The notes below the pieces were generated by a model. That model did not search any database, was not told the DNA's origin, and saw only the letters and a list, made by a program, of their open reading frames with translations. Below are positions 1 through 64,000 of a stretch of DNA of 64,000 nucleotides, piece after piece. Within the stretch, counting starts at the first letter, position 1, and each line of letters opens with the position of its first letter. Location: the NCBI GenBank assembly GCA_035280265.1, contig DATEGE010000005.1:983-64982 (forward strand), written 5' to 3'. The position numbers and the translations under genes are program-made. This DNA comes from Gemmatimonadales bacterium. GTDB taxonomy: Bacteria; Gemmatimonadota; Gemmatimonadetes; Gemmatimonadales; GWC2-71-9.

Positions 1-573
1 CGCGGTCCCCCAGAGACTGGCGCGAATGCCGACGAACTCGATGAGGAAGAACCCCGCCAGGGCGGTCCCCAGCACCGCGCCGAGGCTATTGAGCCCGTAC
101 AGCAGCGCGAGCGACCGCTGCAGCGCGCTGCGGTCCGCGCCCATGAACGCGCGGGTGAGCACTGGAAGCGTGCCGCCCATGAGAGTCGTGGGTACGAGCA
201 GCACCAACGCGGCGAGCCCGAACCGTAATGCCACACTGGGCGCGCCGCCGAGCCCGAGCGCTCCGACGAGGCCGATGTAGAGGCGGTGCGCCAGCCCGAG
301 TACCGCCGGCGAGATCAACCCGAAGGCGCCGATCGCGATCTCGAGGACGCCGTAGAGGGTGGCGGGCCGCGGATGCCGATCCGCCTTCCGGCCGAACAGC
401 CACGCGCCCAGGCCCAGACCGCCCATGTACGCGGCCACGACGGTCGCGACCGACTGAATCGTGGAGCCGAACGCCTGGTACAGGACCCGGACCCAGAGGA
501 GCTCGTAGACGAGCCCGGTTACACCTGACAAAAAGAAGAGCAGAGCGTACGCGCGGGCGGCGCTAGAACGCAT
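1..573 (-). CDS. Polytopic membrane protein, 5' part only (gene runs off the window). The N-terminus resembles the fused MFS/spermidine-synthase-like family.
   Basis: My own minus-strand translation from ATG 573-571 ([61 protein letters not shown]...) stays open to position 1. It has several hydrophobic helices and G/C-rich third positions. It is missing from the ORF track only because it is open at the window edge. The family call is from memory of the LLFFLSG..YE..W motif. Confidence 0.55.
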
Positions 574-2719
574 GCAGGTCGCGCATCGCCTGCGAGAGAT
601 CCTCCACTTGTGGCAGTATGAAATCCTCGAGCCTGGGGGCGTAGCCGACGAACGTATCAGTCGACGCCACGCGCTTCACCGGCGCATCCAACCACGGGAA
701 GCACGCGTCGGCGACGCGGGCCGCGATCTCGGCGCCGTATCCCCACGACAGGGCGTCTTCGTAGGCGACCAGCACCTTGTTCGTCTTCGTCACCGACGCC
801 GCGATGGTCTCCCAGTCCACCGGGGACAGACAGCGCAGGTCGATGATCTCCACGCTCACGCCATCGCGCTCCTCGAGCTCCTTCGCCGCGAGCAACGCAC
901 GCTGCACTACGGCTCCGTAGGTGACGACCGTGAGATGCCGCCCCTCGCGCACGATCTTCGCCTTGCCGAACGGGATCATGAAGTTCGGCCCTGGGTTCGG
1001 CGCCTTGTTGTAGGTCTGACGGTAGAGGTGCTTGTGCTCGAGGAAGAGCACCGGGTCATCGCACCGGATCGCGGTCCGCAGCAGACCATTGGCGTCGAGC
1101 GCCGTGCTGGGACAGACCACCCGCAACCCAGGGATGGCCGTGAACACCACGGCGCCGGTCTGGGAATGGTAGATCGAGCCGCCCTTCAGGTAACCGCCGT
1201 AGGTCACGCGCACTACGACTGGCGCGCTGAAGGCGTTACTCGAGCGCCACCGCAGGGTGGCCAGCTCGTTGCGGAGCTGGTGATACGCCGGCCAAATGTA
1301 ATCGAAGAATTGAATCTCGACCACGGGCTTCAGCCCGCGGGTCGCGAGCCCGACCGCGCGGCCAACGATGTTCGCTTCGGCGAGCGGCGAGTTGTACACC
1401 CGATCACTCCCGAACTGGCGTTGCAGCCCCCAGGTGACCTTGAAGACGCCGCCCTTTCCCTTCACCTGTTCCAGGTACTGCTGCCGGCTGACATCCGCCA
1501 CATCCTCCCCGAACACGACGATGCGGGGATCGCGCGCCATTTCGTCCTTCAGGCACGCGTTCAGCAGGTCGACCATCGTGGTCGGGTCGCCACCGAACTG
1601 GGGATCGTCCTCGGTGTCGAATTGCTCGGACGTGGGGTCGACGTCGGGCGAGTAGACGTAGAGCAGCGCACTCTCGGGCGGAGGCTGAGGCGACGCCAGC
1701 GCCATGTCGGTGGCGAGGCTCACTTCCTCGTCCACCTCGCGCTTCAGGGCCTCGAGCTCTGCCTCGGTCGCGACGCCGTCGGACACCAGCTTCTTGGGGA
1801 ACCGCAAGAGGCAGTCGTGACGCGCCTCCTCCTCCCGCTCCCTGGGCGGCTTGTAGAGCACTTCATCGTCGGACAGCGAGTGCGAGTACGGCCGGGTCAC
1901 GTGCGCATGCACGAGGGCGGGACCCTTGCGCTGCCGCACGTATTCCGAGGCGCGCAGCAGCGCGTCGTACGACGCGACCGGGTCGCAGCCGTCCACTTCC
2001 TCGACGAGGAGGCCCGGGAAGTTTCGGACGAGCTTCGACACCGAACCACCCGCCGTCTGAACCTCGACGGGGACCGAGATCGCGTAGCCGTTGTCCTCGA
2101 TGAGGAAGAGGATCGGGAGCTTCAGGTTGCTGGCACTGTTCATCGCCTCCCAGAACTCTCCCTCGCTCGTGGTGCCATCCCCGGCGGAGACGTACACGAG
2201 CTCGTCGCCCTTGATCGGCTTGTCGGTGATAGCGTCGTTGCGGTCGTAGCGGAGCCATGCCTCCGCCGCGCCAACAGCCTGGAGCAGCTGGGTGCCGGTG
2301 GGACTCGATTGGCTGACGATGTTGAGCGCGCGGTTGCCCCAGTGCGAAGGCATCTGGCGACCGCCCGAGTTGGGATCTTCCGCCGCGCCCACGGCCGAGA
2401 GCAGCATCTCGGTGGGCGTCATCCCGAGCGAGAGGCAGAGGGCGCGGTCCCGATAGTAGGGATAGAACCAATCATACGAGGGGCGGAGGACCTTCCCGGC
2501 GGCGACGAGGACGGCCTCGTGCCCGGCGCCCGAGATCTGGAAGAAGATCCTGTTCTGCCGCTTGAGCTGGATTTCCTTGTCGTCGATGCGCCGCGAGAGC
2601 AGCATCAGACGGTACATGTCGACCAGGTCCGCCTTGGATAGCGTCTTGGCGGCCCGGGTCCGGAGCGGCATGCGCGTCGCCATGGCACAAAGATAGCCAA
2701 CTCCCATATTCCCTTCCAT
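563..2719 (-). CDS. Fused E1 alpha/beta component of a TPP-dependent 2-oxoacid (branched-chain type) dehydrogenase
   Basis: 718-aa ORF. The N-half ([10 protein letters not shown]...[17 protein letters not shown]) matches the E1 alpha TPP-binding region. The C-half ([37 protein letters not shown]) matches E1 beta. The start is ambiguous (ATG 2719, 2707 or 2683). It overlaps the next gene by 11 nt. Confidence 0.85.
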
Positions 2720-3197
2720 GAACGAAGCGGCGAAGATGGTCCTGAAGCAGTTTCCCTACGGTCTGTACGCGGTGACGGTGAAGCACGAAGGAGAAGAGCA
2801 CGCCATGACGGCGTCGTGGGTCACGCAGACGTCGATCGACCCGCCGATGGTGGCCGTCGCGGTGGAGAACACGTCGAGGACCGTCGAAATGACGCGGGAC
2901 GCGCGGCATTTCGCCGTCAACCTCCTGCAGGAAGGCCAGCGTGAGCTCGCGGGGAAATTGGGCCGGGGGCGGGCGGAAACGCCAAGCAAGCTCAAGGGAA
3001 TCAGGACCAAGCCGGCGCCCGCGTCGGGTGCACCGGTGCTCCCCGAAGCGCTAGGCTGGCTGGACTGTCGAGTGGTGGTGACACTGCCGAGCGGTGACCA
3101 CACACTCATCCTGGGTGAAGTGATCGCCGCTGGTGTAGAGCACGCCGGAGCCAAGCCTCTCACGTTGGAGATGGCAGGGCTTCAGTACCCCGGCTAG
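2718..3197 (+). CDS. Flavin reductase-like FMN-binding domain protein
   Basis: 159-aa [41 protein letters not shown] matches the flavin reductase domain. An alternative start is ATG 2736. Its stop overlaps the convergent stop of the next gene. Confidence 0.8.
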
Positions 3198-4843
3198 CGG
3201 CGATAGACGACTTTCCCACCTACGATCGTAAGCTGCACCCGCACCCGGTCGAGTGAATCGGGCGGCACTGCGAAGAGATTGCGGTCGAGCACCACGACAT
3301 CCGCCTCGTGGCCGGTGGCGAGCGTGCCACGGCTCGCTTCATCGAACGTCGCGTAAGCGTTCCCGGCCGTATACGCTCGCAGGGCCTCCTCCACCGAGAT
3401 CTTCTGCTCCGGCACCCAGCCGTCGGGGTTCTTCCCGTCCAACGTGCGGCGCGTGACCGCCGCGTACACGCCGAGAATCGGGTCGAGCGGCGCGACCGTC
3501 CAGTCCGACCCGAACGCGAGCTTGGCGCCGGTGTCGAGCAGGGTGCGGAAGGCGTATGTCGTCTTTATGCGCGTCGGCCCGATGCGCCGCTCCACCCAGC
3601 GGCCATCGTCGATCGCGTGATACGGCTGCATCGATGCGATCACGCCGAGCTTCCCGAACAGGGGGACGTCCTGGGGTCGCAAGTGCTGAGCGTGTTCGAC
3701 CCGGAACCGACGATCGCGCGGTCCGTGTGCCCGCGCAACGCTGTCGTAGATGGAGAGGAGGATGGCGTTGGCGCGGTCGCCGATCGCGTGGACCGCCACC
3801 TGCAGTCGTACCGAGTCCGCGGCGCCGATCCAGCGGCGCATGTCCGCCTCGGGATGCTGCAACAGCCCGAAATAGCCCGCCGAATCGCTGTAGGCATCGG
3901 AGAAATACGCTGTGCGTGATCCTGCGGAGCCGTCCATGAAACCCTTCAGGCCGCCGATCTTGACCCAGTCGTCGCCCTGCCCGGACCGGGCGACCGTGTC
4001 CGCCACGGCGTGCCATGATTCGAGAGGGAGATAGACGGCGACGCGTATGGCAAGGCGCCCCGCGCGCTCGAGGCGGCGGTAGCTCGCGAGGTCCGCCCAG
4101 GACGCGGACATGTGCGCGGTGCCGGTGACGCCCAGCGAAGCGGCGGTCGCGAGCGCGCGGACGAGCGCAGAATCGCGCTGCTCCGGGGACGGGTCCGGTA
4201 TCGCCCGGCCGATCACGTCGAGCGCCCGATCTTTGAAGATTCCGGTTGGCTCGCCAGTTTTCGCATCGCGCAGGATTTCTCCTCCCGAAGGCGTGGGCGT
4301 CTCCCGCGTGACGCCCGCGGCCTTGAGCGCCAGGGCGTTGGCGAGCGCTTCGTGGCCGTCCAGGCGATTCACGAATACGGGGTTGTTGCGCGTGACCGAA
4401 TCGATCCACTCGTGATGCGGCAGCGGCTGGCCGGGCCACAGCGTGTGGTCCCAGTCACCACCAAGGATCCAGTCGCCGGGCTTGAGCGTGGCCGCGAACG
4501 CCTTCAGGCGTCGGATGAACTCGGCGGGCGTGGCGCTGGTCCGGAGATCGACCGAGGCGAGCTGGAAGCCGCCGTCCACGAAGTGCGTGTGGCCGTCGGT
4601 GAATCCAGGCATCACGAGTCCGCCGTGCGCCTGGATGGTCACGGTTCGCGACCCGACGTAGCGAGCCAGCGTCGTCTCATCATCGACCGCGAGGATCTTG
4701 CCGCGCGCCAGCGCCACGGCTCCCAGGCGGGGCGCCCCGCTCGAGAGGCCCGTCCACACCACTCCGCCCGAGACGATGATGTCGGCCTTCGGTGCACAGC
4801 CGACGATCAGGCAGAGAACTCCCAGACACAGACACCGGGCCAT
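3194..4843 (-). CDS. Amidohydrolase-family metal-dependent hydrolase, probable lipoprotein
   Basis: 549-aa ORF. It carries the PGFTDGHTHF metal-binding motif and an Amidohydro_3-like layout (HAIGD, EHAQH, GSDW). The N-terminus MARCLCLGVLCLIVGC has a lipobox-like LIVGC. Confidence 0.8.
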   Translation of the reverse strand: MARCLCLGVLCLIVGCAPKADIIVSGGVVWTGLSSGAPRLGAVALARGKILAVDDETTLARYVGSRTVTIQAHGGLVMPGFTDGHTHFVDGGFQLASVDLRTSATPAEFIRRLKAFAATLKPGDWILGGDWDHTLWPGQPLPHHEWIDSVTRNNPVFVNRLDGHEALANALALKAAGVTRETPTPSGGEILRDAKTGEPTGIFKDRALDVIGRAIPDPSPEQRDSALVRALATAASLGVTGTAHMSASWADLASYRRLERAGRLAIRVAVYLPLESWHAVADTVARSGQGDDWVKIGGLKGFMDGSAGSRTAYFSDAYSDSAGYFGLLQHPEADMRRWIGAADSVRLQVAVHAIGDRANAILLSIYDSVARAHGPRDRRFRVEHAQHLRPQDVPLFGKLGVIASMQPYHAIDDGRWVERRIGPTRIKTTYAFRTLLDTGAKLAFGSDWTVAPLDPILGVYAAVTRRTLDGKNPDGWVPEQKISVEEALRAYTAGNAYATFDEASRGTLATGHEADVVVLDRNLFAVPPDSLDRVRVQLTIVGGKVVYRR

Positions 4844-4852
4844 TCGATCCTC

Positions 4853-5122
4853 TCAGCGAAGCTTGGTAATGCGATGGATGGTTTCGAGCGCCGTCACCGG
4901 ATCGGTGGCAGTGGCCTTGCCCGACATCGGTCCGGTGGCTGCCGGCCACGAGGCGACGGCATCGCGGATGTCGAGCAGCACCTCGAGTAACAACTGCTCG
5001 CGCTGATAGGCGGCGTCGAGGTCCGCCATACGCGCCTGGTCGTTCGCTACCTTGGCGCGCTGGTAGGCCTCTCGGTAGATGGCTTCGAGATTTGCGAAGA
5101 TGCGGTCGCGGGGACGGGGCAT
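4853..5122 (-). CDS. Hypothetical small protein (89 aa)
   Basis: Read from ATG 5122 (MPRPRDRIFANLEAIYREAYQRAKVANDQARMADLD...). Third positions are G/C-rich. The longer track ORF (to 5350) runs through the repeat array and is unlikely. No family recognised. Confidence 0.45.
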   Translation of the reverse strand: MPRPRDRIFANLEAIYREAYQRAKVANDQARMADLDAAYQREQLLLEVLLDIRDAVASWPAATGPMSGKATATDPVTALETIHRITKLR

Positions 5123-5138
5123 GGAGAGAAAATATAGA

Positions 5139-5223
5139 GGCGACGGATGAGAATGCGACTGATGATAAGGCGACGACGATGAGCGACGGATGAAGGGCGC
5201 GACGGACGAAGCGGCGATGATGG
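5139..5223. repeat. Tandem array of about six 13-15-bp units, consensus GGCGACGGATGAnnA
   Basis: Read directly: ggcgacggatgagaa tgcgactgatgataa ggcgacgacgatgag cgacggatgaagg gcgcgacggacgaa gcggcgatgatgg. It is the inverted counterpart of the array at 5683-5757. Confidence 0.85.
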
Positions 5224-5297
5224 CAATGCGTGCAATTCGGGTGCGACCGGCGACGAAACGATAAAGGTTGCCAATAACGGCCCCGTTAGGTTGCCAA

Positions 5298-5667
5298 ATG
5301 GTCAAGTGCGAACGGCTACATGCCTGGCGCATGGCCCACGAGTTCGCCAAAGCGGTATATCGCGTCTACCCAAGCGTTTCCGAAGAGCGAGCTGTACGGG
5401 ATCGTCTCACAGATGCGGCGGGCTTCGCTCTCCGTTCCCACTAACATTGTCGAGGGCACAGCCAAGCGGGGGCCGGGTGAGTGCCGCCGCTTCCTCGATA
5501 CCGCCTGGGGCTCGCTTGCAGAGATGTGGTACGTGCTTCTGTTCCGCGCGGAGATGGAACTCCTAACGCCGGAGCAGCGACGGGACCTAGAGCGACTTCG
5601 CTCCAGAACTGCCAAGCTGTTGTGGGGTCTGTACCGAACGGTGGCAGCGCGCGCTAGGAGCTCGTAG
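5298..5667 (+). pseudogene. Four-helix-bundle protein gene (23S rRNA intervening-sequence protein / Avd-like family) interrupted by a +1 frameshift
   Basis: The frame of ATG 5298 gives MVKCERLHAWRMAHEFAKAVYRV and stops after 50 codons. The conserved core QAFPKSELYGIVSQMRRASLSVPTNIVEGTAKRG...FLDTAWGSLAEM continues in track ORF 5320-5667. Removing one T near 5367 joins them into one 122-aa ORF. Confidence 0.7.
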
Positions 5668-5682
5668 CTGCCGAGCGCCTTA

Positions 5683-5757
5683 CCATCCCTCGCCTTGTCA
5701 TCCCCCGCCTCGTCATCCCCCGCCTCATCATCCCTCGCCTCATCATCCGTCGCCTTC
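5683..5757. repeat. Tandem array of five 15-bp units, consensus TCATCCCyCGCCTCr (reverse complement of the 5139-5223 motif)
   Basis: Read directly: ccatccctcgccttg tcatcccccgcctcg tcatcccccgcctca tcatccctcgcctca tcatccgtcgccttc. The last unit overlaps the final codons and stop of the DUF1015 gene. Confidence 0.9.
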
Positions 5758-7011
5758 TACCCTCCGCAGCACCAGCCCGCTGGGCACCTTCGGGACGAAG
5801 TACGTCGACTTGGGCGGCATCACGTCGCCCGCGTCCGCCACCGCGAACACCTCCGCGACTTTGGTGGGATTGAGGAGCACGGCGGCCGCCGCCCGGCCGC
5901 CCCGCACCGCGTCGAACGCCGCTCGGGGATCGGGGGTGTAGGCGAGCGATGGCGTGGCGGGCCCCGCCCCGAGGATGTGCTGCACGACCAGCGCCTCGAT
6001 GCGCGCCACGTCGAGCGCGCGAACCGCCGCGCTGCGACCCAGCTCCGGCACCGCGTCGAGCGACACCGTTGGCTTGAGCACCAGCGTGACATCGTACGCG
6101 TCGGGGAACGCGACGATGCACGCCGTGCGCTCGCGCCCTAGCTCGGCCAGACGCTCGACGCGATCCATGCACGGTGCCACGCGGCCGACGTCGAACCACT
6201 CACGCCATGCCGCGACGAGCTTGGTTGGGTCGCGGCCCGCCCCGAACACGATCCGATGCGTGGGAAGGATGGTCAGGCCAGGATCTCCCGCCGGGACGAT
6301 GAACGCGAGCACGCGGTCGGCCGCGGGATGCTCCTGGGCATACGCCACCGCAGTCTCGTAGCGGTGATGGCCGTCGGCGATGTACAGCTGGTCCCGGCCG
6401 GCCAGCCGGGCCAGCTCGACCGCTGGCTCGCCGGAGACTGCCCACTGGCGGATGCCGACGCCGTCGAACTCGGCACGCGCAGCGGGCACCGCGGACGCCT
6501 GCCGCACCAGGGCGCGCGCCAGCGCACCATCGCCATCGGGGGCGAGCAGGAAGATGGATTCGAGGTTCGCGCCCGTGGCGCGCAGCAACGCCAGCCGATC
6601 GGCCTTGGGAGCGGCGTGCGTCCGTTCGTGCGGCCGTACGCGCCGCGACGAAAATGGCTCCGCCCGTAGGGCCGCCAGCATGCCGAGGCGCGTGCGCCGC
6701 TCGCCGGTGGGGAGCTGATAGTCTTGCGCCACCACGTATACCGACTCTCCGGGATCGCGCCGCAACACGCCCGCGGCTCGCCACGCCGCGAGTAGAGCGG
6801 CGGCATGGGCGTAGCGATCCTCGTTGGCTCCCCCCCTCCCCCTCGGTGGCGCTTCCGGCAACATCAGATTCACGATATTGTGGGGATCACGCGCTGCGAG
6901 TCGCGCACGGTCCTCCGGGGAAACGACGTCGTACGGAGGAGCGATGAGCGCGCTCAGGCGATCCGTCGCGGCATACCGCTCGCCCTGAAACGGTGCCACC
7001 AGGGGCGGCAT
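5743..7011 (-). CDS. DUF1015 family protein
   Basis: Start chosen at ATG 7011 (MPPLVAPFQGERYAATDRLSALIAPPYDVVSPEDR), which matches the usual DUF1015 N-terminus. The track ORF extends to 7173, but that would overlap the divergent MazG-like gene. Confidence 0.75.
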   Translation of the reverse strand: MPPLVAPFQGERYAATDRLSALIAPPYDVVSPEDRARLAARDPHNIVNLMLPEAPPRGRGGANEDRYAHAAALLAAWRAAGVLRRDPGESVYVVAQDYQLPTGERRTRLGMLAALRAEPFSSRRVRPHERTHAAPKADRLALLRATGANLESIFLLAPDGDGALARALVRQASAVPAARAEFDGVGIRQWAVSGEPAVELARLAGRDQLYIADGHHRYETAVAYAQEHPAADRVLAFIVPAGDPGLTILPTHRIVFGAGRDPTKLVAAWREWFDVGRVAPCMDRVERLAELGRERTACIVAFPDAYDVTLVLKPTVSLDAVPELGRSAAVRALDVARIEALVVQHILGAGPATPSLAYTPDPRAAFDAVRGGRAAAAVLLNPTKVAEVFAVADAGDVMPPKSTYFVPKVPSGLVLRRVEGDG

Positions 7012-7041
7012 CTCGGCGTTCACGTTGGCTTGGAGCCTCCC

Positions 7042-7362
7042 GTGCCTCTGCGCGAAGCCCAGCAGACGGTCGATCGCTGGATCGGCCAATATAGAGAAGG
7101 GTATTTCCCGCCGCTCACGAACCTCGCACGGCTCACGGAGGAGGTCGGTGAGCTGGCGCGCGAGCTGAACCACAGGTTCGGCGAAAAGACCAAGAAGCCG
7201 GAGGAAGCGGAAGGCTCCGTAGCCATGGAACTCGCCGACATCCTGTTCGTGGTCATCTGCCTCGCGAACTCACAGGGGATCGACCTCGATCGGGCGTTCG
7301 CCGACATGATGCAGAAGGTCACGTCCCGCGACGCCGATCGCTGGACCAGGAAGGCACGCTGA
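7042..7362 (+). CDS. MazG-like nucleotide pyrophosphohydrolase (small single-domain type)
   Basis: GTG 7042 is preceded by GGAG 6 nt upstream. MPLREAQQTVDRWIGQYREGYFPPLTNLARLTEEVGELARELNHRFGEK matches the YpjD/MazG-like family. The track ORF start (6805) is over-extended. Confidence 0.75.
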   Translation: MPLREAQQTVDRWIGQYREGYFPPLTNLARLTEEVGELARELNHRFGEKTKKPEEAEGSVAMELADILFVVICLANSQGIDLDRAFADMMQKVTSRDADRWTRKAR

Positions 7363-8248
7363 CCTCGTCGTAGAGGCGCTGGTAGGATACGAGACGGTCG
7401 GGATCGAACGCACCCTGCGCCGCCGCTTGGCGCAACGCGCACTCGGGCTCCGCCAGATGCCGGCAGTTGTCGAACCGGCACTGATCGAGAAAGCGCCGGA
7501 ACTCCGGAAAACACACCGCCAGGAGCTCGGGGTCGATGCCCCACGTGCCCACCTCGCGCAGGCCCGGCGTGTCCACCACGTAGCCGCCTGTCACGAGCGG
7601 CACGAGCAACGCCGCTCGCGTCGTGTGCTTGCCTGTGTCCCATTTCGCGCTGATCTCCCCGATCCCGAGTTGCAGCCCCGGGTCGAGGGCGTTCAAGAGG
7701 CTCGATTTGCCGACCCCCGATGCGCCCGCGAGCACCGAGGCGCGGCCACGCAGCAGGTCGCGGAGTGCCACCAACCCTTCCGGCTGCCGCACCGACGTGG
7801 CGAGCACCTGGTAACCGGCGGGGCCATAACGGCCCAGCAGCGCAGCGAGCGCGCTGCGGTCGAGGTCGAGGTCGATCTTGTTGAGGACCACGACCGCGGG
7901 GATGCGGTTCGCCGCCGCGATGACCAGGAACCGGTCCAGCATGCGGGGATTCAGGTCGGGACTTCGGGCCGACCCCACCACGACGACCTGATCGACGTTC
8001 GCGGCGATCGGCTGCGCGCGTGGGCGCGCGCCTGCGGCGCGACGCGCGAGCAGGCTGGCACGACGTCGTAGGCCGGAGATGGTGGCGTGTCCGTCGGCGT
8101 GCAGCTCCAGCTCCACGACGTCTCCGGCCACCACGCGGTCATCGTCCCGTTGCTTCAGCCTGCCACGCAGCACAGCCGTCACCGTCCCCGTGTCGGTGTG
8201 GACGCGATAGGTCGCGCCGGTCCGCGCCAGCACGACTCCCGTGGTCAC
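7319..8248 (-). CDS. rsgA: Ribosome small-subunit-dependent GTPase A
   Basis: GTG 8248 is preceded by GAAGGAGGG. Motifs: VVLNKIDL, LAGASGVGKSSLLNAL, GKHTTRAALLVPL and the C-terminal zinc knuckle CRFDNCRHLAEPEC. A GTGA overlap joins it to the upstream gene stop. Confidence 0.9.
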   Translation of the reverse strand: MTTGVVLARTGATYRVHTDTGTVTAVLRGRLKQRDDDRVVAGDVVELELHADGHATISGLRRRASLLARRAAGARPRAQPIAANVDQVVVVGSARSPDLNPRMLDRFLVIAAANRIPAVVVLNKIDLDLDRSALAALLGRYGPAGYQVLATSVRQPEGLVALRDLLRGRASVLAGASGVGKSSLLNALDPGLQLGIGEISAKWDTGKHTTRAALLVPLVTGGYVVDTPGLREVGTWGIDPELLAVCFPEFRRFLDQCRFDNCRHLAEPECALRQAAAQGAFDPDRLVSYQRLYDEVSVPSWSSDRRRGT

Positions 8249-8577
8249 CCGCTGCCCTCCTTCACCGGGCGCGCCGCGGCGCGTTCGATGCAGCCGTCGA
8301 GGTGCAACTTCACCTCGGCGAGCGTCAAGGCCAGGAGCGGCGCCAGGGCCTCGGCGGGGGTTGCGCCCCATCCCAGGTAATCTGTCTCGAGGTGACCGAC
8401 CGGGCGGTCGCCGGCACTGGACCAGCGGATGAACAGCAGGGCGGCGCCGTAGCGCCCGCGCGCGTCCGGGGCGTCGTCCACGAACGTTCCGACGGAGTAG
8501 GACTGGCCGTCACTCCCGGCGAACGCCGGCGCGCGCTCGTGCACCCGTTGGTAGCCGCCGAGCGTCCCGTCGGTCAA
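8245..8577 (-). CDS. Hypothetical protein (about 110 aa)
   Basis: Third positions are G/C-rich. A candidate TTG 8577 forms a TTGA overlap with the proline dehydrogenase stop, and its own stop forms a GTGA overlap with the rsgA start. Sequence ...GTLGGYQRVHERAPAFAGSDGQSYSVGTFVDD...LFIRWSSAGDRPVGHLETDYLGWG. The start is uncertain and no family was recognised. Confidence 0.5.
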   Translation of the reverse strand: MTDGTLGGYQRVHERAPAFAGSDGQSYSVGTFVDDAPDARGRYGAALLFIRWSSAGDRPVGHLETDYLGWGATPAEALAPLLALTLAEVKLHLDGCIERAAARPVKEGSG

Positions 8578-9506
8578 CTCCGCCGTAGTGACTCCCGCAG
8601 CACATTGCCGAGCAGAAAGGCGACGTTGGCGGGTCGCTCCGCCAGCCGCCGCATCAGGTAGGGATACCATTGGGTGCCGAAGGGAACGTAGACGCGCACG
8701 TTGTAGCCGTCGCGGCGCAGGGCGAGCTGGAGATCGCGCCGCACGCCGTACAACATTTGAAACTCGAAGCGCGCGGGTTGGATGCCTTTGTCGCGCGCGA
8801 ATGCCTTGGCGTGGGCGATGATGCGCGCGTCGTGCGTCGCGATCGCCGGGTATTGGCCCTTGAGCATGAGCCGCTCCATGCACCGCACGTAAGTGAGATC
8901 GACGTCTCGCTTGTCCGGGAAGGCGATCGCGGCGGGCTCCTGGTACGCGCCCTTGCAGAGTCGGACCCGCGCGCCCAATGCGATCATCTGGTCCACGTCC
9001 GGCTCGGTGCGCCTGAGATACGACTGGAGCACCACGCCGACGTTGTTGCCAAACTCGGGATACAAGCTGCGCTTGAAGAGCTGCAGCGTCCGCTCGGTAT
9101 ACGTGGACTGCTCCATATCGATCCGCACGAACGATCCGTGCGTCGTCGCCCGGCCGACGATGGCGCGCAGGTTGTCGACGCACAGACGCTCCTCGATATC
9201 GAGGCCCATCTGCGTGAGCTTGACCGACACGTTGGCGTCGGCGCCGAAGGGCGCGATCCGATCCAACGTTTCGAGATACGCGTCGCGCGCGGCGTGCGCC
9301 TCCGCCGCGGTGCGCACCGACTCGCCGAGCAGATCGAGGCTGGCGTTGAGCCCGGCGGCGTGCAAGTCGCGGAGCGCCGCCACTCCCGCCTCCACGGTCT
9401 CCCCCGCCACGAAGCGCGCGGCGAAACGGCGAGCGAGCCCGTTGCCGCGGATGAATCGAAAGATTCGGGGCTGCTCGCTGAGCCACAACAGACCGGTGCG
9501 GAGCAA
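8574..9506 (-). CDS. Proline dehydrogenase (monofunctional PutA-like)
   Basis: 310-aa ORF. RFVAGETVEAGVAALRDLHAAGLNASLDLLGE, VSVKLTQMGL and FEFQMLYGVRRDLQ are typical of the proline dehydrogenase family. Confidence 0.85.
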   Translation of the reverse strand: MLRTGLLWLSEQPRIFRFIRGNGLARRFAARFVAGETVEAGVAALRDLHAAGLNASLDLLGESVRTAAEAHAARDAYLETLDRIAPFGADANVSVKLTQMGLDIEERLCVDNLRAIVGRATTHGSFVRIDMEQSTYTERTLQLFKRSLYPEFGNNVGVVLQSYLRRTEPDVDQMIALGARVRLCKGAYQEPAAIAFPDKRDVDLTYVRCMERLMLKGQYPAIATHDARIIAHAKAFARDKGIQPARFEFQMLYGVRRDLQLALRRDGYNVRVYVPFGTQWYPYLMRRLAERPANVAFLLGNVLRESLRRS

Positions 9507-9533
9507 ATGGGGGTAGGGGTTGGGGCGCAGGAG

Positions 9534-11660
9534 CTAGGGGTAGAACTTCGCGTCGCGTCGCGCCTGGTCGCGCAATGCGTCGCTCGGGGCGAAGCGGGCA
9601 CCGTAGCGCTCGGCGAGTCGCTCGAGCTCGCCGACGATGCGAGGGGCGCCGAGGTCGTCGGCGTGGCGAAGGGGACCGCCTCGGAACGGGGGGAATCCGA
9701 AGCCAAAGATGGCACCGACATCGCCGTCGCGGGGTGACCGCACGATGCCCTCGCATACGGCGCGGACCGCCTCGTTCAGCATCACGAGCACCAAGCGCTG
9801 GATGATCTCCGCCGGGCGCGGGCCGCCGTTCGGGTGGGTGCCGATCAGCTCGTACACGGCCGGATCGACGCCTCCCTTCTTGCCTCCCGAGTACTTGTAG
9901 AACCCCTTCCCTGCCTTGCGTCCCAACCGCCCGCTCTTCACCATCCCGGCGAATTCGGCGACGGGCGCGAAGCGCTCGCCGAACGCCTGGTGCATCACGC
10001 CCACCACCTTCTCCCCGACGTCCATCCCCACCTCGTCCAGCAGCGTGATCGGACCGACGGGGAACCCGAATTCCACCATCAAGCGATCGATCTCCTCGAT
10101 CGCGACACCCTCGAGGAGCAGGTGGCCCGCCTCGTTCATGTAGGGGGTGAGAATCCGGTTGATCCAGAAGCCCGGGCTGTCGCGCACCACGATGGCGGTC
10201 TTACCCATCCGGCGCCCGAAGGCGACGGCGGTGCTCACAACGGCCGGGGCGGTGCGCTCGGATGGGATCACTTCGAGCAGCGGCATGCGGGCCACCGGTG
10301 AGAAGAAGTGCATGCCGATCACCTGCTCCGGACGATCGGCGGCCTCGGCGATGCGGTGAATCGGAATGGTCGACGTGTTCGACGCGAACACCGCATCGTC
10401 CGCGCTCGCGGCCTCGACTTCGCGCAGCACCTGCTGCTTCACCTGCAGGTCCTCGAACACGGCTTCGATCACGAGCTCGGCGCGCCCGAAGCCGGTGTAG
10501 CCGTCACCGCCCGAGAGGAGGGCGACGAGGCGGGCGTGCTCATATTTCGTGATGCGTCGCCGCTTGAGGCGGTCGTCGAGGATCTCCCGCGCCGTGGCGA
10601 GCCCTTTCGCGACGCGCGGGAGGTCCGCGTCCTTCATGCGGACGTCCACCCCCGCCTGTGCGATCGCGGTGCCGGCAATCCCCGACCCCATGAATCCGGC
10701 GCCCACGACCCCGAGCCGATGCACGACGACGGGCGCGGGCGGGTTGGGGAACCCGAAATCCTTCTTGAGCGCGGTGGTCGCGAAGAAGATCTGCACCAGC
10801 TTGCGCGACACGTCAGTGACGGCCAGCTGTCCGAACAACTGCGCCTCGCGCTTCAACCCTTCGGTCATCCCGTGCTTCAGGCCATGCTCGACCGCCTCGA
10901 GCGCGGCGGGCGGCGCGGGGTAGTTGCCGCGCGTCTGCTCGAGCACGCGCTTCCTCGCCGCCCGAAACACCAGCCGCCGGCCGAGCGGGTTGCCGTCGAG
11001 CAGCCATCCGGTGAAGCCGCCGGGTCGCTTGCGCCGGGGACGCCAGCCGCCGGCCATGCGCTGCGCTGCGGCGATGGTGATGTCTTTGAGGATGGCGGGG
11101 TGCACCAGCTCGTCCACGATGCCGAGTCGGAACACCTTCTCCGCCCGCTCCACCTTGCCCGCCAGGATGATATCGAGCGCCGCCCGCACGCCGATGAGCC
11201 GGGGAAGGCGCTGGCAGCCGCCCGCGCCCGGCAAGATGCCGAGCTGGACCTCGGGCAGCCCCAGCTGGGTCTTGGCGTGGTTGGACGCGACCCGGTAACG
11301 GCAGGCGAGCGCGAACTCGAGCCCGCCGCCGAGACACGCGCCGTGTATCCCAACGGCGACCGGCTTGGGGAAGCGCGCCACGCGGTCGAGCAACTCCTGG
11401 CCTTCGGCGGAGAGCCGCTCCGCCTCGGCGGCGGTGGTGAGCTTGACGAACTCCTCGATGTCCGCGCCCGCGATGAAGCTGTCGGGCTTTCCCGAGAAGA
11501 ACGCCACGGCTCGCACGGCGGGGTCACGCTCCAACGCCTCGAATGTCGCGAGCACGTCCTGCTTGACGGCGGCGGAGATCTTGTTGACCGGCTCGCCCTG
11601 GAGATCGAACGTGACGACGGCGATGCCCGGCTCGGCGAGCTCCCACGTGAGCGCGATCAA
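9534..11660 (-). CDS. Multifunctional enoyl-CoA hydratase / 3-hydroxyacyl-CoA dehydrogenase (FadJ/FadB-like)
   Basis: TTG 11660 forms a TTGA overlap with the thiolase stop, giving [21 protein letters not shown] crotonase region ([24 protein letters not shown]) is followed by an NAD-binding region ([14 protein letters not shown]). The track ORF upstream part (to 11996) is Arg/Pro-rich and unlikely. Confidence 0.85.
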
Positions 11661-12916
11661 CGGCGCTCCAGCACCATGGCGAGGCCCATCCCACCCTGCG
11701 CGCAAATCGACACCAGGCCGAACTGCACGTCGCGGCGGACCATCTCGTTGGCGAGCGTGGTCACCAGGCGAGCGCCGGTGGCGCCGAACGGGTGACCAAT
11801 AGCGATGGATCCGCCCATCACATTGATCTTCGCTTCGTCGATCTCCCAGCCCTTCGCCGCCCATCCTTGCAGGTTCGACAGCACCTGGGCTGCGAACGCC
11901 TCGTGGATCTCGATCAGGCCGAGGTCCCGCCATTCGAGCCCGGCGCGCTCGAGCGCCTTGGGGACGGCGAAGATGGGCGCCTGGAGGAGCTGCCACCCGG
12001 GGTCAACCGCGGCCACGGCATACGAGCGGACGAACGCGAGGGGTGAATACCCGAGGGCACGCGCGGCGGGCTCGCTCATGAGCAGGACCGCGGCGGCTCC
12101 GTCTGTGAGTGGCGACGAGTTCGCCGCAGTCACGCTCCCGTAGCGACGATCGAACACCGGCTTGAGCTTGGCCATCTGCGCGAGCGAGGTATCGCGCCGG
12201 ATGCCGTTGTCCTGGGTGAGCACCGGATCCGACGTGTGCGGGGGAAACCAGGGCACGATCTCGGCCGTGATGCGACCGTCCTCGGTTCCGCGAGCGGCGA
12301 ATACGTGGCTGCGGAGCGCCCAACGGTCCTGCGCTTCACGCGTGATGTGGTTCTCCTTGGCCATCTTCTCCGCCGACTGCCCCATCGACTCGCCGGTCGA
12401 CGGCTCGGCAATGGCGGGGGACACCGGCACGAGATCGCGCGGCCTGATGCGGCTGAAGGTCTTGAGCCGGGCGCCGAGCGACTTGGCCTTGCTCGCCTCG
12501 ACCAGGATGTCGGCGAGGCGCCGGGAGGCGAGAATCGGAATGTCGGACAGCGACTCGACGCCACCGGCGAGGATGACCTCGGCTCCACCGAGCACGATCT
12601 CGTCGTGGGCATTGGCAACGGCCTGCCCCGAGGACGCGCACGCGCGGTTCAGCGAGTAGGCGGGGATCTCTTTGGGAAACTGCGGCAGGAGGCTGACTTC
12701 GCGGGCGACGTTCGGCACGAGGGCCGACGAGACGACCTGACCGAAGATCACGGCGTTGACGGCAGCGCCGTCCAGGTTCGCCCGCTCAAGCAGCTCACGC
12801 GCTACGAATCGCGCCAAGTCCACGGCGCGGGCGTCCTTGAGCGCCGTCCCGGCCCGGCAGAACGGCGTGCGGCAGCCGGCCACGACTGCAACGCGCCGCC
12901 CATTCCCACCCGGCAT
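11657..12916 (-). CDS. Acetyl-CoA C-acyltransferase (thiolase, FadA/FadI-like)
   Basis: 419-aa ORF. It has the active-site context SLNRACASSGQAV and the C-terminal GGSIAIGHPFGATGARL and CAQGGMG motifs. Confidence 0.9.
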   Translation of the reverse strand: MPGGNGRRVAVVAGCRTPFCRAGTALKDARAVDLARFVARELLERANLDGAAVNAVIFGQVVSSALVPNVAREVSLLPQFPKEIPAYSLNRACASSGQAVANAHDEIVLGGAEVILAGGVESLSDIPILASRRLADILVEASKAKSLGARLKTFSRIRPRDLVPVSPAIAEPSTGESMGQSAEKMAKENHITREAQDRWALRSHVFAARGTEDGRITAEIVPWFPPHTSDPVLTQDNGIRRDTSLAQMAKLKPVFDRRYGSVTAANSSPLTDGAAAVLLMSEPAARALGYSPLAFVRSYAVAAVDPGWQLLQAPIFAVPKALERAGLEWRDLGLIEIHEAFAAQVLSNLQGWAAKGWEIDEAKINVMGGSIAIGHPFGATGARLVTTLANEMVRRDVQFGLVSICAQGGMGLAMVLERR

Positions 12917-13040
12917 TACATTCCCCTCCCGTCAGTCAAGCTCGAAACCTACTACGAGGCTGGCCGTCGGGCCAAGCCGGAGAACGCCGACGAGCGACAC
13001 GCCCTTTTCGCATCGCACGCGCGCCGAGGCGCTCGAGTCG

Positions 13041-14669
13041 ATGTCGGCCGAGCCGGTAGACCTGCTCGTCATCGGGGGCGGGATCACCGGCGCCGGCATC
13101 GCGCGCGAGGCGGCCCTTCGCGGCTTTCGCACCGCGGTGGTCGACCAGGGCGATCTCGCCCGCGGCACGTCGTCGGTCTCCTCGCGACTCATCCATGGTG
13201 GGATCCGCTACCTCGAGCAGGGCGACTTGCGGCTCGTGCTCGAGGCGAGCCGCGAGCGGCGCGTCTTGCTCCGCATCGCACCGCACCTCGTTCATCCGTT
13301 GCCGTTCGTGTTTCCGGTGTACCGCGGCGCGCGCGTGCCGGCGTGGAAGGTCCGAGCCGGCATGTGGCTGTACGACCTGCTCGCCGCATTTCGCAACGTG
13401 AAGACGCACCGCTGGCTGAGCGCGAAAGCCACGCGACGCCTCGAGCCCGCGTTGCGCGAGAAGGAGCTGCAAGGCTCGGCGCTGTACTACGACGCCCAGA
13501 CCGACGACGCACGCCTCGTCATCGCGACCATGCGGAGTGCCGCGCGGGCCGGCGCGCTGGTGGCGACTTATGCGGAAGTCACGGCACTCCTCAAGCCGGA
13601 CGGCCTCACCCGCGGGGCGACACTGCGGGACATGCTGACGGGCCGACACCACACCGTCCGCGCGCTCGTGGTCGTCAACGCCACAGGACCGTGGGTGGAC
13701 CAGATGCGTCGGCTCGACGAACCCGGGGCGCCACCGCTGCTGCGGCTCACCAAGGGGGCCCACATCGCCGTGGCGCGCCAGCGAGTGGGGAACACGCGTG
13801 CGGCCACGTTGCTGTCGCCGCTCGACGGCCGGGTGATGTTCGTGATACCGTGGGGCGACCTCAGCTACATCGGGACGACCGACACTGACGAGGATGCGTC
13901 GCCGGACGAAGTGCGTGCGACGGCGCGCGATGTGATTTACCTGTTGCGTTCGGTCAACGCGTTCTTCCCGCAGGCGCGACTTTCCCCACGCGACGTGATC
14001 GCGACATGGGCGGGCATGCGACCGCTGCTCCGGCCGACGCGCGCCGTCACGCCATCCGAGGCATCGCGCGAGCACCGCGTGGTCGAGAGCGCGAGCGGGC
14101 TGATCACGATCGCCGGCGGCAAACTCACGACCTACCGCGTGATGGCGCGGGACGTCGTGGACCGGGTCGCGGCGCGACTGCGCGCGCTCGACGGTCGTCC
14201 ACGCGCACCCCGGGCCGCGACCGATCGACTGCCGCTTCCGGGCGGCGAGACCGCCGACCTCGAGGGACTCGTGAAGGCCGCCCTCGAGCGGGGGACATCC
14301 GAGACGACCGCGCGCCACCTCGTGGGCGCCTACGGAAGCGAGGCGGCCGCGGTGCTCAACCTGGTGGACCGGGATCGGGCGCTCGGCGGGCGGATCGTGG
14401 CCGGTCGGCCCGAGCTCTGGGCCGAGGTTGTGCATGCGATGGAGCGCGAGCTCGCCATCCGGCTCGACGACGTGCTGGTGCGGCGGCTGCATCTCTTCTA
14501 CGTGACCCGCGACCAGGGCGTCGCGGCGTCGAGCGCCGTCGCCGACCGGCTGGCGGAGGCGCTCGGCTGGGACGGAGCGCGCCGCGCGACGGAAGTGGCG
14601 GAATACCTGAGACTGGTACAGCGATCCCGCGCCTTCTCCAAGGACGTGGCGAGGCTCGGGAAACGCTGA
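13041..14669 (+). CDS. glpD: FAD-dependent glycerol-3-phosphate dehydrogenase
   Basis: ATG 13041 gives MSAEPVDLLVIGGGITGAGIAREAALRG...GTSSVSSRLIHGGIRYLE. The track ORF start (12756) overlaps the divergent thiolase and is over-extended. Confidence 0.85.
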   Translation: MSAEPVDLLVIGGGITGAGIAREAALRGFRTAVVDQGDLARGTSSVSSRLIHGGIRYLEQGDLRLVLEASRERRVLLRIAPHLVHPLPFVFPVYRGARVPAWKVRAGMWLYDLLAAFRNVKTHRWLSAKATRRLEPALREKELQGSALYYDAQTDDARLVIATMRSAARAGALVATYAEVTALLKPDGLTRGATLRDMLTGRHHTVRALVVVNATGPWVDQMRRLDEPGAPPLLRLTKGAHIAVARQRVGNTRAATLLSPLDGRVMFVIPWGDLSYIGTTDTDEDASPDEVRATARDVIYLLRSVNAFFPQARLSPRDVIATWAGMRPLLRPTRAVTPSEASREHRVVESASGLITIAGGKLTTYRVMARDVVDRVAARLRALDGRPRAPRAATDRLPLPGGETADLEGLVKAALERGTSETTARHLVGAYGSEAAAVLNLVDRDRALGGRIVAGRPELWAEVVHAMERELAIRLDDVLVRRLHLFYVTRDQGVAASSAVADRLAEALGWDGARRATEVAEYLRLVQRSRAFSKDVARLGKR

Positions 14670-14685
14670 TACTATCTCCCTCCCG

Positions 14686-15543
14686 ATGCGCGCCCTCCCC
14701 ACCCTGGCTCTGCTGGCCACCGCCGTTCCAGGACTCGCATGTCGTCGCCCAGCGACGACTCCAACGATTACCGCGTGGACGCTCCAGGGGCCCGGCGACT
14801 CACTGATTCCCGAAGGGCCGCTGGGCAGCGCGATTCGCCGGGGCCGGGCCCTGCTGACGGCCACGCGTGAGAGCCTCCCGAGTCACGTCGGCAACAGACT
14901 GCGCTGCGTCAGTTGCCACCTCGATGGCGGGCGCCGCCAGAGCGGCTCGTGGGTAGGCGTGTACGCGCGGTACCCGCAATACCGCCCTCGCAGCGCCACC
15001 GTGGAGACGATCGAGTACCGCGTGAACGACTGCTTCCGCCGTAGCATGAACGGCCTGGCCCTGGCAACCGACGGACCCGACATGCGCGACATCGTCGCGT
15101 ACTTGTGGTTTCTCTCGCGGGACGTCCCGATCGCACCGGTGGCGCCGTCCAACCGCCTCGCGAAGTGGGCGGCGTTGCAGTCCGATACCGCGGCGGGCGC
15201 GCGAGTATACGGCAGCGTATGCGCCAAATGCCACGGGGCGGACGGCGCGGGGACGGCGCTGGCGCCGCCGCTCTGGGGGCCGGAATCCTACAATCTTGGT
15301 GCGGGCATGGCGCGCGTCTTCACCTCGGCGGCGTTCATCCGCGACAACATGCCGTTCGAGCAGCCTGGGACGCTCACCGACCAGCAGGCGCTCGACGCCG
15401 CCGCGTACGTGAACGCCCACTCGCGCCCGGATTTTCCCGACAAGCTGCACGACTGGCCCAACGGCGGCGCGCCGCCGGACGTCGCGTACCCGACGCTCGC
15501 CGCGCAACGCAAACAGCGTCCCAGTGAAGACCACAGCCGTTAA
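14686..15543 (+). CDS. Dihaem c-type cytochrome, TsdA/SoxA-like (possible thiosulfate dehydrogenase)
   Basis: It has two CxxCH motifs (CVSCH aa 74-78, CAKCH aa 179-183). A conserved Cys lies in RVNDCFRRSMNG (aa 116) and NMPF is at aa 221-224. These fit the His/Cys and His/Met ligation pattern I remember for TsdA. An N-terminal signal peptide is present. Confidence 0.6.
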   Translation: MRALPTLALLATAVPGLACRRPATTPTITAWTLQGPGDSLIPEGPLGSAIRRGRALLTATRESLPSHVGNRLRCVSCHLDGGRRQSGSWVGVYARYPQYRPRSATVETIEYRVNDCFRRSMNGLALATDGPDMRDIVAYLWFLSRDVPIAPVAPSNRLAKWAALQSDTAAGARVYGSVCAKCHGADGAGTALAPPLWGPESYNLGAGMARVFTSAAFIRDNMPFEQPGTLTDQQALDAAAYVNAHSRPDFPDKLHDWPNGGAPPDVAYPTLAAQRKQRPSEDHSR

Positions 15544-15557
15544 CCACAGGAGGATGT

Positions 15558-16253
15558 ATGTCGGACGTTTCGAGTCTCATGACCCATCGCCGCGGATTCC
15601 TCGGTCGTCTCGCCGCCGGCGCCACCGCCTTGGGCCTGGGCGGACTGATCGCACCCAGCGAAGTGACGGCCCACGCCACACGAGGCCCGGCCGAGGCATC
15701 CGCCAACCCGGAGTTCGAAGCCTGGCTGAACAGGATCACGGGTAAGCACAAGATGATCTACGACGTGCCCGAGCCGAACGACGGCTTCGCGTTCGCGTGG
15801 GCGCGGGTGTTCTTGAACACGACCAACGAGACCTACGGCACCACCGACGCCGACAACAGCGTGGTGGTGGTGCTGCGCCACGCCGGGATCCCATACGCCA
15901 TGGACAGCGCGATGTGGGCCAAGTACAAGTTCGGCCAGACATTCAAGATCACCGATCCAGCCACCAAGGGCCCCGCCGTCCGGCACCCGCTCATTCACCT
16001 GAAGCCGGGCGATGCTCCCATCGCTGGGATGGGTGTGGACGAGCTGCTGGCGAAAGGAGTCCTGGTGGGCGTCTGCAATATCGCGCTGACGATATACAGC
16101 GCGAACATGGCTAAAGAGATGGGGGCGCAGGCCGAGAGCATCAAGAAGGAGTGGGTGGCAAGTCTCCTGCCGGGCGTCCAGGTGGTGCCCTCCGGCGTGA
16201 TCGCGGTGAACCGGTCCCAGGAGAAGGGCTGCGCGTACTGCTTCGCCGGCTAG
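15558..16253 (+). CDS. Tat-exported periplasmic protein, tentatively DsrE/DsrF-like fold
   Basis: The SD AGGAGGA precedes the ATG. It has a twin-arginine signal MTHRRGFLGRLAAGATALGLGG. The C-terminal segment GVLVGVCNIALTIYSANMAKEMG is reminiscent of DsrE-type proteins. The function is uncertain. Confidence 0.55.
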   Translation: MSDVSSLMTHRRGFLGRLAAGATALGLGGLIAPSEVTAHATRGPAEASANPEFEAWLNRITGKHKMIYDVPEPNDGFAFAWARVFLNTTNETYGTTDADNSVVVVLRHAGIPYAMDSAMWAKYKFGQTFKITDPATKGPAVRHPLIHLKPGDAPIAGMGVDELLAKGVLVGVCNIALTIYSANMAKEMGAQAESIKKEWVASLLPGVQVVPSGVIAVNRSQEKGCAYCFAG

Positions 16254-16262
16254 ACCCTTGTC

Positions 16263-17672
16263 CTAGATCGGTCGCTTGACCCGCGCCCGCGGCCGTGGCC
16301 TCCCGTGCGGCCGCGGGTCGTCTTCGGATTGAATCTGGTCGAGCGCCCATTGAGCGGCGTCCTGAACGTCGCCGGAGTCGTCCGAAAGGGCCGCCTTGAG
16401 CGGCTCGACCGCGCGGGGGCTTTCGAGTTGGCCCAGCGCCCATGCTGCGGCGATGCGGACTTCCGGCTCGCGGTCCTTGAGCGCAGCCGCCAGGGGATCC
16501 ACCGCGGCTTCGTCCTCGAGCTGGCCGAGCGCCCACGCAGCGAGCTGCCGTGACTCCGAATCCGGGGCCTTGAGCGCAGCGGCGAGCACGTCGAGCGCGC
16601 TCCGGTCCTCGATGACCCCCAGCGCCCAGATCGCGGCGTGCTTCAGATCGGGCGAGTCACCCTGTAGCAAAGCCCCGAGACCTCGGACGGCACGCGGGCT
16701 CGCGATTTGCCCAAGGGCGTGGACCGCGGCCAGCTGCACGTCGTGGTCGCCATCGCGCAGCGCCGATAGCAGCAGCTCGGTCGCATCCTTGTCCGCGATT
16801 TGTCCCAGGGCCCACGCGGCGGCACGGCGCACCCGGGGCGACTGATCCTTGAGGGCCTCCCCCAACGCGGGCACCGCGCCGCCGCTCTCGAGCTGACCCA
16901 GCGCCCACGCCGCCATCTCCCGCACTTCGGGCGAGCGGTCTCGCAACGCCTGGCTGAGAGGCGCGATCGCGCGGGAACTCTGCGCTTCCCCCAACGCCCA
17001 GGCCGCGGCCCGGCGCACCGGCGCGGAGTCGTCCGCCAGAGCTTGCGCCAGCGGACCGACCGAGCTCGAATCCGCCAGCTCCCCGAGACCGCGGGCTGCC
17101 ATCGCCCGGACGCTCGCATTCCTGTCTCGGAGCGCGTCCTGCAGGGGCCGCCGCGCGTGGCGATCGTCCAGCTCGCCGAGGCCAAGGGCACCCGTTTCGC
17201 GCAGGCCGGGGCTCGCGTCGCGAAGCAGCGCGACGAAGGCGTCGTAGATCCCTGGCGAGCGCGCCCTGCCGAGCACGCGCGCGGCGATATTGCGGACGCA
17301 GCGGTTGTCGTCACGGAGCGCCGCGCGGAACGCTCCGAGCGCGGCTGCGCCGTCGCGCCGTCTCCCGCCGGCGTAAGCGTGAACCCGCATATGCGGCGCG
17401 CGGAAGCCCCCGTGCATCATCATCGGCATCGGCATCGGGGTGGGCATCGGCATCGGCATTGGCATGGGGAGCAGTCTCGTATCCCAGGGGAAGCCCCACG
17501 CGTTGCTGATCGTCTGACCGGCCAGCTCGCAGACGGTGGAATCGGAAGTCTGGAGGAGCGCCAGGACCCGGGCGACGGCGGCCGAGTCCTTGGGAGCCTG
17601 GGGGTCATCGGGAACCTGCTGCGCAGCGAGCCCTGTCGCCGCGAGGACCAGGAAAGCCGACCAGCGGGGCAT
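16263..17672 (-). CDS. Secreted HEAT-repeat (PBS-lyase-type) protein with an internal Met-Pro tract
   Basis: 469-aa ORF with a signal peptide (MPRWSAFLVLAATGLAAQQ). It holds about eleven repeats of the VRxAAAWALGxLxxxxAVxPLxxALxD type, plus PMPMPMPMPTPMPMPMMMHGG near the N-terminus. Confidence 0.85.
   Translation of the reverse strand: MPRWSAFLVLAATGLAAQQVPDDPQAPKDSAAVARVLALLQTSDSTVCELAGQTISNAWGFPWDTRLLPMPMPMPMPTPMPMPMMMHGGFRAPHMRVHAYAGGRRRDGAAALGAFRAALRDDNRCVRNIAARVLGRARSPGIYDAFVALLRDASPGLRETGALGLGELDDRHARRPLQDALRDRNASVRAMAARGLGELADSSSVGPLAQALADDSAPVRRAAAWALGEAQSSRAIAPLSQALRDRSPEVREMAAWALGQLESGGAVPALGEALKDQSPRVRRAAAWALGQIADKDATELLLSALRDGDHDVQLAAVHALGQIASPRAVRGLGALLQGDSPDLKHAAIWALGVIEDRSALDVLAAALKAPDSESRQLAAWALGQLEDEAAVDPLAAALKDREPEVRIAAAWALGQLESPRAVEPLKAALSDDSGDVQDAAQWALDQIQSEDDPRPHGRPRPRARVKRPI
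17415..17467. repeat. Hexanucleotide tandem repeat (CGGCAT)n encoding (Met-Pro)n
   Basis: Read directly: catcatcat cggcat cggcat cggggt gggcat cggcat cggcat tggcat. It is in frame within the HEAT-repeat gene. Confidence 0.85.
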
Positions 17673-17769
17673 ATGGACCTCGGTGGAAGCGGGATGGGGG
17701 AGAGGACGTTACGAGATAGGACGCGCAGGTGGGGTGGAAAGGTTGCAGGTGCGCGCCCGGGGGGGGCGG

Positions 17770-19617
17770 TTAGTGCGCCGGTTCCCGCAGCTCATGCAGC
17801 GTATTGGTCGCGGGATTGCGCAGCATCTGCACAATCCCCCGGGGCCAGCGGATCAATATGCTGTCGACCTCGCGCCGGTCCCCGAGACCGAAATGCACCA
17901 CGCGACTGGACTGGGCCAGGTAGCCGCCCGCCGGGTTGACCTGCCGGACCATCACCTTGCTCCCGGCCCAGAGCCGAACCAGCGCGCCGATCGCATCCCG
18001 GTTGCTGTTGGTTCCCGTCAGTCGAAACTCCACGTAGTTCCGGCGGGGAAACCGGCTCGCGAAAAAGTACGGGCGGCCGTTGAAGTTGTTGGTCACGATC
18101 TCGAGCCGTCCGTCGCCGTCGAAATCGGCTACGACGGCACTGCGCGAGCTCCGCGCAGCCGCTTTGCCACCGACCGTTTCTTCCAGGTAGATGCCACCTG
18201 TTGGTGGCTCGATGCCAAGAGCGGCAGCCTGGTCGCGGAACGTGCCGTCCCCGTTGTTCATCATCAAATGGTTGGGCCAGTAGTAGAAGGGATAGCCCAT
18301 CCCCGAAGTGATGAACACGTCCTCGTTGCCGTCGTTGTCGAAGTCACCGGCGGCCACACCCCAGGGCCAAAGCGTCTCCAACCCGGCGGGGAGGGCAGTC
18401 TCGGTGAACTTCCCCTGACCGAGATTGTGGTACAGCGCGTTGCCGAACAGCAGGGCGTCATAGTCCTCGCCCATCTTCGCGAACAATGCTCGTGCGGTCG
18501 TCGCGAAGCCGGGGGCTGCCTCGTCGACCGTCGGGCCCAGCGGTGACTGGAACCGCTGGTGTTGTGTCCGTCTCGCCGTTTCGAGTGAGCGGTGCTCTGC
18601 ATCGAGCCCCATCCACATGTCCGAGTGCATGTCCACCACGAATAGATCGAGCCGTCCGTCGCCGTCATAGTCGAACACTTTGCAGCCGATCGCCCCATAC
18701 GACGTCCGGCCGAGGGTCTGCGCGGTGACGTCGGTGAAGGTGCCGTGGCCGCTGTTGTGATACAGCTGACCCCGGCCGAACATGCTGGGAACGAACAGGT
18801 CCAGGAACCCGTCCTCGTCGTAGTCGAACACAGCGACGTCACCGGCCCAGCCGCGGCCTCGGAGACCGGCGCGGTCGGTCACATCGGTGAACGTTCCGTC
18901 GCCATTGTTGTGGTACAGCACGTTGAACTCCTTGGGCGTGGTGATCGTGCTGCCGAGGTCGGCCTTGCCCTCGAAGGCCCCCGTCGCGGAGTCGAACGTG
19001 TCGGTGGTCCAGCGGCCGGTATTGGTGAGAAACAGATCCAGGTAGCCGTCGTTGTCGTAGTCGAAGAACACCGCGGTTTGCGAATGGCCGACATGGCTCA
19101 GCCCCGCTGCCGCGGTGACGTCCTCGAAGGTGCCGTCGCCCCTATTATGGAACAGCACGTTGCCGCCACGGGTCGTGGTCACGTACAGGTCTTCCCAGCC
19201 GTCGTTGTCGTAGTCCGCGAACGTGGCCGCGACGGAGACCCGGCCGCGGAGGGCCACGCCTGCCTTCGCGGTGACGTCGACGAACGTCCCATCTCCCATG
19301 TTGTGGTACAGGGCGTTGCCGCCCTGCTGGTTGAGAAAGTAGATGTCCTCGCGGCCGTCGTTATCGTAATCGCCGACCGCCAGCCCCGAGCCGTGATCGT
19401 ACAGGTTGATGTGGAACTGCTCGCCTTGCTCCCTCGGGAGGTCATGCATCCGGAAGGTGATCCCGGCTTCCCGAGCGCGCTCCTGAAAGCCCGTCCCCCT
19501 GGAGTGCTCGCAGCCGGCGATCAACCCGGCCACGACCACCGCGACGGCTAGTCTGGCCGCGGGCGACCTGATCTCGTCAGACACGTTCATCCTTAGTTCG
19601 ACCGTTTTTCTGAGCAC
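17770..19617 (-). CDS. CRTAC1/ASPIC-UnbV family FG-GAP (VCBS) repeat protein, probable lipoprotein
   Basis: It has repeated DYDNDGxxDLxV and LYHNxGDGTFxDVT motifs. The C-terminal segment AIGALVRLWAGSKVMVRQVNPAGGYLAQSSRVVHFGLG is UnbV/ASPIC-like. A lipobox LIAGC is present. An alternative start is ATG 19590. Confidence 0.8.
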   Translation of the reverse strand: MLRKTVELRMNVSDEIRSPAARLAVAVVVAGLIAGCEHSRGTGFQERAREAGITFRMHDLPREQGEQFHINLYDHGSGLAVGDYDNDGREDIYFLNQQGGNALYHNMGDGTFVDVTAKAGVALRGRVSVAATFADYDNDGWEDLYVTTTRGGNVLFHNRGDGTFEDVTAAAGLSHVGHSQTAVFFDYDNDGYLDLFLTNTGRWTTDTFDSATGAFEGKADLGSTITTPKEFNVLYHNNGDGTFTDVTDRAGLRGRGWAGDVAVFDYDEDGFLDLFVPSMFGRGQLYHNSGHGTFTDVTAQTLGRTSYGAIGCKVFDYDGDGRLDLFVVDMHSDMWMGLDAEHRSLETARRTQHQRFQSPLGPTVDEAAPGFATTARALFAKMGEDYDALLFGNALYHNLGQGKFTETALPAGLETLWPWGVAAGDFDNDGNEDVFITSGMGYPFYYWPNHLMMNNGDGTFRDQAAALGIEPPTGGIYLEETVGGKAAARSSRSAVVADFDGDGRLEIVTNNFNGRPYFFASRFPRRNYVEFRLTGTNSNRDAIGALVRLWAGSKVMVRQVNPAGGYLAQSSRVVHFGLGDRREVDSILIRWPRGIVQMLRNPATNTLHELREPAH

Positions 19618-19658
19618 GCTCCCAATCTACTGCGCGACGCCCTCGCGGGCCCGCTGCT

Positions 19659-20660
19659 TCACTTCCACCCGCGCAGGCTGCGAATGTAGTCGCCCAGGAC
19701 CAGGAATTTCTCGAACACCGGCACGCCCTTCCGCTTGCGCCCGAATTCCGCGAACAGCTCCCGCAACCGCCCCCGCCGCGCGATGTAGAACCGGAACGTC
19801 TCGGCGAAGTCCTCCTGTGGATGGGTGGCGGCGTACGCGGTCACGTAGTTAGGGAGCGTGGTGGTCACGCCCCGGCGCTCGAAGTCCACCCATTTGGAAT
19901 CGGCGACGCGATAGGCCTTTCGTACCTCACCGAACGCCCGCCGGAACCGTCCGGTGCGCGTGAACGACCAGTTGTGATAAAGGAAGGAGTGGCCCAGCTC
20001 GTGTAGGATCAGCCCGGTCAGCATGTTCCACGAGATCTCGTCGCGGCGCCGCCGCTTGCTGGTCACATAGCGTCGCTCGATCTCGATGATCTTGGGCGTC
20101 TTGTGCGTCACCCCCGACACGCCCGGGCGCAGCAGCACGCGGTAGTTCCAGTCCTTCAAGCGGCCCACGACCAGCAGCTGGCGCACGCGGCGGAGCGCCT
20201 GGCGGATCAGGTCTCGCCCGGTCGCGTCCTTCCCACACCACGGGCAAACCTCCATCCAGTCGTTCACACCCTTGTTGCAGTGGGGGCAGATGTTCTGAAA
20301 CTCTTGATAGCGCCATTTCTGGGGACGGCCGCACCAGGGGCAGAACCGCATCGGGTACATCACGCCTCCGCCGCACCCCCAGCCGCAGCGACGGTGATAC
20401 TTGAATCCCTTGGGCGCCTTCAGCGGCTCCGGGCTCGAGTCGCGGTCGGCGATGTCGCGGCCGCACCAGGGGCAGAATGCGAAGCTGTCCGACACCACCC
20501 AGCGGCAGTAATGACACTCCGCTCCCGTCTGTTTGGTCGTGTCGGACCACACCAGCCGGCGGCCGCAGTTGGAGCAGAACGCCCAGAACCGCTCCAGTTC
20601 CGCAGCGCACGTGGGGCAGCGCAGCTCCGGTGTAGGGATTTCCCGCCTACGCCGGGCCAC
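19659..20660 (-). CDS. Protein with four tandem zinc ribbons and a C-terminal putative zinc metallopeptidase domain
   Basis: The start is GTG 20660. The four zinc-ribbon units are CPTC..CSNCG, CHYC..CPWCG, CGWGC..CPWCG and CPHC..CPWCG. They are followed by HELGH and HPQEDFAETF, as in the putative zinc-binding metallopeptidase family. Confidence 0.75.
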   Translation of the reverse strand: MARRRREIPTPELRCPTCAAELERFWAFCSNCGRRLVWSDTTKQTGAECHYCRWVVSDSFAFCPWCGRDIADRDSSPEPLKAPKGFKYHRRCGWGCGGGVMYPMRFCPWCGRPQKWRYQEFQNICPHCNKGVNDWMEVCPWCGKDATGRDLIRQALRRVRQLLVVGRLKDWNYRVLLRPGVSGVTHKTPKIIEIERRYVTSKRRRRDEISWNMLTGLILHELGHSFLYHNWSFTRTGRFRRAFGEVRKAYRVADSKWVDFERRGVTTTLPNYVTAYAATHPQEDFAETFRFYIARRGRLRELFAEFGRKRKGVPVFEKFLVLGDYIRSLRGWK

Positions 20661-21651
20661 GCGCTAGCGCCTCCTCCACGATCCGCTCGATGAAGTCCTC
20701 GTAGCCCAGCCCCGCCTTCTCCGCCGCGTCGGCCATCTCGTTCTCGTAGGCGAGGAACGGATTGGGATTTACCTCGAGGACGTATACTTCGTCGTCGTGC
20801 GTCAGCCGCAGATCGACTCGCCCGTAGTCCTGGAGCCAGAGGGCGTGAAACGCCGTGGTGCACGCGTCGGCGATCTTCGCGGTGACGGGGTCCGAGAGCC
20901 CTTTCGCAAACACGTTCTTGATCTTCTTGCGCTTGCGGTACTCTTCGTCCCATTTGGCCTTGTAGGTGGCGATGCGGTGATCGCCCTCCGTTTCCCCGAA
21001 CGTCAGCTCCACGATCGGCAGCACCTGCAGGGCACCGTTCCCGATCAGCCCGACGTACAATTCACGTCCCTCGATCAGCTCCTCCACGATCGCGGCCTGG
21101 CCGAACTTTTCGTGAATGAATTTCACCCGCGCCCCCAGGTCTTCATCCTCCCCGACCACCGAGGCTTGCGAGATTCCCACCGATGCATCCTCGAGGAGCG
21201 GCTTGACGATGAGCGGGAAGCGCAGCTCCGACGGGCGTACCGGCTTTTCGCCGGGACGAAACTCCGCGAAGGCGGGGACCCGGATCCCGTGGTGCGCCAG
21301 GATCTTCTTGGCGAGCGACTTGTTCCGCGCCACCAGCAGCCCCGTCGGCGAGGAGCCCGTGTACAGGTAGCCATGCATTTCGAGCACGGTGGCGAGGGCG
21401 TACTCGTGCCTGGCGTGACCGCGGAACGATTCACAGCTGTTGAACACCAGCTTGGGCTGAAACGCAGCGAGCCGCTCCAGTACGGGTGCTAACTGCTCGG
21501 CGACGCCGACCATCAGGAGGTCGTGTCCTTTCGCGAGCAGTGCCCGGGCCACGTCGTACTCGGCCTCCTCGACCTTCGCGGCGACTTCCTTCTTGTAATC
21601 GGCGTCCTCCCAGTCGGGATGGAGCGTGTCGAAGACGACGGCGATCTTCAC
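20647..21651 (-). CDS. ATP-grasp ligase of the D-alanine--D-alanine ligase-like family (probably not the housekeeping Ddl)
   Basis: GTG 21651 is preceded by GGAGGGG. The ATP-grasp core is present (FPLIVKPLLEDASVGI, AIVEELIEGRELYVGLIG, VLEVNPNP). The N-terminus lacks the GGxSxE-type signature I associate with true Ddl. It overlaps the downstream gene by 14 nt. Confidence 0.75.
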   Translation of the reverse strand: MKIAVVFDTLHPDWEDADYKKEVAAKVEEAEYDVARALLAKGHDLLMVGVAEQLAPVLERLAAFQPKLVFNSCESFRGHARHEYALATVLEMHGYLYTGSSPTGLLVARNKSLAKKILAHHGIRVPAFAEFRPGEKPVRPSELRFPLIVKPLLEDASVGISQASVVGEDEDLGARVKFIHEKFGQAAIVEELIEGRELYVGLIGNGALQVLPIVELTFGETEGDHRIATYKAKWDEEYRKRKKIKNVFAKGLSDPVTAKIADACTTAFHALWLQDYGRVDLRLTHDDEVYVLEVNPNPFLAYENEMADAAEKAGLGYEDFIERIVEEALARGPA

Positions 21652-21671
21652 CGCCCTGCCCCTCCACCCCC

Positions 21672-21773
21672 AACGCGGAACGCGGAGCGCGGAACGCGGA
21701 ACTGATGAAGGAGGTCGCGTGCCGAGAGACGCACGCTCTGCTGTTCCGCGTTCCGCATTCCGACTTCCGCGTT
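21672..21773. repeat. Long imperfect hairpin whose arms are inverted arrays of 7-bp tandem repeats (GCGGAAC)
   Basis: The left arm is 21672-21702 (aacgcggaacgcggagcgcggaacgcggaac). The right arm is 21743-21773 (gttccgcgttccgcattccgacttccgcgtt). By my alignment 27 of 31 positions are complementary. The 40-nt loop contains a small palindrome gcgtgc-n8-gcacgc (21717-21736). Confidence 0.85.
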
Positions 21774-23212
21774 CATCCTTTGACCCGCTGCATATCCCGC
21801 CCCACCGTCGTGAGTGCAATGAGGATCACCAGCCCTCCCACCGCCCCCGCTGTGGGGAGCAACAGCATGGCAGGCCGCAAGCCGAACCGGTCGGACAGAT
21901 AGCCGATGAGCGGCGGAGCGATCGCATCGCCCGCGAGGTGGGAGTACAGGACGAAGGCGCCGAGCACCGACGCCCGCACGGCGGGCGGGACGACGTCCAG
22001 GATCACCGCCGACAGCGGCCCGTTGTACCAGGAATAGAGGAAGAACGTCGTGAACAGCAGGGGAACGAACAGCCGCAACTCGTCAATGAGGAGCAGCGCC
22101 GCGCACACCGGCCCGCCCAGCACGAAGCCCGCGCCCGACACGACGACCCGCCCACCGCTCCAGCGCGCCAGCAGCCAGTCCCCGGTGCGCCCACCGAACA
22201 ACGCGCCCAGGGCGCCGCCCGCGAGCCCCCACACGCCAAAGTGGCGTCCGACCGTTGCGACTGGCAGGCCGTGCGTGCGCTCCAGAAAACTCGGCGCCCA
22301 GGCGATCAGGCCATTGACCGCGAAGGTAACGAGCGCCCCGCCGACGAACATCCAGATCAAGGTGGGCGTGCGCAGGACGGTGCCGGCCGCCACCAGGAAG
22401 TCGCTGAGCGCGCTGGCGGCCACCTCCCCGGCTTCGCTGGTGCCCCGCACGGCCACGGGGACCAGCCGGACGACCGTCCAGACGATGCCGACGCTCACAC
22501 ACGCGGCGAACACGGCTGTGTCGACGCCCGGCGGCAGGCCCTGAAACAGATCGAGCGCGCCGCTGACCACGGCCCCGGCGACCGTCAACCAGATCAGCGG
22601 CGCGCCGAGCACTAAGGCTTGCCGCAGCCGCAGGCGTCCCCGATCGAGCCAGCTTTCCACCGACGCCCGGATCGTGGGCGGCGGTCGGCGGCGGGGCTCG
22701 CGTAACCGGGACGCGAGGAGCGCCAGCACGAAGCCCGGAGCGCCCAGCGCGACGAACGCCGCCCGCCAGCCGTAGCGCTGGGCGAGCACCCCGCCCAACC
22801 AGATGCCGAGCACGCCGCCGAACGCCATCCCCACGGAGTAGATGCCGATCGCGAACGCACGACGTTTGCCCGGGAAGAATTCCGCGATGAGGGCCTGGGC
22901 CGCGGGGCCGTAGCCCGCCTCCCCGACGCCGACCAGCGCACGGCAAAACATCAGGTGCCAGAAGCGCTGCACCGTCGCCCCGAGCGCCGTGAACACACTC
23001 CACAGCCCGACGCCCGCGGCGATCACGGCGCGGCGCGATTTCAGGTCCCCGAGCACGCCGAGGGGAAGGGCGGCGAGCGACAAGACGATCACGTACGCAG
23101 AGCCCAGCCACCCGAGCTGCTGATCGGACAGCGTGAGCTGGCGCTTGATCGGCTCGAACAGAGCGAAGACGACGTTGCGGTCCGTGTAATTGAGGAGGTT
23201 GATCAGCGTCAA
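21773..23212 (-). CDS. MFS transporter (Spinster-like type)
   Basis: 479-aa ORF from TTG 23212 (LINLLNYTDRNVVFALFEPIKRQL..., about 12 hydrophobic segments). That start would truncate the first helix. The in-frame upstream sequence reads ...SRAYAAYALGLL with no ATG/GTG/TTG. A CTG at 23317 lies behind an AGGAGG and is a candidate true start. Confidence 0.8.
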   Translation of the reverse strand: MTLINLLNYTDRNVVFALFEPIKRQLTLSDQQLGWLGSAYVIVLSLAALPLGVLGDLKSRRAVIAAGVGLWSVFTALGATVQRFWHLMFCRALVGVGEAGYGPAAQALIAEFFPGKRRAFAIGIYSVGMAFGGVLGIWLGGVLAQRYGWRAAFVALGAPGFVLALLASRLREPRRRPPPTIRASVESWLDRGRLRLRQALVLGAPLIWLTVAGAVVSGALDLFQGLPPGVDTAVFAACVSVGIVWTVVRLVPVAVRGTSEAGEVAASALSDFLVAAGTVLRTPTLIWMFVGGALVTFAVNGLIAWAPSFLERTHGLPVATVGRHFGVWGLAGGALGALFGGRTGDWLLARWSGGRVVVSGAGFVLGGPVCAALLLIDELRLFVPLLFTTFFLYSWYNGPLSAVILDVVPPAVRASVLGAFVLYSHLAGDAIAPPLIGYLSDRFGLRPAMLLLPTAGAVGGLVILIALTTVGRDMQRVKG

Positions 23213-23267
23213 CAGGCCCAGAGCGTAGGCAGCGTACGCTCTGGATGTACCAGCGAGCTCGTCGACC

Positions 23268-24407
23268 TTAGGGCCGCCGTCCGACAGTCGTCGCCTCCGC
23301 GCGCGCGTCGCGCTCAGCCTTCGCCTCCTGATACGCGGCGGTGAGCTGCCGCATCATCTCGTCACGCCGGTCGTACAGACGTTTGAGCCGCCGCTTGGTT
23401 CGCTTGGCGAGGGCGTACGCAGCGAGAATCGGGAAGCCGACGGTGTTGTCGAGGTAGCACACGACCGTCCCCGGGAGCTGGTCGGGGTCCACCTTTCCCC
23501 AGCTCACGGCTTCCGCGGGCGTGGCGCCCGACAGTCCGCCCGTGTCGGGGCGGGCATCGGTGAGTTGGAGATAATAGTCGTGGCCCTTTTCGCTGATCCC
23601 CAGGACTTCCTGAATCTGCGGCTCGGTCTGGAGCACGAAGTTCTTCGGACTGCCTCCGCCGATGATCAAGACGCCGCTCTTCCCGGCGTGCGTCTTGGCA
23701 TCGAACACGATGGCCGACGTCTCGTTCACGTCGGCGCTGGGATCGAAGCGCAGGCGCGACCCCGTGAGCGCTTGTTCGGCGACGTTCATGCCGATGGAGG
23801 AGTCTCCCGGTGACGAGGTATAGATCGGTACGGCGCACTGATGCGCCACCCCCAGCACCGACTTGCGAGAGATGCCGAGGGTCCGTTCGCGCTCCAGGAT
23901 ATAGCCGCCGAGGAGGTAGTGGTACTCCGCGGTGCTCATCGACCGCTGGAACTCCGCGCTCGCCGACACCTGCCGGATGTAGGCGTCAGTGGAGAGCAGC
24001 ACCTCGTAATCGAAGAAGATGTCGTAGATGCGGACGACGCCTTCCTGGCGCAGCTCCACATCGTCCGCGAACGGTGTCCCGCGATGCATCGCGAGTCCCA
24101 GCCCGAAGTGGGCGTCGTGGTAGAGGTTGGCGCCGGTGGAGACGATCCAATCGATGAACCCCGCCTCGAGGAGCGGAATGATCGTGGACATGCCCAGGCC
24201 CGCGGGCGTCATGGCGCCGGTGAGACTCATGCCTACGGTGACGTCGTCTGCGAGCATCCGCTCGCTGAACAGGCGGCAGCCCTCAGCGAGGCGGCCCGCG
24301 TTGTAGGCGAGAAACGCGTTGTCCACCAGCTCCGGCACGGTCTCTCGCCCGGTGACGGGCTTTGGGTCGATGCGCTGACCGCGCAGGAAGTCCTTGCGAG
24401 TGCTCAT
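23268..24407 (-). CDS. Deoxyhypusine synthase-like protein
   Basis: 379-aa [43 protein letters not shown] and GGGSPKNF match the deoxyhypusine synthase family. Confidence 0.8.
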
Positions 24408-24414
24408 GGGGGCC

Positions 24415-25161
24415 TCAGTCGCGGTTATCCTCCAGCGGATACCCCTGGGTGCGCCGCTCGCGCGCCTGGCGCACGAGCGCGACGGCTTCGCGCGGACTGT
24501 CCGTGACAGTGAAGAGCGCCAGATCGGTCGCGGCGATCTTGCCCTCGCCAGCCACGCGATCCCGCAGCCAATCCGCTAACCCGCGCCAGTAGGGCTCGCC
24601 GAACAGGATCACGGGGAAGTGCTTGACCTTCCCGGTCTGAATCAGCGTCAGGGCTTCGAACAGCTCGTCCATGGTGCCGTAGCCGCCGGGGAAGACGATG
24701 AACGCCGTGGAGTACTTCACGAACATCGTCTTGCGGACGAAGAAGTAGCGGAAGTTGATCGCGCGCTCGACGAAGGGGTTCAGCCCCTGCTCGAACGGGA
24801 GCTCGATGTTGCAGCCGATCGAGAGTCCGTTGCCCTCCTGGCAGCCGCGGTTCGCCGCTTCCATGATTCCGGGGCCGCCGCCCGTGATGATGGGAAACCC
24901 TTCCCGCGCCAATAACCGCGCGGTCTCCACGGCCTTCTCGTAGTAGGGGTCTTCGGGCGTGGTCCGTGCCGAGCCGAACACGGTGACCGCGTTGTACACG
25001 TCCGAGAGAGTATCGAATCCTTCGACGAACTCCCCCATGATGCGCAACACGCGCCAAGAGTCTGTCCGGGTGAACGCCCGCCGCTCCCGCGGGACCTGAG
25101 CGAGGAGCTGTTCGTCCTCAGTGACCGGCGGGCGTGGCGAGCCGCTGTAGCGCTGAGACAT
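24415..25161 (-). CDS. LOG family protein (TIGR00730-type, nucleotide 5'-monophosphate nucleosidase / cytokinin riboside 5'-monophosphate phosphoribohydrolase-like)
   Basis: [31 protein letters not shown] and [15 protein letters not shown] are the family signatures. The start is ATG 25161 (AGGA 5 nt upstream) or ATG 25167. The track start (25317) is over-extended. Confidence 0.85.
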
Positions 25162-26299
25162 GGTCATCCTGCACGTTATAGAAGAAGGGAGAGAGGCGAA
25201 CGTGGCCGGGCCGGGCGTCCGCGATGATGCCGGCGTCGGCGAGATGGCGCACCGACCCTGCCGGGTCGGCCACGGGCAGGAGCACGATCGCCGAGCGCTC
25301 GGCGAGGCGCGACGCAACCTTGGGCCGGAAGCCGAGTTCCCGCGCCCGACCGATCAGATCCTCAGTGAGCTCCGCGCTGACCCGCCGGATCACCGGGACA
25401 CCGATTTCCTCGATGTAATCGAGTCCCCCCAGCTGGGCGTACACCGCCGCGAGGGATGGAGTGCCGAGTTCGAAGCGGCGCGCGTCGTCATGAAGCTCCA
25501 GGGTGCGCGGGTCGAACGCGAACTGGTCGCGGTGCCCGAACCAGCCGGCGATGGTGGGCGTCAGCCGTCGCGCCAACTCCGCACGGACGTACAGGAACAC
25601 GATCCCCGATCCCCCGAGCAGCCATTTGAGGCCGCCGGCCGTGAGGAAGTCCACGTCGGCCGCCCGCACGTCCACGGGGATTTGCCCCACCGCCTGGTAG
25701 GCGTCGATCAGGCAAAGCGCGCCCTTGGCGTGAGCGGCGGCGGCGACGGACCGGATGTCCTGGATCGCTCCGCTCGTGAAGTACACGTGCGACGTCGCTA
25801 CGAGGGCGGTACGCTCGTCCACCGCCCGCACGATCGCCTCGACCGGCACGGACACCTGGTCGGGGCTCTCGACCACCACCAGCTCCACGCCGCGCGGCCG
25901 CTTGGCGAGCCATTGGTAGGCGACCGTCGGGAAGTCGAGTGATGTGATCACGACTCGTGGGCGCGCGCGATAATCCAGCGCCTCGGCCACGGCAGAGATC
26001 GCCACGGAAATGCTCGGCGCGAGCGCGATGTCATCCGCCGCGGCGTGAATCAGCCGGGCGTAGCGCTGCCGCAGCTCGCCTAACGCCGCCCACCACACGT
26101 CGTACCACGCGGCCGCTCCCCGAGCTTGCCACATGTCGAGGAACTGCGCGACGCGTGCGCGGGTGCGCTCGCCGAGCGCTCCCAGCGAACAGGTGTTAAG
26201 GTAGACGCGGCCCCGGAAGATGGGAAATTCATCGCGGTATCGGGCGAGCGCGTGACCTCCGGCGCGCGTGGCGGCTTCGCGGCCGCTGGCAAGCGTCAT
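25118..26299 (-). CDS. Class V aminotransferase-fold PLP-dependent enzyme
   Basis: 393-aa ORF. It has FPIFRGRVYLNTCSLG at the N-terminus and a probable PLP-lysine context in FLTAGGLKWLLGG. The substrate is unknown. Confidence 0.75.
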   Translation of the reverse strand: MTLASGREAATRAGGHALARYRDEFPIFRGRVYLNTCSLGALGERTRARVAQFLDMWQARGAAAWYDVWWAALGELRQRYARLIHAAADDIALAPSISVAISAVAEALDYRARPRVVITSLDFPTVAYQWLAKRPRGVELVVVESPDQVSVPVEAIVRAVDERTALVATSHVYFTSGAIQDIRSVAAAAHAKGALCLIDAYQAVGQIPVDVRAADVDFLTAGGLKWLLGGSGIVFLYVRAELARRLTPTIAGWFGHRDQFAFDPRTLELHDDARRFELGTPSLAAVYAQLGGLDYIEEIGVPVIRRVSAELTEDLIGRARELGFRPKVASRLAERSAIVLLPVADPAGSVRHLADAGIIADARPGHVRLSPFFYNVQDDHVSALQRLATPAGH

Positions 26300-26360
26300 A
26301 GGCGGTCAATATACAGGAGGAAAAGCGCGCCGGGCACGCCTCGCGAGTACATTCAAGCTC

Positions 26361-26627
26361 ATGCAAGCGTCTGGTGGCTGGGCGGCCCTCGCCACGCGCC
26401 TCGCCCTGCGGGCAGCGGTGAACCCGCGCCTCGCCCTCGATCTCGTCCGTCTCGCGTGGAGCTTCCGGGCCCGCGGCTGGTACCGCCGTCTGCCATTCCT
26501 GCCGCTGCCTCCGCGCGAGTACCTGCGCTGGCGGATGTTTACTGCGTACGGCGACGAGCAGGCAGTGCCACCGCTCGTGGACGTCGTGCGGTTCGCGAGA
26601 TGGCGTCGCGAGACGATGCATTTATGA
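26361..26627 (+). CDS. Hypothetical small protein (88 aa)
   Basis: ATG 26361. MQASGGWAALATRLALRAAVNPRLALDLVRLAWSFRARGWYRRLPFLPLPPREYLRWRMFTAYGD. Third positions are G/C-rich. Its stop forms an ATGA overlap with the queG start. Confidence 0.55.
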   Translation: MQASGGWAALATRLALRAAVNPRLALDLVRLAWSFRARGWYRRLPFLPLPPREYLRWRMFTAYGDEQAVPPLVDVVRFARWRRETMHL

Positions 26628-27607
26628 AAGGCGTCCAGCAAAACCGTCGCGCGGAGACGTCGCGCAGAACCGTCGCGGTAAAGCGTCGAGCGATTGAGCT
26701 GGGTTTCGCTGCGGTGGGAGTGGCAAGCCTCGAGCCGAGCGCGCACGCAACCGAGCTCGATCGCTGGTTAGCCGCCGGATACGCCGGCTCGATGACTTAC
26801 CTGCACCGCCAGGCGGCGAAACGAAAGAACCCGGCCCGCATCATGCCCAACGCGCGCGTCGCGGTGGTCACCCTGACCAATTATTTCCACGGGACGACTG
26901 ATCCCGGGCGCGAGCCCGGGGGTCGCGGCAAGGTCGCGCAGTACGCGTGGGCATCGGACTATCACCGCGTGCTGGGGAGCCGGCTCGAGCGGCTCGCGAC
27001 GGCGATCCGAGAGATCGTTCCAGGTGCAACGGCGCGCTGCTATGTCGATGCCGGGCCGGTCCCGGAGCGGGAGCTGGCACAGCACGCCGGGCTCGGCTGG
27101 ATCGGGAAGAACATGATGCTGATAGATCCGGAACGCGGATCGTTCACCTTCATCGGCGTGGTCCTCACGGACGCCGCGCTGGTCCCCGATCTGCCGTTCG
27201 AAGCCGATCGCTGTGGCACCTGCCGCGCGTGCCTCGACGCCTGCCCCACCGATGCGTTCGTCGCCCCGCATATGCTCGATGCACGACGCTGCATCTCGTA
27301 CCTGACGATCGAGCACCGGGGCGCGTTCAATGAGGCCGAGCGCAGGCTGGTGGGCGAGTGGCTGTTCGGATGCGACGTGTGTCAGGACGTGTGTCCGTGG
27401 AACCAGAAGTTCGCGCGCCCCACGGCCGACGCCGACCTGGCCGTGCGTCACGAGATCGCCGCTCCCGATCTCGACCAGCTGCTCGAGATCGAGCGCGAGG
27501 CATTCGATCGCCGTTTTGGCGACACTGCGTTCGAGCGTCCCGGCGTCGCGGGCATGCGACGGAACGCCGCGGCCGTGCTCACGAATAGCGGTCCGGCCGG
27601 CCCGTGA
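26624..27607 (+). CDS. queG: Epoxyqueuosine reductase
   Basis: ATG 26624 (MKGVQQNRR...). Motifs: GYAGSMTYLHR, WASDYHRVLGSRL, GLGWIGKNMMLI, the ferredoxin-type clusters CGTCRACLDACPT and CDVCQDVCPWN, and RRCISYLTIEHRG. Confidence 0.9.
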   Translation: MKGVQQNRRAETSRRTVAVKRRAIELGFAAVGVASLEPSAHATELDRWLAAGYAGSMTYLHRQAAKRKNPARIMPNARVAVVTLTNYFHGTTDPGREPGGRGKVAQYAWASDYHRVLGSRLERLATAIREIVPGATARCYVDAGPVPERELAQHAGLGWIGKNMMLIDPERGSFTFIGVVLTDAALVPDLPFEADRCGTCRACLDACPTDAFVAPHMLDARRCISYLTIEHRGAFNEAERRLVGEWLFGCDVCQDVCPWNQKFARPTADADLAVRHEIAAPDLDQLLEIEREAFDRRFGDTAFERPGVAGMRRNAAAVLTNSGPAGP

Positions 27608-27888
27608 CCGAGGCCCACGCGTCACAGCAGCTGCAGGCGACCGCCATTCAGCACCGTCTCAGCGATGGCCTCGCGGCGATCGATCCCCATCACCGTTTGC
27701 GCGGGCGCCCCGTGGTGTACCGCGTGATCGACGGGACGACGCTCGAGATCACCTACCGCGATGTGCCCGGGATCGCCGAAGCGGAGGTGCTGGGTGTGAA
27801 GCGGCTGATCGGAGCGGACTGCTTCTGCACGGTCGCCCCGCAGACGGCGGAGACCGTGATCGTGCGGTTCGTCGTGTCTCTCAGGTAG
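27604..27888 (+). CDS. Hypothetical small protein (94 aa)
   Basis: GTG 27604 forms a GTGA overlap with the queG stop. Third positions are G/C-rich. No family recognised. Confidence 0.45.
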   Translation: MTEAHASQQLQATAIQHRLSDGLAAIDPHHRLRGRPVVYRVIDGTTLEITYRDVPGIAEAEVLGVKRLIGADCFCTVAPQTAETVIVRFVVSLR

Positions 27889-28759
27889 CCGTCAAGCGGA
27901 TCAGCGTCAGCTCGGGGGGGTTGCGCCAGCGCGGGATCCACGCGCTTCCCACTCCGGCGGAAACGTACAGCCACGTCTGCCCCACCCGCTTCAATCCATG
28001 CAGATACTTCCGCCCGAACTGTGAAGGAACAGTGACCGGTCCGATGACCGGCAGGTGGGCCTGGCCGTTGTGGGTATGCCCCGACAACATCGCGTCCACG
28101 CGCAGGCCCGCCGGCAGGTACTCGATCAAGTCGGGGTTGTGAGACACGAGCACGCGAGGAACGTCTTCCGGCACGCGGGCGAAGGCCTCATCCGGCCGAA
28201 CGGCGCCGTGCGTGAAGTCGTCGACGCCGCCTACGGCGAGCACCGCGCTGCCGCGTCGGATCACACGGTGCTGATTGACGAGCACGGCCGCCCCACCCCG
28301 CTCCACCGCGGCGGCGACAGCGTCCGGCTCTATCCAATGGTCGTGATTTCCGAGCACCGCCACCACACCGTCCGGCGCGCGGAACCGCCCGACCACGGTC
28401 TCCAACCCCTCGAGGTCGCTCCGGGCGTGACTTACGAAGTCACCGCCCAGCACCACGAGGTCCGGTGCGAGCGCGGTAGCCCGGTCCGCGACGCGCGCCA
28501 GCCACCGAGCCGGGACGGCGGGACCGTGATGCAGGTCCGTGACCAGCGCGATCCTGTACCCGACCAGTGCGGCGCCAAGCCCCTGAAGCGGCAGCGTCAC
28601 CTCAGGCGTTTCGAGCGGGACGACGTCCCAGCGGTGCAGCCGTGCGGCCAACCGCTCCGCCAGCCACCCCAGCCGCATCTCGAAGAATCGCTCGAACAGC
28701 GGGAGCCGCCGTTCCCGCGCGGGCGGACGGCGGCGCGGGTGGAGCAGCGGCCCGATCAC
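27881..28759 (-). CDS. Metallophosphoesterase (calcineurin-like)
   Basis: Motifs: IALVTDLHHG, VVLGGDFVSH, LGNHDHW and SGHTHNGQ. Its GTG start forms a GTGA overlap with the upstream stop. Confidence 0.85.
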   Translation of the reverse strand: MIGPLLHPRRRPPARERRLPLFERFFEMRLGWLAERLAARLHRWDVVPLETPEVTLPLQGLGAALVGYRIALVTDLHHGPAVPARWLARVADRATALAPDLVVLGGDFVSHARSDLEGLETVVGRFRAPDGVVAVLGNHDHWIEPDAVAAAVERGGAAVLVNQHRVIRRGSAVLAVGGVDDFTHGAVRPDEAFARVPEDVPRVLVSHNPDLIEYLPAGLRVDAMLSGHTHNGQAHLPVIGPVTVPSQFGRKYLHGLKRVGQTWLYVSAGVGSAWIPRWRNPPELTLIRLTAT

Positions 28760-30246
28760 TTCGCGGCGACGCGCGACACTACGTCGTACACGAAGTGCAC
28801 GCCGAACGTGAGGTTGTCGAGGCTCACGCGCTCATCGTTACCGTGCACGCCGCGCGACTCCGCCTGGTTGAGGGCGAACGGCGACAACCCGTAGCTCACG
28901 ATGCCCAAGCGCCGGAAATAGTGACTGTCGGTGAAGCCGGCGAGCGGGGTGGTGGTGACGACCGTGTTGGGGGTCCGCTCATGAGCCACGGACACGATTG
29001 CTCGGAACAGCTCCGTGTCGGTCGGGCTTTCCGTCGCGGGCCAGTTCGGCCCCTCGGGCGTGATCGCGACGGCCGAGTCTCCCACGACGCGCACCAAGTC
29101 CGCCAGGAACGCTTGCGGGTCCTGTCCGGGCAGGAGCCGCACGTCGAGCGCCGCGCGCGCCACCGGCGGGATTACGTTCGTCTTGTCGCTGCCCTGCAGG
29201 CCAGTGATGGAAATGGTGTTGCGCAGCAGCGCGTTGTACGTGAGGTCGCCCGTGAGGGCGCGCGCCCCCGCCGTGTCTCGCAGCGCCATGCGCACGTCCG
29301 CGAGCCAGGCGCGCCGTACGGGATCGGGCTCGATCGTGGAGAGGTCGCGCAGATAGCGCTCCACCGCCGGTGTCACGATCAACGGCGTCTGATACGAGGC
29401 GATCCGGTTCAAGGCCCGGATCAAGCGGTGAACCGGATTGTCCGGGGTCGGGCGGGAGCCGTGACCCGCGGTCCCGCGTGCCGTCACGTCCAGCCAGAAC
29501 GGCGACTTTTCCGTCGTCCCCACGCCGTAATACTCGATCCGGCCATTCGCATCGGCCCGGATCGTGCCGCCTTCGTTCAGCAAGAATTCGGCGTTCTCCA
29601 GCAGTTCCGGGTGGTTCTGCGCGAACCACCCGGCCCCGACGCCACCCCCGATCTCCTCATCCGCAGTCGCGAGGAAGATCACGTCGCGCTTGAGCGCGAC
29701 CCGAGCGCGCTTGAGCGTGAGCAGCGTCATGAGCTGCGTGATGGCCTCCCCCTTCATGTCGAGGGCGCCGCGTCCCCAGATGTACCCGTCCCGCTCCACG
29801 CCGCTGAACGGGTCGACCGTCCAGTACTCGGGACTCGCCAGCACGACATCCATATGGTTGAGCAGAATGAGGGGCCGGCCGCTGCCGTCACCCTGGAGGC
29901 GAGCGTACAGGTTCGCCTTCCCAGGCTTGGGCTCGAACAGCTGCGACGCGATCCCGTCGCGCGCCAGCACCGCCTGGAGCCACGTCGCTGCCTTCAGCTC
30001 GTTGCCGGGGGGATTCGTGGTGTTAATCGCGATGTACTGCGACAAGAGCGCCGCCGCCTCATGGCCGACGTTGCGCCATTGAGCGTCGGTGCGCGGCACC
30101 TCCGGCTCGAATTGCCGGGGGGGCAGCATCACGGATTGCGAGGAAGGGCCGAACAGGCCGGGCTGTGCGGGGGGCGCTGCGGCGCGAGGGGAGTGCGCAC
30201 AGGAAACCGCGAAGAGCAACGCCAGGGGCGGGCAGGTCCAACGCAC
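28756..30246 (-). CDS. M20/M25/M40 family peptidase, secreted or lipoprotein
   Basis: GTG 30246 is preceded by GGAGGA. The signal is VRWTCPPLALLFAVSC. Motifs: LLNHMDVV, GRGALDMKG and ATADEEIGG. The track ORF upstream part (to 30498) is unlikely. Confidence 0.85.
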   Translation of the reverse strand: MRWTCPPLALLFAVSCAHSPRAAAPPAQPGLFGPSSQSVMLPPRQFEPEVPRTDAQWRNVGHEAAALLSQYIAINTTNPPGNELKAATWLQAVLARDGIASQLFEPKPGKANLYARLQGDGSGRPLILLNHMDVVLASPEYWTVDPFSGVERDGYIWGRGALDMKGEAITQLMTLLTLKRARVALKRDVIFLATADEEIGGGVGAGWFAQNHPELLENAEFLLNEGGTIRADANGRIEYYGVGTTEKSPFWLDVTARGTAGHGSRPTPDNPVHRLIRALNRIASYQTPLIVTPAVERYLRDLSTIEPDPVRRAWLADVRMALRDTAGARALTGDLTYNALLRNTISITGLQGSDKTNVIPPVARAALDVRLLPGQDPQAFLADLVRVVGDSAVAITPEGPNWPATESPTDTELFRAIVSVAHERTPNTVVTTTPLAGFTDSHYFRRLGIVSYGLSPFALNQAESRGVHGNDERVSLDNLTFGVHFVYDVVSRVAAK

Positions 30247-30313
30247 GAGTCCTCCGGACGGAAGCGGGGACTCGCAAGCTATCGGGGGGCCCGCCGTAGA
30301 GCGAGCCCCGGCG

Positions 30314-31717
30314 TCAATGCACGGTGATCGTCGCCTGCCCAGTCTTTCCTTGGCTCGTCGCGAATATGGTAGCGGTTCCGGGGGCGCGACCGAGCGCACG
30401 ATCACCACTGCAGGCGCCGCAGGGGTACACAAAGACCACCGTGCTGTCGGAGGAAGACCACGATGCGTTGGCGCCGAGATCGTGCCCGGCCGAATCACGT
30501 ATCACCGCTTGGAGGAAAACGCCGCTGTCTCCCACCGCTACCGTCGCGCTCTCGGGCACGATGGTCACTTTGGCAACCGTGCCGAGGATCACGACGTGGA
30601 CGGCAAGCGAGTCCGTCACGCCGCGACTCGTCGCGTAGATCGTGGCCACGCCGACCTGGCGCCCCGTGACCATAGCCTCAACGGTGTCAGTCGGCGCGGT
30701 GACCACCGCCACGTCCGTGTCACTGCTCGTCCAAGTGATTTTCGAATTGGGAGCAAAATTGCCGCTCGAATCCCAGACTGCAGCATACAGCCAGATGGTC
30801 CCTCCCACACCGACTTGGGTCTGCCCACTGATGTGGATGGAGGCGTGTCCGCCGCCGGCTCGAGGGAGCGACGCCGATAGGGTCGTTGTTCCCCCCGCCG
30901 ACACCTGCACGTGCGGCGTGACCACAGTGGCCAGCCACGGCATGAAGGGCTCCTCGATCTTCACGAAGTATTGACCAGGGGGCAGAAACGCGACCTTGTA
31001 ATCCCCTGAGGAATCGCTACGCCCCGTGGCCTCGAGGTAGCCGATGCTGTCGGGCCGGCCCGGATATGTTGCGAACACCGAGACCTGCGCGTTCGGGACG
31101 GGACCCCCTGAGCTTTGCGTCACCGTCCCGGCGATCGCGCCTGCGGCCGCCGAATTGATCGCCCGCAGGTTGGGAGTGAAATCGAACGCATAGTCGCCGG
31201 AATAATTGAACAGGAAGCTGCGCCCGATATCGAAGTCGAGCACGATGTCCGCGCCGGTCGTGGCCACGTCGACCGGATACTCGACGAACGCGTAGATCGT
31301 TGACCAGCCGTGCCAGTTCACGTGCGCCGGTGTTTGGGCAGCGTCGTTCCAGTTGATCGAGGACTGGGTGGTGTCGATGGTCATCCGGACCGCGTGGTAT
31401 TGACCCGCCGGCATTTCCCCCTGTCCCAGGAGGGCCGTTGTGCCCTGCTGCAGGGCGAGGAGGTCGAAGGCCTTCCGGGGCTCCGTGATCAGCACCCAGG
31501 GCCCGCTCCCGCTCGTGTCCTGGTTGGCGCTGGCTTCGATCCGCACGACGTAGATGGACACGCTGTGGAGTGAATCGTATGGGAAGGGAGCGTCGGTGAG
31601 CCGTACTGTGATGATGGGCTGCACCTTGGGGTACGCCGGCATCGTGTCGTCCTGGTAGCAGCCCACCGCGTACAGCGCGACCGCCAAGAACCCGATGAAT
31701 GCGGCACGTGTCGACAT
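30314..31717 (-). CDS. Lipoprotein with a DUF4382-like N-domain, a carboxypeptidase-regulatory-like domain and two Big_2 Ig-like domains
   Basis: ATG 31717 (MSTRAAFIGFLAVALYAVGC lipobox). LTDAPFPYDSLHSVSIYVVRIE...AGQYHAVRMTI is DUF4382-like. AIAGTVTQSSGGPVPNAQVSVF...DYKVAFLPPGQYFVKI is CarboxypepD_reg-like. The C-terminal repeats (VATIYATSRGVTDSLAVHV, TATIFATSQGKTGQATITV) are Big_2-like. Confidence 0.7.
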   Translation of the reverse strand: MSTRAAFIGFLAVALYAVGCYQDDTMPAYPKVQPIITVRLTDAPFPYDSLHSVSIYVVRIEASANQDTSGSGPWVLITEPRKAFDLLALQQGTTALLGQGEMPAGQYHAVRMTIDTTQSSINWNDAAQTPAHVNWHGWSTIYAFVEYPVDVATTGADIVLDFDIGRSFLFNYSGDYAFDFTPNLRAINSAAAGAIAGTVTQSSGGPVPNAQVSVFATYPGRPDSIGYLEATGRSDSSGDYKVAFLPPGQYFVKIEEPFMPWLATVVTPHVQVSAGGTTTLSASLPRAGGGHASIHISGQTQVGVGGTIWLYAAVWDSSGNFAPNSKITWTSSDTDVAVVTAPTDTVEAMVTGRQVGVATIYATSRGVTDSLAVHVVILGTVAKVTIVPESATVAVGDSGVFLQAVIRDSAGHDLGANASWSSSDSTVVFVYPCGACSGDRALGRAPGTATIFATSQGKTGQATITVH

Positions 31718-31833
31718 GGACCGCTCCGGCGTAGAAGACTTGCGTGGCGTTTTCCTGAGAGATACCTCTGCGGTGGTCACCGCGTCACACGCACCGCGCC
31801 GGGGCATGCGGATGTGACGCCCGGAGGGCCCGC

Positions 31834-32391
31834 ATGGGTATACGGAAGGTGGGGACGAGCGACGCCGAGGTGGTGCGCCGTGTGCTGGCCGGCGACACCG
31901 GCGCCTACGCCGCGCTCGTCGCGCGGTACCGCGACCGGCTGGCCCGCTATGCCGTGCATATGCTCGGCGATCTCGAGGACGCCGAGGAGGCGCTCCAGGA
32001 CGCCTTCGTCCGGGCGTATCGCTCGCTGCAGCGCTGCGACGATCCGGCGCGATTCGGGGCGTGGCTGTACGGGATTCTGGTCAACCGGTGCCGCACGACT
32101 GGCGCACGCGCGGCGCGGCGTGGGCGTATGTTCGTGCGGGACCACGCCGCGATCAGCAACGTCGTCCACCCCGGCGCCACGGACCAGAACGACGGCGAGG
32201 ACGCGGTGCGGTGGGCACTGACTCGTCTCGCACCCGAGTACCGTGAGGCCTTCCTCCTGAAGCACGTCGAAGACCTGGAGTACGGGGAGATGTCGCGGCT
32301 CACGGGTGCTGGCATATCGGCGTTGAAGATGCGCGTGAAGCGGGCCCGCGAGCAGTTGCAGGTGCTCCTCAGGGAGGCAGAGCGTGTTTGA
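31834..32391 (+). CDS. ECF-type RNA polymerase sigma-70 factor
   Basis: 185-aa ORF. Region 2 is YRDRLARYAVHMLGDLEDAEEALQDAFVRAY. Region 4 is EYREAFLLKHVEDLEYGEMSRLTGAGISALKMRVKRAREQL. Confidence 0.9.
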   Translation: MGIRKVGTSDAEVVRRVLAGDTGAYAALVARYRDRLARYAVHMLGDLEDAEEALQDAFVRAYRSLQRCDDPARFGAWLYGILVNRCRTTGARAARRGRMFVRDHAAISNVVHPGATDQNDGEDAVRWALTRLAPEYREAFLLKHVEDLEYGEMSRLTGAGISALKMRVKRAREQLQVLLREAERV

Positions 32392-32911
32392 GCCGCAGGA
32401 AGACATGATCGAGCGCGTCGTGGCGCAGCTCCGGCGTGCCGTGCCGGTCGATCCGGCGCTGGACACGCGCGTGATGCAGCAGATCGCGCGTCTGCCGGCG
32501 CACCAAGGGACGGGGGTTGTGCGCGCCGCTTGGCGCTGGCTCACGCGGCCACACCAGTTCGCCGTCTCGCCGCTCGGCGGGCTGGCCATCGCCGCGTTCC
32601 TCGTGCTGCTCGCGGTCATCCTGCCGCGTCGGCGAGGAGCCTCCGGGTTCGAGTTTGCGGTGGTCGCGCCCCACGCCGGCACCGTGGCGCTCGTAGGAGA
32701 CTTCAACGACTGGGACGTCACCCGCACTCCCATGCGGCGCGTGGTCCAGGCGGGTGCCGTGTGGACCGCGGTGGTGCCCCTCTCGCCCGGACGCTATCGC
32801 TACGCCTTCCTGGTGGACGGGGCGATGTGGCTCCCCGACCCAGCAGCACCCCCTGCTCGCGACGAAGAATTCGGTGGGCCCAGTTCCGTCGTGACCATCG
32901 GAGGCACATGA
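32384..32911 (+). CDS. Probable anti-sigma factor: single-pass membrane protein with an extracytoplasmic E-set/CBM48-like (glycogen-binding-type) domain
   Basis: GTG 32384 overlaps the sigma stop by 8 nt. The TM segment is LGGLAIAAFLVLLAVIL. The C-terminal VALVGDFNDWDVTRTPMRR...WTAVVPLSPGRYRYAFLVDGAMWLPDP matches the AMPK-beta/isoamylase N-terminal-type domain. The anti-sigma role is inferred from position. Confidence 0.65.
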   Translation: MFEPQEDMIERVVAQLRRAVPVDPALDTRVMQQIARLPAHQGTGVVRAAWRWLTRPHQFAVSPLGGLAIAAFLVLLAVILPRRRGASGFEFAVVAPHAGTVALVGDFNDWDVTRTPMRRVVQAGAVWTAVVPLSPGRYRYAFLVDGAMWLPDPAAPPARDEEFGGPSSVVTIGGT

Positions 32912-33522
32912 GAATCGACTTGGTGCTCGTCGCGACAGTCCTCGCGACGACGGCCGCCGCACAAGACCCCCGGCTCGAGCGGCTGGACCCCGGCATTCGC
33001 CCGATGGTGATGGCACTCGTGGATTCGGCGCAGTTGACCGGCCTCCCCACGGAGCCATTGGTTCAGCGCGCGCTGGAGGGCGCGACCAAACGAGCCGCGG
33101 GAGACGTGATCGTCGCCGCAGTGCGGCATTTCGCCGCCGATCTGAGCCAGGCCCGTGAGGCGCTGGGCCCCGGCGCTTCGCCCGCCGAGCTCACGGCCGG
33201 AGCCGCTGCCCTGCGCGGCGGCGCGCATCCGGAGATTCTGAGCGACCTGCGGCGCGCGCGGCGACGGTCGCTCATCGTACCGCTCGCCGTGCTCACCGAC
33301 CTCGTTGCCAGTGGAGTGCCCGTCGATAGCGCCGGGGCAGCCGTCGTCGCCCTCGCGAACCGGGCCAGCGACGGGGACCTCGTCGAATTTCGGCGCGCCG
33401 TCGAGCGCGACATCGCGTTCGGTGCGCCTCCAGCCGCCGCGGCCGCGGCCGCAGCCGCGGCGATGCCGGCGAGCGTGCAGGTGAACGCGGGGGCTCGTCA
33501 ACAGCGCCCCGGCCGCCCCTAG
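32908..33522 (+). CDS. Secreted hypothetical protein with a poly-Ala tract
   Basis: ATG 32908 forms an ATGA overlap with the upstream stop. The signal peptide is MRIDLVLVATVLATTAAAQ. APPAAAAAAAAAAMPA lies near the C-terminus. The track start (32530) is over-extended. Confidence 0.6.
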   Translation: MRIDLVLVATVLATTAAAQDPRLERLDPGIRPMVMALVDSAQLTGLPTEPLVQRALEGATKRAAGDVIVAAVRHFAADLSQAREALGPGASPAELTAGAAALRGGAHPEILSDLRRARRRSLIVPLAVLTDLVASGVPVDSAGAAVVALANRASDGDLVEFRRAVERDIAFGAPPAAAAAAAAAAMPASVQVNAGARQQRPGRP

Positions 33523-33525
33523 TTC

Positions 33526-34680
33526 GTGCGGCCAGCGAGGGCCGCGAGACGTGCTTGGGCCGCCTCCATTACGGCGGCTTCCTCTCTGGTCTACACGCGC
33601 CCGGCGATCGCCCAGACGACGGGAACCGTCGACATCTCCATTTCCACCGTGCGCTATGACGGTTTCCTCGCCTCGGGCGCCGCGTCGCTGACGCCGGCGC
33701 TGCGGTGGGCGCGACCTGCCGCTACCGTCAGTGCCCGCGGCACGTACCTCCGCTTCGAAAGCGGTCACCGCAGTCTGCAAGGACTCGTGACCGCTTCGCT
33801 TTTTACGCCGCCCAGCGTAGCGCTCCCCCACTGGCGTGGCGAGCTGTTTCTGTCCGCCGGTGGCAGCAGCTACGCCGACTTCGCCAGCTTTTGGCACGCA
33901 ACCGGGGAAGCGCGACTCCACTATGCGACCGACGATCGCGGTGCCTGGGTCGGCGGCACCGTGGGACGAACGTCCTACGGCATCGCACCGCGCCCGATAA
34001 TGGCCGTAACCATCGCGGTGTGGGCGCGAAGGGAGGTCGCGACCGTCACCCTGGCCGCGACTCGGTGGTCGGTCGGTGACACGGTCTACAGCGACGTGGT
34101 GTCGTCCGCGCACGCGAGCCGTGGCCGCCTCGAGCTCAACGGCGGGCTCGGCGCGCGCGCGTCGAGCCACGGCGGTGGTCACGGGGTGTACGGCGAGGGG
34201 AGTGGGACGCTCACGATCGGCGCGAGGACCGCGCTGTTTGCTGCAGCCGGCCGTTACCCGACCGATCCCGTGAGCGGCAGTGTTGCCGGACGCTACGCGA
34301 GCGCCGGCGTGCGGTTGTGGACGGCGACGACCCGCGCTCCTGTCTTGCGGGACGCGCCGATGAGTCGACAGCCCGTCGCCGCTGACGGCGACGTACCCTC
34401 CGTCGCGCGCCTCGAGCTCCGGCCGGCGCGGCACGGCGTGCGACTCGTCGTGCATGCGGCCGGCGCATCACGCGTGGATCTCGCCGGTGACTTCACTGAC
34501 TGGCAACCGGTGGCGCTGCGGCAGTCCGGCGACGACGCCTGGGAGGCCGTTCTACCGATCGCGAGTGGTGTTCACCGACTCAACATTCGCATCGACGACC
34601 AGAAGTGGACCGCGCCGGCAGGAACCACCCGCCTCACCGATGAATTCGGCGGCGAGGTCGGGATCGTGACGATTCCGTAG
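33526..34680 (+). CDS. Secreted beta-rich protein with a C-terminal E-set/CBM48-like domain
   Basis: 384-aa ORF. The N-terminal signal is AWAASITAASSLVYTRPAIAQ. The C-terminus VDLAGDFTDWQPVALRQSGDDAWEAVLPIASGVHRLNIRIDDQKWTAP is paralogous to the domain in 32384-32911. Confidence 0.6.
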   Translation: MRPARAARRAWAASITAASSLVYTRPAIAQTTGTVDISISTVRYDGFLASGAASLTPALRWARPAATVSARGTYLRFESGHRSLQGLVTASLFTPPSVALPHWRGELFLSAGGSSYADFASFWHATGEARLHYATDDRGAWVGGTVGRTSYGIAPRPIMAVTIAVWARREVATVTLAATRWSVGDTVYSDVVSSAHASRGRLELNGGLGARASSHGGGHGVYGEGSGTLTIGARTALFAAAGRYPTDPVSGSVAGRYASAGVRLWTATTRAPVLRDAPMSRQPVAADGDVPSVARLELRPARHGVRLVVHAAGASRVDLAGDFTDWQPVALRQSGDDAWEAVLPIASGVHRLNIRIDDQKWTAPAGTTRLTDEFGGEVGIVTIP

Positions 34681-34697
34681 GTTTGGCGCGGCGGCGG

Positions 34698-35462
34698 TCA
34701 CAAGCCGGTAGGATGGTCCAAGAACGTCCAAGGGAGATGGAACCGCGCGTTCACGTGCTCCGCCAACGCCTTCACACCCACCGTTTCGGTCGCGTAGTGG
34801 CCGGCATAGAACACGTTCAGGCCGAGCTCCTCGGCGTCGAAGAAGGTGTGATGTGGCCCCTCACCGGTGATGAAGGAATCGAGCCCGGCGGCCGCGGCCT
34901 GGGCAATCATCGAGCCAGCTGCCCCGGTGACGATGCCCACGCGCCTCGCTCGCTCCGGGCCGAACGACATCACGCGCGGCGCCGCGCCCAGCAGCTCCGC
35001 AAGTCGTCGCTCCAGCGCGACTCGCGAAGTGTCGACCTCTCCCCACACGCCGATGGGGACGCCGTACTGCTCGCCGAATGGACCTCGGATGGAAACGCCC
35101 AGCTGCCGGGCGAGCACCGCGTTGTTGCCCACGTCGGGATGTAGATCGAGCGGCAGGTGGGCGCTGTAGACCGCGATGTTGGCCGATACCAGCGTCGCAA
35201 CCCGACCGTAGTCGCGCCCGGTCAGCGGGCGCTGCCCTCCCCAAAAGAGACCGTGATGGACGAGCAAGAGGTCAGCGCCTTGCTCCGCCGCCATGCGCGC
35301 AGTGGCCCGGCACAGATCCACGGCGGCGGCTACGCGGCTCACTGTCCCCGCGTTGGAAAGTTGGAGGCCGTTCAGGGCATGCGACGCGTCCGGGACGTCA
35401 CTGACCCGCAGGTAGCCGTCCAAGTAAGCCACCACCTCGACGAGCGTGAAGGGCGTTGTCAC
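34698..35462 (-). CDS. Nif3-like dinuclear metal centre protein (YbgI/GTP cyclohydrolase 1 type 2 homologue)
   Basis: 254-aa ORF from GTG 35462. Motifs: NGLQLSN, ADLLLVHHGLFWGG, GHYATE. Confidence 0.85.
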   Translation of the reverse strand: MTTPFTLVEVVAYLDGYLRVSDVPDASHALNGLQLSNAGTVSRVAAAVDLCRATARMAAEQGADLLLVHHGLFWGGQRPLTGRDYGRVATLVSANIAVYSAHLPLDLHPDVGNNAVLARQLGVSIRGPFGEQYGVPIGVWGEVDTSRVALERRLAELLGAAPRVMSFGPERARRVGIVTGAAGSMIAQAAAAGLDSFITGEGPHHTFFDAEELGLNVFYAGHYATETVGVKALAEHVNARFHLPWTFLDHPTGL

Positions 35463-35554
35463 AAGCGCCAGTAAGCATATTATCTCACCAGATTATCGAC
35501 AGTGATGCGAGATTCCCACATCGGATGGACTGATAACTCTATCTATAGCAGCGA

Positions 35555-35591
35555 GATACGAAATCCACACGGCGAACGGCGGCCGTGTGGA
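35555..35591 (-). terminator. Candidate intrinsic terminator after the bactofilin gene
   Basis: On the minus strand: tccacacggc-cgccgttc-gccgtgtgga (perfect 10-bp stem, 8-nt loop; stem 35564-35573 / 35582-35591). It is followed by tttcgtatc. It begins 12 nt after the bactofilin stop. Confidence 0.6.
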
Positions 35592-35602
35592 AATCCCGGA
35601 CT

Positions 35603-36019
35603 TCAGTAGGCACGCTGCGCCGGTGCCTTTTCGACGGGCACGCTCTCGGCCTCGACCTCGGCCTCGCCCATCCGCACTACGCCGTTGATCTCGCCGCCTT
35701 CCTGTACCAGCAAGCGCTTCGCCACAACGTCGCCATGGACCACGCTGGTGGACTGGATCTCGATGCGTTCGTCGGCGCGAATACTGCCGCGCACCTCCCC
35801 GCCGATGATCGCCTCGCGCGAAATCACATCGCCCTCGACTTCGCCGCCTTTGCCGACGAGTACCTGCCGGGCCGCCCGGACGGTGCCGACGACGGTGCCT
35901 TCGATCTTCACTACGCCATCGGCGGTGATGTCGCCCACGACGCGCATTCCGGTGCCGATGATGGAAAGTCCGGCCTCCGACTCCAGGCCCCCCTGTCCTT
36001 TTTCGACGAACATCGCCAT
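35603..36019 (-). CDS. Bactofilin (polymer-forming cytoskeletal protein)
   Basis: 138-aa ORF. The SD AGGAGAA lies inside the end of the upstream gene. The beta-helical repeat pattern GDITADGVVKIEGTVVGTVRAARQVLVGKGGEVEGDVISREAIIGGEVRGSI is characteristic. Confidence 0.9.
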   Translation of the reverse strand: MAMFVEKGQGGLESEAGLSIIGTGMRVVGDITADGVVKIEGTVVGTVRAARQVLVGKGGEVEGDVISREAIIGGEVRGSIRADERIEIQSTSVVHGDVVAKRLLVQEGGEINGVVRMGEAEVEAESVPVEKAPAQRAY

Positions 36020-36020
36020 G

Positions 36021-36821
36021 TCAGTTCTCCTGTTTCACGACCGTGAGGGGATCGAGCGACTTGCCCTCGCGGCGGATTTCGAAATGGAGATGCGGTGCGG
36101 TCGATCGACCCGAATTACCGGAGAGCGCGATCACCTGCCCCGCCTGCACCGAATCGCCGTCGCGTACCAGGATGCGCGAAGCGTGGCCATACATGGTCTC
36201 ATACCCGCTCGCGTGCCGCAAGAGCACGAACAGTCCATAGGAAGGGTCGGTTCCGGCCGCCTCGACCATGCCACCGCCCGCAGCGCGCACCGGCGTCCCT
36301 GCGGGGACCGCGATGTCAATGCCGGGATGGGATTCGGCGGGGTCTCCCGGGCGGACCTGGCCGCGCGTCACGAAGCCATGCACGTCGAGCGGCCAGTGCG
36401 AAGGCTCCGAGGGACCCGGCTCGTATCGCAGCGGCGCGGACGGAGGCCGGCTGCGCACCGCGATCGCACGCATCAAGTCGGTCGGGGCGGCAGTGGCCTT
36501 TTCGCGAGGAGCTCGGACGCCGAGGATCGAGCGCAGCTCTTGATAGTTCGCCTCGGCGCGATTCAGCGCGGCGGCGAGCTGCTGCACCCTCCCGTTCTCC
36601 TCCTCGAGCCGTGCCACCTCGCGCTCCAATCCGGGGACGCGGGCCGCTGCCCGCGTGATCGGCCCGGCGAACGCGAAGAACAAGACGACGAGCAGCGCGA
36701 TCACGAGCGCGGTCCACTTCCCTGCCTCGAGCGCCCACACCGGCACGCGATATTGTCGCGAGGCGAGATCTCCGTCAGTATGGACGACGATGGTGACGCG
36801 ACGGTCCTTGCGTGGTTTCAT
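36021..36821 (-). CDS. Bitopic M23 (LytM-domain) metallopeptidase with a coiled-coil linker
   Basis: The cytoplasmic N-terminus is MKPRKDRRVTIVVHTDGD. The TM segment is WTALVIALLVVLFFAF. The coiled coil is LEREVARLEEENGRVQQLAAAL. M23 motifs: HPGIDIAVPAGTPV, GNSGRSTAPHLHFEI. An ATGA overlap joins it to the parB stop. Confidence 0.9.
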   Translation of the reverse strand: MKPRKDRRVTIVVHTDGDLASRQYRVPVWALEAGKWTALVIALLVVLFFAFAGPITRAAARVPGLEREVARLEEENGRVQQLAAALNRAEANYQELRSILGVRAPREKATAAPTDLMRAIAVRSRPPSAPLRYEPGPSEPSHWPLDVHGFVTRGQVRPGDPAESHPGIDIAVPAGTPVRAAGGGMVEAAGTDPSYGLFVLLRHASGYETMYGHASRILVRDGDSVQAGQVIALSGNSGRSTAPHLHFEIRREGKSLDPLTVVKQEN

Positions 36822-37711
36822 CCGTCGAACGGCGTGCCCAGGATCAGCTCGAGGAGGCGCGCGAGGTCGTCGTTCGAGTAGAAGTTGACGTGGATCTGCC
36901 CCTTCCCTTTGGCGCGCAGTGACACCCGCACGTCCGTACCGAGGCGCCGGCGCAGCGCGTCCTCGATGCGTCGCACCTCGGGCGCCTGCCCCATGCCCTT
37001 TTTCAGACGCGGGCGGCGGACCGGGGCGCGGCCGCCGCGCACCCGGTCTTCCACGTCGCGCACAGAGAGGCCCAGGTCCACCGCTTCGGTGGCCAGCGAA
37101 GTCACGAGCCGGGCGTCCTCGAGCGCGAGCAGCGCGCGCGCGTGCCCCACCGAGAGGCGGGCCTCATGCAGCAGCGCCAGCACGGCGGACGGCAGCTTGA
37201 GCAGGCGCAGCGCGTTGGCGACGGTGGAGCGGTCGCGCCCGACGGCGTCGGCGACGTCTTGCTGGGTGAGGCTGAATTCAGCGATCAGGCGCTCGTACCC
37301 ACGCGCCTCGTCCACCGGCGAGAGGTCGTCGCGCTGCAGATTCTCGACCAGTGCGAGCGTCAACACCGTCCGATCGTCCACCTCGCGCTTCACGGCGGGG
37401 ATCCTCTCCCAGCCGAGCGCCTGGCACGCGCGGAGCCGCCGTTCGCCCGCGATCAGCTCGAAGCCGCCATTGACGCCGGACACCGGGCGCACCACGACCG
37501 GCTGAAGCAGGCCCGCCTTACGGATCGACGCCTGGAGCTCCTCGAGCGCAGCGGCGTCGACGTCGCGGCGCGGCTGGTACGGGTTCGGACGGATGTCCGA
37601 GATCGCCAACTCTACGAGACTACCTTCGCGCTCGGCCTCTTCGCGGGTCGGACCCAGCAGCGCTTCGAGACCCCGACCGAGACGACGGCGACCTGCGATG
37701 GTTTCGGTCAT
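36818..37711 (-). CDS. parB: Chromosome partitioning protein ParB (Spo0J)
   Basis: Motifs: GRGLEALL, IRPNPYQPRRD, LLQPVVVRP, ELIAGERRLRA. An ATGA overlap joins it to parA. Confidence 0.95.
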   Translation of the reverse strand: MTETIAGRRRLGRGLEALLGPTREEAEREGSLVELAISDIRPNPYQPRRDVDAAALEELQASIRKAGLLQPVVVRPVSGVNGGFELIAGERRLRACQALGWERIPAVKREVDDRTVLTLALVENLQRDDLSPVDEARGYERLIAEFSLTQQDVADAVGRDRSTVANALRLLKLPSAVLALLHEARLSVGHARALLALEDARLVTSLATEAVDLGLSVRDVEDRVRGGRAPVRRPRLKKGMGQAPEVRRIEDALRRRLGTDVRVSLRAKGKGQIHVNFYSNDDLARLLELILGTPFDG

Positions 37712-38541
37712 GCGGTCATCTCCGGCAGCGGTTCAGCGGTGGGCGGGGCGGGGGAGGGAGCAGTCGCGGCGTCGTGCTCGACCCGGCGGATCAGCTCCTG
37801 CGCCACCGCGAGATAACTTTTCGCCCCCACCGACTGCACGTCGTACAACAGGATCGGCTTTCCGAAGCTCGGCGCCTCGGCAAGCCGCACGTTGCGGGGG
37901 ATCGAGATGCCGAACATCTGCGAGCCGAAATACTCTTTCGCCTCGTCGGCCACCTGCTTGGACAAGTTGAGCCGCGCGTCGTACATGGTGAGCAGCACAC
38001 CGTCGATGGCGAGCGCCGGGTTGAAGTTGCGCTGCACGAGCTTGACGGTGTTCAGCAGCTGGGAAAGGCCCTCGAGGGCGTAATACTCGCACTGAATCGG
38101 AATGAGCAGGCTGTCCGCGGCGGTCAGCATGTTGAGGGTCAGCAGACCGAGCGACGGCGGGCAGTCGATCACGACGTACTGATACTGCTCACGGATGTCG
38201 CGCAGCGCGCGGCGCATCATGGTCTCGCGCCCTTGCTCGTTCACGAGCTCGAGCTCGGCACCCACGAGGTCTTGCGTCGCGACGACGACGTCGAGATACG
38301 GGAAGTGCACGTGCGTGAAGCGGGCGTCCGTGAGCGGACGGCCGTCGAGGAGTGCGTCGTACAGGGAGTAGCGAATGCGATCGCGCTCGATTCCGACACC
38401 GCTGGTCGAGTTGGCTTGAGGGTCCGCGTCGACGAGCAGGGTCTTGCGCTCGGCGGTGGCGAGGGAAGCGGCGATGTTGACCGCTGTGGTGGTCTTGCCG
38501 ACACCACCCTTTTGATTGGCGACAGCGATGACGCGCGACAT
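37708..38541 (-). CDS. parA: Chromosome partitioning ATPase ParA (Soj)
   Basis: MSRVIAVANQKGGVGKTTTAVNIAASLA is the deviant Walker A. The protein is 277 aa with a Pro/Ala-rich C-terminal tail. Confidence 0.95.
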   Translation of the reverse strand: MSRVIAVANQKGGVGKTTTAVNIAASLATAERKTLLVDADPQANSTSGVGIERDRIRYSLYDALLDGRPLTDARFTHVHFPYLDVVVATQDLVGAELELVNEQGRETMMRRALRDIREQYQYVVIDCPPSLGLLTLNMLTAADSLLIPIQCEYYALEGLSQLLNTVKLVQRNFNPALAIDGVLLTMYDARLNLSKQVADEAKEYFGSQMFGISIPRNVRLAEAPSFGKPILLYDVQSVGAKSYLAVAQELIRRVEHDAATAPSPAPPTAEPLPEMTA

Positions 38542-38629
38542 GCCTATAAGATATTATATATCAATGTGTTATGTTGTGGTGTTGTTTGAGGCTTGAATAT
38601 AGGGATTGGTACACCGTGCGTAAAGAGCG

Positions 38630-38645
38630 AGTTTCACGTGAAACC
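38630..38645. promoter_or_regulatory. parS centromere-like site 1
   Basis: aGTTTCACGTGAAACc. The 14-bp palindromic core is identical to the canonical tGTTTCACGTGAAACa. Confidence 0.9.
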
Positions 38646-38653
38646 AGGGCGAG

Positions 38654-38669
38654 AGTTTCACGTGAAACA
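38654..38669. promoter_or_regulatory. parS centromere-like site 2
   Basis: aGTTTCACGTGAAACa, a second perfect core 24 bp from the first. It lies between the mnmG stop and the parA start. Confidence 0.9.
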
Positions 38670-38686
38670 CCACGGTTCCGACGAGG

Positions 38687-40555
38687 TCAGGCGACCCGCC
38701 GTCGCCAGCGCATCGCCTCGACCACCAGGTTGTGGAGATCGCTGGGCGACACACCGGGGATGCGGGCCGCCTGAGCGAGCGAGGTCGGTCGAACGCGATC
38801 GAGCTTCTCGCGCGCCTCCGTCGCGAGACTCTTGAGGTCGGGGTAGGGCAGGTCGACGGGCAGCGCGAACGACGCGAGCTCCCCGAGACGCTTCGCGGCT
38901 TCGCGCTCCCGCGCCAGATAGCCTTCATAGCGCAGTTCGATAGCCGCGCTCGCCACCGCGTCGTCTTCGGCGGCCACGTCCGCCCCTGCCGCGTCGAGCA
39001 GCGCTCGCAGTGAGACGCCCGGTCTGCGTGCCACATTCGCCACCCGCTCCGGCTGATCCAACTGTGTGCCGCTCGAGGCGAGGGGCCCTGCGGCGGCGCG
39101 CGGGGTGATAGTGGTCGACCGCGCCAGCGCCAGAACATCCTCTTCTTGCGCAAAGCGCCGCTCGGCCACACGACGCTCGGCTTCCGACAGCAGTCCCAAC
39201 CGCTCGGCGAGCGGCGCCATTCGGCGGAGCGCATTGTCCTGCCGCAGGAGCAGCCGGAATTCGGAGCGCGAGGTGAACAATCGGTAAGGCTCGTCCACGC
39301 CGCGTGTCACGAGATCGTCCACCAGCACGCCGATGTAGGCGTCGTCGCGCCCCAAGATCACAGGCTCCGCGCCCCGGATTCGCCGCACTGCGTTGATGCC
39401 CGCCACCACACCCTGGCCGGCTGCTTCTTCGTACCCCGTCGTTCCGTTGATTTGGCCGGCGAAGAACAGGTGCTCGAGCGGCTTCGTCTCGAGCCACGGC
39501 GTGAGCTGGATGGGCGGGTAGTAGTCGTACTCGATGGCGTAGCCCGGTCGGGTCATCCGCGCACCCTCGAGCCCCGGTACCGCGCGCAGGAACTCGAGCT
39601 GCACGGCGACGGGCAGTGAGGTGGAGAGCCCGTTCACGTACAACTCGTGCGTGTCCAGCCCCTCGGGCTCGAGGAACACCTGGTGCCGCTTGGCGTCGGG
39701 GAACTTCACGATCTTGTCTTCGACCGACGGACAATAGCGCGGGCCCCGTCCGCTGATAGCGCCGCCGTACAGCGCCGACTCCCGGAGGTGGGCGCGGATG
39801 ATGTCCTTCACTTCTTCCCCGGCCCAGGTGATCCAGCACGGGACCTGTCGCGGCAGCTCGGCGCGCTGGTAAAAGGAGAACCGGTAATCGGCACCGTCGC
39901 CGTCTTGGCGCTCCACGCGCGACCAATCGACCGTTCGCCCGTCCACGCGCGGGGGAGTGCCGGTCTTAAAGCGTGACACCGTAAGTCCTAGTGATTCAAT
40001 ATGTTCTGCAACATCGACCGCGGGCTGATCGCCCGCCCGACCGGCGGGAATCTGTGTATCAGTGCCGAGGTGAATGCGGCCGCGCAAGAAGGTGCCGGCG
40101 GTGAGCACCACCGCCTGGGCTCGGAAGCTCCGCCCGTCGGCGGTCACGACGCCGGCGACCCGCGCTCCCTCGAGAATGAGCCGGGTGACCATGCCTTGAG
40201 TCAGCTCGATCTCCCGAAACCCTTCGAGCAGGGAGCGCACCGCGCGGCGGTACAGCGTGCGATCGCACTGGGCTCGCGGCGCCCACACGGCGGGGCCCTT
40301 GGAGCGATTCAGCATCCGGAACTGGATGGTCGCGCGATCGGTCGCCCGTCCCATGATGCCGCCGAGCGCGTCGATCTCGCGCACCACGGTGCCCTTCGCG
40401 ATGCCGCCGATGGCCGGATTGCAAGACATCTGGCCGATCGTGTCGAGGTTGGAGGTGAGTAGCAGGACCCTCGCACCCAGGCGGGCCGCCATCACGGATG
40501 CTTCGGTACCGGCGTGCCCGGCGCCGACGACGATCACGTCGTAGTCGATGCTCAT
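38687..40555 (-). CDS. mnmG: tRNA uridine 5-carboxymethylaminomethyl modification enzyme MnmG (GidA)
   Basis: 622-aa ORF. MSIDYDVIVVGAGHAGTEASVMAARLG...GQMSCNPAIGGIAKG, with family-wide similarity throughout. Confidence 0.95.
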   Translation of the reverse strand: MSIDYDVIVVGAGHAGTEASVMAARLGARVLLLTSNLDTIGQMSCNPAIGGIAKGTVVREIDALGGIMGRATDRATIQFRMLNRSKGPAVWAPRAQCDRTLYRRAVRSLLEGFREIELTQGMVTRLILEGARVAGVVTADGRSFRAQAVVLTAGTFLRGRIHLGTDTQIPAGRAGDQPAVDVAEHIESLGLTVSRFKTGTPPRVDGRTVDWSRVERQDGDGADYRFSFYQRAELPRQVPCWITWAGEEVKDIIRAHLRESALYGGAISGRGPRYCPSVEDKIVKFPDAKRHQVFLEPEGLDTHELYVNGLSTSLPVAVQLEFLRAVPGLEGARMTRPGYAIEYDYYPPIQLTPWLETKPLEHLFFAGQINGTTGYEEAAGQGVVAGINAVRRIRGAEPVILGRDDAYIGVLVDDLVTRGVDEPYRLFTSRSEFRLLLRQDNALRRMAPLAERLGLLSEAERRVAERRFAQEEDVLALARSTTITPRAAAGPLASSGTQLDQPERVANVARRPGVSLRALLDAAGADVAAEDDAVASAAIELRYEGYLAREREAAKRLGELASFALPVDLPYPDLKSLATEAREKLDRVRPTSLAQAARIPGVSPSDLHNLVVEAMRWRRRVA

Positions 40556-40561
40556 GAGGCA

Positions 40562-40591
40562 ATTATAGGGGGTGTGGGATACAGACGTCGA
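40562..40591 (-). promoter_or_regulatory. Candidate promoter giving a leaderless mnmG mRNA
   Basis: On the minus strand TATAAT (40567-40562) lies only 6 nt upstream of the mnmG ATG. TCGACG/CGACGT lies 17-18 nt further upstream. There is no Shine-Dalgarno. Confidence 0.3.
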
Positions 40592-40612
40592 GGTAGACGC
40601 CGAGGGTGCCGT

Positions 40613-40632
40613 GACGCCGAGTGGATGTGAGG
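40613..40632. repeat. Inverted-repeat arm (left) flanking the four-helix-bundle gene
   Basis: GACGCCGAGTGGATGTGAGG is the perfect reverse complement of 41093-41112. It ends 2 nt from the gene stop codon. Confidence 0.9.
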
Positions 40633-40634
40633 AC

Positions 40635-41012
40635 TTAGGGCAGAGGAACCCTCGACGCGGCGCCGCTTATCTTCCGCAACAGTCCGTACAAGGTACGCCC
40701 TGTTTCGGTCACCAGCGCTTCGAGCCTCCCGAAGTCAGCGGGCTGGATGTATCCAAGCTCACGCGCCATTTCGACTATCGTTTCAACCTCGGCTAAGGAG
40801 CCGCGGGCAGTGTCGAGGAAGCGACGGTATTCTCGTGAACCGTGTCGAGTGTTGCCTTCTGCGATGTTCAGAGGCACGCTGTAACAGGCACGTCGCAACT
40901 GGTCGGCTAGAGCATGCTGTTCGTAATCAGGGAAGCCGCGAGAGGTTCGGACGCACTCAATGGCGAGCCGCTGTGCATGCTGCCAAGCCTTTAGGGTCTT
41001 GTAGTGGGCCAC
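40635..41012 (-). CDS. Four-helix-bundle protein (23S rRNA intervening-sequence protein / Avd-like family), intact
   Basis: GTG 41012, 125 aa. YKTLKAWQHAQRLAIECVRTSRGFPDYEQHALADQLRRACYSVPLNIAEGNTRHGSREYRRFLDTARGSLAEVET is typical of the family. It uses many A/T-ending codons, unlike neighbouring genes. Confidence 0.85.
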   Translation of the reverse strand: MAHYKTLKAWQHAQRLAIECVRTSRGFPDYEQHALADQLRRACYSVPLNIAEGNTRHGSREYRRFLDTARGSLAEVETIVEMARELGYIQPADFGRLEALVTETGRTLYGLLRKISGAASRVPLP

Positions 41013-41092
41013 GGAAGAACAGTGTCATCGAGTGGAGCACAGAGCGGTATCGAAAGATTGCCGGCGGTGCCTTTCCTATGCTTGCCCTCACC

Positions 41093-41112
41093 CCTCACAT
41101 CCACTCGGCGTC
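41093..41112. repeat. Inverted-repeat arm (right) flanking the four-helix-bundle gene
   Basis: CCTCACATCCACTCGGCGTC is the perfect reverse complement of 40613-40632. It lies 80 nt upstream of the gene start and 29 nt after the ABC permease stop. Confidence 0.9.
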
Positions 41113-41140
41113 TACAGCGGCTTGGCGTCTGCCTCACCGT

Positions 41141-42403
41141 CTAGGCTCTTACCCAACGCACGATTTCCTTGATGCTTGGTCGCTTGCCCGTCATCAGTAT
41201 CCCCACCCGATATATCCGCGCCGCCACCCACGTGACCACAACCGTCCCGACGACGAGGAGTGCTAACGAACTCGTCACGTCCATCCACGTGAGGTTGCCC
41301 GCGGCCCAGCGCGCCGGCGTGGCGATCGGTGCGGTGAAGGGTACGAGCGACAGGGTCACCGACAGGTGCGACTCCGGGTTCGCCAGCGTGGCGAATGAGC
41401 TGAAGAACGCGATCATGATGAGCACGGTCACCGGCGCCTGACTCTGCCGCGCCTCCTGCTCGGTCGAGGACATAGCCGCGACAGCCGCGAACATGGCGGA
41501 GTACAGGAAGAATCCTCCCAGGAAGAACGCCACGAAGACGAGCGCCGTGGCGAGCGACAGGTGGGGGACCTGGAACACCTGACCCATGTCGCGGCCCTGG
41601 TCGGGCATGCTGCTCAGCAGCGCCGCGCGCCGACCCAGCAGAAAGCGCCCTGCCACGCCCCAAATGAGAAACTGCACCAGTGAAACGGCGCCAACGCCAA
41701 GCACTTTCCCGAACAGCAGCTGGAACGGCCGGATCGAGCTCACCAGCACTTCCACGATCCGAGAGGTCTTCTCGTCGATCACCGAGCCCATCACCTGCAC
41801 GCCGTACAGCAGTAGGGCGATGTAGAGCGTGACCATCATGAAATAGGCCAGCGCGAACGACTGCCCGGCACTCTCACCAGTGGCGCGGCCGTGCGAGATC
41901 TTATTCGTTCGTAATGCCACCCGCACCTGCGCGTGCGCCACCACACCCGGATCCACGCCGGCCCGCTCGAGCCGCGCGTTCTCGACCAGACGGCCCAGGG
42001 CCTGCCGCAGCTCGCCGATGTCGTCGAGGGACGAGACGTTCGAGGCACGGTATTCGACTCCCCCCGCCTCGAGCAGCGAGTCCGACACGAGGAGGAAGCC
42101 GTCCAGGCGACGGGCCTCCACCTCGCTTTGCAACGAATCCTCCACTCCCACCCTCGCCGAGATCCGCGCTACCACGGCGAACCCCGGGAGCGCGTCGACG
42201 CGCGCGGCGACGGTCTCGCCGAAGGACGTCGTGGTTCGATCCACCACCACGATCCGCTTCACTCCGCTGCGCTGCATCATCAGCAGGGGAGCGAAGAATA
42301 CCGCCGCGAAGAAAACGGGACCGAGCAAGGCCATGACCCAGAACGAGCGCCGTCGCACGCGCTCGATGAACTCGCGACGGATCACGGCCCAGATTTTCCT
42401 CAC
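41141..42403 (-). CDS. ABC-2 type transporter permease (NatB-like)
   Basis: 420-aa ORF. The N-terminus is MRKIWAVIRREFIERVRRRSFWVMALLGPVFFAAVFFAPLL. A large extracytoplasmic loop is followed by five C-terminal helices. An ATGA-type overlap joins it to the ATPase gene. Confidence 0.8.
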   Translation of the reverse strand: MRKIWAVIRREFIERVRRRSFWVMALLGPVFFAAVFFAPLLMMQRSGVKRIVVVDRTTTSFGETVAARVDALPGFAVVARISARVGVEDSLQSEVEARRLDGFLLVSDSLLEAGGVEYRASNVSSLDDIGELRQALGRLVENARLERAGVDPGVVAHAQVRVALRTNKISHGRATGESAGQSFALAYFMMVTLYIALLLYGVQVMGSVIDEKTSRIVEVLVSSIRPFQLLFGKVLGVGAVSLVQFLIWGVAGRFLLGRRAALLSSMPDQGRDMGQVFQVPHLSLATALVFVAFFLGGFFLYSAMFAAVAAMSSTEQEARQSQAPVTVLIMIAFFSSFATLANPESHLSVTLSLVPFTAPIATPARWAAGNLTWMDVTSSLALLVVGTVVVTWVAARIYRVGILMTGKRPSIKEIVRWVRA

Positions 42404-43392
42404 GGGGACGGTTCCCCATCCGGCCGCGCGGTGGCCTCCTCCGAGCCGACGAGATCGATGAAAATTTTGTGCAGTGAGGGTTCCTGCAGCTCGAACCTAG
42501 CGAGCCGCACCCCCGCTGCGACCAGCTCGCGCAGGACCTGCTGTGCATCCGCGCCGGGCGCGAGCTCGAGCTCGGCGTACTGACCGTAGTAGTCGACCTT
42601 GGTAACCAGTCGTGGATCGCCGAACAGCCGTGCCGCGGCTCCCGCGCCGCCTCCCGCGTCGCCGTCGAACCCGATGACCAAGTGGTGCCCCCCACGAGTC
42701 CGCTTGATGTCGGCGAGCGGGCCGTCCACGAGCTTCCGTCCCCGCGCGATGATCACCAGCTGATCGCACAGCTTCTCCGCCTGCTCCATGATGTGCGTCG
42801 AGAACACGATCGTCTTGCCGCGCCGGTGCAGGTCGACCACCACGTCCTTCAAAGCCTGCGCATTGACGGGATCGAGCCCCGAGAACGGCTCGTCCAGGAT
42901 CACGAGGTCGGGGTCGTGCAGCACGGTGGAGATGAACTGCACTTTCTGCTGCATCCCCTTGGACAACTCCTCGATGCGCCGCATCCGCCAGTCCGCGAGG
43001 CCGAGTCGCTCGAGCCACTCACGGGCTCGCCCTCGCGCCCCCCGCCGGGTGACCCCTTTCATCTCGCCGAGGAACACCAGGACGTCCAGCACGCGCATCT
43101 TGCGATACAGGCCGCGCTCCTCCGGCAGGTAGCCGACCCGCGCCGAGTGCAGGCGACCACGCGCCCCGTCTCCGAACAGGCGCACGGTCCCGCTGTCCGG
43201 CTGCAGGATATCCATGATCATGCGGATGGTGGTCGTCTTGCCGGCGCCATTCGGACCGAGCAGCCCGTACACCGCTCCGGGAGGCACGGCGAGGGAGAGG
43301 TCATCGACGGCGGTGTGGCCGGCAAACTGCTTGCTCACCTGGTCGAGGACCAGGATCGGGGCGGGGTCGGCGGCGGGGGCGGGGGACGTCAT
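42400..43392 (-). CDS. ABC transporter ATP-binding protein (NatA-like, with C-terminal accessory domain)
   Basis: Walker A is GLLGPNGAGKTTT. The signature is LSKGMQQKV. Walker B is LVILDEPFSGLD. Confidence 0.9.
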   Translation of the reverse strand: MTSPAPAADPAPILVLDQVSKQFAGHTAVDDLSLAVPPGAVYGLLGPNGAGKTTTIRMIMDILQPDSGTVRLFGDGARGRLHSARVGYLPEERGLYRKMRVLDVLVFLGEMKGVTRRGARGRAREWLERLGLADWRMRRIEELSKGMQQKVQFISTVLHDPDLVILDEPFSGLDPVNAQALKDVVVDLHRRGKTIVFSTHIMEQAEKLCDQLVIIARGRKLVDGPLADIKRTRGGHHLVIGFDGDAGGGAGAAARLFGDPRLVTKVDYYGQYAELELAPGADAQQVLRELVAAGVRLARFELQEPSLHKIFIDLVGSEEATARPDGEPSP

Positions 43393-43416
43393 GCGGGCGA
43401 GGCTAATGTAGCCTCG

Positions 43417-43860
43417 TCACACGCGGACCGCGTCAGTGAGGGCGTTCCAGGGAAGCAGCGCGCACTTGATGCGAACAGGGAACTTCGAGACGCCCGCGAG
43501 GGCGCGCAGCTCGCCCAGCGTCTTGTCTCGCGCCGCGGCTTCGTCGCCCTGCATCATGGTGCTCATGCGTTCGGCGAGGGCGAGCGCCTGCGGTACGGTC
43601 TGATTCTTCAGGAGCTGCGTCATCATCGACGCCGACGCCTGGCTGATGGAGCAGCCACGACCGATGAAGGCGACTTCCTTGATGAGGTCGCCGTCCACGC
43701 GAAGCTGCAGGTCGATCTCGTCGCCGCACAACGGATTGTTCAACGACACGGAGTGAGTGGCGTGCGACAGCGTCCCCTTGTTGCGGGGGCGGCGGTAGTG
43801 ATCGAGGATCAGCTCTTGGTAGAGAGCACTGAGCTTAGGCTCGGGCGGGGACGTATCCAA
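43417..43860 (-). CDS. sufU: SUF system Fe-S cluster assembly scaffold SufU (NifU-like N-terminal type)
   Basis: TTG 43860 is preceded by GGGAG 6 nt upstream. MDTSPPEPKLSALYQELILDHYRRPRNKG...NPLCGDEI...GRGCSISQASASMM...KCALLPW. It overlaps sufS by 26 nt. The track start (44013) is over-extended. Confidence 0.85.
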   Translation of the reverse strand: MDTSPPEPKLSALYQELILDHYRRPRNKGTLSHATHSVSLNNPLCGDEIDLQLRVDGDLIKEVAFIGRGCSISQASASMMTQLLKNQTVPQALALAERMSTMMQGDEAAARDKTLGELRALAGVSKFPVRIKCALLPWNALTDAVRV

Positions 43861-45079
43861 ACAGGGCTCCCGCCTTGACGAGTGAGCCGGCGAGCGCCTC
43901 GACGTCGGCGAGGTCGTTGTACACGTAGAACGACGCGCGCGCCGTGGCCGCGACGTTGAGCCGTCGCATGAGTGGCTGCGCGCAGTGGTGGCCGGCGCGA
44001 ATGCAGATACCATCCTGGTCGAGGATTGTCGAAATGTCGTGCGGGTGAATGTCGCCGTAGCTGAACGACACGACGCCGGCGCGATGGCCTCCCCCGCTGG
44101 GACCGTACACCGTCACGCCCTCGATCTGGGTGAGCCGCTCGATCGCGGCGGCCGCGAGCGCCCGCTCGTGCTCGGCGATCCGCTCGAGGCCGAGCGCCTC
44201 GAGGTAGGTGATCGCTGCGGCGAGGCCAACCGCCCCCTCCACGTTCGGCGTGCCGGCCTCGAACTTGTGAGGGATCGCGTTGTAGGTGGAGTGGTCGTCC
44301 CACACCCGCGAGATCATCTCGCCACCGCCGTGGTACGGCGGCATCGCCTCGAGCAGCGCGGGCTTCGCCACCAGCGCTCCCGAACCCATCGGTCCGAGCA
44401 TCTTGTGCCCGGAAAGAGCGTAGAAGTCGCAGTCGAGCGTCTGGAGGTCTACCTTCAGGTGCGGGGTCGACTGAGCGCCGTCCACCACGACCACGGCGCC
44501 CACGGCGTGCGCCAGCCTGGCGAGTTGGGCCGCTGGATTCACCGTGCCGAGGGCGTTCGACACGTACGGGAAGGCGACGATCTTCGGTCGCGCCTCGAGC
44601 GCCCGGCCGAAGTCGGAGAGATCGATTCGGCCGTCCTCGGTGATCTCCACCATGCGCAGCGTGGCGCCCTTTTCCTGACACAGGATCTGCCACGGCACCA
44701 GGTTCGAGTGGTGATCCATGGCCGTGACCACGATGTGGTCGCCCTCCTTCACGGCCGTGCGGCCGTAGGCGCCGGCGACGAGGTTGATGGCTTCGGTGGT
44801 GCCGCGCGTGAACACGACGCCTTCCGGCCCCCACGCATTTACGAACGCTCCGATCTTCCGCCGCGCCGCTTCATACGCCTCGGTGGCGCGGATGGCGAGG
44901 TCGTACGCGCCGCGATGCACGTTGGCGTTGCTGGTCCGGTAGTAGTCGAGGATGGCGTCCAGTACCGCCTGGGGCTTCTGGGTCGTGGCGGCGTTGTCGA
45001 GGTAGACGAGCCGGCGCCCCTTCTCACGACGCTGGAGCAGCGGGAAATCGGCGCGAATGTGGGCGGCGTCGAGCATCAC
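43835..45079 (-). CDS. sufS: Cysteine desulfurase SufS
   Basis: 414-aa ORF. Motifs: VYLDNAATTQKP, NVHRGAY, FYALSGHKMLGPMGSG (PLP lysine) and RAGHHCAQPL (active-site Cys). Confidence 0.9.
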   Translation of the reverse strand: MMLDAAHIRADFPLLQRREKGRRLVYLDNAATTQKPQAVLDAILDYYRTSNANVHRGAYDLAIRATEAYEAARRKIGAFVNAWGPEGVVFTRGTTEAINLVAGAYGRTAVKEGDHIVVTAMDHHSNLVPWQILCQEKGATLRMVEITEDGRIDLSDFGRALEARPKIVAFPYVSNALGTVNPAAQLARLAHAVGAVVVVDGAQSTPHLKVDLQTLDCDFYALSGHKMLGPMGSGALVAKPALLEAMPPYHGGGEMISRVWDDHSTYNAIPHKFEAGTPNVEGAVGLAAAITYLEALGLERIAEHERALAAAAIERLTQIEGVTVYGPSGGGHRAGVVSFSYGDIHPHDISTILDQDGICIRAGHHCAQPLMRRLNVAATARASFYVYNDLADVEALAGSLVKAGALFGYVPARA

Positions 45080-46400
45080 GAGAGTCGCTCGCGTACCAGC
45101 CGGTCGAGCCGATCACGCACCCCGGGGTGCCGCATGCGCCCCAGGATCTCGGCGCCGAACCCGTAGGTGAGAATGCTGCGCGCCGCCTCCGGGGAGAGAC
45201 CGCGGCTCCGCAGGTAGTACAGCTGCGTCTCATCGATCGGGCCGACGGTCGAGCCGTGCGTGCACTTCACGTCATCCGCGTAGATCTCGAGCTGGGGCTG
45301 GCTGTCGGCGCGCGCTTCGGTGGAGAGCACCAGGTTGTTGTTGGTTTGCTTCGAGTCGGTGCGCTGCGCGCCCGGCCGAACGATGATCCGCCCGTTGAAC
45401 ACGCCGTGTGCCCGCTCGGCGAGCACGCCGTTGAAGAACTCGTGGCTCGCGCAGTGCGGCTGCGCGTGCTCGATCACCGTGTGGTGATCGGCGTGTTGCG
45501 CGCCCGACAGCAGGTACAGCCCGTTGAGGATCAGCTCGGCGCCCGGGCCATCGAGCACGGTGACGATGTCATGGCGGGCAAGCGCTGCACCCAGCGCGAT
45601 GACGTGCAGACCCAGGTAACTGTCGCGCTCCTGTCGCGAATGTGTCGTTGCGACTTGGAAGCCCTTCGCTCCCTCGCGCTGCACGCGGTACAGCTCGGCC
45701 CTCGCCCCCTCGCCCGTCACGATCTCAGTAACCGCGTTGGTCCAGTACACCCCCGTCGCGATCCCGGTAAAGGTCTCGACGATGGTGGCTTGGGCCCCCC
45801 GCTCCAGCACGATCAGGCTGCGCGGATGGGAAACGACCGGGCCGCCGGAAACGGCTTTGCCGGTCGAGAGGAAGAGCAGCTCGACCGGCCGATCGAGCGC
45901 CACGTTCGCAGGCACATGCACAAACGCACCGTCCACGAGGAACGCCGTGTTGAGCGCGGAAAACGCACTCTCGCGCCAACGCGCGTGACGGCCGAGGTGC
46001 GACTGAACGAGCTCGCGTCCGGCATCCGTCTGGAGCGCGGCGGCGAGACTGCCGGCGCGAACCCCGTCCCGCAGAGTCGCGGCGGTCGAGAGCTCGGGGA
46101 CGTGGCGACCATCGACGAAGACGACGCGATGGCCAGCCCCGAGGTTGAGGCGCTCGATCTCACGGGGACCGGGGAGGGGGAGCGCCGCACGGAGAGCGTG
46201 CGCGAGCGTGAATCCGCCCTCGGCGATCGGCGTGACGCTCGTGAAGCGCCACTCCTCCTGCTTCGTCGTGGGGAACCCCAACTCGGCGAAGCGGGCGATC
46301 GCACCCTCGCGCAGCTCCTTGAGCCACGCCGGTGCTCCCGCGGCGCCGTTCGATGCGAACGCGCGGAAATCGGCGAGGTACGGCTCGCGCGGGTCAGTCA

Positions 46401-46404
<4 letters not shown>
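45076..46404 (-). CDS. sufD: Fe-S cluster assembly protein SufD
   Basis: 442-aa ORF. It sits between sufC and sufS. The C-terminal SKQTNNNLVLSTEARADSQPQLEIYADDVKCTHGSTVG is typical. Confidence 0.85.
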
Positions 46405-47164
<760 letters not shown>

Positions 47165-47168
<4 letters not shown>

Positions 47169-48598
47169 CCGACACTCCCTTCGAGACTGATGCCGAGCAG
47201 CCGCTGCGCCTCGACCGCAAACTCCATCGGCAGCTCTTTGAAGACTTCCTTGCAGAAGCCGTTGACGATCATCGAGACCGCGTCCTCCGCCGACAGCCCG
47301 CGCTGCTTCGCGTAGAAGATCTGATCCTCGCCGATCTTCGACGTCGATGCCTCATGCTCCATGATGGCGGTGCTGTTGCGCACGTCGATGTACGGGAACG
47401 TGTGCGCCCCGCAGCGGTCGCCGATCAGCATCGAGTCGCATTGCGAATAATTGCGCGCGTGCTCGGCGCCCTTCAGAATCTTCACCAGCCCGCGATAGGT
47501 GTTCTGGCCGCGACCCGCCGAGATGCCCTTCGAGACGATGGTGGAGCGGGTGTTCTTGCCCATGTGGATCATCTTGGTGCCCGTGTCCGCCTGCTGGCGG
47601 TGGTTGGTCACGGCCACCGAATAGAATTCGCCGATCGAATCGTCGCCCTGTAAGATGCAGCCGGGATACTTCCACGTGATCGCCGAGCCGGTTTCCACCT
47701 GGGTCCAGGAGATCTTGGAGCCGCGACCGCGACAGGCGCCGCGCTTGGTCACGAAGTTATAGATCCCGCCGCGGCCCGCTTCGTCGCCCGGATACCAGTT
47801 CTGAATCGTCGAGTACTTGATGGTCGCGTGATCCAGCGCCACCAGCTCCACCACCGCCGCATGGAGCTGGTTCTCGTCGCGCACCGGCGCCGAGCAGCCC
47901 TCGAGGTAGCTGACGTAGCTCTTCTCATCCGCGATGATCAGGGTTCGCTCGAACTGCCCAGTGGACTCCGCGTTGATGCGGAAATAGGTGGACAGCTCGA
48001 GCGGGCAGCGCACGCCCTCGGGCACGTACACGAAGGAGCCGTCGGTGAACACGGCCGAGTTCAGCGCGGCGAAGAAGTTGTCGTTGTAGGGGACGACGGA
48101 GCCGAGGTATTCCCGCACCAGCTCGGGGTACTCGCGGATCGCCTCCGAGATGGCGCAAAAGATCACCCCGTGCTTCTTGAGCTCCTCGCGGAACGTCGTC
48201 GCTACGGAGACCGAGTCGAACACCGCATCCACGGCGACACCCGCGAGCCGCTTCCGCTCTTCGATCGGGATCCCGAGCTTCTCGAACGTCTCGAGCAGCT
48301 TCGGGTCGACCTGCTCGAGGCTGTCCAGCTTGGGCCGCCGTTTGGGGGCCGCGTAATAGGAGATCGCCTGGTAGTCCACGGGGCCATACTGCACGTTGGC
48401 CCAGTGGGGCTCGGGCATCTTCTGCCAGTTGTGATACGCCCGCAGCCGCCAGTCCAGCATCCACTCCGGCTCGCCCTTCTTTTCTGAAATGAGCCGGATG
48501 ACGTCGTCGCTCAAGCCGGGAGGCACGACCTCCGACTCGATATCGGTGACAAAGCCGTACTTGTACGGCTGCAGGACTTGGGCTTCGATGTCGCTCAT
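47165..48598 (-). CDS. sufB: Fe-S cluster assembly protein SufB
   Basis: 477-aa ORF. Motifs: [10 protein letters not shown] and the C-terminal [21 protein letters not shown]...[15 protein letters not shown]. Confidence 0.95.
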
Positions 48599-48743
48599 TG
48601 AGGCTCCAGAAGTCCTTTGCTAGTCGCGAGTTGCACGTGATTGATCATGCGCGACAGCGAATCCTAAGGCTTTTACTCGGGATTGTCAACGCGAGCAGCA
48701 GCGCGAGTTGCACCACGCCGCCAAACCCCCAAATTGGCGGCCC

Positions 48744-49289
48744 ATGGCCGTACGACGCATTCGCCAACTGGGCGATCCGATCCTGCGGGTCCGCTGCGAG
48801 CGGGTCCAGAACCCCAAGTCCGCCGCGACCCGACTGGTCGCGGACGACCTCCGGGACTCGCTCGCCATCGCCAAAAAGAAGTACAAGATGGGGCGGGCGC
48901 TCGCGGCACCGCAGATCGGAGCCCCGGTCCGGATCGTGTTCGTGCAAATGGACAAGCAGCGCTGGACGATGATCAATCCGGAGATCACGGATGTGGGCCC
49001 GGAGGACTTCACGGTGTGGGATGATTGCTTCTCGTTCCCCAACCTGTTGGTTCGCGTGACGCGAGCGTACGAGGTGACGGTCAGCTATACCGACTTGAAG
49101 GGCAAGCAGCGCAGCATGGACGTCAAAGGCCCGATGGCCGAGCTGCTGCAGCACGAGATCGACCACCTGGACGGCATCCTGGCGGTGGACCGCCCGAGCG
49201 GCGTGGATCCGTTTGCGCTGCGATCCGAGTGGGAGAAGCTGCACAAGCCGGAGGAGCGTTACGGTCCCCCCAAGCCGCGGGAGGTGTAA
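48744..49289 (+). CDS. def: Peptide deformylase with a divergent motif 2
   Basis: ATG 48744 (MAVRRIRQLGDPILR). Motif 1 is GRALAAPQIG and motif 3 is QHEIDHLDG. Motif 2 reads DDCFSFP where EGCLS is usual. Confidence 0.8.
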   Translation: MAVRRIRQLGDPILRVRCERVQNPKSAATRLVADDLRDSLAIAKKKYKMGRALAAPQIGAPVRIVFVQMDKQRWTMINPEITDVGPEDFTVWDDCFSFPNLLVRVTRAYEVTVSYTDLKGKQRSMDVKGPMAELLQHEIDHLDGILAVDRPSGVDPFALRSEWEKLHKPEERYGPPKPREV

Positions 49290-49310
49290 GGGAGCGCACC
49301 GCCGCTATAG

Positions 49311-50726
<1,416 letters not shown>

Positions 50727-50745
50727 GGTGCGGATAGCAGACCGT

Positions 50746-53250
50746 TCACGGACCGCGCTTGACGAAAAACTCGTAGGATGTCGTGCCGAGGCCGTAGCCG
50801 TAGATACGCGCGCGAATTATGAACCGCCCACTCGCCGGTACCGTGAACGAACCCACCGGGTAGAACGAGCTGCCGAAGACGGCGGTGTTGCTCCCCACCA
50901 GCGACGTGCCAGGTGCCGGATCGATTGCCTCCAGGACTATAGCGCTGTCGACAGAAGAAGTGACTGTGAGTCGATCGTACAGAGTGAGCTGCTCGCCCGG
51001 TGTCCCTGACGAGGTGAACTCATCGATGTCGCCGCCAGGGAAAATCGCTTCCCCTCGCACCGTGTCACCAACCGTGTACACCGCAGGGACGGTCTCGGGA
51101 GCGCGTTTGACGGGGACGACCTTGAACCAGTACGGACCAATTGGACCCGTGACGCGTAAGCCGACCACGCCTGTTGGAGGGAGAGCTAAGAGGCCGATGT
51201 CCTCTCGGGGCAGCGAGTCCTGCGTGGTCGTATCGTAGACCACCAGCCGCATCCCGTCCTGGGCGAAAACTGCGAACTCGGCCCCCGGCGTGCCCGTGAG
51301 CACGAACTCGTCCATGTCGTCCGGGTAGTCGATGCGCTCAGAACCGACGGAGTCTCCAAGGGCGACCTGGCGGGCGGCGGTTTCAGGTCTTGCGTCGAAC
51401 GGCAGGATGGCGAACCGGTACGGGCCGACCTCGGTGATGGAGTGCCCCTGTTGCCCCGGATAGATCGACACGCGGTACCAGCCGTCCGCGGCGATATCCA
51501 GCCGCGATGTACGAGTGCTGTCGAGCGATGACGAAGCCGTGGGTATGACCAGGCCGCGGAGCTGGATCGATCCATCTGGGGGTTGGATGCTCAGAGCGAA
51601 GTAGCCGTTGCCCGCGACGCCCAAGCCTTGCAGCTGGGCCACGACGTGCTGCCCCTTCCGCGCGTAGAAGACAAAGTTGTCCCAATCACCCGGCACATCG
51701 AGGGACTCCCCGGTCACCGTGTCGCCCAGCACCAGGGTGTCGCGCGTGTGTTCCGGCCTGCTCGAGATCACGTACGTGTGCACTCGATACGGACCCTTGT
51801 AGCCCGAACTGCCCCCGTTGGCGCACACGTTGAGCCGGTGGGTTCCAGACGCAATCGGGAACGTGCCAGTGCTCAAGACGAGCGGCGAGCCAGGCGGGGC
51901 CCCCTCGCAAAACTCTGCGTCCAGCTCGGCCAAGGGCCCGTTGCTCGGGCTGCCCGCGGGATCCCGCCAGGTGAAAATGTTGGCGAGACCACTCTCCGGG
52001 ACGGTCAGGGTGTACTCGTCGATGTCTCCCAAGACGTCGATCGATTCCGCGACGCTGTCGCCGAGTGTCAGGGTCGGTGGCGCTCGCTCGGGGCGGCGAT
52101 CGATGGGATAGACCTGAAAGCGATACGGCCCACGATCGCCGGCGGAGTCGGGGGACACGCCGCTCACGCGGACGGTGTAGGTCCCCGATGTGGGCAGCGC
52201 GAACCGCCCCGTTGCATGATCGCTCATGCTGGTGTCCGTCCCCACGCTCGCCACCACCAGGCCGTTGACCGTCAGCAGCAGCTCGTCCTTGGAGTCGCCG
52301 CTCATCGCCTGGAAGAAAACATTCAGCAGCTGGCCCGCCGCTCCCGTAAAATGGAACTCGTCGATGTCGCCGATCGGGGAAATCCTCTCACGCACCGTGT
52401 CCCCGATTGCAATCGTACTCGATCCCACCTCCGGCCCGGAACTCCACGGCACAACCGCCAAACGGTAAGGGCCATCGTAGTTATGCTTACTCACGTCGTC
52501 ACGTTGCGAGCTGACCGTGAGTCGATAATCCCTCGTGGCCGGTAGCACGATCAGGCCGCTCGTTTGACCATCGAGTGTTGAGTCGCCCCCCGCACTCCTG
52601 ACCACCCCCAGACGAAAGCCTGCAACCGAGTCGAGGACGGCTCGGATTATCCCAGAATTCGCAGGGCCTTCCGCTTGAAGAGTCAGAACCACTGTCTGAC
52701 CCGCCTGGCCTGCGAAGGTAAACTGGTCCAGGTCTGCAATCGTCTCTAAGATTTCGCTCTTCACCGTGTCCCCCTCGTTCATTCTCGGGGACACGGACTC
52801 CGGTGATGGGTTCACACGCTGGATGAGGAATTTGAACGAGCCCTCGCGGAGGAAGAGCTTGTCGACGAAAATCTCCATCTTACTGGCGACGTGGGCGTGA
52901 AATGCCTCGGTCCCATCCTTGAGCAGTGGAAGACCGGGGCGACTCACCACCCTGCCCAGCGGGGTCGTGAACCCGGTGTAGCCGACGCGCAACTCGAACG
53001 CTCCTGGGGCATTGGTCGGCGCCTGCTGGAAGAAGACCGCGTAATAGACGTCTGCCGGCGTCTCGAAGACATAGACGAGGGTATCGGAGGACAGGCCGAT
53101 CTGCCCAGAGACCGTGTCGCCCACGGCAACCCGAATCGCCTTTCGGTTGTCCGGGCCAATCACGTCGCTGCATGCCTGCCACACGGTCCAGGCAAACGCC
53201 CCCGCGAGGGCGGAACGGAAGACGGTTGGCCTGGTGAACCGGAAAGCCAT
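50746..53250 (-). CDS. Large secreted protein built from seven tandem PPC-like (pre-peptidase C-terminal-type) modules
   Basis: 834-aa ORF with signal MAFRFTRPTVFRSALAGAFAWTVWQAC. Seven modules of roughly 105-115 aa each carry GD[TS]V...GD[IM]DE[FY]... and end in GPYRFxVxPxxxRPE. The domain assignment is tentative. Confidence 0.7.
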   Translation of the reverse strand: MAFRFTRPTVFRSALAGAFAWTVWQACSDVIGPDNRKAIRVAVGDTVSGQIGLSSDTLVYVFETPADVYYAVFFQQAPTNAPGAFELRVGYTGFTTPLGRVVSRPGLPLLKDGTEAFHAHVASKMEIFVDKLFLREGSFKFLIQRVNPSPESVSPRMNEGDTVKSEILETIADLDQFTFAGQAGQTVVLTLQAEGPANSGIIRAVLDSVAGFRLGVVRSAGGDSTLDGQTSGLIVLPATRDYRLTVSSQRDDVSKHNYDGPYRLAVVPWSSGPEVGSSTIAIGDTVRERISPIGDIDEFHFTGAAGQLLNVFFQAMSGDSKDELLLTVNGLVVASVGTDTSMSDHATGRFALPTSGTYTVRVSGVSPDSAGDRGPYRFQVYPIDRRPERAPPTLTLGDSVAESIDVLGDIDEYTLTVPESGLANIFTWRDPAGSPSNGPLAELDAEFCEGAPPGSPLVLSTGTFPIASGTHRLNVCANGGSSGYKGPYRVHTYVISSRPEHTRDTLVLGDTVTGESLDVPGDWDNFVFYARKGQHVVAQLQGLGVAGNGYFALSIQPPDGSIQLRGLVIPTASSSLDSTRTSRLDIAADGWYRVSIYPGQQGHSITEVGPYRFAILPFDARPETAARQVALGDSVGSERIDYPDDMDEFVLTGTPGAEFAVFAQDGMRLVVYDTTTQDSLPREDIGLLALPPTGVVGLRVTGPIGPYWFKVVPVKRAPETVPAVYTVGDTVRGEAIFPGGDIDEFTSSGTPGEQLTLYDRLTVTSSVDSAIVLEAIDPAPGTSLVGSNTAVFGSSFYPVGSFTVPASGRFIIRARIYGYGLGTTSYEFFVKRGP

Positions 53251-53418
53251 GAAGAGGCACCCAGTAACTTGGTTCTAGAAACTGCTGCGTCCCGCTGCAG
53301 TTCGATAGCCCGTTTGACGGCAACATGTTGCGTCTGCGCAACATGGCCCCGAACGGCGAGAAACGGCCGCAGATTTGCTTGACACCCGCCGACCGCCCAA
53401 GCCAGCATTCGGCCACTG

Positions 53419-55884
53419 ATGGCCTCGTCCATCGTTCTGAAATTCGGCGGCACTTCGGTCGGTGACGCGGCCGCCTTCGAGCGCGTCGAGCGCATCGTTC
53501 GCTCCCACGGCGGGCCCCGCCCGGTGGTCGTGGTCTCCGCCATGAGCGGGATGACGGACGCGCTGCTCGCCGCCCTGAACGCCGCCGCCGCCGCCGGACC
53601 CGTCAATGCGCTCAACGGCCTGCGTCCCCTGCTCGAGCGACCCCGCGCGGTAGCCCGGCGGCTGCTCGCTTCCGACGCCGCTACAAACTTCCAGACCTAC
53701 CTCGACGGCACCGAGCGCGCCCTCACGGAGGTGCTGGAACGGATCGAACGGACCCCCGTCGCACGCCCCGCGCTGTACGACGAGGGCGTGGCATTCGGCG
53801 AGCAGCTCGCCGCCACGCTCCTCACCGCCGTGCTCGCCGCGCGCGGCCTCCCCGCCCGGTACGTGGATGCGCGCCGCTGCGTCGTGACGGACGAGACTCA
53901 CGGCGCCGCCGTTCCGCTGCAGCCCGACACCGAGCGGCGCACCCGTGATGAGCTGGGCCCGGTGCTCGAGCGCGGGATGGTCCCGGTCCTGGGGGGCTAC
54001 ATCGCCGCGACGCGGAGCGGGGTCACCGCCACGCTCGGCCGCGGCGGATCCGACTACTCCGCCGCGCTCGTCGGGGCCGCGCTCGGCGCCGCGGAGATCC
54101 AGATCTGGACCGACGTGAGCGGCGTGCTCACCGCCGATCCGCGTATCGTAAAGGGCGCCCGGACCATTCCGCGCCTTTCGTACGCGGAGGCCGCCGAGCT
54201 CGCTTACTTCGGGGCGAAGGTCCTGCATCCGCGCACGATCCAGCCGGCGCTCGACCGGCGCATCCCGGTGCGCATCTGTAACTCGCACGCCCCCGACGAC
54301 CCTGGTACGCTGGTGACCGCCGAGGCGGACATCTGGCCCGAGACGGTGAAGGCAATCGCGCACAAGCGGGGGGTCACGATCGTGCAAGTCACGTCCGCGC
54401 GCATGCTCGGCGCCTACGGGTTCCTGCGCTCCTTGTTCGAGGTGTTCGACCGGCACCGGACGGCGGTGGACGTCGTCGCCACCTCGGAGGTCAGCGTGTC
54501 GCTCTCCGTGGAGGAGGGCGCAACGCTGCCGCCGATTCTCGAAGAGCTGCGGCGGCTGGGCGAGGTGCGGGTGGAGCCGCACCGGGCCATCGTGTGCGTG
54601 GTGGGCGAGGGGCTGCGCCGCACACCCGGGATCGCGGCGCGCCTGTTCGATACGATCCGCGACATCAACGTGCTGCTCATCTCACAGGGCGCGTCGCAAG
54701 TGAATCTCACTTTCGTTGTGGAAGAGGCGCAGGTCGCCGAGGCCGTGGCGCGGCTCCACGCCGCCCTGCTGGAGCGCGAAGGGGCGTCGGCCCCGGTGGC
54801 CGCGGCGGGGCCCGTGGCCCGGCCACGGGCTGGCGCCGTCCCCGACGTGTTCACGCTGGCGCGCCGCCTGATCGACATTCCATCCGTCTCCGGAGACGAG
54901 GCCGGCATGGCCCGCTTCCTCGCGGGCTACTTGGGCGACCTCGGCTACCGCGTGGCGCTGACGGACGCCGTCCCCGGCCGGCCCAACCTGCTCGCCACCA
55001 CAGGTGCTCCCCCCCGCGTTGTGCTCTGCACTCACCTCGATACGGTGCCTCCCTTCATTGGGTCACAGGAAGAAGGAGACGCGATCGCCGGGCGCGGGGC
55101 GTGTGACTCCAAGGGCATCCTCGCTGCCCAGATAGCCGCCGCCGAGCGCCTGCGGGGGGAAGGCATTGCCGAGCTGGGCTTGCTGTTCGTGGTGGACGAG
55201 GAGATGGGCAGCCTCGGCGCCCGCGCCGCGAACGCGCACCCACGCGCGCGCGAGTGCCGCTACGTGATCGTGGGCGAGCCCACGGACAATAAGCTGGCCG
55301 TGGGCTGCAAAGGGTCGCTGCGCGTGGCGCTCTGCACCGAAGGCACGGGCGGCCATTCGGCCTACCCCGAGCGCGGCACATCGGCCATCGACGCCTTGCT
55401 CGATGTCCTCACCGACGTGCGCGCGTGCAGTTGGCCGCGCGATGGGTTCTTCGGAGACACCACCGTCAACATCGGCATCATCGGTGGCGGCACGCGGACC
55501 AACCTGCTCGCCACGGAGGCCCGCGCCGATCTGCATTTCCGATTGGTCGGCGACGCCGCCGTCGTGGAGCAGATGCTCGCGCGCACCGTGGCCGGGAGGG
55601 CCCGGGTCGAGTCCTTGAGCCTCACGCCCCCGGTCCGACTGTTGGGCATGCCAGGGTTCGAGCCGTGCGTCGTGGGGTTCACGACCGACACCGCCCATCT
55701 CGGGCACTGGGGGACGCCGCTGCTGCTCGGACCGGGATCGATCCTCGACGCCCACACGGCACACGAGCGTATCGCGAAGGCCGAGCTCGCCCGCGGCGTG
55801 GACTTGTACGTCCAGCTGGTTCGCTCGCTCCTCGCCGAGCCGGCCGCGGGCCAGCGGGGCGCGCTGGCGGGAGTGCGGGCGTGA
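53419..55884 (+). CDS. lysC: Fusion protein: aspartate kinase (N-terminal about 470 aa, with ACT domains) joined to an M20 ArgE/DapE-type deacylase (C-terminal about 350 aa)
   Basis: The N-terminal part has MASSIVLKFGGTSVGD, VVVVSAMSGMTDALL, LGRGGSDYSAALVGAAL and ACT-like VCVVGEGLRRTPGIAARLF. The C-terminal part has CTHLDTVPP, GRGACDSKG, LFVVDEEMGS, VGEPT and GGHSAYPERG. Confidence 0.8.
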   Translation: MASSIVLKFGGTSVGDAAAFERVERIVRSHGGPRPVVVVSAMSGMTDALLAALNAAAAAGPVNALNGLRPLLERPRAVARRLLASDAATNFQTYLDGTERALTEVLERIERTPVARPALYDEGVAFGEQLAATLLTAVLAARGLPARYVDARRCVVTDETHGAAVPLQPDTERRTRDELGPVLERGMVPVLGGYIAATRSGVTATLGRGGSDYSAALVGAALGAAEIQIWTDVSGVLTADPRIVKGARTIPRLSYAEAAELAYFGAKVLHPRTIQPALDRRIPVRICNSHAPDDPGTLVTAEADIWPETVKAIAHKRGVTIVQVTSARMLGAYGFLRSLFEVFDRHRTAVDVVATSEVSVSLSVEEGATLPPILEELRRLGEVRVEPHRAIVCVVGEGLRRTPGIAARLFDTIRDINVLLISQGASQVNLTFVVEEAQVAEAVARLHAALLEREGASAPVAAAGPVARPRAGAVPDVFTLARRLIDIPSVSGDEAGMARFLAGYLGDLGYRVALTDAVPGRPNLLATTGAPPRVVLCTHLDTVPPFIGSQEEGDAIAGRGACDSKGILAAQIAAAERLRGEGIAELGLLFVVDEEMGSLGARAANAHPRARECRYVIVGEPTDNKLAVGCKGSLRVALCTEGTGGHSAYPERGTSAIDALLDVLTDVRACSWPRDGFFGDTTVNIGIIGGGTRTNLLATEARADLHFRLVGDAAVVEQMLARTVAGRARVESLSLTPPVRLLGMPGFEPCVVGFTTDTAHLGHWGTPLLLGPGSILDAHTAHERIAKAELARGVDLYVQLVRSLLAEPAAGQRGALAGVRA

Positions 55885-56582
55885 GACTCGCGCTATTTGG
55901 ACGGGGCGGCATGGGGCGCGTCGTGGCCGAGCGGGCCACGGCCGCGGGGCTCGAGGTCGGAACGGTATTCACGTCGGCCGACGCCGGCCGCAACGGCGAT
56001 CAACTGGCCGCCCTGCTGCGCGGCCACGACGTGGCAATCGACTTCTCGACCGCCGAAGCGGTGCTTCGCGACGCCACGGCGTGCGCGCGGGCCGGCGTGC
56101 CGCTGGTCGAGGGGACCACGGGTTGGCGTGATCGCGAAGCGGAAGTGCGCGCGGCGGTGGAGCAGGGCGGGAGTGCCCTGGTGTACGGCCCGAATTTCTC
56201 CATCGGTGCGAACCTGTTCTATCGCCTCGCGACGCGCGCGGCGGAACTGTTCCGCGCATTCGGGGACTACGAGCCGTTCATCGAAGAGGCACACCACGCG
56301 ACGAAGCGCGACGCCCCTTCGGGAACCGCCCTGCGGTTGCGCGACCTCGTCGCCCCCGGCCGAGCGATCTCCGTCGCGAGCACCCGCGCGGGGCATATTC
56401 CCGGTACCCATCGCGTGGGGTTCGACTCAGTCGCTGATCAGATCGTGCTCGAGCACGCCGCCCGCTCACGCGACGGCTTTGCGGCCGGGGCGCTCGTCGC
56501 GGCACACTGGATCATGGGACGCAGGGGAGTGTTTACGTTCGACGAGGTGATGGACGACATGCTCGCGACCGTCAGGCGCTGA
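55881..56582 (+). CDS. dapB: 4-hydroxy-tetrahydrodipicolinate reductase
   Basis: GTG 55881 forms a GTGA overlap with the upstream stop. MRLALFGRGGMGRVV...DFSTAEAV...VEGTTGW...SIGANLF...EAHHATKRDAPSGTAL. The track start (55425) is over-extended. Confidence 0.85.
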   Translation: MRLALFGRGGMGRVVAERATAAGLEVGTVFTSADAGRNGDQLAALLRGHDVAIDFSTAEAVLRDATACARAGVPLVEGTTGWRDREAEVRAAVEQGGSALVYGPNFSIGANLFYRLATRAAELFRAFGDYEPFIEEAHHATKRDAPSGTALRLRDLVAPGRAISVASTRAGHIPGTHRVGFDSVADQIVLEHAARSRDGFAAGALVAAHWIMGRRGVFTFDEVMDDMLATVRR

Positions 56583-56603
56583 GCAGGAACGAGGAGCACG
56601 CAG

Positions 56604-57521
56604 ATGCGCGTGGACTGGCTACGCGGCGGCGCGACCGCGCTCGTCACCCCCTTCGCGGCTGACGGATCGGTGGACGATGTGCGCCTGGGGGCGCTGGTCG
56701 AGCGCCAGATCTCGGGCGGCATCCGCGTGCTCGTGCCTTGTGGCACCACCGGCGAGAGCGCCACCCTCACCGCGGAGGAGCAGCGCCGCGTGATCGCGCT
56801 GACGATCGACGCGGCGCGGGGCCGGGCGCGAGTCCTCGCCGGCGCTGGCGGCAACGCGACCGCCGCCGCGGTGGAGCGTGCGCAGGCCGCGCGTGCGGCG
56901 GGCGCGGACGGCGTCCTGGTCGTCGCGCCCTACTACAACAAACCCACCCAGGCGGGGTTGATCGCGCATTTCCGCGCGGTCGCCGCCGCCGTGCCCGGCC
57001 TTCCGGTAGTCCTTTACAACGTTCCTGGACGCACCGGCTCGAACATCGACGCTCCCACGGTGCTCGCCCTGGCGCGGGAGACGGAAAACATCGTCGCCGT
57101 GAAGGAGGCGTCCGGGAACTTCTCGCAGATCATGGCGCTGCTGCGCGAACGACCGGAGGGATTCCGCGTGCTGTCGGGCGACGATGCCCTCACCCTGCCA
57201 CTCATGGTGCTCGGCGCGGACGGCATCGTATCGGTGGTCTCGAACGAGGTACCGGATCTCCTATCCCGCCTCGCCGACGCGGCGCTCGCGGGCCGCTGGG
57301 AGGACGCCCGCACGCTGCACAACCGACTGCTGCCGCTGATGGAGGCCAACTTCATCGAATCGAACCCCGGTCCCGTCAAGGCCGCGCTGGCGCTGATGGG
57401 CCTCCTCGAAGAGCGCTTTCGGCTCCCCCTCGTCCCGGTCCAGGAGAAAACGCGAGCACGTCTCCGCGACGTGCTCCAGGAACTCGGAGTCCTCGGTCGC
57501 GCCGCGCATGTCGCTGCGTGA
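56604..57521 (+). CDS. dapA: 4-hydroxy-tetrahydrodipicolinate synthase
   Basis: The SD GAGGAG is present. Motifs: [35 protein letters not shown] and VAVKEASGN. Confidence 0.9.
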
Positions 57522-58341
57522 GCGAATCGAAGGGCTCGCCGCGGCGCAACGCTCTACATACGACGACGCCGACCGCGCGCTGTTCACCGAATTCCGCGCT
57601 GCGCTGACGAAGGGCGCGGTGCGCGCCGCCGAGCGGACCGCTGGTGGCGAGTGGCGCGCGAACGCATGGGTGAAGCAGGGAATACTGCTCGGGTTCCGCA
57701 TGGGTGTGCTGACCGACATGTCGGTCGACACTACGCTGCGCTTCTTCGACAAGGACACCTATCCGGTGCGGCCTACCGCCCTCGCCGATAGCGTCCGCAT
57801 CGTGCCGGGAGGCTCGAGCATTCGCGACGGGAGCTACATGGCTCCTGGTGTGGTCTGCATGCCCCCGATGTATGTGAACGTCGGCGCATACGTGGACGAG
57901 GGGACCCTGATCGATAGCCATGCGCTCGTCGGCTCGTGCGCGCAGATCGGGAAACGCGTCCACCTGTCCGCTGCCGCGCAGGTGGGTGGGGTGCTCGAGC
58001 CGGTCGGCGCCGTCCCGGTCGTCATCGAAGATGACGTGCTCGTGGGCGGTGGCAGCGGAATCTACGAGGGGACCGTGGTGCGCGAGCACGCCGTGCTCGC
58101 GGCGGGGACGATCCTCACCGGCTCGACGCCGCTGTACGACCTGGTCCGCAACCAGGTGTACCGCCGGGCGAGCGGCCGACCCCTCGAGGTGCCGGCCGGC
58201 GCGGTCGTAGTACCGGGAGCACGTGCACTGCGTGAGGGCACGGGGGCGGAATGGGGACTCTCGCTGTACGCCCCGGTGATCGTGAAATACCGCGACGACC
58301 GTACCGACCTGGCGACCCAGCTGGAAGAGTACCTGCGGTGA
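57508..58341 (+). CDS. dapD: 2,3,4,5-tetrahydropyridine-2,6-dicarboxylate N-succinyltransferase
   Basis: It overlaps dapA by 14 nt. Motifs: [11 protein letters not shown] and the hexapeptide-repeat region [43 protein letters not shown]. Confidence 0.85.
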
Positions 58342-58384
58342 TCTCCCAGTCCTCTAGGTGTGTCGCGATGCTGCCCGCTTACTG

Positions 58385-59056
58385 TCACTCCTCCCAGAGC
58401 GCGAACGCCCGTACTGGAAAGCTGCCGACGCCCTTCACCCTCGGCGGGACGGCATAGAACCGAAACCCGTCGTCCGGAATCTCTGCGAGCCGACACAGAT
58501 GCTCGACGATCGGGATGCCCGCGCCAAGGAGGAGGGAGTGCACAGGGCGAGTCCCGTCCTCGGCGTCATCGATGTTGAGCGAATCGATGCCGACGAGCGC
58601 CGCGCCGGCTGCGATGAGGGAGTCCGCCGCCGCGCGCGTGAGGAACGGATGGCCGCTACCGTACCGCTCCGTGCGCCAATGGCGGTCCCACCCGGTGTGT
58701 ACGAGCACCGCTTTCCGACGCAGATCACGACTCTCGAATAGCGAGGCATCGAGCGCGCGTGCGCTGCGCCCACTCGCGCGCGTGACGCAGCCCTCGAGAT
58801 CGGCCAGCGCCTCCAGACGATACGCAGCGATATCCGACCCGTCGTGATATCGGTGGAACGGGGCGTCGACGTACGTGCCGGTGTTCGCCAGCAGCTCGAT
58901 TTTGCCGATTTGGAAGGTGGTGCCGGGAGCGTAGCGGGTCGTGGACGCGGCCCGCGACAACCAGTCGCTGATCGCCGGGACCGGGAGGCCGGGATAGGTC
59001 ACCATGCCGTGCTCGATCTCGTGACTGAGGTCGACCAGGTGGCGCTGCGATTTCAT
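58385..59056 (-). CDS. Cyclase-family protein (kynurenine formamidase-like fold) with a divergent metal motif
   Basis: ATG 59056 forms an ATGA overlap with the upstream stop. The protein is 223 aa. NTGTYVDAPFH stands where the family usually has HxGTHxDAPxH. The track start (59290) is over-extended. Confidence 0.65.
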   Translation of the reverse strand: MKSQRHLVDLSHEIEHGMVTYPGLPVPAISDWLSRAASTTRYAPGTTFQIGKIELLANTGTYVDAPFHRYHDGSDIAAYRLEALADLEGCVTRASGRSARALDASLFESRDLRRKAVLVHTGWDRHWRTERYGSGHPFLTRAAADSLIAAGAALVGIDSLNIDDAEDGTRPVHSLLLGAGIPIVEHLCRLAEIPDDGFRFYAVPPRVKGVGSFPVRAFALWEE

Positions 59057-59898
59057 CGGGCGGTCGCCGGGGACCGTCGCGCCGGATCTTGACGATAGAA
59101 CCGCTGCAGCTCCCGGTACAGGTCCGGGTGATCGCGCTCGAGTTGGACCGGCTTCTCGAAGAACGCTTCGGTTGCGACCGCGAAGAACTCGGCTTCGTCC
59201 GTCGCCCCGTACGCGTCGAGCGTCGACCGCCGGCCGTGAGCCACGTCGCGTCGCAACCGCTCGTACTCGGTCGCGAGCACGCCACCCCACGTCCGTAACG
59301 CGCTTCGCGGCAGGACGGGCGCGCCGTCCGCCACGCCGTCTTCGGTGTCCAGCTGATGCGCGAACTCGTGCAGCACCACGTTCTCGCCATCGGCGAGACC
59401 TTGGGTTCCACGGATGACGTCCTCCCAGGAGATCACGACCACGCCGTCACTCAGCGATTCACCCTCGAGCGGAACGGGGGGCGACACGATCTCGCCGGAG
59501 TGGGGGGACCGGGCGAACTTTGGGATGAATCCGCGCGGATACACGAGTACGGTCCGGAGCGTGGGATAACACGGCCCCTCCAGGTGGAGCAGCAGCAGGC
59601 ACGCTTGGGCGGCGATCGTGACCTTCATTTCCTCGGTGACGACCAACCCACCGCTCCCCTCGAAGTGTTTCTCCCGCACAAACAGCTGCGCCAGTCGCAG
59701 CAGTCCCTCGCGTTCTTCGGCGGTCAGCCCTCGGGCGAGCGGGACGTCACGCTCCAAGATGCCGCGCCACCCGGGCGGGAACGGCTCGGTCGGCAGCCGG
59801 AGCCGTGGCGCCGGGAGGCGGCGCAGAACGGCCGAAACGCCGAGGTATCCCGTCGCCATCAGCACGAAAGCCACCACCACGACCGCGAGCAGCTCCAC
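59053..59898 (-). CDS. M90 (MtfA-like) zinc metallopeptidase with an N-terminal membrane anchor
   Basis: GTG 59898 immediately follows the upstream TAA. The TM segment is MELLAVVVVAFVLMATGYLGVSAVL. Motifs: HEFAHQLD and EAEFFAVATEAFFEKP. Confidence 0.8.
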   Translation of the reverse strand: MELLAVVVVAFVLMATGYLGVSAVLRRLPAPRLRLPTEPFPPGWRGILERDVPLARGLTAEEREGLLRLAQLFVREKHFEGSGGLVVTEEMKVTIAAQACLLLLHLEGPCYPTLRTVLVYPRGFIPKFARSPHSGEIVSPPVPLEGESLSDGVVVISWEDVIRGTQGLADGENVVLHEFAHQLDTEDGVADGAPVLPRSALRTWGGVLATEYERLRRDVAHGRRSTLDAYGATDEAEFFAVATEAFFEKPVQLERDHPDLYRELQRFYRQDPARRSPATAR

Positions 59899-61374
59899 TT
59901 AGTCCCACCAACAATAGAGGCGTTGCGACTCGACGAGCTCTTTCGCGAGCGCGTCCACGTTTCCCGTCCCTTGCTCCACGATGTCGGGACAGAACGTGTA
60001 GAACCACTTGGCCAACCTCGCCGGGTCACGAATCACTCCCGTGAACCGACCTTCCACCCAGTCGAAGTCGATGCCCGTGAGAATAAACGGCTGCTCGCGC
60101 TGCACCGCCCGGAGCCAGGCGACAATGCTGTCCGAGCCGATACCGTAGTTCGCACCGTTCGTGCCCATCAGCCGGAGGATCTCGTACGGATCAGGGCGGG
60201 GAAATAACGCGACCCGGTCAGCGCGACCTTGAATTCCGAAGTGCTGCTCCGCCCGGAAGAGATAGAAGCCCTTCTCGAGGAACCGGGACTGCACCGCGTC
60301 GACCAGCGCTTCCGACCGGTTCGACGGCACGCCCACCGCGAATCCTTCCGTTACCGTCGAGTCGCCGAGCGAATCACGGCCGGCGAGCGGCGTGGCAGTC
60401 GAGCCGGCTAACTGCTCCAACGCCCGCACCGCGCCGGCAAAGTCGTTGGGCACGGTGAAGTCGGCGGGGAGCGCCACCGTTGAGCGAGTAAGCGTGCTGA
60501 GACGACGCACGAGGCCCGAGCCCAAGCGGGTGACGATCAACACCGCGACGGCGAGCGCGGCGATCCAGGCGACCGACATCTTGCTGCGCGGCTGTGCGAT
60601 CGGATGAGGGTCGCGGCCCTCCATGCCGAGCTCGCGCAGCAGCGCCGCGCCGCGGCGGCGCAGCCGCGCCATGCGGATGGCGCGGAACGGCGGCAGCAGC
60701 CGCCACGTCATTTTCCACGCCCCTACAAAGGTGGGACGGAACGTCTCCGTGGCGTCGTCCCGACGCCACGTTCTCACTGCGACTTGCTCGGTCAGCTCCC
60801 GGACCATCGCCTGGGACAGGAAGCGGGCGGGCTCCTCTTGGTGATCGAAGGGGATCGTCGTCGCGGCGCCGAAATACCGCTGGAGGTACGCCCGCTTGAT
60901 CCGGCACAACCGGGCGGGGTCGCGGACGTCGGGGAGCTGCAGCACGATCCGCTGCGGTGTCGGAGTGAAGACACCCAGGCGCGGGCTGTTGTTCACTGTC
61001 ATGCTCCGCCCATCGCGGAACTTGGTTGGCAACTCCACGTAGCTGGTGACGAGGCGCGCCGGGGGGGCGGCGGAGAACGCCGTGACTGCAAGCGCCAGCT
61101 CCCCCGTGTCGGGGCGCTCCAACATGGTGGCGCGCATGCTGACGTGTTTGACCTGCCCACCCTGAAACAAGTCCGCCACGACACGGAATCCTTCGCCGGC
61201 GAGCGCGTCGCACATCTGGCGCAGCGTCTGCGCCACGTCCGGCGGCACCACGTGGCGCCCGGGGACAAGCGGCTCGAACGCTGGCCGCGCCCCGACCCGC
61301 TGCGTGAGCCACACGACGATGGGGCCGAGCCAGTAAGGCGCGAGCAAGATGGCAAGCCACACGAGGTAGACCAC
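59899..61374 (-). CDS. Membrane protein with a C-terminal DUF4253 domain
   Basis: 491-aa ORF. The N-terminal helix is MVYLVWLAILLAPYWLGPIVVWL and there is a second TM (VAWIAALAVAVLIV). The C-terminus ...GIDFDWVEGRF...FCPDIVEQGTG...LYCWWD matches my memory of DUF4253. Confidence 0.65.
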   Translation of the reverse strand: MVYLVWLAILLAPYWLGPIVVWLTQRVGARPAFEPLVPGRHVVPPDVAQTLRQMCDALAGEGFRVVADLFQGGQVKHVSMRATMLERPDTGELALAVTAFSAAPPARLVTSYVELPTKFRDGRSMTVNNSPRLGVFTPTPQRIVLQLPDVRDPARLCRIKRAYLQRYFGAATTIPFDHQEEPARFLSQAMVRELTEQVAVRTWRRDDATETFRPTFVGAWKMTWRLLPPFRAIRMARLRRRGAALLRELGMEGRDPHPIAQPRSKMSVAWIAALAVAVLIVTRLGSGLVRRLSTLTRSTVALPADFTVPNDFAGAVRALEQLAGSTATPLAGRDSLGDSTVTEGFAVGVPSNRSEALVDAVQSRFLEKGFYLFRAEQHFGIQGRADRVALFPRPDPYEILRLMGTNGANYGIGSDSIVAWLRAVQREQPFILTGIDFDWVEGRFTGVIRDPARLAKWFYTFCPDIVEQGTGNVDALAKELVESQRLYCWWD

Positions 61375-61383
61375 CCGGCCTCC

Positions 61384-61794
61384 TCAGGACGAGACGGGTT
61401 GCGCCGGCGGCAAGACACGCATCAGGGCTTTCAGCAGCTGCCCATCCGGAGAGCCCCCCTCGGGTGCGTCGGCGAGAACGACGCTGAAGCGCCGCCGGAG
61501 GAGCGGGTCCCGCATGGCGTGCGCGGCGAACTGCAGCGTGAGAGGAATGAACCAGCGCGCCTGCCGGGCGCCCGCGCCGGCACGTGCAACCGCGGCGTAC
61601 TGCTCGAACAGGGCGAGCAGGAAGGCGCTCTTCGAGGGAAACTGTCCGTAGATCGCCCCCTTCGTGAAGCCCGCCGCTTGAGCCACCTCATCGAGCGTTG
61701 CCAGCTCAATGCCGCGCTCCGCGATGACGGCGAGCCCGGCCTGGAGGAGCATGGCCCGTGTCTCGGCCATCCGCCGCTGGCGAACGATACCCAT
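61384..61794 (-). CDS. TetR/AcrR family transcriptional regulator
   Basis: 136-aa ORF. The HTH is ATLDEVAQAAGFTKGAIYGQFPSKSAFLLALFE. It is short for the family. Confidence 0.85.
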   Translation of the reverse strand: MGIVRQRRMAETRAMLLQAGLAVIAERGIELATLDEVAQAAGFTKGAIYGQFPSKSAFLLALFEQYAAVARAGAGARQARWFIPLTLQFAAHAMRDPLLRRRFSVVLADAPEGGSPDGQLLKALMRVLPPAQPVSS

Positions 61795-61839
61795 GGGAAT
61801 CTACGATACTCACTGGAATTCCAACCAGCAACCTAAAGC

Positions 61840-61860
61840 ATCCGAACCGTGAGTTCGGAT
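61840..61860. promoter_or_regulatory. Candidate TetR operator palindrome
   Basis: ATCCGAAC-cgtga-GTTCGGAT has perfect 8-bp arms. It is nested inside a wider symmetric pair GATACTC (61805-61811) / GAGTATC (61867-61873). It lies in the divergent intergenic region. Confidence 0.45.
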
Positions 61861-61991
61861 ACCAACGAGTATCCTAATTGACCATGTAACGACGCCGTCG
61901 TGCTCCGCGTGTCGGCTCCATTTGCAACGCACCGCTGCAGTTCCAAACATTGGGGCCCCGCGCCCGCTCTGTCCCGCTAGAGGAGGACGTT

Positions 61992-62738
61992 GTGACTGAG
62001 ACCGGTCTTCAGTTCGATCACGCCGAGCATCCTGCTCCGGCGAGCGGCGCGGTCTGCGGGTTCTGCAAGCAGTCGATCGCGACGACGTACTTCGAGATCA
62101 ACGGCCAGGTCGCCTGCTCGCGCTGCCGTAGCCAGGTCATGGCAGCGTGGAACCGTGGATCCCCGGCCAAGCGCTTCGCGAAGGCATTCGGCTTGGGCGC
62201 GGCTGCGGCGGCCCTCGGCGCCGCGGTCTATTACGCGTTCGTCTCGATTTCGAACATCGACTGGAGTCTCGTGACGGTCGCCATCGGCGTGTTCGTCGGT
62301 AGCGCGGTGCGCAAGGGATCGAACGGCCGGGGGGGCTGGCGCTACCAGCTGCTGGCGATGTTCCTCACGTACAGCGCCGTCGTCGCGACGGATTCGTCGT
62401 TGATCGCGCGGGAGTTCACGAAGGAGTTCCGGGCCCGCGCCGATTCGGTCCGAGCGACCGCAGGTCCGAGCGCCGCGCTCGCGGGCGTAGGAGCCGCGAC
62501 CACCGCCTCCGACAGCACTCTCAAGACGAAACGTGACCGCCCCGGGGCCTTGGTGGCGGTGATCGGGCTCGTCGTGCTCTTGGGGCTGGCATACGCTGCC
62601 CCGATCGCGATCGGGGTCGCAAGCCCACTTCATCTGTTGATCGCCGGCCTGGGGCTGTACGCCGCCTGGAAAGTCAATCGCGGCGGCGCGCTGCGTGTCA
62701 CGGGACCCTACCAAGCGGTAGCTCCTAGCGCCGCCTAG
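61992..62738 (+). CDS. Membrane protein with an N-terminal zinc ribbon
   Basis: GTG 61992 is preceded by AGAGGAGGA. CGFCKQ...CSRCRS is followed by several hydrophobic helices. No family recognised. The track start (61950) is probably over-extended. Confidence 0.6.
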   Translation: MTETGLQFDHAEHPAPASGAVCGFCKQSIATTYFEINGQVACSRCRSQVMAAWNRGSPAKRFAKAFGLGAAAAALGAAVYYAFVSISNIDWSLVTVAIGVFVGSAVRKGSNGRGGWRYQLLAMFLTYSAVVATDSSLIAREFTKEFRARADSVRATAGPSAALAGVGAATTASDSTLKTKRDRPGALVAVIGLVVLLGLAYAAPIAIGVASPLHLLIAGLGLYAAWKVNRGGALRVTGPYQAVAPSAA

Positions 62739-62742
62739 CGCC

Positions 62743-63777
62743 ATGAGCGACGTCGGGGCGGAGCAGATCGAGGTCTGTCCGCAATGCGGCACCCACGTCG
62801 CGCCCGCGCTGCTCGCCTGCCCTTCCTGTCATCGCCTCGTCCATGCCGACGAGCTGAAGCGCTTGGCTTCCGAGGCCGAGCGGGCGACGCAGGCGAACGA
62901 CCCGAGCGCCGCGCTGGCCGCCTGGCGAGAGGCGCTCGAGCTCCTACCTCCGGGTTCGAGGCAGTACCAAACAGTCTCCGCGCGCATCGCCGAGTTGAGC
63001 CGCTTGGTGGAGCGCACGCCCGCTCCTGGAAAGCCCGCCTCTCGCCTGGGCAAAGGCGCCGCTGGTCTTGGTGCGCTCGGCGCGCTGCTCGCCAAGTTCA
63101 AGTTCGCCATCGTTTTCTTGCTTACCAAAGCCAAACTCTTGCTGCTCGGTTTGACGAAGGCGGGAACGCTCGTGAGCATGCTGCTCTCGGCGGGCGTTTA
63201 CTGGACGATGTGGGGATGGAAGTTCGCGCTCGGCGTCGTGCTCTCCATCTATATCCACGAGATGGGGCACGTGCAGGCGTTGCAGCGCTACGGCATCAAG
63301 GCCACGGCGCCGATGTTCATCCCCGGCTTCGGCGCGGTGATCCGCCTCAAGCAGTACCCGGCCAACCCGCGAGAAGACGCGCGCGTCGGGCTCGCCGGTC
63401 CGATGTGGGGTATGAGCGCCGCGCTCGTGGCCTACGCGATCTATCGTGCGACCCACCTCGGTATCTGGGGAGCGATCGCGCACTTCGGCGCGTGGGTGAA
63501 CCTGTTCAACCTCGTGCCGGTGTGGCAGCTCGACGGCAGCCGGGGGTTTCGCGCGCTGACGCGTCTCGAGCGCTGGCTTGCGGTGGCCGTGGTCGCCGCG
63601 GCGTGGCTGGTGGCGCCGGAGGGGTTGCTCCTGCTGGTGGGCGTCGTCGCGGCCGCCCGCGCCGCCGTCGGCCCCGCGGCGAGCGAGCGCGACCAGACCG
63701 CGCTGCTCCAATACTGCTTCCTCATCGCGGTCCTCTCGCTCCTGTCGCGGATCGCCGCGCCCGTGATCGCGCGGTGA
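62743..63777 (+). CDS. M50 (site-2 protease family) membrane metalloprotease with an N-terminal zinc ribbon
   Basis: The zinc ribbon is CPQCG...CPSCH. Motifs: IYIHEMGHVQA (HExxH) and NLFNLVPVWQLDGSRG (the NxxPxxxLDG motif). Confidence 0.8.
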   Translation: MSDVGAEQIEVCPQCGTHVAPALLACPSCHRLVHADELKRLASEAERATQANDPSAALAAWREALELLPPGSRQYQTVSARIAELSRLVERTPAPGKPASRLGKGAAGLGALGALLAKFKFAIVFLLTKAKLLLLGLTKAGTLVSMLLSAGVYWTMWGWKFALGVVLSIYIHEMGHVQALQRYGIKATAPMFIPGFGAVIRLKQYPANPREDARVGLAGPMWGMSAALVAYAIYRATHLGIWGAIAHFGAWVNLFNLVPVWQLDGSRGFRALTRLERWLAVAVVAAAWLVAPEGLLLLVGVVAAARAAVGPAASERDQTALLQYCFLIAVLSLLSRIAAPVIAR

Positions 63778-63801
63778 TCGTCTCCACGCGCGGACTTGAC
63801 T

Positions 63802-63826
63802 GGGGGGTTACCCCCTCTATGTTTTC
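63802..63826 (+). terminator. Weak candidate intrinsic terminator after the M50 gene
   Basis: ggggg-gtta-ccccc is followed by tctatgttttc. The stem is short, so confidence is low. Confidence 0.35.
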
Positions 63827-63864
63827 GATTCGGCCCGTGCGCGACGCATATTTTGGGGAGTCTC

Positions 63865-64000
63865 GATGACGTACATCATCGCAGAGCCGTGCATCAACGT
63901 GAAAGACCGCTCCTGCGTGGATGTCTGTCCGGTGGACTGCATCTACGAAGGGGAGGACATGCTGTATATCCACCCCGACGAGTGCATCGACTGCGGCGCG
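63865..64000 (+). CDS. Ferredoxin (FdxA-like, 4Fe-4S/3Fe-4S type), 5' part only
   Basis: My own translation from ATG 63865 (GGGGAG 5 nt upstream): [45 protein letters not shown]. It is open at the window end. Confidence 0.85.

Follow-up and report, generated by a model that had tools for sequence, protein, structure and literature searches.

The locus at positions 5138–5755 of the window (the whole 64-kb stretch of DNA that was analysed, to which all coordinates refer) is probably, with a likelihood of roughly 0.6, an old and decaying foldback cassette: a four-helix-bundle gene situated between inverted arrays of short tandem repeats, built like an intervening sequence (IVS) of rRNA and lying outside rRNA, the RNA stem of which would loop the cassette out. 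The gene belongs to PF05635/TIGR02436, the family that comprises Avd of diversity-generating retroelements (DGRs) and the "S23p" ORFs of rRNA IVS. A sequence-only reading had described the feature as a gene of the IVS protein family within a long inverted-array stem outside rRNA; the feature is real and this central reading is supported. Furthermore, across many phyla, members of this gene family are generally bracketed by inverted arrays.

Layout of the cassette

Profile matches and the list of ORFs agreed with the earlier description of the neighborhood, a plus-strand gene of the IVP family flanked by two minus-strand genes, DUF1015 (stop codon at 5743–5745) and an ORF of 89 aa (start at 5122). 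The features are listed in Table 1.

Table 1. Positions of the flagged cassette, of its host genes, and of two further elements in the window
Feature	Position	Strand	Description
89-aa ORF	4853..5122	-	Conserved; directly downstream of the cassette in the direction of the host operon
Left arm	5138..5221	+	~6 degenerate 15-nt units (AGGCGACGGATGAGA, ATGCGACTGATGATA, AGGCGACGACGATGA, GCGACGGATGAAGGGC, GCGACGGACGAAGCG, GCGATGATGGC); G-rich on the + strand
Spacer, left arm to start codon	5222..5297	+	Non-repetitive; presumed 5' region of the four-helix-bundle gene
Four-helix-bundle gene, pseudogene	5298..5667	+	PF05635/TIGR02436, Avd-like; corrected product 122 aa
Right arm	5676..5755	+	C-rich on the + strand; units of 15 nt (CGCCTCATCATCCCT) in reverse complement to those of the left arm
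DUF1015 gene	5743..7011	-	Pfam E 9e-70; upstream of the cassette in the direction of the host operon
ORF-less foldback	21672..21773	.	(AACGCGG)x4.4 and (GTTCCGC)x4.6, 40-nt loop
Second cassette	40583..41142	-	Intact 125-aa four-helix-bundle gene at 40635-41012, 40% identical to the first

For the left arm, Tandem Repeats Finder reported a period of 15 with 3.9 copies and 76% matches (5138–5193), followed by a degenerate continuation up to 5221, and for the right arm the same period with 5.3 copies and 89% matches (5676–5755). Of the "about six" upstream units counted before, four are clear, but the remaining two are partial and the array is degenerate. The "five exact" downstream units were an overstatement; three of the five match TCATCCCYCGCCTCR exactly, one has two mismatches, and one has three. 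That the 12-mer GGCGACGGATGA at 5139–5150 is perfectly inverted at 5743–5754 proved correct, as it matches exactly at the former position on the plus strand and at the latter on the minus strand. This 12-mer is not dispersed in the window: allowing up to two mismatches, it matches 24 times in total, which is near chance expectation, and 10 of these 24 matches are located inside the cassette. A repeat search found the left and right arrays to be inverted relative to each other, with 35-nt arms at 83% complementarity plus further registers. Among orthologues, the left arm comprises between ~4 and 7 units.

The spacer preceding the start codon has the motif GAAACGAT, which recurs in orthologues (comparison with L015, L002, L050, and L054), and contains the direct repeat AGGTTGCCAA twice. 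A consensus scan found no match to the sigma-70 consensus in this spacer, and no promoter or terminator consensus at the cassette. The conserved ATATAG beside the left arm was considered as a site for an outward promoter and rejected; the scan was empty, and this stretch is host sequence, having its homologue in the spacer of an empty orthologous site (see below). Scanning the cassette against Rfam yielded sub-threshold chance matches only. The window contains no rRNA, its sole Rfam match at gathering level being a TPP riboswitch. No defence-system model (PADLOC) matched, and the phage collection contained no relatives.

The enclosed gene

The plus-strand ORF at 5320–5667 matches PF05635 (E 2.4e-20; 73.2 bits, cutoff 33.8), and the frame-corrected product scores 89.2 bits against TIGR02436 (cutoff 24). 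The closest solved structure is PDB 2gsc (XCC0516; E 7e-19). An uninterrupted frame of ~110–135 aa is absent from the flagged copy: a 1-nt insertion near 5365 (window tatcgcgTctaccc vs orthologue tatcgcgctaccc) shifts the frame, residues 1–23 being read from 5298 and the rest from ~5368 in the +1 frame. This frameshift had been overlooked. An intact orthologue of 122 aa with 97% identity (P0001) is encoded at the syntenic site; the orthologues at loci L001, L002, L015, and L050 are intact, each 122 aa long. Where it is intact, the four-helix-bundle protein is under purifying selection (dN/dS 0.05–0.11, equal to that of DUF1015). The flagged copy is decaying through frameshift and relaxed constraint; it carries derived changes at the conserved residues 79, 83, and 84, and its dN/dS against L001 is ~1.4.

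Predicted stems in the window

In minimum-energy and centroid folds of both strands, the two arrays of the flagged locus pair with each other (z −2.9 and −4.1 vs shuffled sequence), with 55 predicted long-range pairs between them on the plus strand and 72 on the minus strand. The duplex of the arms alone was predicted at −89.7 kcal/mol, compared with −59.2 ± 5.5 for shuffles. Thus, the proposal that the arrays are able to pair into a long stem around the ORF holds for predictions on either strand, the stem being more stable than in shuffled controls. As it encloses a gene of the IVP family in a window devoid of rRNA, the predicted architecture is that of an IVS outside rRNA. When the whole window was scanned for inverted repeats, the flagged arms ranked first, and the top three were the two cassettes and one ORF-less hairpin.

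The second cassette and the ORF-less hairpin are further elements of like build that had been overlooked. The second cassette is flanked by an ABC-2 permease gene and mnmG, all three being co-directional, and is bounded by inverted arms (40583–40642 and 41083–41142) with sub-repeats of ~17 nt. Its protein scores 105.3 bits against TIGR02436 (cutoff 24), and its predicted fold has a z of −5.1 with 62 long-range pairs (arm duplex −95.6 vs −45.0 ± 5.1). The ORF-less foldback is situated in an MFS|ATP-grasp spacer, where it directly adjoins the stop codon of the MFS transporter gene, and has a predicted dG of −64.7 (z −5.5). At the orthologous spacer it is present in L063, L065, and L066, while L064 is empty. 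Among four orthologues, 8 of 29 pairs show compensatory changes; in this element, pairing is kept while the units drift. Compensatory change was seen only there, and no such claim is made for the flagged locus. The three elements of the window have neither a unit nor an arm sequence in common.

History of the insertion site

Eight related genomes are occupied at the DUF1015 site, whereas another (L051) has an 18-nt spacer with no repeats and no gene. The lack of both arrays together with the gene indicates that they were gained or lost together; like the stability of the stem and the restricted occurrence of the 12-mer, this favors the sequence-only reading in the tests proposed to refute it. 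Since in the DUF1015 tree L051 branches from within occupied lineages, the ancestor of a Gemmatimonadales clade already had the cassette at this site, and a single clean loss followed. Comparison of the occupied sites with the empty one places the breakpoints at the outer ends of the arms, the cassette being inserted exactly between the host stop codon and the spacer before the next gene; no target-site duplication was seen at these junctions. One related locus (L054) still has the two arrays, with 41 codons of the gene left between them, and two others (L052 and L053) carry a divergent gene together with different arms at the identical site. The position of the 89-aa ORF, which has no match in Pfam or NCBIfam, is taken by a gene of 84–90 aa in nine of nine orthologous loci, the empty site included.

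The host gene on the other side, DUF1015, ends inside the right arm. According to the sequence-only reading, the last unit of the right arm encodes the end of DUF1015 (G-D-G-TGA). This is correct insofar as that unit provides the final codons and the TGA (...VEGDG-TGA), and later units give G-x-G-stop in the same frame because a unit of 15 nt corresponds to five codons. However, the overlap results from a secondary loss of the stop codon, which had been overlooked. The other DUF1015 orthologues (nine C-termini compared; a 99% identical orthologue comprises 422 aa) end with ...GLV[LVMI]Rxx-stop directly before the arm; in the lineage of the window, the ancestral stop TAA became GAA, which extends translation by four codons into the array.

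Inverted arrays around related genes

Flanking repeats of related loci were scored by reverse-complementing the downstream flank and aligning it locally to the upstream one, in parallel with positional controls, as RNA duplexfold applied to whole flanks of 250 nt failed to discriminate in high-GC DNA. In this sample, which was seeded from one protein and includes some loci that are mutual orthologues, bracketing inverted repeats (score of at least 30) were present at 40 of 46 related loci but at only 1 of 406 positional controls. Both arms were tandem arrays with reverse-complementary units, mostly of 7–8 nt, in 30 of 45 loci and in none of 360 controls. The geometry is stereotyped: the downstream arm starts 0–20 nt past the stop codon, the upstream arm ends 20–130 nt before the start codon, and the G-rich strand points inward at either end (31 of 32 loci). 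Relatives of the gene with flanks of like design occur in Gemmatimonadota, Acidobacteriota, Bacteroidota, Chloroflexota, Cyanobacteriota, and Alphaproteobacteria. No published link between this gene family and flanking repeat arrays was found in the literature covered, which takes in only some subscription journals.

Comparison with known systems and a possible mechanism

The rRNA IVS containing an S23p/23S_rRNA_IVP ORF (Leptospira, Coxiella burnetii, CPR bacteria) have the protein family in common with the cassette, as well as a long stem of terminal inverted repeats around the ORF (predicted here), sporadic presence among close relatives, and a G+C content lower than that of the surroundings (57–63% vs ~70% for the cassette; 36% vs 42.5% for the Coxiella IVS; PMC4990558). 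Another point in common is an ORF that is often decaying or unexpressed (PMC4990558; PMC11270868). However, an IVS sits in a helix of the 16S or 23S rRNA gene, whereas the cassette occupies an operon spacer between protein-coding genes. Furthermore, the arms of the cassette are short-tandem-repeat arrays of 75–85 nt, while the terminal stem of the Coxiella 23S IVS, which contains an S23p ORF and is cut by RNase III, is described as 28 bp (PMC4990558).

Avd, the accessory protein of DGRs, is distantly homologous to the cassette protein: both belong to one Pfam clan and have the fold of a pentameric four-helix-bundle barrel. Around the DGR template, Avd binds stem-loops and duplexes of RNA; it acts on an RNA in which complementary segments bracket the template (bioRxiv 10.1101/2023.10.23.563531).

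The following mechanism can be proposed. On a transcript across the element, irrespective of the strand, the G-rich arm would emerge first and the C-rich arm would then pair with it, yielding a long imperfect duplex (55–72 bp at the flagged locus) with the cassette looped out. Looping would return the host stop codon and the next start codon to about their original spacing. The duplex would be of the kind cut by RNase III in rRNA IVS, for which excision has been demonstrated; for the cassette, we infer the same processing, by which it would be tolerated within operons and structural RNAs. The repeat duplex could plausibly be bound by an Avd-like pentamer, with a possible role in maintenance, mobility, or regulation.

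Alternatives to an RNA stem

In Drosophila and other eukaryotes, Foldback (FB) transposons end in long inverted repeats built from short tandem sub-repeats; the segment between these repeats varies and may be missing, and some forms carry genes whereas others have none. By analogy, the arrays of the cassette might extrude from DNA as hairpins or a cruciform and mediate insertion, excision, or replacement through recombination or replication slippage, the RNA stem being a by-product. This reading is less probable than that of an RNA stem. It would account for the polymorphic presence of the elements, with breakpoints that fall precisely on the outer arm ends, for the copy number of units differing among orthologues, and for the divergent genes with different arms at one site in L052 and L053. 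Moreover, related genes (60–72% identity) in different contexts bear related repeat units, which indicates that gene and arms travel together. Among the mismatches between arms, G-U-compatible changes are not favored on either strand (45 sense, 48 antisense, and 83 transversions), so selection on RNA pairing is unsupported for the gene-bearing cassettes, and the lack of a strand-specific wobble bias speaks for an element acting as DNA. Within the family with 15-nt units, arms match their own partners no better than the arms of other genomes; thus, their similarity reflects a conserved unit and not locus-specific co-variation.

On the other hand, FB elements make target-site duplications and use a transposase, and neither hallmark was seen in the cassettes, which contain no recombinase either. 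Multiple near-identical copies, as are typical of MITEs and foldback transposons, were not found at different sites, nor were there any within the 64 kb of the window. Inheritance is mostly vertical (dS ~1). The lone empty site most likely arose by deletion, to which long palindromes are prone in any case. The preferred reading, too, has to contend with the lack of any sign of recent movement, all gene pairs with at least 80% identity having a common genomic context.

Still less probable, in our view, is that the units are iteron-like, sequence-specific binding sites for the encoded pentamer or a host factor, the arrays serving chiefly as operators or assembly sites in the control of the gene or the packaging of its RNA. 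The unit consensus GAGGCGACGGATGA has been kept in W1, L001, L002, L015, L050, and L054 despite near-saturated synonymous sites (dS 0.9–1.5) and a diverged adjacent spacer; unit type follows gene lineage, and Avd, a member of the same protein family, is a nucleic-acid binder. As three unit types occur in one genome, the unit is specific to the element rather than to the host. However, ORF-less hairpins retain arrays without an encoded protein, the arrays of L054 persist after loss of the gene, and the number of units, ~3 to ~14 across loci, bears no relation to five-fold symmetry.

It is hardly credible that the arrays are simple repeats born by chance slippage, a terminator hairpin beside the gene, or the remnant of a DGR: slippage readily makes short tandem repeats and the Avd model does match weakly (E 0.0036), but coincidence is excluded by the above association statistics, no T run follows the stem, and a DGR remnant was rejected because the window proteins score 17.6 (flagged cassette) and 24.6 bits against the Avd equivalog NF033474, far below its cutoff of 80, template/variable-type direct repeats are absent from the window (no long high-identity direct repeat, diverged protein-domain repeats only), no RT family occurs among the neighbor genes in nine syntenic loci, and PADLOC gave no match.

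Relation to other repeat arrays

The preferred reading of the flagged locus as an IVS-like foldback cassette invites comparison with bacterial repeat arrays. Heptamer arrays (GGGAATC/GGGGAYT) of Xanthomonas and Nostoc were described by Rehm et al (2015); in Xanthomonas, 70–75 heptamer sites are convergent pairs on opposite strands (PMC4692102), a polarity rule that matches that of the cassettes. Like the cassettes, these arrays and the short tandemly repeated repetitive (STRR) heptamers of heterocystous cyanobacteria are intergenic and consist of G-rich units, and their copy number differs between relatives while their position is conserved. Their unit length of 7 nt is approximated by the 7–8 nt of the ORF-less element and of most related cassettes, the flagged locus having units of 15 nt instead. 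The papers on STRR and heptamer arrays consider them quadruplex-forming or regulatory repeats of unknown function, without mention of a four-helix-bundle gene; the term "S23" is absent from PMC4692102.

We raise, tentatively and with the odds somewhat against it, a broader interpretation: 23S-rRNA-IVP genes might as a rule be the cargo of widespread, undescribed bacterial foldback elements with arms of inverted 7–8-nt, sometimes 15–17-nt, arrays. The rRNA IVS, cyanobacterial STRR, convergent heptamer pairs of Xanthomonas, and the "CRISPR-associated IVP" genes known from surveys of cas genes would then be one element at different landing sites, ORF-less hairpins would be decayed copies or landing pads, and the Avd-like pentamer would recognize the duplex. 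PF05635 is a very common family with several solved structures and was still termed functionally uncharacterised in a 2024 survey (PMC11270868); the cyanobacterial STRR arrays and the heptamer pairs of Xanthomonas have been unexplained for decades. If gene and arrays constitute one element, both puzzles become testable in cultured organisms, and an annotation rule would follow for such insertions, including the accompanying frameshifts and stop-codon changes. The link between gene and arrays would also explain the occurrence of the gene in operons for cas or ribonucleotide reductase genes as well as in rRNA, making a functional tie to these hosts unnecessary. Cassettes were found within tight operons, namely between cas10 and cmr3, between cas6 and cas4, and between the genes for the beta and alpha subunits of ribonucleotide reductase. 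Cultured carriers include Calothrix, Nostoc punctiforme, N. edaphicum, Picosynechococcus, Pseudanabaena, Azospirillum, and Gemmatirosa, and the cyanobacterial cassettes have units such as GGGTGTA, GGGAGTA, and GCTTTTA.

Inverted repeat arrays accompany the gene family across phyla

The four-helix-bundle gene family to which the flagged cassette belongs (PF05635/TIGR02436) is tightly associated with inverted short-tandem-repeat arrays across phyla, and the interest of the flagged copy lies in its exemplifying this association. Scans seeded with the cassette protein returned 12 genome and 35 metagenome loci (32-84% identity); the whole sample thus comes from searches with a single protein, and some loci are mutual orthologues. 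For each gene, the 250-nt upstream flank was aligned to the reverse-complemented 250-nt downstream flank, and a score of at least 30 was recorded as flanking inverted repeats. These were found at 40 of 46 loci and at 1 of 406 controls, which were taken from the same loci at shifted positions (highest control score 31). The downstream arm begins 0-20 nt past the stop codon, the upstream arm ends 20-130 nt ahead of the start codon, and the arms are nearly always short tandem arrays (GACGGAAG, GGCGGTTN, GGTGGGRT, AGTCAGG, CAGTGGY, TTAGCTC; 15-nt units in locus L007). When both flanks had to contain an array of period 5-20 and the two consensus units had to be reverse complements of each other, 30 of 45 non-redundant loci qualified, compared with 0 of 360 controls. 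Named genomes among the loci belong to Gemmatimonadota, Acidobacteriota, Planctomycetota, Bacteroidota and Chloroflexota, and the same design occurs on plasmids of cultured organisms, where several of the genes are inserted into tight operons (see the table). No description of this association was found in the open-access literature; it connects a number of bacterial genome features that have lacked an explanation.

Inheritance is mostly vertical, since gene pairs of at least 80% identity all share their genomic context. Where contexts differ, pairs of 60-72% identity carry related units (CAGTGGN, AGGAGYC, TAGCTN), which suggests a common history of gene and arms. Neither recent transposition, nor target duplication, nor a transposase within the unit was seen.

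The copy on pCC7120alpha of Nostoc PCC 7120 (L057) has an array on its downstream side only ((TCTGCCC)x4.9, 1828-1900), and its upstream side adjoins transposase genes; it may be a cassette that lost one arm.

Features of the window and of related loci (L numbers; coordinates are those of the respective sequence)
Feature	Location	Strand	Description
DUF1015 gene	stop 5743-5745	minus	Pfam E 9e-70
Conserved 89-aa ORF	start 5122	minus	followed by amidohydrolase gene
Upstream 15-nt array	5138-5193		degenerate on to 5221; Tandem Repeats Finder
Downstream 15-nt array	5676-5755		5.3 copies, 89% matches; Tandem Repeats Finder; the cleaner of the two
Second cassette, gene	40635-41012	minus	intact, 125 aa
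Second cassette, arms	40583-40642 and 41083-41142		inverted, 30 nt at 90% and 22 nt at 82%
ORF-less hairpin	21672-21773		(AACGCGG)x4.4 and (GTTCCGC)x4.6, 40-nt loop
L001, L002, L015/L016, L050			intact gene, 15-nt arrays; ~4 to ~6 units upstream, ~3.5 to 5 downstream
L017 (partial locus)			7 upstream units
L054			both arrays retained around 41-codon gene remnant
L052	4754-5284		more divergent gene (50-60% identity); arms of 8-nt units (L052 and L053: GTCGGACN, GACGGAAC)
L053	4769-5242		divergent gene and 8-nt-unit arms, as L052
L051			empty, neither gene nor repeats; 87-aa ORF start to DUF1015 stop, 18 nt
Calothrix and Nostoc punctiforme cassette			unit GGGTGTA
Nostoc edaphicum cassette			unit GGGAGTA
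Pseudanabaena cassette			unit GCTTTTA
Picosynechococcus cassette			unit GGAGATAA
Azospirillum cassette			unit GAGGACG
Gemmatirosa cassette			unit GGGCAGGA
L058, cyanobacterial plasmid	1447-1876		gene and arms wedged between cas10 and cmr3
L059, cyanobacterial plasmid	1285-1966		gene and arms wedged between cas6 and cas4
L062, cyanobacterial plasmid	1383-1881	antisense	gene and arms between ribonucleotide reductase beta and alpha

The flagged copy is a decaying member

The sequence-only reading had placed a gene of the intervening-sequence family between co-directional minus-strand genes and inverted 15-nt arrays. ORF and Pfam analysis bore out the gene order, and Tandem Repeats Finder together with a repeat search of the cassette region showed the upstream array to be the reverse complement of the downstream one. 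The 12-mer GGCGACGGATGA is indeed perfectly inverted (exact at 5139-5150, plus strand, and 5743-5754, minus strand). The downstream array, described as five exact units, was recovered, but only three of the five are exact (TCATCCCYCGCCTCR). The cassette interior has a G+C content of 57-63%, compared with ~70% outside, and the nearest solved structure to its protein is that of the pentameric XCC0516 (PDB 2gsc). As anticipated, the arrays were paired around the ORF in the predicted RNA fold of 5120-5770, on both strands and in both the minimum-energy and the centroid structure (z -2.9 and -4.1). Long-range pairs number 55 for the plus strand and 72 for the minus strand, that of the host operon. 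For the isolated arm duplex, -89.7 kcal/mol was predicted, compared with -59.2 ± 5.5 for shuffled sequences. The flagged observation is real, clearly exceeds chance and was interpreted essentially correctly.

The gene itself is frameshifted: its first 23 residues are read in the frame of 5298, those after them in the +1 frame from ~5368. A syntenic metagenomic contig (L001) carries an intact 122-aa gene, 97% identical, from which the window differs at the frameshift by one base (tatcgcgTctaccc in the window, tatcgcgctaccc in L001). The window copy is altered at V79, R83 and A84, positions conserved in every other orthologue, and its dN/dS relative to L001 is ~1.4; for the neighbouring DUF1015 gene, dN is 0.003 and dS is 0. 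Judging from these comparisons, the frameshift looks like true decay and not an assembly error. The flagged copy is a pseudogene within an old, vertically inherited insertion.

In the window, the DUF1015 gene does end in the repeat, at the TGA of a unit, as had been claimed, but this is a secondary state. In seven other orthologues, the C-terminus (GLV[LVMI]Rxx-stop) directly precedes the arm. In the window (5743-5757) and in L001, the TAA has become GAA, so that the frame reads four codons on to the repeat-unit TGA; every 15-nt unit carries TGA in this frame.

The cassette is ancestral at its site

Nine genomes share the gene order amidohydrolase, 89-aa ORF, site, DUF1015, MazG and RsgA. An empty site, as envisaged by the sequence-only reading, was found among them (L051). 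In a neighbour-joining tree of DUF1015, L051 falls among occupied clades, with the 15-nt array type on either side, which argues that the cassette is ancestral here and was lost in L051. The indel runs exactly from arm to arm, and no target duplication was seen when the empty L051 junction (AAGATACACG/TCA) was compared with occupied ones (L052, AAGATATCG/AGGCGTCGGAC...GTCCGACGCCT/CTTA). The 15-nt type is also present in genomes more distant than L052 and L053, and the 8-nt-unit cassettes of these two either replaced another cassette at a hot spot or diverged rapidly in situ; the L052 gene is doubly frameshifted.

With dN/dS of 0.05-0.11 at dS 0.4-1.5 (0.09-0.12 for DUF1015), the intact cassette genes are, by this measure, under purifying selection; relatives have a functional protein, and the window copy is in decay. 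Despite the same dS of 0.4-1.5, the unit consensus GAGGCGACGGATGA is retained. Within the 15-nt family, arms match across genomes as well as they match their own partners, which indicates a constraint on unit sequence beyond complementarity alone.

Further elements and repeats in the window

Using tblastn with the corrected protein, a second family member (40% identical) was found in a cassette (40583-41142) that has mnmG and an ABC-2 permease gene as neighbours and arms of ~17-nt internal period. Its sense RNA is predicted to form 62 long-range pairs (z -5.1), and its arm duplex to reach -95.6 kcal/mol, compared with -45.0 ± 5.1 for shuffled sequences. Both cassettes, together with an ORF-less hairpin (predicted -64.7 kcal/mol, z -5.5), were the top three matches in a whole-window inverted-repeat scan; those ranking lower were 70-78% complementary coding-sequence noise, except for one 22-nt pair (91%) and two short palindromic pairs.

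The orthologous spacer between the MFS transporter and ATP-grasp genes contains the hairpin in L063, L065 and L066 and lacks it in L064 (spacer 25 nt). The hairpin always begins directly after the MFS stop codon. Its unit drifts from AACGCGG via AATGCGG to ATTGCGG, the arms changing in step. Both-sided changes at 8 of 29 predicted pairs, from only four sequences, are the best evidence obtained that pairing itself is kept.

Two further tandem arrays, (CATCGG)x7.5 at 17421-17468 and a 26-nt unit x2.5 at 26626-26691, had no inverted partner in the whole-window scan. Six diverged 93-nt (31-codon) direct repeats at 16387-17006 presumably encode a repeat-domain protein, and several coding-repeat families spaced at 150-240 nt lie at 18092-19323.

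Possible function of the arms

The element consists of arm, gene and arm, which occur together or not at all; it sits precisely behind a stop codon within an operon, and its arms are predicted to form a long duplex on both strands. Such a duplex would loop the insert out of a read-through transcript and could restore the host stop-to-start distance, the stem base leaving ~15-20 nt compared with 18 nt in the empty site. It may also be an RNase III substrate, by analogy with the 23S intervening sequence of Coxiella, in which this enzyme cleaves a 28-bp stem (PMC4990558). Looping-out and RNase III cleavage would account for the tolerance of the same cargo in rRNA, cas operons and metabolic operons. 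At 31 of 32 loci, both arms are oriented with their G-rich strand reading inward (5′ to 3′); with this polarity at both ends, a transcript of either strand would by symmetry meet the G-rich arm first, an order that, as our own conjecture, may keep an unpaired C-rich stretch from exposure to Rho. Avd, a distant homologue, binds stem-loops in an RNA template bracketed by complementary segments (bioRxiv 10.1101/2023.10.23.563531), which makes binding of the repeat duplex by the encoded pentamer a reasonable guess. On neither strand are the arm mismatches biased towards wobble pairs, which counts against a view confined to RNA and keeps two rivals live, namely, a foldback mechanism acting on DNA and arrays that serve in the manner of iterons.

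Relation to known systems

In its architecture, the element corresponds to an rRNA intervening sequence, as the sequence-only reading had recognized, but it lies outside rRNA, because the window contains none; the sole Rfam gathering-level match in the window is a TPP riboswitch (49314-49411, plus strand, 63.4 bits). Assignment of the protein as an Avd equivalog was rejected (17.6 bits, cutoff 80). The window contains no template/variable repeats, and defence-system models gave no match.

The closest structural analogy is with eukaryotic Foldback transposons, the inverted termini of which consist of tandem sub-repeats. STRR heptamers have long been known in cyanobacteria, and Vioque reportedly found STRR inside RNase P RNA in 1997. 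In Xanthomonas, inverted G-rich heptamer arrays (70-75 convergent pairs) have a function that "still remains to be elucidated" (PMC4692102); neither that paper nor the STRR source consulted links such arrays to the gene family. The domain was termed functionally uncharacterised in a 2024 survey of rRNA insertions (PMC11270868), and a figure legend lists the family among CRISPR-linked domains (PMC10910872). Insertion of gene and arms into cas operons would explain this listing as hitch-hiking, and such wedging may explain the "CRISPR-associated" label in cas-gene surveys.

Follow-up and report, generated by a model that had tools for sequence, protein, structure and literature searches.

Genes for PF05635 "four helix bundle proteins" are very numerous in genomes and have no known function. 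A 64-kb stretch of DNA from a Gemmatimonadales bacterium (the window; 67.5% GC) contains exactly two PF05635/TIGR02436 genes, and each of them occupies a spacer in an array of minus-strand genes, where inverted arms of 60-80 nt, composed of short repeated units, enclose it. The question is whether these are host genes with unusual flanks, or cassettes of the type known as intervening sequences (IVSs) in 23S rRNA that are placed here between protein-coding genes.

Two PF05635 genes and their inverted arms

Both IVS-protein (IVP) genes were recognized as family members with profile searches. The PF05635 E-values are 1.7e-27 for copy 1 and 1.3e-31 for copy 2 (96.2 and 109.3 bits; cut-off 33.8, full-length match required), and the TIGR02436 scores are 89.2 and 105.3 bits (cut-off 24), where copy 1 passes the cut-offs only once a 1-nt frameshift is taken out. 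These matches and their coordinates agree with the earlier note on this DNA, which had placed two IVS-protein genes in spacers of minus-strand arrays, one antisense and one sense. The two proteins are 39% identical, and no third copy was detected in the window with tblastn. The copy 2 protein has 982 homologs at E <= 1e-10, and its nearest solved structure is PDB 2GSC (XCC0516); a look-up of the exact sequence gave no match. The search against PADLOC defence-system families gave no match at E <= 0.01.

Table 1. Coordinates of the two cassettes and of the features adjoining them in the window
Feature	Position	Strand	Description
89-aa gene beside copy 1	4853-5122	-	Start faces copy 1
Copy 1 arm, 5' side of IVP gene	5137-5217	+	Purine-rich; ~15-nt repeated units AGGCGACGGATGAGA
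Copy 1 PF05635/TIGR02436 gene	5298-5667	+	370 nt; antisense to flanking minus-strand genes
Copy 1 arm, 3' side of IVP gene	5676-5755	+	5.3 tandem copies of the 15-nt unit CGCCTCATCATCCCT
DUF1015 gene beside copy 1	5743-7173	-	Stop faces copy 1
mnmG promoter-like site	40562-40591	-	TCGACG, 18-nt spacer, TATAAT
Copy 2 3' arm	40583-40642	-	Starts in the end of the IVP ORF (final codons and stop codon)
Copy 2 PF05635/TIGR02436 gene	40635-41012	-	Intact, 125 aa, GTG start; sense with flanking genes
Copy 2 leader, 5' arm to start codon	41022-41085	-	Terminator-like hairpin and U-rich tract in orthologs
Copy 2 5' arm (in the gene's sense)	41083-41142	-	Loosely repeated AGACGYYRAG units, then GAGTGGATGTGAGG

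Copy 1 is antisense to its neighbours because it lies on the plus strand between two minus-strand genes. The family and position assigned to it in the earlier note hold, but its reading frame is not open: an extra T at ~5365, which had been missed, makes the 1-nt frameshift. In the alignment, this T is missing from an intact relative with 97% identity at the locus L098. Either the disrupted gene is a pseudogene of recent origin, or the extra T is an error of sequencing. The 5'-side arm is composed of units of the GCGACGGATGA type, and its outer end is 15 nt away from the ATG of the 89-aa gene. The stop codon of the DUF1015 gene (5743-5745) and its last four codons are inside the 3'-side arm. 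The best ungapped pairing between the two arms covers 35 nt at 83%.

Copy 2 sits between the start of mnmG (40555) and the stop of an ABC-2 permease gene (41141), and the outer end of its 5' arm overlaps the permease stop codon (41141-41143). Its arms pair at 40613-40642/41083-41112 (30 nt, 90%) and further outside at 40583-40604/41121-41142. The promoter-like site of mnmG marks the downstream edge of the cassette. Its -35-like hexamer is in the outer end of the 3' arm, while its -10 hexamer ends 6 nt ahead of the mnmG ATG, and the motif is kept in orthologs. In the copy 2 orthologs, -10-like hexamers are observed just upstream of both the IVP and the mnmG start codons.

Three strong inverted repeats are present in the whole 64 kb, and two of them are the arms of the IVP genes. 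An inverted heptamer pair without an ORF is located at 21672-21773. The arm motifs of the two copies are not dispersed elsewhere in the window, and no arm sequence is common to the two copies, just as the earlier note had described. The GGATG motif that it had pointed out is indeed present in the arms of both copies, but is only partly conserved among orthologs. It had also reported the lack of genes and repeats expected of known elements, which the searches bear out: no rRNA was found in the 64-kb window with Rfam, no long direct repeat of the template/variable type around either gene, and no reverse transcriptase, transposase, integrase or recombinase within 4-5 kb of either copy at the annotated orthologous loci. 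The genes adjoining both copies are metabolic or housekeeping genes. The minimum-energy folds close on the arms for the sense strand of copy 2 and for both strands of copy 1 (z = -4.4 and -4.7). A terminal stem of about 20-28 bp or more is expected of an IVS, and both copies have one in the predicted folds, with arms of 30-80 nt.

Gain or loss of copy 1 and fixation of copy 2

Copy 1 is restricted to a narrow clade. The scan of the genome collection with DUF1015 yielded six usable Gemmatimonadota loci, the other 74 being too distant. The window and the loci L098-L100 carry the cassette, and the site is empty at the loci L101, L102, L104 and L105 from four related genomes. Homology with the empty site of L101 stops at 5135 and 5759, and the arms end at 5137 and 5755; the edges of homology are within 3 nt of the arm ends, and 623 bp are present in place of 40 bp. 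Copy 1 was gained or lost as one unit bounded by its arm ends. The search for a target-site duplication suggested in the earlier note had a negative outcome: no direct repeat is seen at the copy 1 junctions in the single comparison of filled and empty sites, a weak test at 79% divergence. The orientation at each locus is the same in every assembly examined, and inversion switching was rejected on this ground. Integron attC sites were rejected as well, as the arms are on opposite sides of the ORF and do not form one downstream palindrome.

Copy 2 is present in the permease-IVP-mnmG arrangement in every close relative with readable flanks. The mean identity is 82% for the copy 2 protein, 81% for MnmG and 63% for the permease. 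Copy 2 is old, has become fixed throughout an order-level clade and evolves under strong purifying selection, and it now behaves as a resident host gene, not as a selfish insert. The divergences of IVP, MnmG and the permease are correlated at rho ~0.4 for all pairs, which does not discriminate vertical inheritance from exchange. The presence/absence variation considered in the earlier note is thus observed for copy 1, with breakpoints at the arm ends, but not for copy 2, which is vertically fixed across the clade.

The conservation of the arms was analyzed with a local alignment score at the DNA level, with random segments and cross-locus pairs as controls. This score replaced RNAduplex energies with mononucleotide shuffles, which were uninformative because flanks of which one is rich in purines and the other in pyrimidines retain good pairing after shuffling. 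The arms are kept in 51 of 53 distinct copy 2 relatives (61-94% identity), with scores of at least 30 and a median of 61, and among 276 random segments with matching geometry a single one reached 30 (maximum 33). In these relatives, the arms are 30-66 bp long (median 48 nt), and the 3' arm of the orthologs begins a median of 1 nt past the stop codon. An arm pairs better with its own partner (median score 61) than with the arm of another locus (median 36), and therefore the arms of copy 2 orthologs co-evolve. At all Gemmatimonadota loci fetched, strong inverted repeats were found around the IVP genes only.

The arm mismatches were classified in the sense of the gene. The counts of G.U versus A.C are 85 versus 101 in orthologs, 14 versus 11 in plasmid-borne copies, and 13 versus 16 in paralogs, and transversions are about as frequent as transitions. 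The absence of a G.U excess speaks against an explanation by simple selection on nothing but the sense RNA. It is better matched by pairing that is needed in both strands, or by upkeep of the arms as DNA, than by selection on a single RNA strand. Lineages differ in the polarity of the purine-rich arm.

In the leader of copy 2 orthologs, a U-rich tract comes after a 10-bp hairpin, and this hairpin is degenerate in the window copy. Eight of the 10 pairs covary, with the observed score reached by none of 500 shuffles. The covariance model of the hairpin gives 38 bits for copy 2 of the window, with three non-canonical pairs, and has no match in any other cassette; the hairpin is therefore limited to the mnmG-locus lineage and is not a feature of the family. 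The hairpin with the U-tract looks like a terminator. If it terminates the upstream operon, both arms would seldom be included in one RNA.

Arms in the wider family and their possible function

Arms made of tandem repeats were found around 10 of 13 plasmid-borne PF05635 copies, compared with 5% of 130 random segments. These copies are from Gemmatirosa, Nostoc, Calothrix, Anabaena, Geminocystis, Stanieria, Leptolyngbya, Picosynechococcus, and Azospirillum. Among distant metagenomic paralogs, 40% have such arms, compared with none of 108 random segments. Arms are found in most of the sampled family members, from three phyla. A survey of flanking inverted repeats had been set beforehand as a way to refute the idea of an element family, and most copies do carry the repeats. 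The unit periods vary across the family (6, 7, 8, 9-10, 15, and 22 nt), and the unit recurs inverted on both sides of the gene, at a position fixed relative to the stop codon.

The copy of Azospirillum lipoferum (locus L186) is within the 23S (LSU) rRNA, in helix 45. Its arms are of the form TCAGAGGACGGATGACAGAGGACGG..., and GACGGATGA is common to them and copy 1. Cassettes with 61-65% identity are found at other loci, one after an oppF-like gene and another between molybdopterin oxidoreductase and M20 peptidase genes. BLASTN comparisons of cassettes from different loci gave alignments in the ORF alone and did not show common descent of the arms and the leader across loci. Family members are lodged in rRNA and in a range of unrelated operons, such as cas, nrd, par, and transporter operons; the location of IVP genes between cas genes was reported earlier (PMC3936711) and was seen again here. 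The retention and co-evolution of arms in ~50 distinct orthologous loci, their presence in most sampled members, and the design shared with the 23S IVS support the core of the proposal of the earlier note that PF05635 genes represent an element family with stem-forming flanks. PF05635 genes outside of rRNA were nowhere described as having flanking repeats in a full-text literature search, whose coverage of subscription journals is limited, so that a prior description is possible.

It is reasonably likely that both loci are IVS-type cassettes outside of rRNA and that, by analogy with rRNA IVSs, their arms make an RNase III-type duplex in any read-through transcript. With a gene for a PF05635 four-helix bundle between two inverted arrays of short repeats, they would be the same element type as the ORF-bearing IVS of 23S helix 45, here in the spacers of protein-coding arrays. 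In any transcript, of either strand, that includes the whole cassette, the arms would pair as a near-perfect duplex of 30-60 bp, which may be cut by RNase III as in rRNA IVSs. The cut would free the cassette RNA with clamped ends and separate the flanking cistrons, and the cassette would then do no harm in an rRNA helix or a tight spacer of an operon, whichever way it faces. Both processing and mobility are inferred here. The mismatch counts, the leader hairpin together with the -10-like hexamers, the fixation of copy 2, and the negative results for a target-site duplication and for arm sequences common to different loci weigh against this reading. The Coxiella IVS carries the S23p ORF and a 28-bp terminal stem that is cut by RNase III in mid-stem, and RNase III cutting of IVSs was also reported from Leptospira, Salmonella, and alphaproteobacteria (PMC4990558).

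The arms may instead act as DNA, as the terminal inverted repeats or hairpin ends of a non-autonomous mobile cassette whose enzyme is encoded elsewhere. Their complementarity would then be kept by intra-strand hairpin repair or gene conversion, and the RNA duplex would be a by-product. This explanation is possible but doubtful, and it is compatible with RNase III processing. The breakpoints of copy 1 at its arm ends, the related cassettes at other loci, the family members in many unrelated operons and rRNA, the absence of a G.U bias over A.C, and the lineage-dependent polarity of the purine-rich arm are all in its favour. Yet a transposase, integrase or recombinase is found near neither copy and no target-site duplication was found; the arms are not conserved between loci and thus offer no common protein-recognition site, the invariant orientation shows no arm-to-arm inversion, and copy 2 stays at one locus across an order-level clade. 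The last point suits another explanation, in which both are ordinary, vertically inherited host genes without mobility or excision, and their flanks are insulators, terminators or repeated protein-binding sites, with the Avd-like IVP protein possibly autoregulating via its own RNA. Copy 2 is syntenic wherever the flanks are readable, is as conserved as MnmG, and has a conserved, covarying hairpin in its leader. Periodic arm units would suit multimeric binding, and Avd, the homolog from diversity-generating retroelements (DGRs), binds RNA stem-loops of ~9 bp; in DGR RNAs, too, the template is flanked by a long-range duplex (bioRxiv 10.1101/2023.10.23.563531). This explanation is nevertheless unlikely, as it leaves unexplained the gain or loss of copy 1 at the arm ends, the same design in 23S rRNA helix 45, and the scatter through unrelated operons. 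The wide variation of unit sequence and period is hard to square with a single binding specificity, and the leader hairpin is limited to the mnmG-locus lineage.

It is very improbable that the arms are an artefact of chance or composition, that is, generic low-complexity tandem repeats near genes like the cyanobacterial heptamers. Short tandem repeats are common in some genomes, with heptamer repeats reported throughout Nostoc, and the window itself has the heptamer pair without an ORF. After mononucleotide shuffling the flanks continue to pair fairly well, owing to the high purine content of one and the high pyrimidine content of the other. Random segments, however, rarely reach the scores of the arms in any of the three controls described above, of the three strong inverted repeats in the window, two are those around its only two IVP genes, and the unit is inverted on both sides at a constant position with respect to the stop codon. 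The IVS-type reading can also be extended. PF05635 cassettes could be widespread, self-insulating "spliceless introns" that colonise transcribed spacers and rRNA helices via RNase III excision, with the end-clamped RNA, bound by its own Avd-like pentamer, as the intermediate of spread, copied for example by a reverse transcriptase acting in trans. The repeat arrays would be made or renewed at insertion, and the rRNA IVSs, known since 1990, would be the visible tip. This extension is speculative and quite improbable.

Comparison with known systems

The ORF-bearing IVS in helix 45 of 23S rRNA (Leptospira; S23p of Coxiella burnetii) belongs to the same family, PF05635. The 23S IVSs are ~430-760 nt long, compared with 560-620 bp for the cassettes here; the upper size of 760 nt was reportedly given by Ralph and McClelland in 1993. 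The arms of the Azospirillum 23S IVS are of the same kind of short purine-rich repeat as those of the cassettes here. The 23S IVS sits in an rRNA helix (9, 25 or 45), whereas the two cassettes lie between protein-coding genes with no rRNA in 64 kb, and copy 1, unlike the 23S IVS, is antisense to its host genes. The 23S IVS likewise has its ORF within terminal inverted repeats, with a stem of at least 28 bp (PMC4990558). Copy 2 is fixed over an order-level clade and strongly constrained by purifying selection, while Coxiella S23p was reported as probably not made in vivo (PMC4990558).

Avd (PF22296/NF033474), the accessory protein of DGRs, has a homologous four-helix-bundle fold with weak profile matches to both copies, which score 17.6 and 24.6 against the cut-off of 80 for the Avd equivalog NF033474. 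DGRs contain a reverse transcriptase and template/variable repeats, neither of which is near copies 1 and 2. MITEs and REP/REPIN elements resemble the cassettes in having inverted ends, no transposase of their own, and a location in intergenic spacers. MITE-like presence/absence with breakpoints at the ends applies to copy 1 but not to copy 2, which is filled at every readable syntenic locus. Unlike these elements, the cassettes carry a conserved protein gene, their ends are arrays of short tandem units that are not conserved between copies, and no target-site duplication was found for copy 1.

Stems processed by RNase III bracket the 16S and 23S precursors and occur in the early mRNAs of phage T7. 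Long-range pairing of the flanks of functional RNAs forms a double-stranded cut site that releases the RNA out of a longer transcript (PMC6582327). The bracketed unit here is a small protein gene at many unrelated sites, and its cleavage would be by analogy with these stems. The arms of cyanobacterial IVP genes are heptamer arrays, such as AGGGAAC, GTAGGGA, TAGGGTG, and AGGTGAC, and thus resemble the cyanobacterial STRR/heptamer repeats. Heptamer repeats are widespread in Nostoc with no known function. The known ones are described as single arrays near promoters or start codons, not as matched inverted pairs around a PF05635 gene, and no link between them and PF05635 genes was found in the literature.

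Where rRNA IVSs come from, and what their conserved ORF does, have been open questions since the early 1990s (PMC4990558). The arm-ORF-arm design outside of rRNA, the long retention at a fixed locus, and the edges of the gain/loss event suggest that the rRNA IVS is one habitat of a much wider cassette family. Such a family may explain the IVP genes wedged in cas, nrd, par, and transporter operons, and some of the enigmatic heptamer repeat arrays of cyanobacteria.

Two IVP cassettes and their arms

The window (67.5% G+C; closest relatives, Gemmatimonadales MAGs) contains exactly two PF05635/TIGR02436 genes, as determined by profile and translated searches. Their four-helix-bundle proteins, designated IVP, are 39% identical to each other, and the nearest solved structure is XCC0516 (PDB 2GSC). 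Copy 1 lies in a 620-bp spacer, with the start of a gene for an 89-aa protein at one end and the stop codon of DUF1015 at the other. Both neighbours are on the minus strand, and thus copy 1 is antisense to them. Copy 2 lies in a 585-bp spacer from the stop of an ABC-2 permease gene (41141) to the start of mnmG (40555), on the same strand as these two genes.

Coordinates of the cassettes and other features in the window
Feature	Position	Strand	Description
89-aa gene	4853-5122	-	Start side borders copy 1 spacer
TATATT	5129-5134		Precedes 89-aa gene
Copy 1 upstream arm	5137-5217		Purine-rich, GCGACGGATGA-type units
Copy 1 IVP gene	5298-5667	+	PF05635/TIGR02436 match
Copy 1 downstream arm	5676-5755		5.3 tandem copies of CGCCTCATCATCCCT
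DUF1015 gene	5743-7173	-	Stop side borders copy 1 spacer
Third strong inverted repeat	21672-21773		(AACGCGG)x4.4 and (GTTCCGC)x4.6 heptamer arrays, no ORF
TATAAT	40562-40567		Before mnmG ATG; kept in orthologs
Copy 2 arms	41083-41142 and 40583-40642		
Copy 2 IVP gene	40635-41012	-	Intact, 125 aa
Leader hairpin of copy 2 orthologs	41022-41085 region		GGCACGGCA...TGCCGTGCC and U-rich tract, from alignment
TPP riboswitch	49314-49411	+	Rfam RF00059, 63.4 bits; unrelated to cassettes

Only three strong inverted repeats are present across the whole window, and two of them are the arm pairs of copies 1 and 2. The copy 2 arms have a core of 20 nt with perfect complementarity, GACGCCGAGTGGATGTGAGG. In modelled cassette transcripts, the arms close the predicted folds of the sense strand of copy 2 and of both strands of copy 1, with fold z-scores of -4.4 and -4.7. 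The earlier note described two IVS-protein cassettes with arms, in opposite orientations and with differing arm sequences. Profile matches, arm pairs and strands bear out this description; the arms have no terminal sequence in common, and a frameshift in copy 1 is to be added.

The third inverted repeat pairs over 31 nt at 87% around a 40-nt loop containing a small hairpin. It is located in the spacer of two minus-strand ORFs, with its outer end adjoining the stop of the upstream ORF (TCA, 21773-21775). It could be related to the IVP cassettes as a form without cargo, much like the short ORF-less intervening sequences (IVSs) of 23S rRNA.

One arm of each cassette reaches, at its outer end, the stop codon of the host gene upstream. 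A copy 1 arm contains the stop codon and last four codons of DUF1015, and the end of a copy 2 arm overlaps the permease stop codon. The opposite outer end adjoins the start region of the downstream gene. The promoter-like site of mnmG, TCGACG-18-TATAAT, has its -35 hexamer within the copy 2 arm, and 6 nt separate the end of its -10 hexamer from the ATG. TATAAT-like hexamers are observed 6-9 nt 5' of start codons, mnmG and the 89-aa gene being among the examples, which suggests leaderless or near-leaderless mRNAs in the lineage of the window.

Conservation of copy 2 and variation at the copy 1 site

At E ≤ 1e-10, the database contains 982 relatives of the copy 2 protein, the top 120 of them with 79-94% identity to it. 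The locus order ABC ATPase, permease, IVP, mnmG (followed by parA and parB) is seen in all close relatives whose flanks could be read. In 29 distinct loci, the mean identity to the window is 82% for IVP, 81% for the MnmG N-terminus and 63% for the permease C-terminus. The conservation of IVP at these loci indicates that copy 2 is a functional gene under strong purifying selection. Members of this family are generally considered selfish or dispensable, and conservation on a par with the MnmG N-terminus is unusual among them.

The arms are retained together with the gene. To score arm pairing, the upstream 160 nt and the reverse-complemented downstream 130 nt were locally aligned as DNA. The score was at least 30 in 51 of 53 distinct relatives of 61-94% identity (median 61), which include a few cassettes at loci other than permease-mnmG, and in 1 of 276 segments of matching geometry drawn at random from these loci (median 18, maximum 33). 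A metagenome contig carrying nested perfect inverted repeats of 38-150 nt within the mnmG coding sequence (L069, Ga0137411_1312780), most likely a fold-back assembly artefact, was left out of these statistics. The copy 2 relatives share a constant geometry: the 3' arm begins a median of 1 nt past the stop codon, and the 5' arm finishes about 80 nt ahead of the start codon, leaving a loop of 435-550 nt.

The arm sequences vary by lineage, with AGACGCCGAG-type units, three copies of the 22-nt unit CTAGACGCACAGACGCGAAAGG, GGGTAGACGG units or GAGCCGCT units. Pairing of arms from the same locus has a median score of 61 versus 36 for arms from different loci, and in 26 of the 53 loci the score of the locus's own arm pair lies above the 90th percentile of its scores with arms from other loci. 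Neutral sites are saturated among these genomes, given a permease identity of only about 60%, and the complementarity of the copy 2 arms must therefore be actively maintained. Cassettes of the copy 2 subfamily (61-65% identity) with arms of the same general type are also found at other loci, after an oppF-like gene and between genes for a molybdopterin oxidoreductase and an M20 peptidase.

Close relatives of copy 1 are few: one at 97%, about 10 at 75-81% and a handful lower. Those examined occupy the identical site in the identical antisense orientation. In four other Gemmatimonadota genomes (L101, L102, L104 and L105), the spacer from DUF1015 to the 89-aa gene measures about 0-55 bp and holds neither an IVP gene nor arms. 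In the alignment of the window with the nearest empty site, L101, whose DUF1015 is 79% identical, homology stops at 5759 and restarts at 5135, next to the outer arm ends at 5755 and 5137. Here 623 bp of the window replace 40 bp of L101. Copy 1 is thus a gain/loss polymorphism bounded by the arms. The 40 nt of L101 (GGATGGTGAAGCGACGGAGAGCGG...) are similar to about 1.5 arm units and could be the scar of a loss or the seed from which arms grew.

In another relative, L103, the same spacer (4382-4995) carries a different cargo, a 176-aa DJ-1/PfpI gene (4425-4955) in sense orientation. A shorter inverted repeat built from 8-nt units flanks it, with CGTCGGACGGTCGGACGG on the upstream and CCGACCGTCCGACG on the downstream side. 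This points to an insertion hotspot, or to arm-type cassettes that are not restricted to IVP genes.

The reading frame of copy 1 is broken, the first 23 codons and the other 99 being in different frames. The alignment with L098, a filled site, reveals an extra T near 5365, outside any homopolymer run (CGCGTCTACC in the window versus CGCGCTACC in L098). The spacers are identical at 614 of 620 positions and the L098 gene is intact (122 aa); thus, copy 1 of the window is either a pseudogene of very recent origin or the product of a base-calling error.

Arms around other PF05635 genes

An independent sample was obtained from cultured organisms, as 13 PF05635 copies on plasmids in PLSDB. Matched inverted tandem-repeat arrays, mostly of heptamers, flank 10 of them, while 5% of random segments reach the same score. 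The units are (GGAGGGC)n in Gemmatirosa kalamazoonensis, (TAGGGTG)n in Calothrix, (GTAGGGA)n in Nostoc edaphicum, where the gene is antisense between nrdB and nrdA, and (AGGGAAC)n in Nostoc C052. Other copies are located between a parA-like gene and parB (Geminocystis), cas6 and cas4 (Anabaena sp. 90), and cmr2 and cmr3 (Picosynechococcus), and arms are also present in Stanieria and Leptolyngbya. The three exceptions have a 3' array only, beside an IS element, direct arrays, or none. On the Pseudanabaena galeata plasmid pPg_01 (L189, ~1201-1560), long arrays of 7-nt units lie on both sides of an IVP gene located between cas6 and cas4, and they are direct, not inverted: (AAAAGCT)n upstream and (AAAAGCC)n downstream.

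Among distant metagenomic paralogs (31-44% identical), 40% have an arm score of at least 30, versus 0 of 108 random segments. Their arms are hexamer arrays (CTTGCT, CTTACT, CTTAAT) with a pyrimidine-rich 5' arm, and none of these loci is in rRNA. Six distant paralogs (L070, L071, L073, L074, L076 and L092) adjoin tRNA genes, one of them for tRNA-Sec. All that could be scored lack inverted flanking repeats; tRNA processing sites might substitute for arms there.

An Rfam LSU match places the Azospirillum lipoferum copy inside a 23S rRNA gene, in helix 45. It is bordered by TCAGAGGACGGATGACAGAGGACGGAGGACAG and its complement, a purine-rich repeat design as in the window cassettes, and GACGGATGA is common to its arms and those of copy 1. 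The arm-ORF-arm design is family-wide, a true rRNA IVS included.

The earlier note suggested a non-autonomous insertion or RNA-processed element family with stem-forming flanks, and named flanking repeats around most copies and presence/absence variation as its tests. This interpretation is supported in part: the family is real and broad. The flanking repeats hold for close relatives and plasmid copies, but for less than half of the distant paralogs. Bounded gain or loss applies to copy 1, with its four empty sites, whereas copy 2 is long fixed at one locus in all readable close relatives. The target-site duplication considered in that note was not found at the copy 1 junctions in the single L101-window comparison.

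Possible RNA processing and relation to known systems

The stems of ORF-bearing IVSs are cut mid-stem by RNase III, and transposition-remnant and mobile-element hypotheses on IVS origin are on record (PMC4990558). Because the window cassettes share protein family, size and stem with these IVSs, the most economical mechanism is that the arms of any transcript crossing a cassette would pair into a 30-60-bp duplex and be cleaved by RNase III. Such cleavage would account for the tolerance of cassettes in tight operon spacers and in both orientations. It would also account for the start of the 3' arm at the stop codon, which would give the freed mRNA a clamped duplex at its end.

Two observations cut against the simplest version of RNase III cleavage. 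Among the arm mismatches, read in the sense of the gene, G.U is not enriched over A.C (85 versus 101 in orthologs, 14 versus 11 in plasmid copies, and 13 versus 16 in paralogs), with transversions and transitions at about equal frequency. This fits Watson-Crick pairing needed on both strands, and both strands may matter, given the antisense orientation of copy 1 and of several cyanobacterial copies relative to host transcription. It also fits homogenisation of the arms at the DNA level. The other observation is a 10-bp leader hairpin with a U-tract after it, located in copy 2 orthologs between the 5' arm and the IVP start. Compensatory changes are seen in 8 of its 10 pairs, and 0 of 500 shuffles match the observed score; -10-like hexamers lie immediately 5' of the IVP start. 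The hairpin resembles a terminator and could end the ABC transporter operon, or it could be a stem-loop that binds a protein. If the upstream operon ends there, both arms would be on one transcript by read-through only. The hairpin is degenerate in the lineage of the window and absent from all other cassettes searched.

No PADLOC model was found for the window cassettes. IVP genes within cas loci have been reported, with flanking repeats unmentioned (PMC3936711). Nostoc heptamer repeats have been described as enigmatic. The searchable literature, whose coverage is incomplete, yielded no account of an arm-ORF-arm design outside rRNA. The cassettes do not resemble MITEs of the usual kind: their terminal sequences differ, and no target-site duplication was found in the comparison of copy 1 with L101. 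Nor are they diversity-generating retroelements: the scores of both copies for the equivalog of their accessory protein Avd are far below the cut-off, and neither a reverse transcriptase nor a template/variable repeat pair was found at the cassettes. The ORF-bearing 23S rRNA IVSs are like the window cassettes in build as well as in protein family, size and stem, and differ in their defining location, as the window cassettes lie outside rRNA.

Follow-up and report, generated by a model that had tools for sequence, protein, structure and literature searches.

The partition genes parA and parB, a gene for a predicted M23 endopeptidase and a bactofilin gene probably, on balance, form one operon in a Gemmatimonadales bacterium. 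In this reading the order is parS, promoter, parA, parB, lmdC (like) and bactofilin, and a chromosome partition system and an LmdC/BacA-type wall module would be made together. Gemmatimonadota make up a sizeable share of soil communities. Here, we report the arrangement in a 64-kb stretch of DNA (the whole of the stretch analyzed, hereafter the window) and its distribution in related and unrelated genomes. Joint production of the wall module and the partition proteins is proposed because the cistrons appear to be translationally coupled and the predicted promoter abuts two parS sites (Table 1).

Table 1. Features of the parAB-M23-bactofilin locus and its flanks, in order of transcription (window coordinates)
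Feature	Position	Strand	Description
mnmG (gidA)	40555..38687	-	Upstream neighbor of parA
parS site 2	38654..38669	.	AGTTTCACGTGAAACA; 1 mismatch to TGTTTCACGTGAAACA
parS site 1	38630..38645	.	AGTTTCACGTGAAACC; 2 mismatches; 5 nt upstream of predicted -35 hexamer
Sigma-70-like promoter candidate	38624..38596	-	TTTACG-17-TATATT; upstream of parA; consensus match
parA	38541..37708	-	277 aa; Walker-type partition ATPase; AAA_31 E 1e-63, CbiA, ParA, MipZ
parB	37711..36818	-	297 aa; ParB_N + HTH_ParB + ParB_C, all above cut-offs
LmdC-type M23 endopeptidase (predicted)	36821..36021	-	266 aa; Peptidase_M23 PF01551 E 4e-34, residues 164-258
Bactofilin	36019..35603	-	138 aa; PF04519 E 6e-23; beta-helical core residues 19-115
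Inverted repeat, terminator-like hairpin	35591..35564	-	TCCACACGGCCGCCGTTCGCCGTGTGGA; directly past bactofilin stop; 10-bp stem
NIF3/DUF34 gene	35462..34698	-	Downstream neighbor across 140-nt AT-rich spacer

Open reading frame and profile calls placed all four genes on the minus strand, packed in the order parA, parB, M23 gene and bactofilin gene, and the junctions were read directly from the sequence. ATGA overlaps join parA to parB (37711-37708) and parB to the M23 gene (36821-36818), and the M23 stop codon (TGA, 36023-36021) is followed by a single base (36020) and then by the bactofilin ATG (36019-36017). The bactofilin Shine-Dalgarno sequence (GGAGAA) lies within the final M23 codons (..CAG GAG AAC TGA). 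The initial annotation had described a tight four-gene unit with these two overlaps, the 1-nt spacing and a Shine-Dalgarno sequence inside the M23 gene, and each of these was confirmed, as were the M23 and bactofilin identities by Pfam profiles. A signal scan of positions 35300-38800, in which promoter and terminator calls are consensus matches, gave one minus-strand promoter-like site in the 5' flank and one terminator-like site in the 3' flank, and none of either kind within the four genes; the scan thus revealed no internal site of either kind that would divide the unit between parB and the M23 gene. The hairpin that had been placed only after the bactofilin gene is indeed the sole terminator-like site of the scanned region, but its T-tail is weak (ATTTCGTATCT). 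An Rfam scan (35200-38900) returned nothing meaningful, only a chance ALIL match (E 0.68).

ParA carries the deviant Walker A motif NQKGGVGKTT (residues 9-18; pattern KGGxGK[ST]), and ParB carries the CTPase-fold motif GERRxRA as GERRLRA. Two matches to the 16-bp palindromic parS were observed in 64 kb against 0.03 expected; 63 of 73 related loci had parS no more than 400 nt upstream of parA, and none had it inside the operon. The mnmG-parA spacer is AT rich, with a local dip to 46-48% GC, and rsmG is absent from between these two genes. Judged by these motifs and profiles, ParA, ParB and parS together are an ordinary chromosomal partition system.

The M23 protein was modeled with AlphaFold2 (pLDDT 89) as a beta-hairpin (strands 8-14 and 21-27) followed by helices 28-60 and 62-99 (pLDDT 90-97), a disordered linker and the M23 domain (143-266). 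A hydrophobic segment (34-56) within the first helix is taken as the transmembrane helix, and the second helix as a periplasmic coiled coil. The N-terminus carries five basic residues, and by the positive-inside rule we infer a bitopic protein with a cytoplasmic N-terminus. Across 35 M23 sequences, the tail hairpin motif xTIVVxxDG..R..R is conserved, and H165, D169, H213, H244 and H246 (HxxxD, H, HxH) are fully or at least 90% conserved; the conservation of every catalytic residue led us to reject a reading as an EnvC/NlpD-type inactive activator. The best Protein Data Bank match to the M23 domain was H. pylori Csd1-Csd2 (rmsd, 1.7). The model therefore agrees with the short cytoplasmic tail, transmembrane helix, coiled coil and LytM domain proposed from sequence, and with an LmdC-like architecture of hairpin, transmembrane helix, coiled coil and intact catalytic domain; the LmdC-like label denotes a comparison of architecture together with one Thermus neighbor.

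The bactofilin matched the structures of Caulobacter crescentus BacA (2n3d) and Thermus TtBac (6ria). Its N-terminus, MAMFVEK, has the hydrophobic pair and one lysine, basic residues being few or absent in its clade; relatives begin M[AGS][IMLV]F[ST].. and those of Longimicrobiales MFNKK. These N-termini resemble the published consensus of the bactofilin membrane-targeting sequence, MFSKKKK, and that of the window's copy is putatively of this kind. The C-terminal tail is short (about 23 aa), acidic and variable among relatives.

Synteny was surveyed in 83 species-level relatives (80 Gemmatimonadales and 3 Longimicrobiales loci). The block was kept in 80/80 Gemmatimonadales loci (bactofilin in 79/80) and in the 3 Longimicrobiales loci, so the arrangement is conserved in related genomes and exceeds what chance would give. 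The operon probably dates back to an early ancestor of Gemmatimonadota. ParA homologues, 52-95% identical, occupied the same position in every locus that reached that far. The 4-nt overlap of parA and parB was present in 71/80 loci and that of parB and the M23 gene in 72/83, the M23-bactofilin gap was -1 to +2 nt in 69/82, and relatives have an AAGGAGG-type Shine-Dalgarno sequence inside the M23 codons ahead of the bactofilin gene. The ATGA overlaps persist although the M23 proteins are 47-90% identical to that of the window. In one Gemmatimonadales locus (L039), the bactofilin has been lost and the M23 hairpin retained. Translational coupling is not universal, since junctions are loose in Longimicrobiales (parB-M23 gap of 22-271 nt; 271 nt in L082 and L083).

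The flanks are less constant. The two orders differ in what lies upstream: mnmG is conserved there in Gemmatimonadales but not in Longimicrobiales. The block itself is intact in both. Downstream, the NIF3 gene is found at the majority of Gemmatimonadales loci as well as in Longimicrobiales, and in relatives a Bmp lipoprotein gene often intervenes between it and the block. The NIF3 gene is probably a separate transcription unit.

The inverted repeat past the bactofilin stop folded with -25.9 kcal/mol over a 71-nt stretch (z = -3.0 versus shuffles). Its arms were invariant across 22 relatives and the seven outer pairs never varied, hence the covariation signal was zero and covariation gives no support for an RNA hairpin. 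The arms are invariant DnaA-box-like sequences, and the repeat occurs as one copy per locus, always 3' of the bactofilin gene; they may be protein-binding sites rather than a terminator. An origin of replication in the AT-rich bactofilin-NIF3 spacer was considered on account of these motifs and found unsupported: dnaA was not found in the window, the GC skew of the window is flat, and the spacer spans just 140 bp, with the operon transcribed towards it. The motifs may instead be a DnaA-binding or a regulatory site.

Adjacent M23-bactofilin pairs have been reported in 226 species (PMC10945521); the accessible part of that list (Pohl et al.) yielded no "Gemmatimon" entry. The closest studied relatives of the pair are LmdC and BacA of Hyphomonas neptunium and Rhodospirillum rubrum (PMC10945521), whose genes are likewise adjacent. 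LmdC shares with the window's M23 protein the bitopic topology, tail hairpin, transmembrane helix, coiled coil and all metal and catalytic residues, and in R. rubrum its tail hairpin is the BacA-binding site (Pohl et al. 2024, PMC10945521). The pair of the window, which is known from sequence and models, differs in sitting in a probable parAB operon with overlapping cistrons. M23 genes also lie beside bactofilin genes at the Csd1/Csd2-CcmA (H. pylori) and BB0246-BbbG (Borrelia burgdorferi) loci, which, unlike that of the window, are outside parAB operons; the Csd1-CcmA link has been described as possibly indirect (PMC13393453).

Bactofilin genes downstream of parAB are known from two other systems. 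In Myxococcus xanthus, parA-parB-bacM-MXAN_7474 is reported as co-transcribed (Koch et al. 2011, as cited in PMC3899335); it resembles the window in having a bactofilin gene downstream of parAB and near the origin, BacM being a cell-shape bactofilin, but has no M23 gene between, and its fourth gene encodes a lipoprotein of unknown function. Localization of ParA and ParB is unaffected by BacM, and segregation does not require it (PMC5703909, Lin 2017; PMC3899335). In Bdellovibrio bacteriovorus, co-transcription of parA3-parB-bd3904 (bactofilin) was shown by RT-PCR (PMC7186360, PMC10547168); the bactofilin gene directly follows parB and, unlike in the window, an M23 gene is not described there. 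The claim that the window joins both partnerships in a single operon thus holds for the layout and is less unprecedented than it was presented, since parA-parB-bactofilin operons were known. The accompanying statement that bactofilins organize ParABS in Myxococcus is correct for BacNOP, which do so with the adaptor PadC and are encoded away from parAB (PMC5703909), but not for the co-transcribed BacM. BacNOP-PadC depends on the ParB-like PadC and a long BacP tail, whereas the bactofilin tail of the window is short and neither a PadC-like gene nor a second ParA- or ParB-like open reading frame was found within the 64-kb window. No description of ParABS and M23-bactofilin fused in one operon was found in the literature searched; each pair was known already, and the new part is the union of parAB and M23-bactofilin in one probable operon.

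The block also recurs on metagenome contigs of 31-58% GC, with MnmG 43% and ParA 52-56% identical to those of the window, and ParB on contigs of divergent GC with parB-M23(-bactofilin) adjacency is 37-46% identical. One of these contigs (L162) is Candidatus Atribacteria; for the rest, GC or low MnmG/ParA identity is the only ground for placing them outside the phylum. Atribacteria-like contigs carry parA-parB-M23 and no adjacent bactofilin, so the M23 hairpin may have other partners. Thermus thermophilus has the same two-gene unit as the window, with no parAB alongside: M23 and TtBac are separated by 1 nt and flanked by pyrimidine-nucleoside phosphorylase and accD/accA genes, and Thermus was therefore not counted as another phylum having all four genes together. 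The Thermus M23 protein has an N-terminal hairpin with a similar tail motif, a transmembrane helix and a coiled coil as in the window. The distance of the Thermus pair from parAB indicates that M23-bactofilin is the conserved core and the parAB linkage a lineage-specific addition; on these gene neighborhoods, the pair is the portable unit. Database proteins that fuse M23 to bactofilin or ParB to M23 (P0068, P0078 and P0079) were discarded as Rosetta-stone evidence because frame-shifted filler or abrupt joins in their sequences mark them as assembly chimeras.

Under the one-operon reading, which we favor, the bactofilin would polymerize along the membrane's inner face via its N-terminal M-A-[MIV]-F motif and capture the conserved beta-hairpin in the cytoplasmic tail of the bitopic M23 protein. 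Such capture would fix the position of the periplasmic DD-endopeptidase domain, and peptidoglycan cross-links would be loosened locally. Read from what would be a single transcript, the wall module would be produced simultaneously with the partition proteins and at a constant ratio to them, and ParB might control its production.

The same gene order could arise from two adjacent units, parAB and M23-bactofilin, the second transcribed from an unrecognized internal promoter. This would fit the 271-nt parB-M23 spacer of the two Longimicrobiales loci, and the scan used the sigma-70 consensus only, which may not be that of Gemmatimonadota. We nonetheless consider separate transcripts extremely improbable, given the parB stop/M23 start overlap in 72 of the 83 loci, the freedom of parB and the M23 gene from promoter-like and terminator-like sites in the window, and the co-transcription of parAB with a bactofilin gene established by RT-PCR in Bdellovibrio and reported for Myxococcus. 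Another account needs no function for the linkage: a portable pair landed 3' of parB in an ancestor and was kept by inertia and compaction, the modules being functionally unrelated and their co-expression tolerated rather than selected. M23-bactofilin is a mobile pair in many contexts (PMC10945521; Thermus; locus L099), BacM offers a precedent, and the unrelated NIF3 gene is equally conserved next to the block. We judge this unlikely, as inertia alone hardly accounts for the independent recurrence of parB-M23(-bactofilin) at divergent GC and 37-46% ParB identity and of parAB-bactofilin in Myxococcus and Bdellovibrio, the block stayed whole while its upstream context switched between the two orders, and the ATGA overlaps were preserved across lineages despite M23 divergence.

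More than co-expression may be involved. The bactofilin scaffold might also hold ParB-parS and/or ParA, as BacNOP-PadC does, with the M23 protein tying the scaffold to a defined place in the envelope. This would couple the positioning of the origin mechanically to local hydrolysis of peptidoglycan, whether for pole maturation, to prepare the division site or for polar spherical appendages. Phylum-wide conservation of a block of overlapping cistrons, parS within about 130 nt of the operon start, recurrence of the arrangement in unrelated low-GC lineages and the organization of ParABS by BacNOP in Myxococcus all point this way, as does the lack of Min, MipZ and PomZ in Gemmatimonadota, a phylum in which neither the placement of the division site nor the polar appendages have been explained (PMC11271474). 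The proposal is doubtful all the same: BacM, the only bactofilin of a parAB operon to have been tested, affects neither ParA/ParB localization nor segregation, the window lacks a PadC-like adaptor and a second ParA or ParB, the short and variable bactofilin tail is unlike that of BacP, and in Thermus and the alphaproteobacteria studied, M23 and bactofilin work as a pair with no link to parAB. The initial annotation had suggested from gene order that segregation and local wall remodeling are coupled; in that form the claim is not supported, and the BacM precedent and missing PadC-like gene count against it. Because both partnerships have precedents and segregation proceeds without BacM, co-expression is well supported and physical coupling is a conjecture beyond it; the link to segregation is, at minimum, co-expression and an origin-proximal position.

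A bolder and quite improbable extension is that the pair is the missing spatial organizer of Gemmatimonadota. Produced from a parS-adjacent operon with an invariant pair of DnaA-box-like sites at its 3' boundary, the pair of proteins would anchor the complex of ParB and parS at the origin to a site on the membrane and wall. It would thereby set where the wall opens for division, asymmetric fission or polar spherical appendages, and would have been reused in several unrelated phyla with parA-parB-M23-bactofilin.

The locus would bring the LmdC/BacA module to a phylum for which the accessible part of the published survey has no entry (PMC10945521). Bactofilin-M23 modules and ParABS are well studied but have been treated separately, and here they meet in what is probably one translationally coupled operon. 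If the connection is one of co-expression only, as for Myxococcus BacM, the locus would stay of use as a natural case of stoichiometric coupling at the operon level. It is a testable candidate for timing or placing wall remodeling relative to chromosome segregation, notably in Gemmatimonadota.

The parA, parB, M23 peptidase and bactofilin open reading frames lie head to tail, with Pfam matches far over the cut-offs for all four, in agreement with the gene identities of the initial annotation (Table). Direct reading of the sequence reproduced each of its junctions: ATGA at parA/parB (37711-37708) and at parB/M23 (36821-36818), then TGA, one base and ATG between M23 and bactofilin, with the Shine-Dalgarno (SD) sequence GGAGAA within the final M23 codons. 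A consensus scan (35300-38800) found no promoter-like or terminator-like site within the four genes on the minus strand, where such a site between parB and M23 would have counted against the proposed operon. Same-strand neighbours (Pfam) were mnmG upstream and a NIF3 gene downstream. The window belongs to a metagenome-assembled Gemmatimonadales genome, and its M23 protein is 100% identical to an NCBI entry from a 'Gemmatimonadales bacterium'. That the block is a single, translationally coupled, centromere-adjacent operon is well supported.

Table. Features of the parA-parB-M23-bactofilin block (window positions)
Feature	Coordinates	Strand	Location	Basis
parS site	38654-38669		between mnmG and parA	sequence match
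parS site	38630-38645		between mnmG and parA	sequence match
promoter-like site	38624..38596	minus		consensus scan of 35300-38800
parA	38541..37708	minus		ORF + Pfam
parB	37711..36818	minus		ORF + Pfam
M23 peptidase gene	36821..36021	minus		ORF + Pfam
bactofilin gene	36019..35603	minus		ORF + Pfam
terminator-like site	35591..35564	minus		consensus scan of 35300-38800

Two parS matches were observed against 0.03 by chance, and 5 nt separate the nearer one from the predicted −35 hexamer, which suggests on sequence grounds that ParB may autoregulate the operon. Of 73 related loci, 63 had parS upstream of parA at a distance of ≤400 nt, and none had it inside the operon, so that the centromere itself marks the operon's start. 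In other bacteria, rsmG (gidB) usually lies between mnmG and parA; here parA directly follows mnmG and rsmG is absent between them (38542-38686). Just upstream of mnmG, a lower-GC stretch (58-62%) carries a 23S rRNA-intervening-sequence protein gene (PF05635; 40635-41012). ParA ends in a Pro/Ala-rich extension of ~25 residues (..HDAATAPSPAPPTAEPLPEMTA; residues ~253-277, positions 37708-37790) that is not kept in more distant relatives, where alignments end at residue ~255.

The M23 protein and 34 full-length representatives were aligned, and the alignment served as query against GTDB species, each represented by one genome; loci were annotated by tblastn with start/stop calling. The best 80 loci (M23 identity to the window, 47-90%) were all from Gemmatimonadota metagenome-assembled genomes except one labelled Chloroflexia, which resembles its Gemmatimonadales neighbours; some counts add Longimicrobiales loci (total, 83). 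In all 80, parB precedes M23 in the same orientation, and in 79 bactofilin follows. The 4-nt overlaps recurred at parA/parB (71/80) and parB/M23 (72/83), and the M23/bactofilin gap among 82 loci was −1 nt in 40, +1 in 18 and +2 in 11, with an AAGGAGG-type SD within the M23 codons ahead of bactofilin. The more distant Longimicrobiales homologues share the order parA-parB-M23-bactofilin-NIF3 with different upstream genes and looser junctions (17-271 nt), so the block, whose conservation the initial annotation had left to be surveyed, is kept across two orders despite changed surroundings. In both orders (L001-L083) the block is followed, in the same orientation, by the NIF3/DUF34 gene (34698-35462 in the window), and many Gemmatimonadales have a Bmp/PnrA-like lipoprotein gene inserted between bactofilin and NIF3. 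The sole Gemmatimonadales locus of the 80 that has lost bactofilin (L039, 6789-7011) has M23 with its hairpin intact, then a 220-nt gap, a Bmp lipoprotein gene and NIF3.

An AlphaFold2 model of the M23 protein built on this alignment (pLDDT, 89) had a hairpin (strands 8-14 and 21-27), a single long helix including the hydrophobic segment (28-60), a second helix (62-99), a disordered linker and the M23 domain (143-266), as expected for the bitopic, LmdC-like peptidase first proposed. It agrees point for point with LmdC as described by Pohl et al. 2024 (PMC10945521), including the cytoplasmic beta-hairpin that there mediates BacA binding in Rhodospirillum rubrum. The M23 protein adjoining the Thermus bactofilin TtBac has the same plan (RYTLLLARSGGGSRALTFPGW, TM helix, coiled coil). 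The best PDB match of the M23 domain was Helicobacter pylori Csd1-Csd2, and the residues for catalysis and metal binding (H165, D169, H213, H244 and H246) are invariant or nearly so across the alignment, which speaks against an inactive regulator of the EnvC/NlpD type. The bactofilin matches BacA and TtBac. Like its own N-terminus, those of its relatives (M[AGS][IMLV]F[ST]..; MFNKK in Longimicrobiales) resemble the bactofilin membrane-targeting consensus MFSKKKK (PMC12448750), with few basic residues in the window's clade. In one Gemmatimonadales subclade (L031, L032, L035, L044, L049 and others), an N-terminal extension, MGIFSNPARDE(E/Q)GNELRRRRTDQIPFSII, lies at residues ~5-30 between this start and the beta-helix and is strongly conserved. 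The last two genes are well supported as an LmdC/BacA-type wall-remodelling module, in which, by analogy with the family, bactofilin would polymerise on the membrane, bind the M23 hairpin and position an active DD-endopeptidase.

The terminator-like hairpin directly 3′ of bactofilin has 7-nt arms, each made of a 6-mer (TCCACA or TGTGGA) and a flanking base (T-TCCACA / TGTGGA-T). Arms and 18-19-nt spacing are unchanged in 22 close relatives while the inner sequence varies freely, and each locus (L002-L025) has one copy, in constant position just after the bactofilin stop. The 200 nt that follow that stop are ~20-fold enriched for the arm 6-mer, the left-arm 9-mers are DnaA-box variants (TTATCCACA, TTGTCCACA, ATATCCACA, TTTTCCACA or ATTTCCACA), and 100 bp of window sequence (35493-35594) contain three DnaA-like boxes vs 0.64 per kb elsewhere. 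The palindrome may act as a terminator, bind DnaA, or do both; the data did not support a replication origin there (no dnaA in the window, flat GC skew). More distant Gemmatimonadales (L030-L080) have a related motif, TTCCCACAAT(A/C)GTTGATAAG-N8-10-AGT(G/T)TGTGGA(A/T)A, over the last bactofilin codons (..SHKS*/..SHNS*) and the next 40 nt; because of this overlap, the conserved bactofilin C-terminus in these loci may be constrained by the DNA element.

Scanning metagenomes with the most divergent M23 representatives as seeds recovered the block on contigs placed outside Gemmatimonadota by GC (61-73% in the 83 Gemmatimonadota loci) or by low MnmG/ParA identity. L097 (31% GC) has the order mnmG-parA-parB-M23-bactofilin, with parB and M23 overlapping by ATGA, and an MnmG 43% identical to the window's vs 59-88% for Gemmatimonadota-type loci; L091 (48% GC) and L087 (64% GC) carry parA-parB-M23-bactofilin (ParA, 56% identical), and L093, L123 (58% GC) and L152 (51% GC) carry parB-M23-bactofilin on contigs cut off upstream of parB. 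L144 (52% GC) and L162 (35% GC; its ParB an annotated Candidatus Atribacteria protein) have parA-parB-M23, and their M23 proteins share the N-terminal hairpin motif and TM helix and have a long coiled coil. No bactofilin was detected in 5 kb 3′ of M23 in L144, or in L162, whose contig ends about 320 nt after M23 and could therefore still have had one; parB and M23 can apparently be linked where no bactofilin adjoins them. Conversely, M23 lies 1-10 nt upstream of bactofilin with no parAB nearby in Thermus thermophilus (TtBac) and a Thermaceae relative, and L099 is a further pair without parAB; these cases make M23-bactofilin the portable unit, and its insertion behind parB is recurrent, not universal. 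Database proteins resembling M23-bactofilin or ParB-M23 fusions (P0068, P0078, P0079) were rejected as chimeric or frame-shifted assemblies.

Bactofilin-M23 adjacency is reported in 226 species of many phyla by Pohl et al. 2024, in whose searched text parAB context was not discussed and in whose species list no Gemmatimonadota entry was found (PMC10945521). Their table includes an M23-bactofilin pair of Halothermothrix orenii, probably about 12 kb from the end of the chromosome. No paper in the literature searched links bactofilins with Gemmatimonadota, and one cell-biological study of the phylum, reporting Min, MipZ and PomZ absent and the division-site pattern unexplained, mentions neither bactofilin nor M23 (PMC11271474). 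In Bdellovibrio, parA3-parB-bd3904 (bd3904 being a bactofilin) is co-transcribed (PMC7186360), and a single operon is reported for parA-parB-bacM-MXAN_7474 of Myxococcus xanthus (PMC3899335). There, segregation does not require BacM or MXAN_7474, ParA and ParB localisation is unchanged on bacM deletion, and ParABS is organised by BacNOP with PadC, encoded elsewhere (PMC5703909, PMC3899335).

Of the proposed coupling between segregation and wall remodelling, the operon and the LmdC/BacA-type module stand; direct contact with ParA or ParB does not gain support. A physical ParABS-bactofilin-M23 link is a live minority view, unlikely given that no adaptor gene for such contact lies within the 64-kb window and that BacM, the closest experimental precedent, is negative. 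For these reasons the reading ranked first, with modest confidence, is that co-expression and co-timing were selected for, possibly with ParB in control; it is placed ahead of that link and of neutral hitch-hiking of the M23-bactofilin pair, which we find similarly doubtful. Separate transcripts rank last and are very improbable. The locus combines two known kinds of system, ParABS and an LmdC/BacA-type module; were it shown to be tied to ParB or DnaA, physically or through regulation, it would be far more interesting.

Follow-up and report, generated by a model that had tools for sequence, protein, structure and literature searches.

The spacer between natB and mnmG in the window, the 64,000-nt stretch of Gemmatimonadales DNA analysed here, is filled entirely by one compact cassette. 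It consists of a PF05635 gene, a conserved upstream hairpin, a likely leaderless-type promoter, and two mirrored arrays of ~60 nt built on an AGACGC core. It is well supported that this cassette is of the kind known from 23S rRNA intervening sequences (IVS), here sited between protein genes, and equally well supported that it is old and maintained by selection in Gemmatimonadales. The best reading of these observations is that the cassette is a free-standing counterpart of the rRNA IVS. More specifically, we give a probability of roughly 0.45 to a resident IVS-type cassette in a protein-gene spacer, whose arms pair in RNA and are cut by RNase III. The same layout recurs around family members in other phyla, and this family-wide pattern is worth more than the single locus.

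An S23p-family gene between mirrored arms

The initial annotation had described an intact four-helix-bundle gene flanked by a perfect 20-bp inverted repeat. The open reading frame is indeed unbroken from its GTG to its TAA codon (Table 1), and its product is a member of the S23p family, the same family as Avd. Profile HMMs matched PF05635 with an E value of 1e-31 (109.3 bits, cut-off 33.8) and TIGR02436 with an E value of 2e-30 (105.3 bits, cut-off 24), and a NIAEG motif occupies residues 49-53 of the 125-aa protein. By sequence, the protein also matched PDB 2GSC, a Xanthomonas protein, with an E value of 2e-19. An AlphaFold monomer model (pLDDT 88) has helices at residues 7-24, 33-55, 59-85 and 91-116. 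Foldseek aligned this model with 2GSC at TM scores of 0.86/0.92 and an rmsd of 1.5; the next matches were 2RLD and then Avd (4DWL and 8UB7, which cover free Avd and Avd inside the DGR ribonucleoprotein).

The membership of PF05635 is very large, some genomes having many copies, and to our knowledge no function has been established besides that of Avd. The exact 125-aa protein had no identical entry in the assembly index, and neither the PADLOC defence models nor the phage collection gave a match. Several JGI records (P0008, P0021, P0037 and others) name close homologues "carbamoyl-phosphate synthase large subunit", which looks like an annotation error. The S23p family was first met as an ORF inside 23S rRNA intervening sequences (PMC4990558), and homopentamers are known for both 2GSC and Avd (PMC4990558; bioRxiv 10.1101/2023.10.23.563531).

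Table 1. Positions of the cassette features in the window and of related cassettes at other loci.
Feature	Position	Strand	Remarks
CDS, 125 aa	40635..41012	minus	PF05635/TIGR02436 four-helix-bundle protein, S23p/Avd-like; GTG 41012 to TAA 40635
Upstream arm	41083..41142	minus	about six units of ~8 nt with AGACG core; contains perfect 20-mer, 41093-41112
Downstream arm	40583..40642	minus	mirror of upstream arm; contains perfect 20-mer, 40613-40632
Internal hairpin	41036..41071	minus	between upstream arm and ORF; GGCAC...GUGCU; degenerate in this lineage
-10-like box CACTGT	41019..41024	minus	6 nt before GTG start; TAnnnT in most orthologues
mnmG promoter (predicted)	40562..40591	minus	-35 TCGACG 40586-40591, 18-nt spacer, -10 TATAAT 40562-40567
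Second PF05635 gene	~5298-5667	plus	Pfam E value 2e-20
Divergent ORF, 89 aa	4853-5122	minus	no Pfam match
Related cassettes	L149 2501-2860; L151 825-1184		after oppD-oppF
Related cassette	L150 2501-2896		between Oxidored_molyb (molybdopterin oxidoreductase) gene and convergent M20 peptidase gene

The repeat itself proved to be more extensive than first described. The 20-mer GACGCCGAGTGGATGTGAGG at 40613-40632 (plus strand) has its perfect reverse complement at 41093-41112; with up to 3 mismatches allowed, these were its only two matches in the 64 kb, and 0 of 100 shuffles gave two matches. One copy lies 2 nt from the stop codon of the gene and the mirror copy 80 nt upstream of its start, in a spacer limited by the end of natB at 41141 and the start of mnmG at 40555, all as originally reported. 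The additional GACGCC/GGCGTC half-motifs are real, and the full repeat comprises inner arms of 30 nt with 90% complementarity (40613-40642 and 41083-41112) and outer arms of 22 nt with 82% complementarity (40583-40604 and 41121-41142), which gives ~60 nt of arm per side in total.

Both arms are built of short units. The upstream arm reads AGACGGTG AGGC AGACGCCA AGCCGCTG T AGACGCCG AGTGGATG TGAGG..., with the natB stop codon fused to its first unit (TAG-ACGG), and the downstream arm extends over the final codons of the cassette gene and its stop. AGACG was present 3.3 and 2.7 times per arm region versus a background of 0.15 per 100 nt, with spacings of 8, 12 and 16 within the arms, and all four window occurrences of the unit AGACGYYRAG fall at this locus. 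Folding of the 581-nt transcript, proposed at the outset as a check on the paired arms, gave minimum-energy and centroid structures that are both closed by an arm-arm helix (z = -4.2). A replication origin with DnaA boxes was considered for the arms and dropped, as each arm holds one weak ATCCAC-type match and the design recurs in unrelated contexts.

Upstream hairpin and promoter-like elements

The hairpin between the upstream arm and the ORF is better formed in most orthologues than in this lineage, with a stem of 10-12 bp, AAAGGCACGG...CCGTGCCTTT, and an unusually conserved loop, GCGTGAATYCGG. RNAalifold predicted no structure from all 21 hairpin sequences, and the covariation support that follows applies to a structure specified by hand after that null result. 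For this specified structure, 73% of cells were paired versus ~40% with the partner slid; eight pairs of the stem show compensatory changes, and the covariation score was reached by 0 of 500 shuffles. The G-U pairs of the stem occur on the sense strand. A sigma-54 promoter within the hairpin (GGCACG...GC) was dropped because its spacing is wrong and it is not conserved.

Closer to the gene, a TAnnnT box stands 6-8 nt before the start codon in ~22 of 25 lineages; its positions 1, 2 and 6 are conserved, the inner ones vary, and no Shine-Dalgarno sequence precedes the start of the cassette gene. We infer from these sequence features that the box may be the promoter of a leaderless cassette-gene mRNA. 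The predicted promoter of mnmG, TCGACG-18-TATAAT, matches at 10 of 12 positions; its -35 element falls inside the outermost (last) repeat unit of the downstream arm, and its -10 element ends 6 nt before the ATG (40553-40555), which implies that the mnmG mRNA is leaderless too.

The cassette is an old resident beside mnmG

Homologues of the protein at 80-94% identity are abundant in Gemmatimonadales MAGs and soil metagenomes. The genome scan recovered at least 22 species-level orthologues (57-92% identity), all adjoining mnmG, and the metagenome scan added at least 52 loci, in which natB, the gene and mnmG are co-oriented wherever both neighbours are visible. Every locus with enough flank shows the order sufS-sufU-natA-natB-[gene]-mnmG-parA-parB. 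Taken together, the gene and its arms stand by mnmG, nearly always between natB and mnmG, in at least ~75 Gemmatimonadales loci, and these loci span natB identities of 46-88%.

Synteny and arms are shared by loci L001-L039 as well as by the metagenome loci. Inverted-repeat scores in the orthologue loci were 33-108; shuffles reached no more than 27 and natural control segments no more than 25. The two arms of one locus co-evolve. The gene is accompanied by its repeats almost everywhere; the exceptions are L022, in which a rearrangement has left no upstream arm, and L024, which lacks most of one arm. The comparison with relatives suggested by the initial annotation brought up further copies of the cassette, but no empty natB-mnmG spacer among the closest relatives listed, all of which carry the cassette.

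The coding sequence bears the marks of long residence. Its dN/dS is 0.04-0.07, below that of mnmG in the same pairs, and the gene is under stronger purifying selection than mnmG. The A/T-ending codons remarked on earlier are borne out: GC3 is 0.643, and the 51 coding-like ORFs of the window with 150 aa or more range from 0.70 to 0.885 (mostly ~0.84), so that the gene falls below every one of them and outside the host range. Across 25 lineages, the gene also has a lower GC3 than mnmG, natB and natA, with one exception. The cassette has therefore kept its low GC3 over the long term, and the value is no signal of fresh import.

The cassette evolves as a block

It is well supported that the cassette evolves as a block that can be replaced, inverted and copied to other sites. 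Replacement is seen in L036, the closest relative by its flanks (natB 87% and mnmG 93% identical as proteins; flanking DNA 82-96%). The divergent block, only 46-74% identical to this relative, begins ~25 nt outside the upstream arm, ends ~30 nt inside mnmG and so takes in both arms. The cassette of L036 is of the type found in L032, L033 and L035 and has been replaced as a block.

Inversion was found in comparisons between species. The gene and its upstream hairpin are inverted relative to mnmG in L024 (3001-3369) and L026 (3001-3366), in L024 also relative to natB, and are not inverted in ~70 loci. The arm adjoining mnmG is mostly deleted in L024. It is the other arm that adjoins mnmG in L026, which places the inversion breakpoints in the arms. 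Finally, cassettes 61-65% identical to this one, with AGACGC-type arms, a -10-like box and a related hairpin, occur at loci other than natB/mnmG (Table 1).

A second cassette in the window

The window contains a second PF05635 gene, which is either a pseudogene or affected by an assembly error: a single-nucleotide break near 5361-5376 disrupts the reading frame. The cassette around it spans 5137-5765 on the plus strand and is bounded by mirrored arrays of 15-nt units, at 5137-5222 (GGCGACGGATGA-type) and 5676-5765 (six copies), with a TAGGTT box 5 nt before the ATG of the gene. On the minus strand (5120-5145), a TATATT box adjoins the left arm and is followed, 8 nt on, by the start codon (ATG, 5122) of a divergent ORF. 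An arm directly followed by the -10 element of a leaderless-type gene is thus common to mnmG and the 89-aa ORF.

Mirrored tandem arrays flank PF05635 genes in other phyla

We found at least 58 distant PF05635 members (30-45% identity) in the genome scan, from Verrucomicrobiota, Planctomycetota, Peribacteria, Myxococcota, Bdellovibrionota and Acidobacteriota. With gene boundaries set by the conserved domain and a score threshold of at least 30, flanking inverted repeats were present at 39 of 53 distant loci, versus 2 of 322 random segments from the same loci. Another 21 metagenome loci included 12 with flanking inverted arrays. Rfam, run on 20 loci, gave no match and thus no rRNA gene.

The arms are tandem arrays almost everywhere among the family members, with units that differ in sequence and size. 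Period-6 arms are made of ATCTTA, CTCGTG, CTCGTA or CTCTTG, some in opposite polarity; period 7 occurs in Peribacteria, Rhodopirellula and cyanobacteria, period 8 in Gemmatimonadota, and period 15 in the second cassette of the window. Beside the genes, arrays of period 6-12 with three or more copies numbered 3.5 per kb versus 0.28 elsewhere in the same loci, and 2.07 versus 0.10 per kb in Gemmatimonadales, so that short tandem arrays are 13-21 times denser beside PF05635 genes than elsewhere in the same loci. Arrays are ~30 nt long whatever the unit size. The idea of one unit per protomer, which calls for ~5 units at any unit length, was rejected because length, not copy number, is roughly constant. 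Core motifs are conserved beyond what pairing needs (AGACGC here; TC.T-type hexamers in Planctomycetota/Verrucomicrobiota-type loci), and each cassette lineage has its own repeat unit, even inside one genome.

Individual loci illustrate the range of arrangements. Five near-identical cassettes stand in tandem in a Pirellulaceae locus (L094 2900-5900), with a period of ~610 bp, and the downstream (GAGTAC)n arm of Pirellulaceae is translated as a C-terminal Glu-Tyr repeat tail. Among cultured organisms, the mirrored-array layout is present on plasmids of Gemmatirosa kalamazoonensis (arms GGGCAGGA / TCCTGCCC), Azospirillum lipoferum 4B and Calothrix NIES-22 (GGGTGTA unit), and is weak on a plasmid of Picosynechococcus PCC 7003 (score 29). 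Flanking arrays are in direct orientation at two plasmid loci. Two cyanobacterial plasmids have a family member within a CRISPR-Cas operon: on a Pseudanabaena plasmid (L102 1-2553) the gene lies between cas6 and cas4, beside 7-nt arrays of 10-15 copies that are mostly direct, and on a Picosynechococcus plasmid (L103 1-2985) it lies between cmr2 and cmr3. Both gene pairs, cmr2-cmr3 and cas6-cas4, are normally adjacent, so the cassette there looks like an insertion. Our literature search, which left most subscription journals outside its scope, found no description of mirrored tandem-repeat arms around free-standing PF05635 genes, and prior notice is possible.

Comparison with known systems

Strict IVSs sit in helix 25 or 45 of the 23S rRNA gene, whereas the natB-mnmG cassette lies outside rRNA; Rfam gave no match at the locus and found no rRNA gene in the window. 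The two are otherwise alike in design, with an S23p/PF05635 ORF in the loop of a long stem formed from terminal inverted repeats. ORF-bearing 23S rRNA IVSs are known from Leptospira, Coxiella, Brucella and Xanthomonas (PMC4990558). In Coxiella, RNase III cuts the 28-bp terminal stem of the IVS; the S23p ORF occupies the loop, with GACAGAT heptamer repeats just upstream of it (PMC4990558). IVS sizes of ~430-760 nt (PMC4990558) compare with ~560 nt for the natB-mnmG cassette. There are two further differences: the cassette ORF is under strong purifying selection, that of Coxiella being in decay and probably not translated (PMC4990558), and the cassette has an apparent terminator-like hairpin and promoter of its own. 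By analogy, the cassette would work like an IVS, with which it has family and design in common, but it is not a strict member of that class, being outside rRNA.

The likeness to Avd extends to the fold (TM scores of ~0.75/0.87 to 4DWL and 8UB7) and to a weak HMM match. Avd binds an RNA stem-loop through all five protomers, and beside this stem-loop a duplex of upstream and downstream segments encloses the DGR template RNA (bioRxiv 10.1101/2023.10.23.563531), an arrangement echoed by the arms and hairpin of the cassette. The two proteins nevertheless differ, with a sequence identity of 11-15% and a sub-threshold score of 24.6 bits against the cut-off of 80 of the DGR Avd model NF033474. At loci with called genes, no reverse transcriptase gene was found among the neighbours sufS, sufU, natA, natB, mnmG, parA and parB. 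The Avd score and the lack of a neighbouring reverse transcriptase gene speak against a DGR.

Insertion sequences and non-autonomous transposons share with the cassette their inverted ends of short repeated motifs, their behaviour as a block, and their copies at other loci. They differ from it in that its position beside mnmG has been stable over long periods. No transposase was found in the cassette or among the called neighbouring genes, no target-site duplication was visible by eye outside the arms, and the 64-kb window held no further copies of the arm sequence or unit. Invertons are likewise segments bounded by inverted repeats that are seen in both orientations, as here among species (L024 and L026 versus the rest). 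The cassette differs in holding a whole gene with its own promoter, not a promoter aimed at a neighbour, and its flips are seen between species; no invertase gene was found among the genes called within 4 kb. On these comparisons the cassette does not qualify as any recognisable IS, MITE or inverton.

The short tandemly repeated heptamers (STRR) of cyanobacteria offer another parallel. They were reportedly described by Mazel and colleagues in 1990 as intergenic 7-nt tandem repeat arrays of heterocystous cyanobacteria, and the PF05635 members of Calothrix, Nostoc and Pseudanabaena are flanked by 7-nt arrays. The arm units of these cyanobacterial members presumably differ from the classic STRR units, and we found no stated link between STRR and PF05635 genes.

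Proposed RNA pairing of the arms and its alternatives

By analogy with the IVS, the arms of the cassette probably pair in RNA to form an RNase III site. A transcript crossing both arms would let them zip into a duplex of ~55 bp, and RNase III cleavage of this duplex would part the cassette RNA from the RNA of the host genes; for the matching design inside 23S rRNA, such cleavage has been demonstrated by experiment. Such self-insulation would account for the survival of cassettes inside operons and rRNA genes, and the tandem-repeat build would allow the arms to pair still after slippage or loss of a unit. The role of the protein we infer solely by analogy with Avd: it is probably a pentameric RNA-binding ring and, more speculatively, its target may be a structured element in the RNA of its own cassette, be it hairpin or arms.

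The RNA model is favoured by the predicted folds, both closed by the arm helix, by the co-evolution of the arms of a locus, and by the IVS-like layout. An array length of ~30 nt at any unit size fits a requirement for duplex length, and the flips in L024 and L026 fit because pairing is indifferent to cassette orientation. Other features point the opposite way. Among arm mismatches, G-U on the sense strand is not favoured (Gemmatimonadales, 64 versus 63; distant loci, 48 versus 54), and transversions are the commonest class, so the arm sequences carry no RNA-specific signature. The terminator-like hairpin and the TAnnnT box of Gemmatimonadales sit on the inner side of the arms; if the gene is leaderless, its own mRNA would lack the upstream arm, and the arms would meet only in read-through transcripts. 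Against RNA pairing there are also the direct-orientation arrays at two plasmid loci and the conserved arm cores, which suggest sequence-specific recognition.

The main rival to RNA pairing is a role of the arms in DNA, as the ends of a mobile or recombining cassette or as binding-site arrays for the pentamer or a recombinase, the symmetry then reflecting site orientation. We hold this to be possible, if doubtful. It would suit arms that are AGACG-enriched tandem arrays with a conserved core, that have their own repeat unit in each cassette lineage even within one genome, that contain the breakpoints of inversions in two species, that recur in the same type at other loci, that show no G-U bias in their mismatches, and that lie outside the predicted terminator-promoter-ORF unit. 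It is harder to square with the missing transposase or recombinase in the cassette and among neighbouring genes, the lack of a visible target-site duplication, the confinement of the repeat motif to a single locus within the 64-kb window, the retention of at least 22 species-level orthologues all beside mnmG, and a variable unit number with no sign of one unit per protomer. Arms that serve as regulatory DNA, as operator or upstream-element arrays for mnmG and the cassette gene whose symmetry keeps the promoter context in either orientation, are an improbable reading. The -35 element of mnmG in the outermost unit, its -10 element directly after the arm in many lineages, the other arm in the same place by the mnmG -10 in the inverted L026, and the arm of the second cassette against the TATATT box of the divergent gene all agree with such a role, which however leaves unexplained the natB-side arm, the arms by convergent genes (L150 and the second cassette), and the same layout inside rRNA or cas operons.

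Two further readings fare worse. The initial annotation took it for a recently acquired foreign insertion of ~500 bp, flagged by A/T-ending codons. As a discrete unit, bounded by repeats and with its own composition and history, the cassette stands; recent foreign insertion is very unlikely, since the low GC3 of the gene and the sharp drop in identity against L036 are outweighed by the same site, the same arms and strong purifying selection over ~75 loci, and by a GC3 that stays below that of the neighbours in nearly all lineages. That the arms are a chance repeat, an ordinary terminator or a REP-like element unlinked to the gene is almost certainly wrong: nothing more than their intergenic location would suggest it, and it is contradicted by the shuffles, by the conservation and co-evolution of the repeat across all orthologues, and by the recurrence of the design around unrelated PF05635 members (74% versus 0.6% in controls).

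A broader extension of the preferred IVS-type reading goes beyond this locus and is, as a whole, unlikely. PF05635 genes would form a widespread, unrecognised class of cassettes, free-living counterparts and perhaps the source of the rRNA IVS; the arms would specifically dock the cassette's own Avd-like pentamer, and the resulting complex, of protein with RNA or DNA, would control processing and possibly spread, for example, by analogy with Avd, with a host reverse transcriptase.

The question of where ORF-bearing rRNA IVSs come from dates back to the 1990s. If most free-standing members carry mirrored arms like those of the rRNA-borne members, they would provide a sequence signature by which to find and delimit such cassettes and a plausible pool from which rRNA IVSs arise, and direct experiments could address RNase III cleavage, flipping of orientation, and whether the pentamer binds arm or hairpin RNA. 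For annotation, it matters that these cassettes occur inside operons (natAB-mnmG; cmr2-cmr3 and cas6-cas4 in cyanobacteria) and by leaderless promoters, where they may shape the expression of their neighbours.

Surroundings of the locus

The only Rfam match above the gathering score in the window is a TPP riboswitch (RF00059, 49314-49411, plus strand, 63 bits). The spacer between mnmG and parA contains two parS-like sites, at 38630-38645 (AGTTTCACGTGAAACC) and 38654-38669 (AGTTTCACGTGAAACA), which assign the locus to the origin-proximal partition region of the chromosome.
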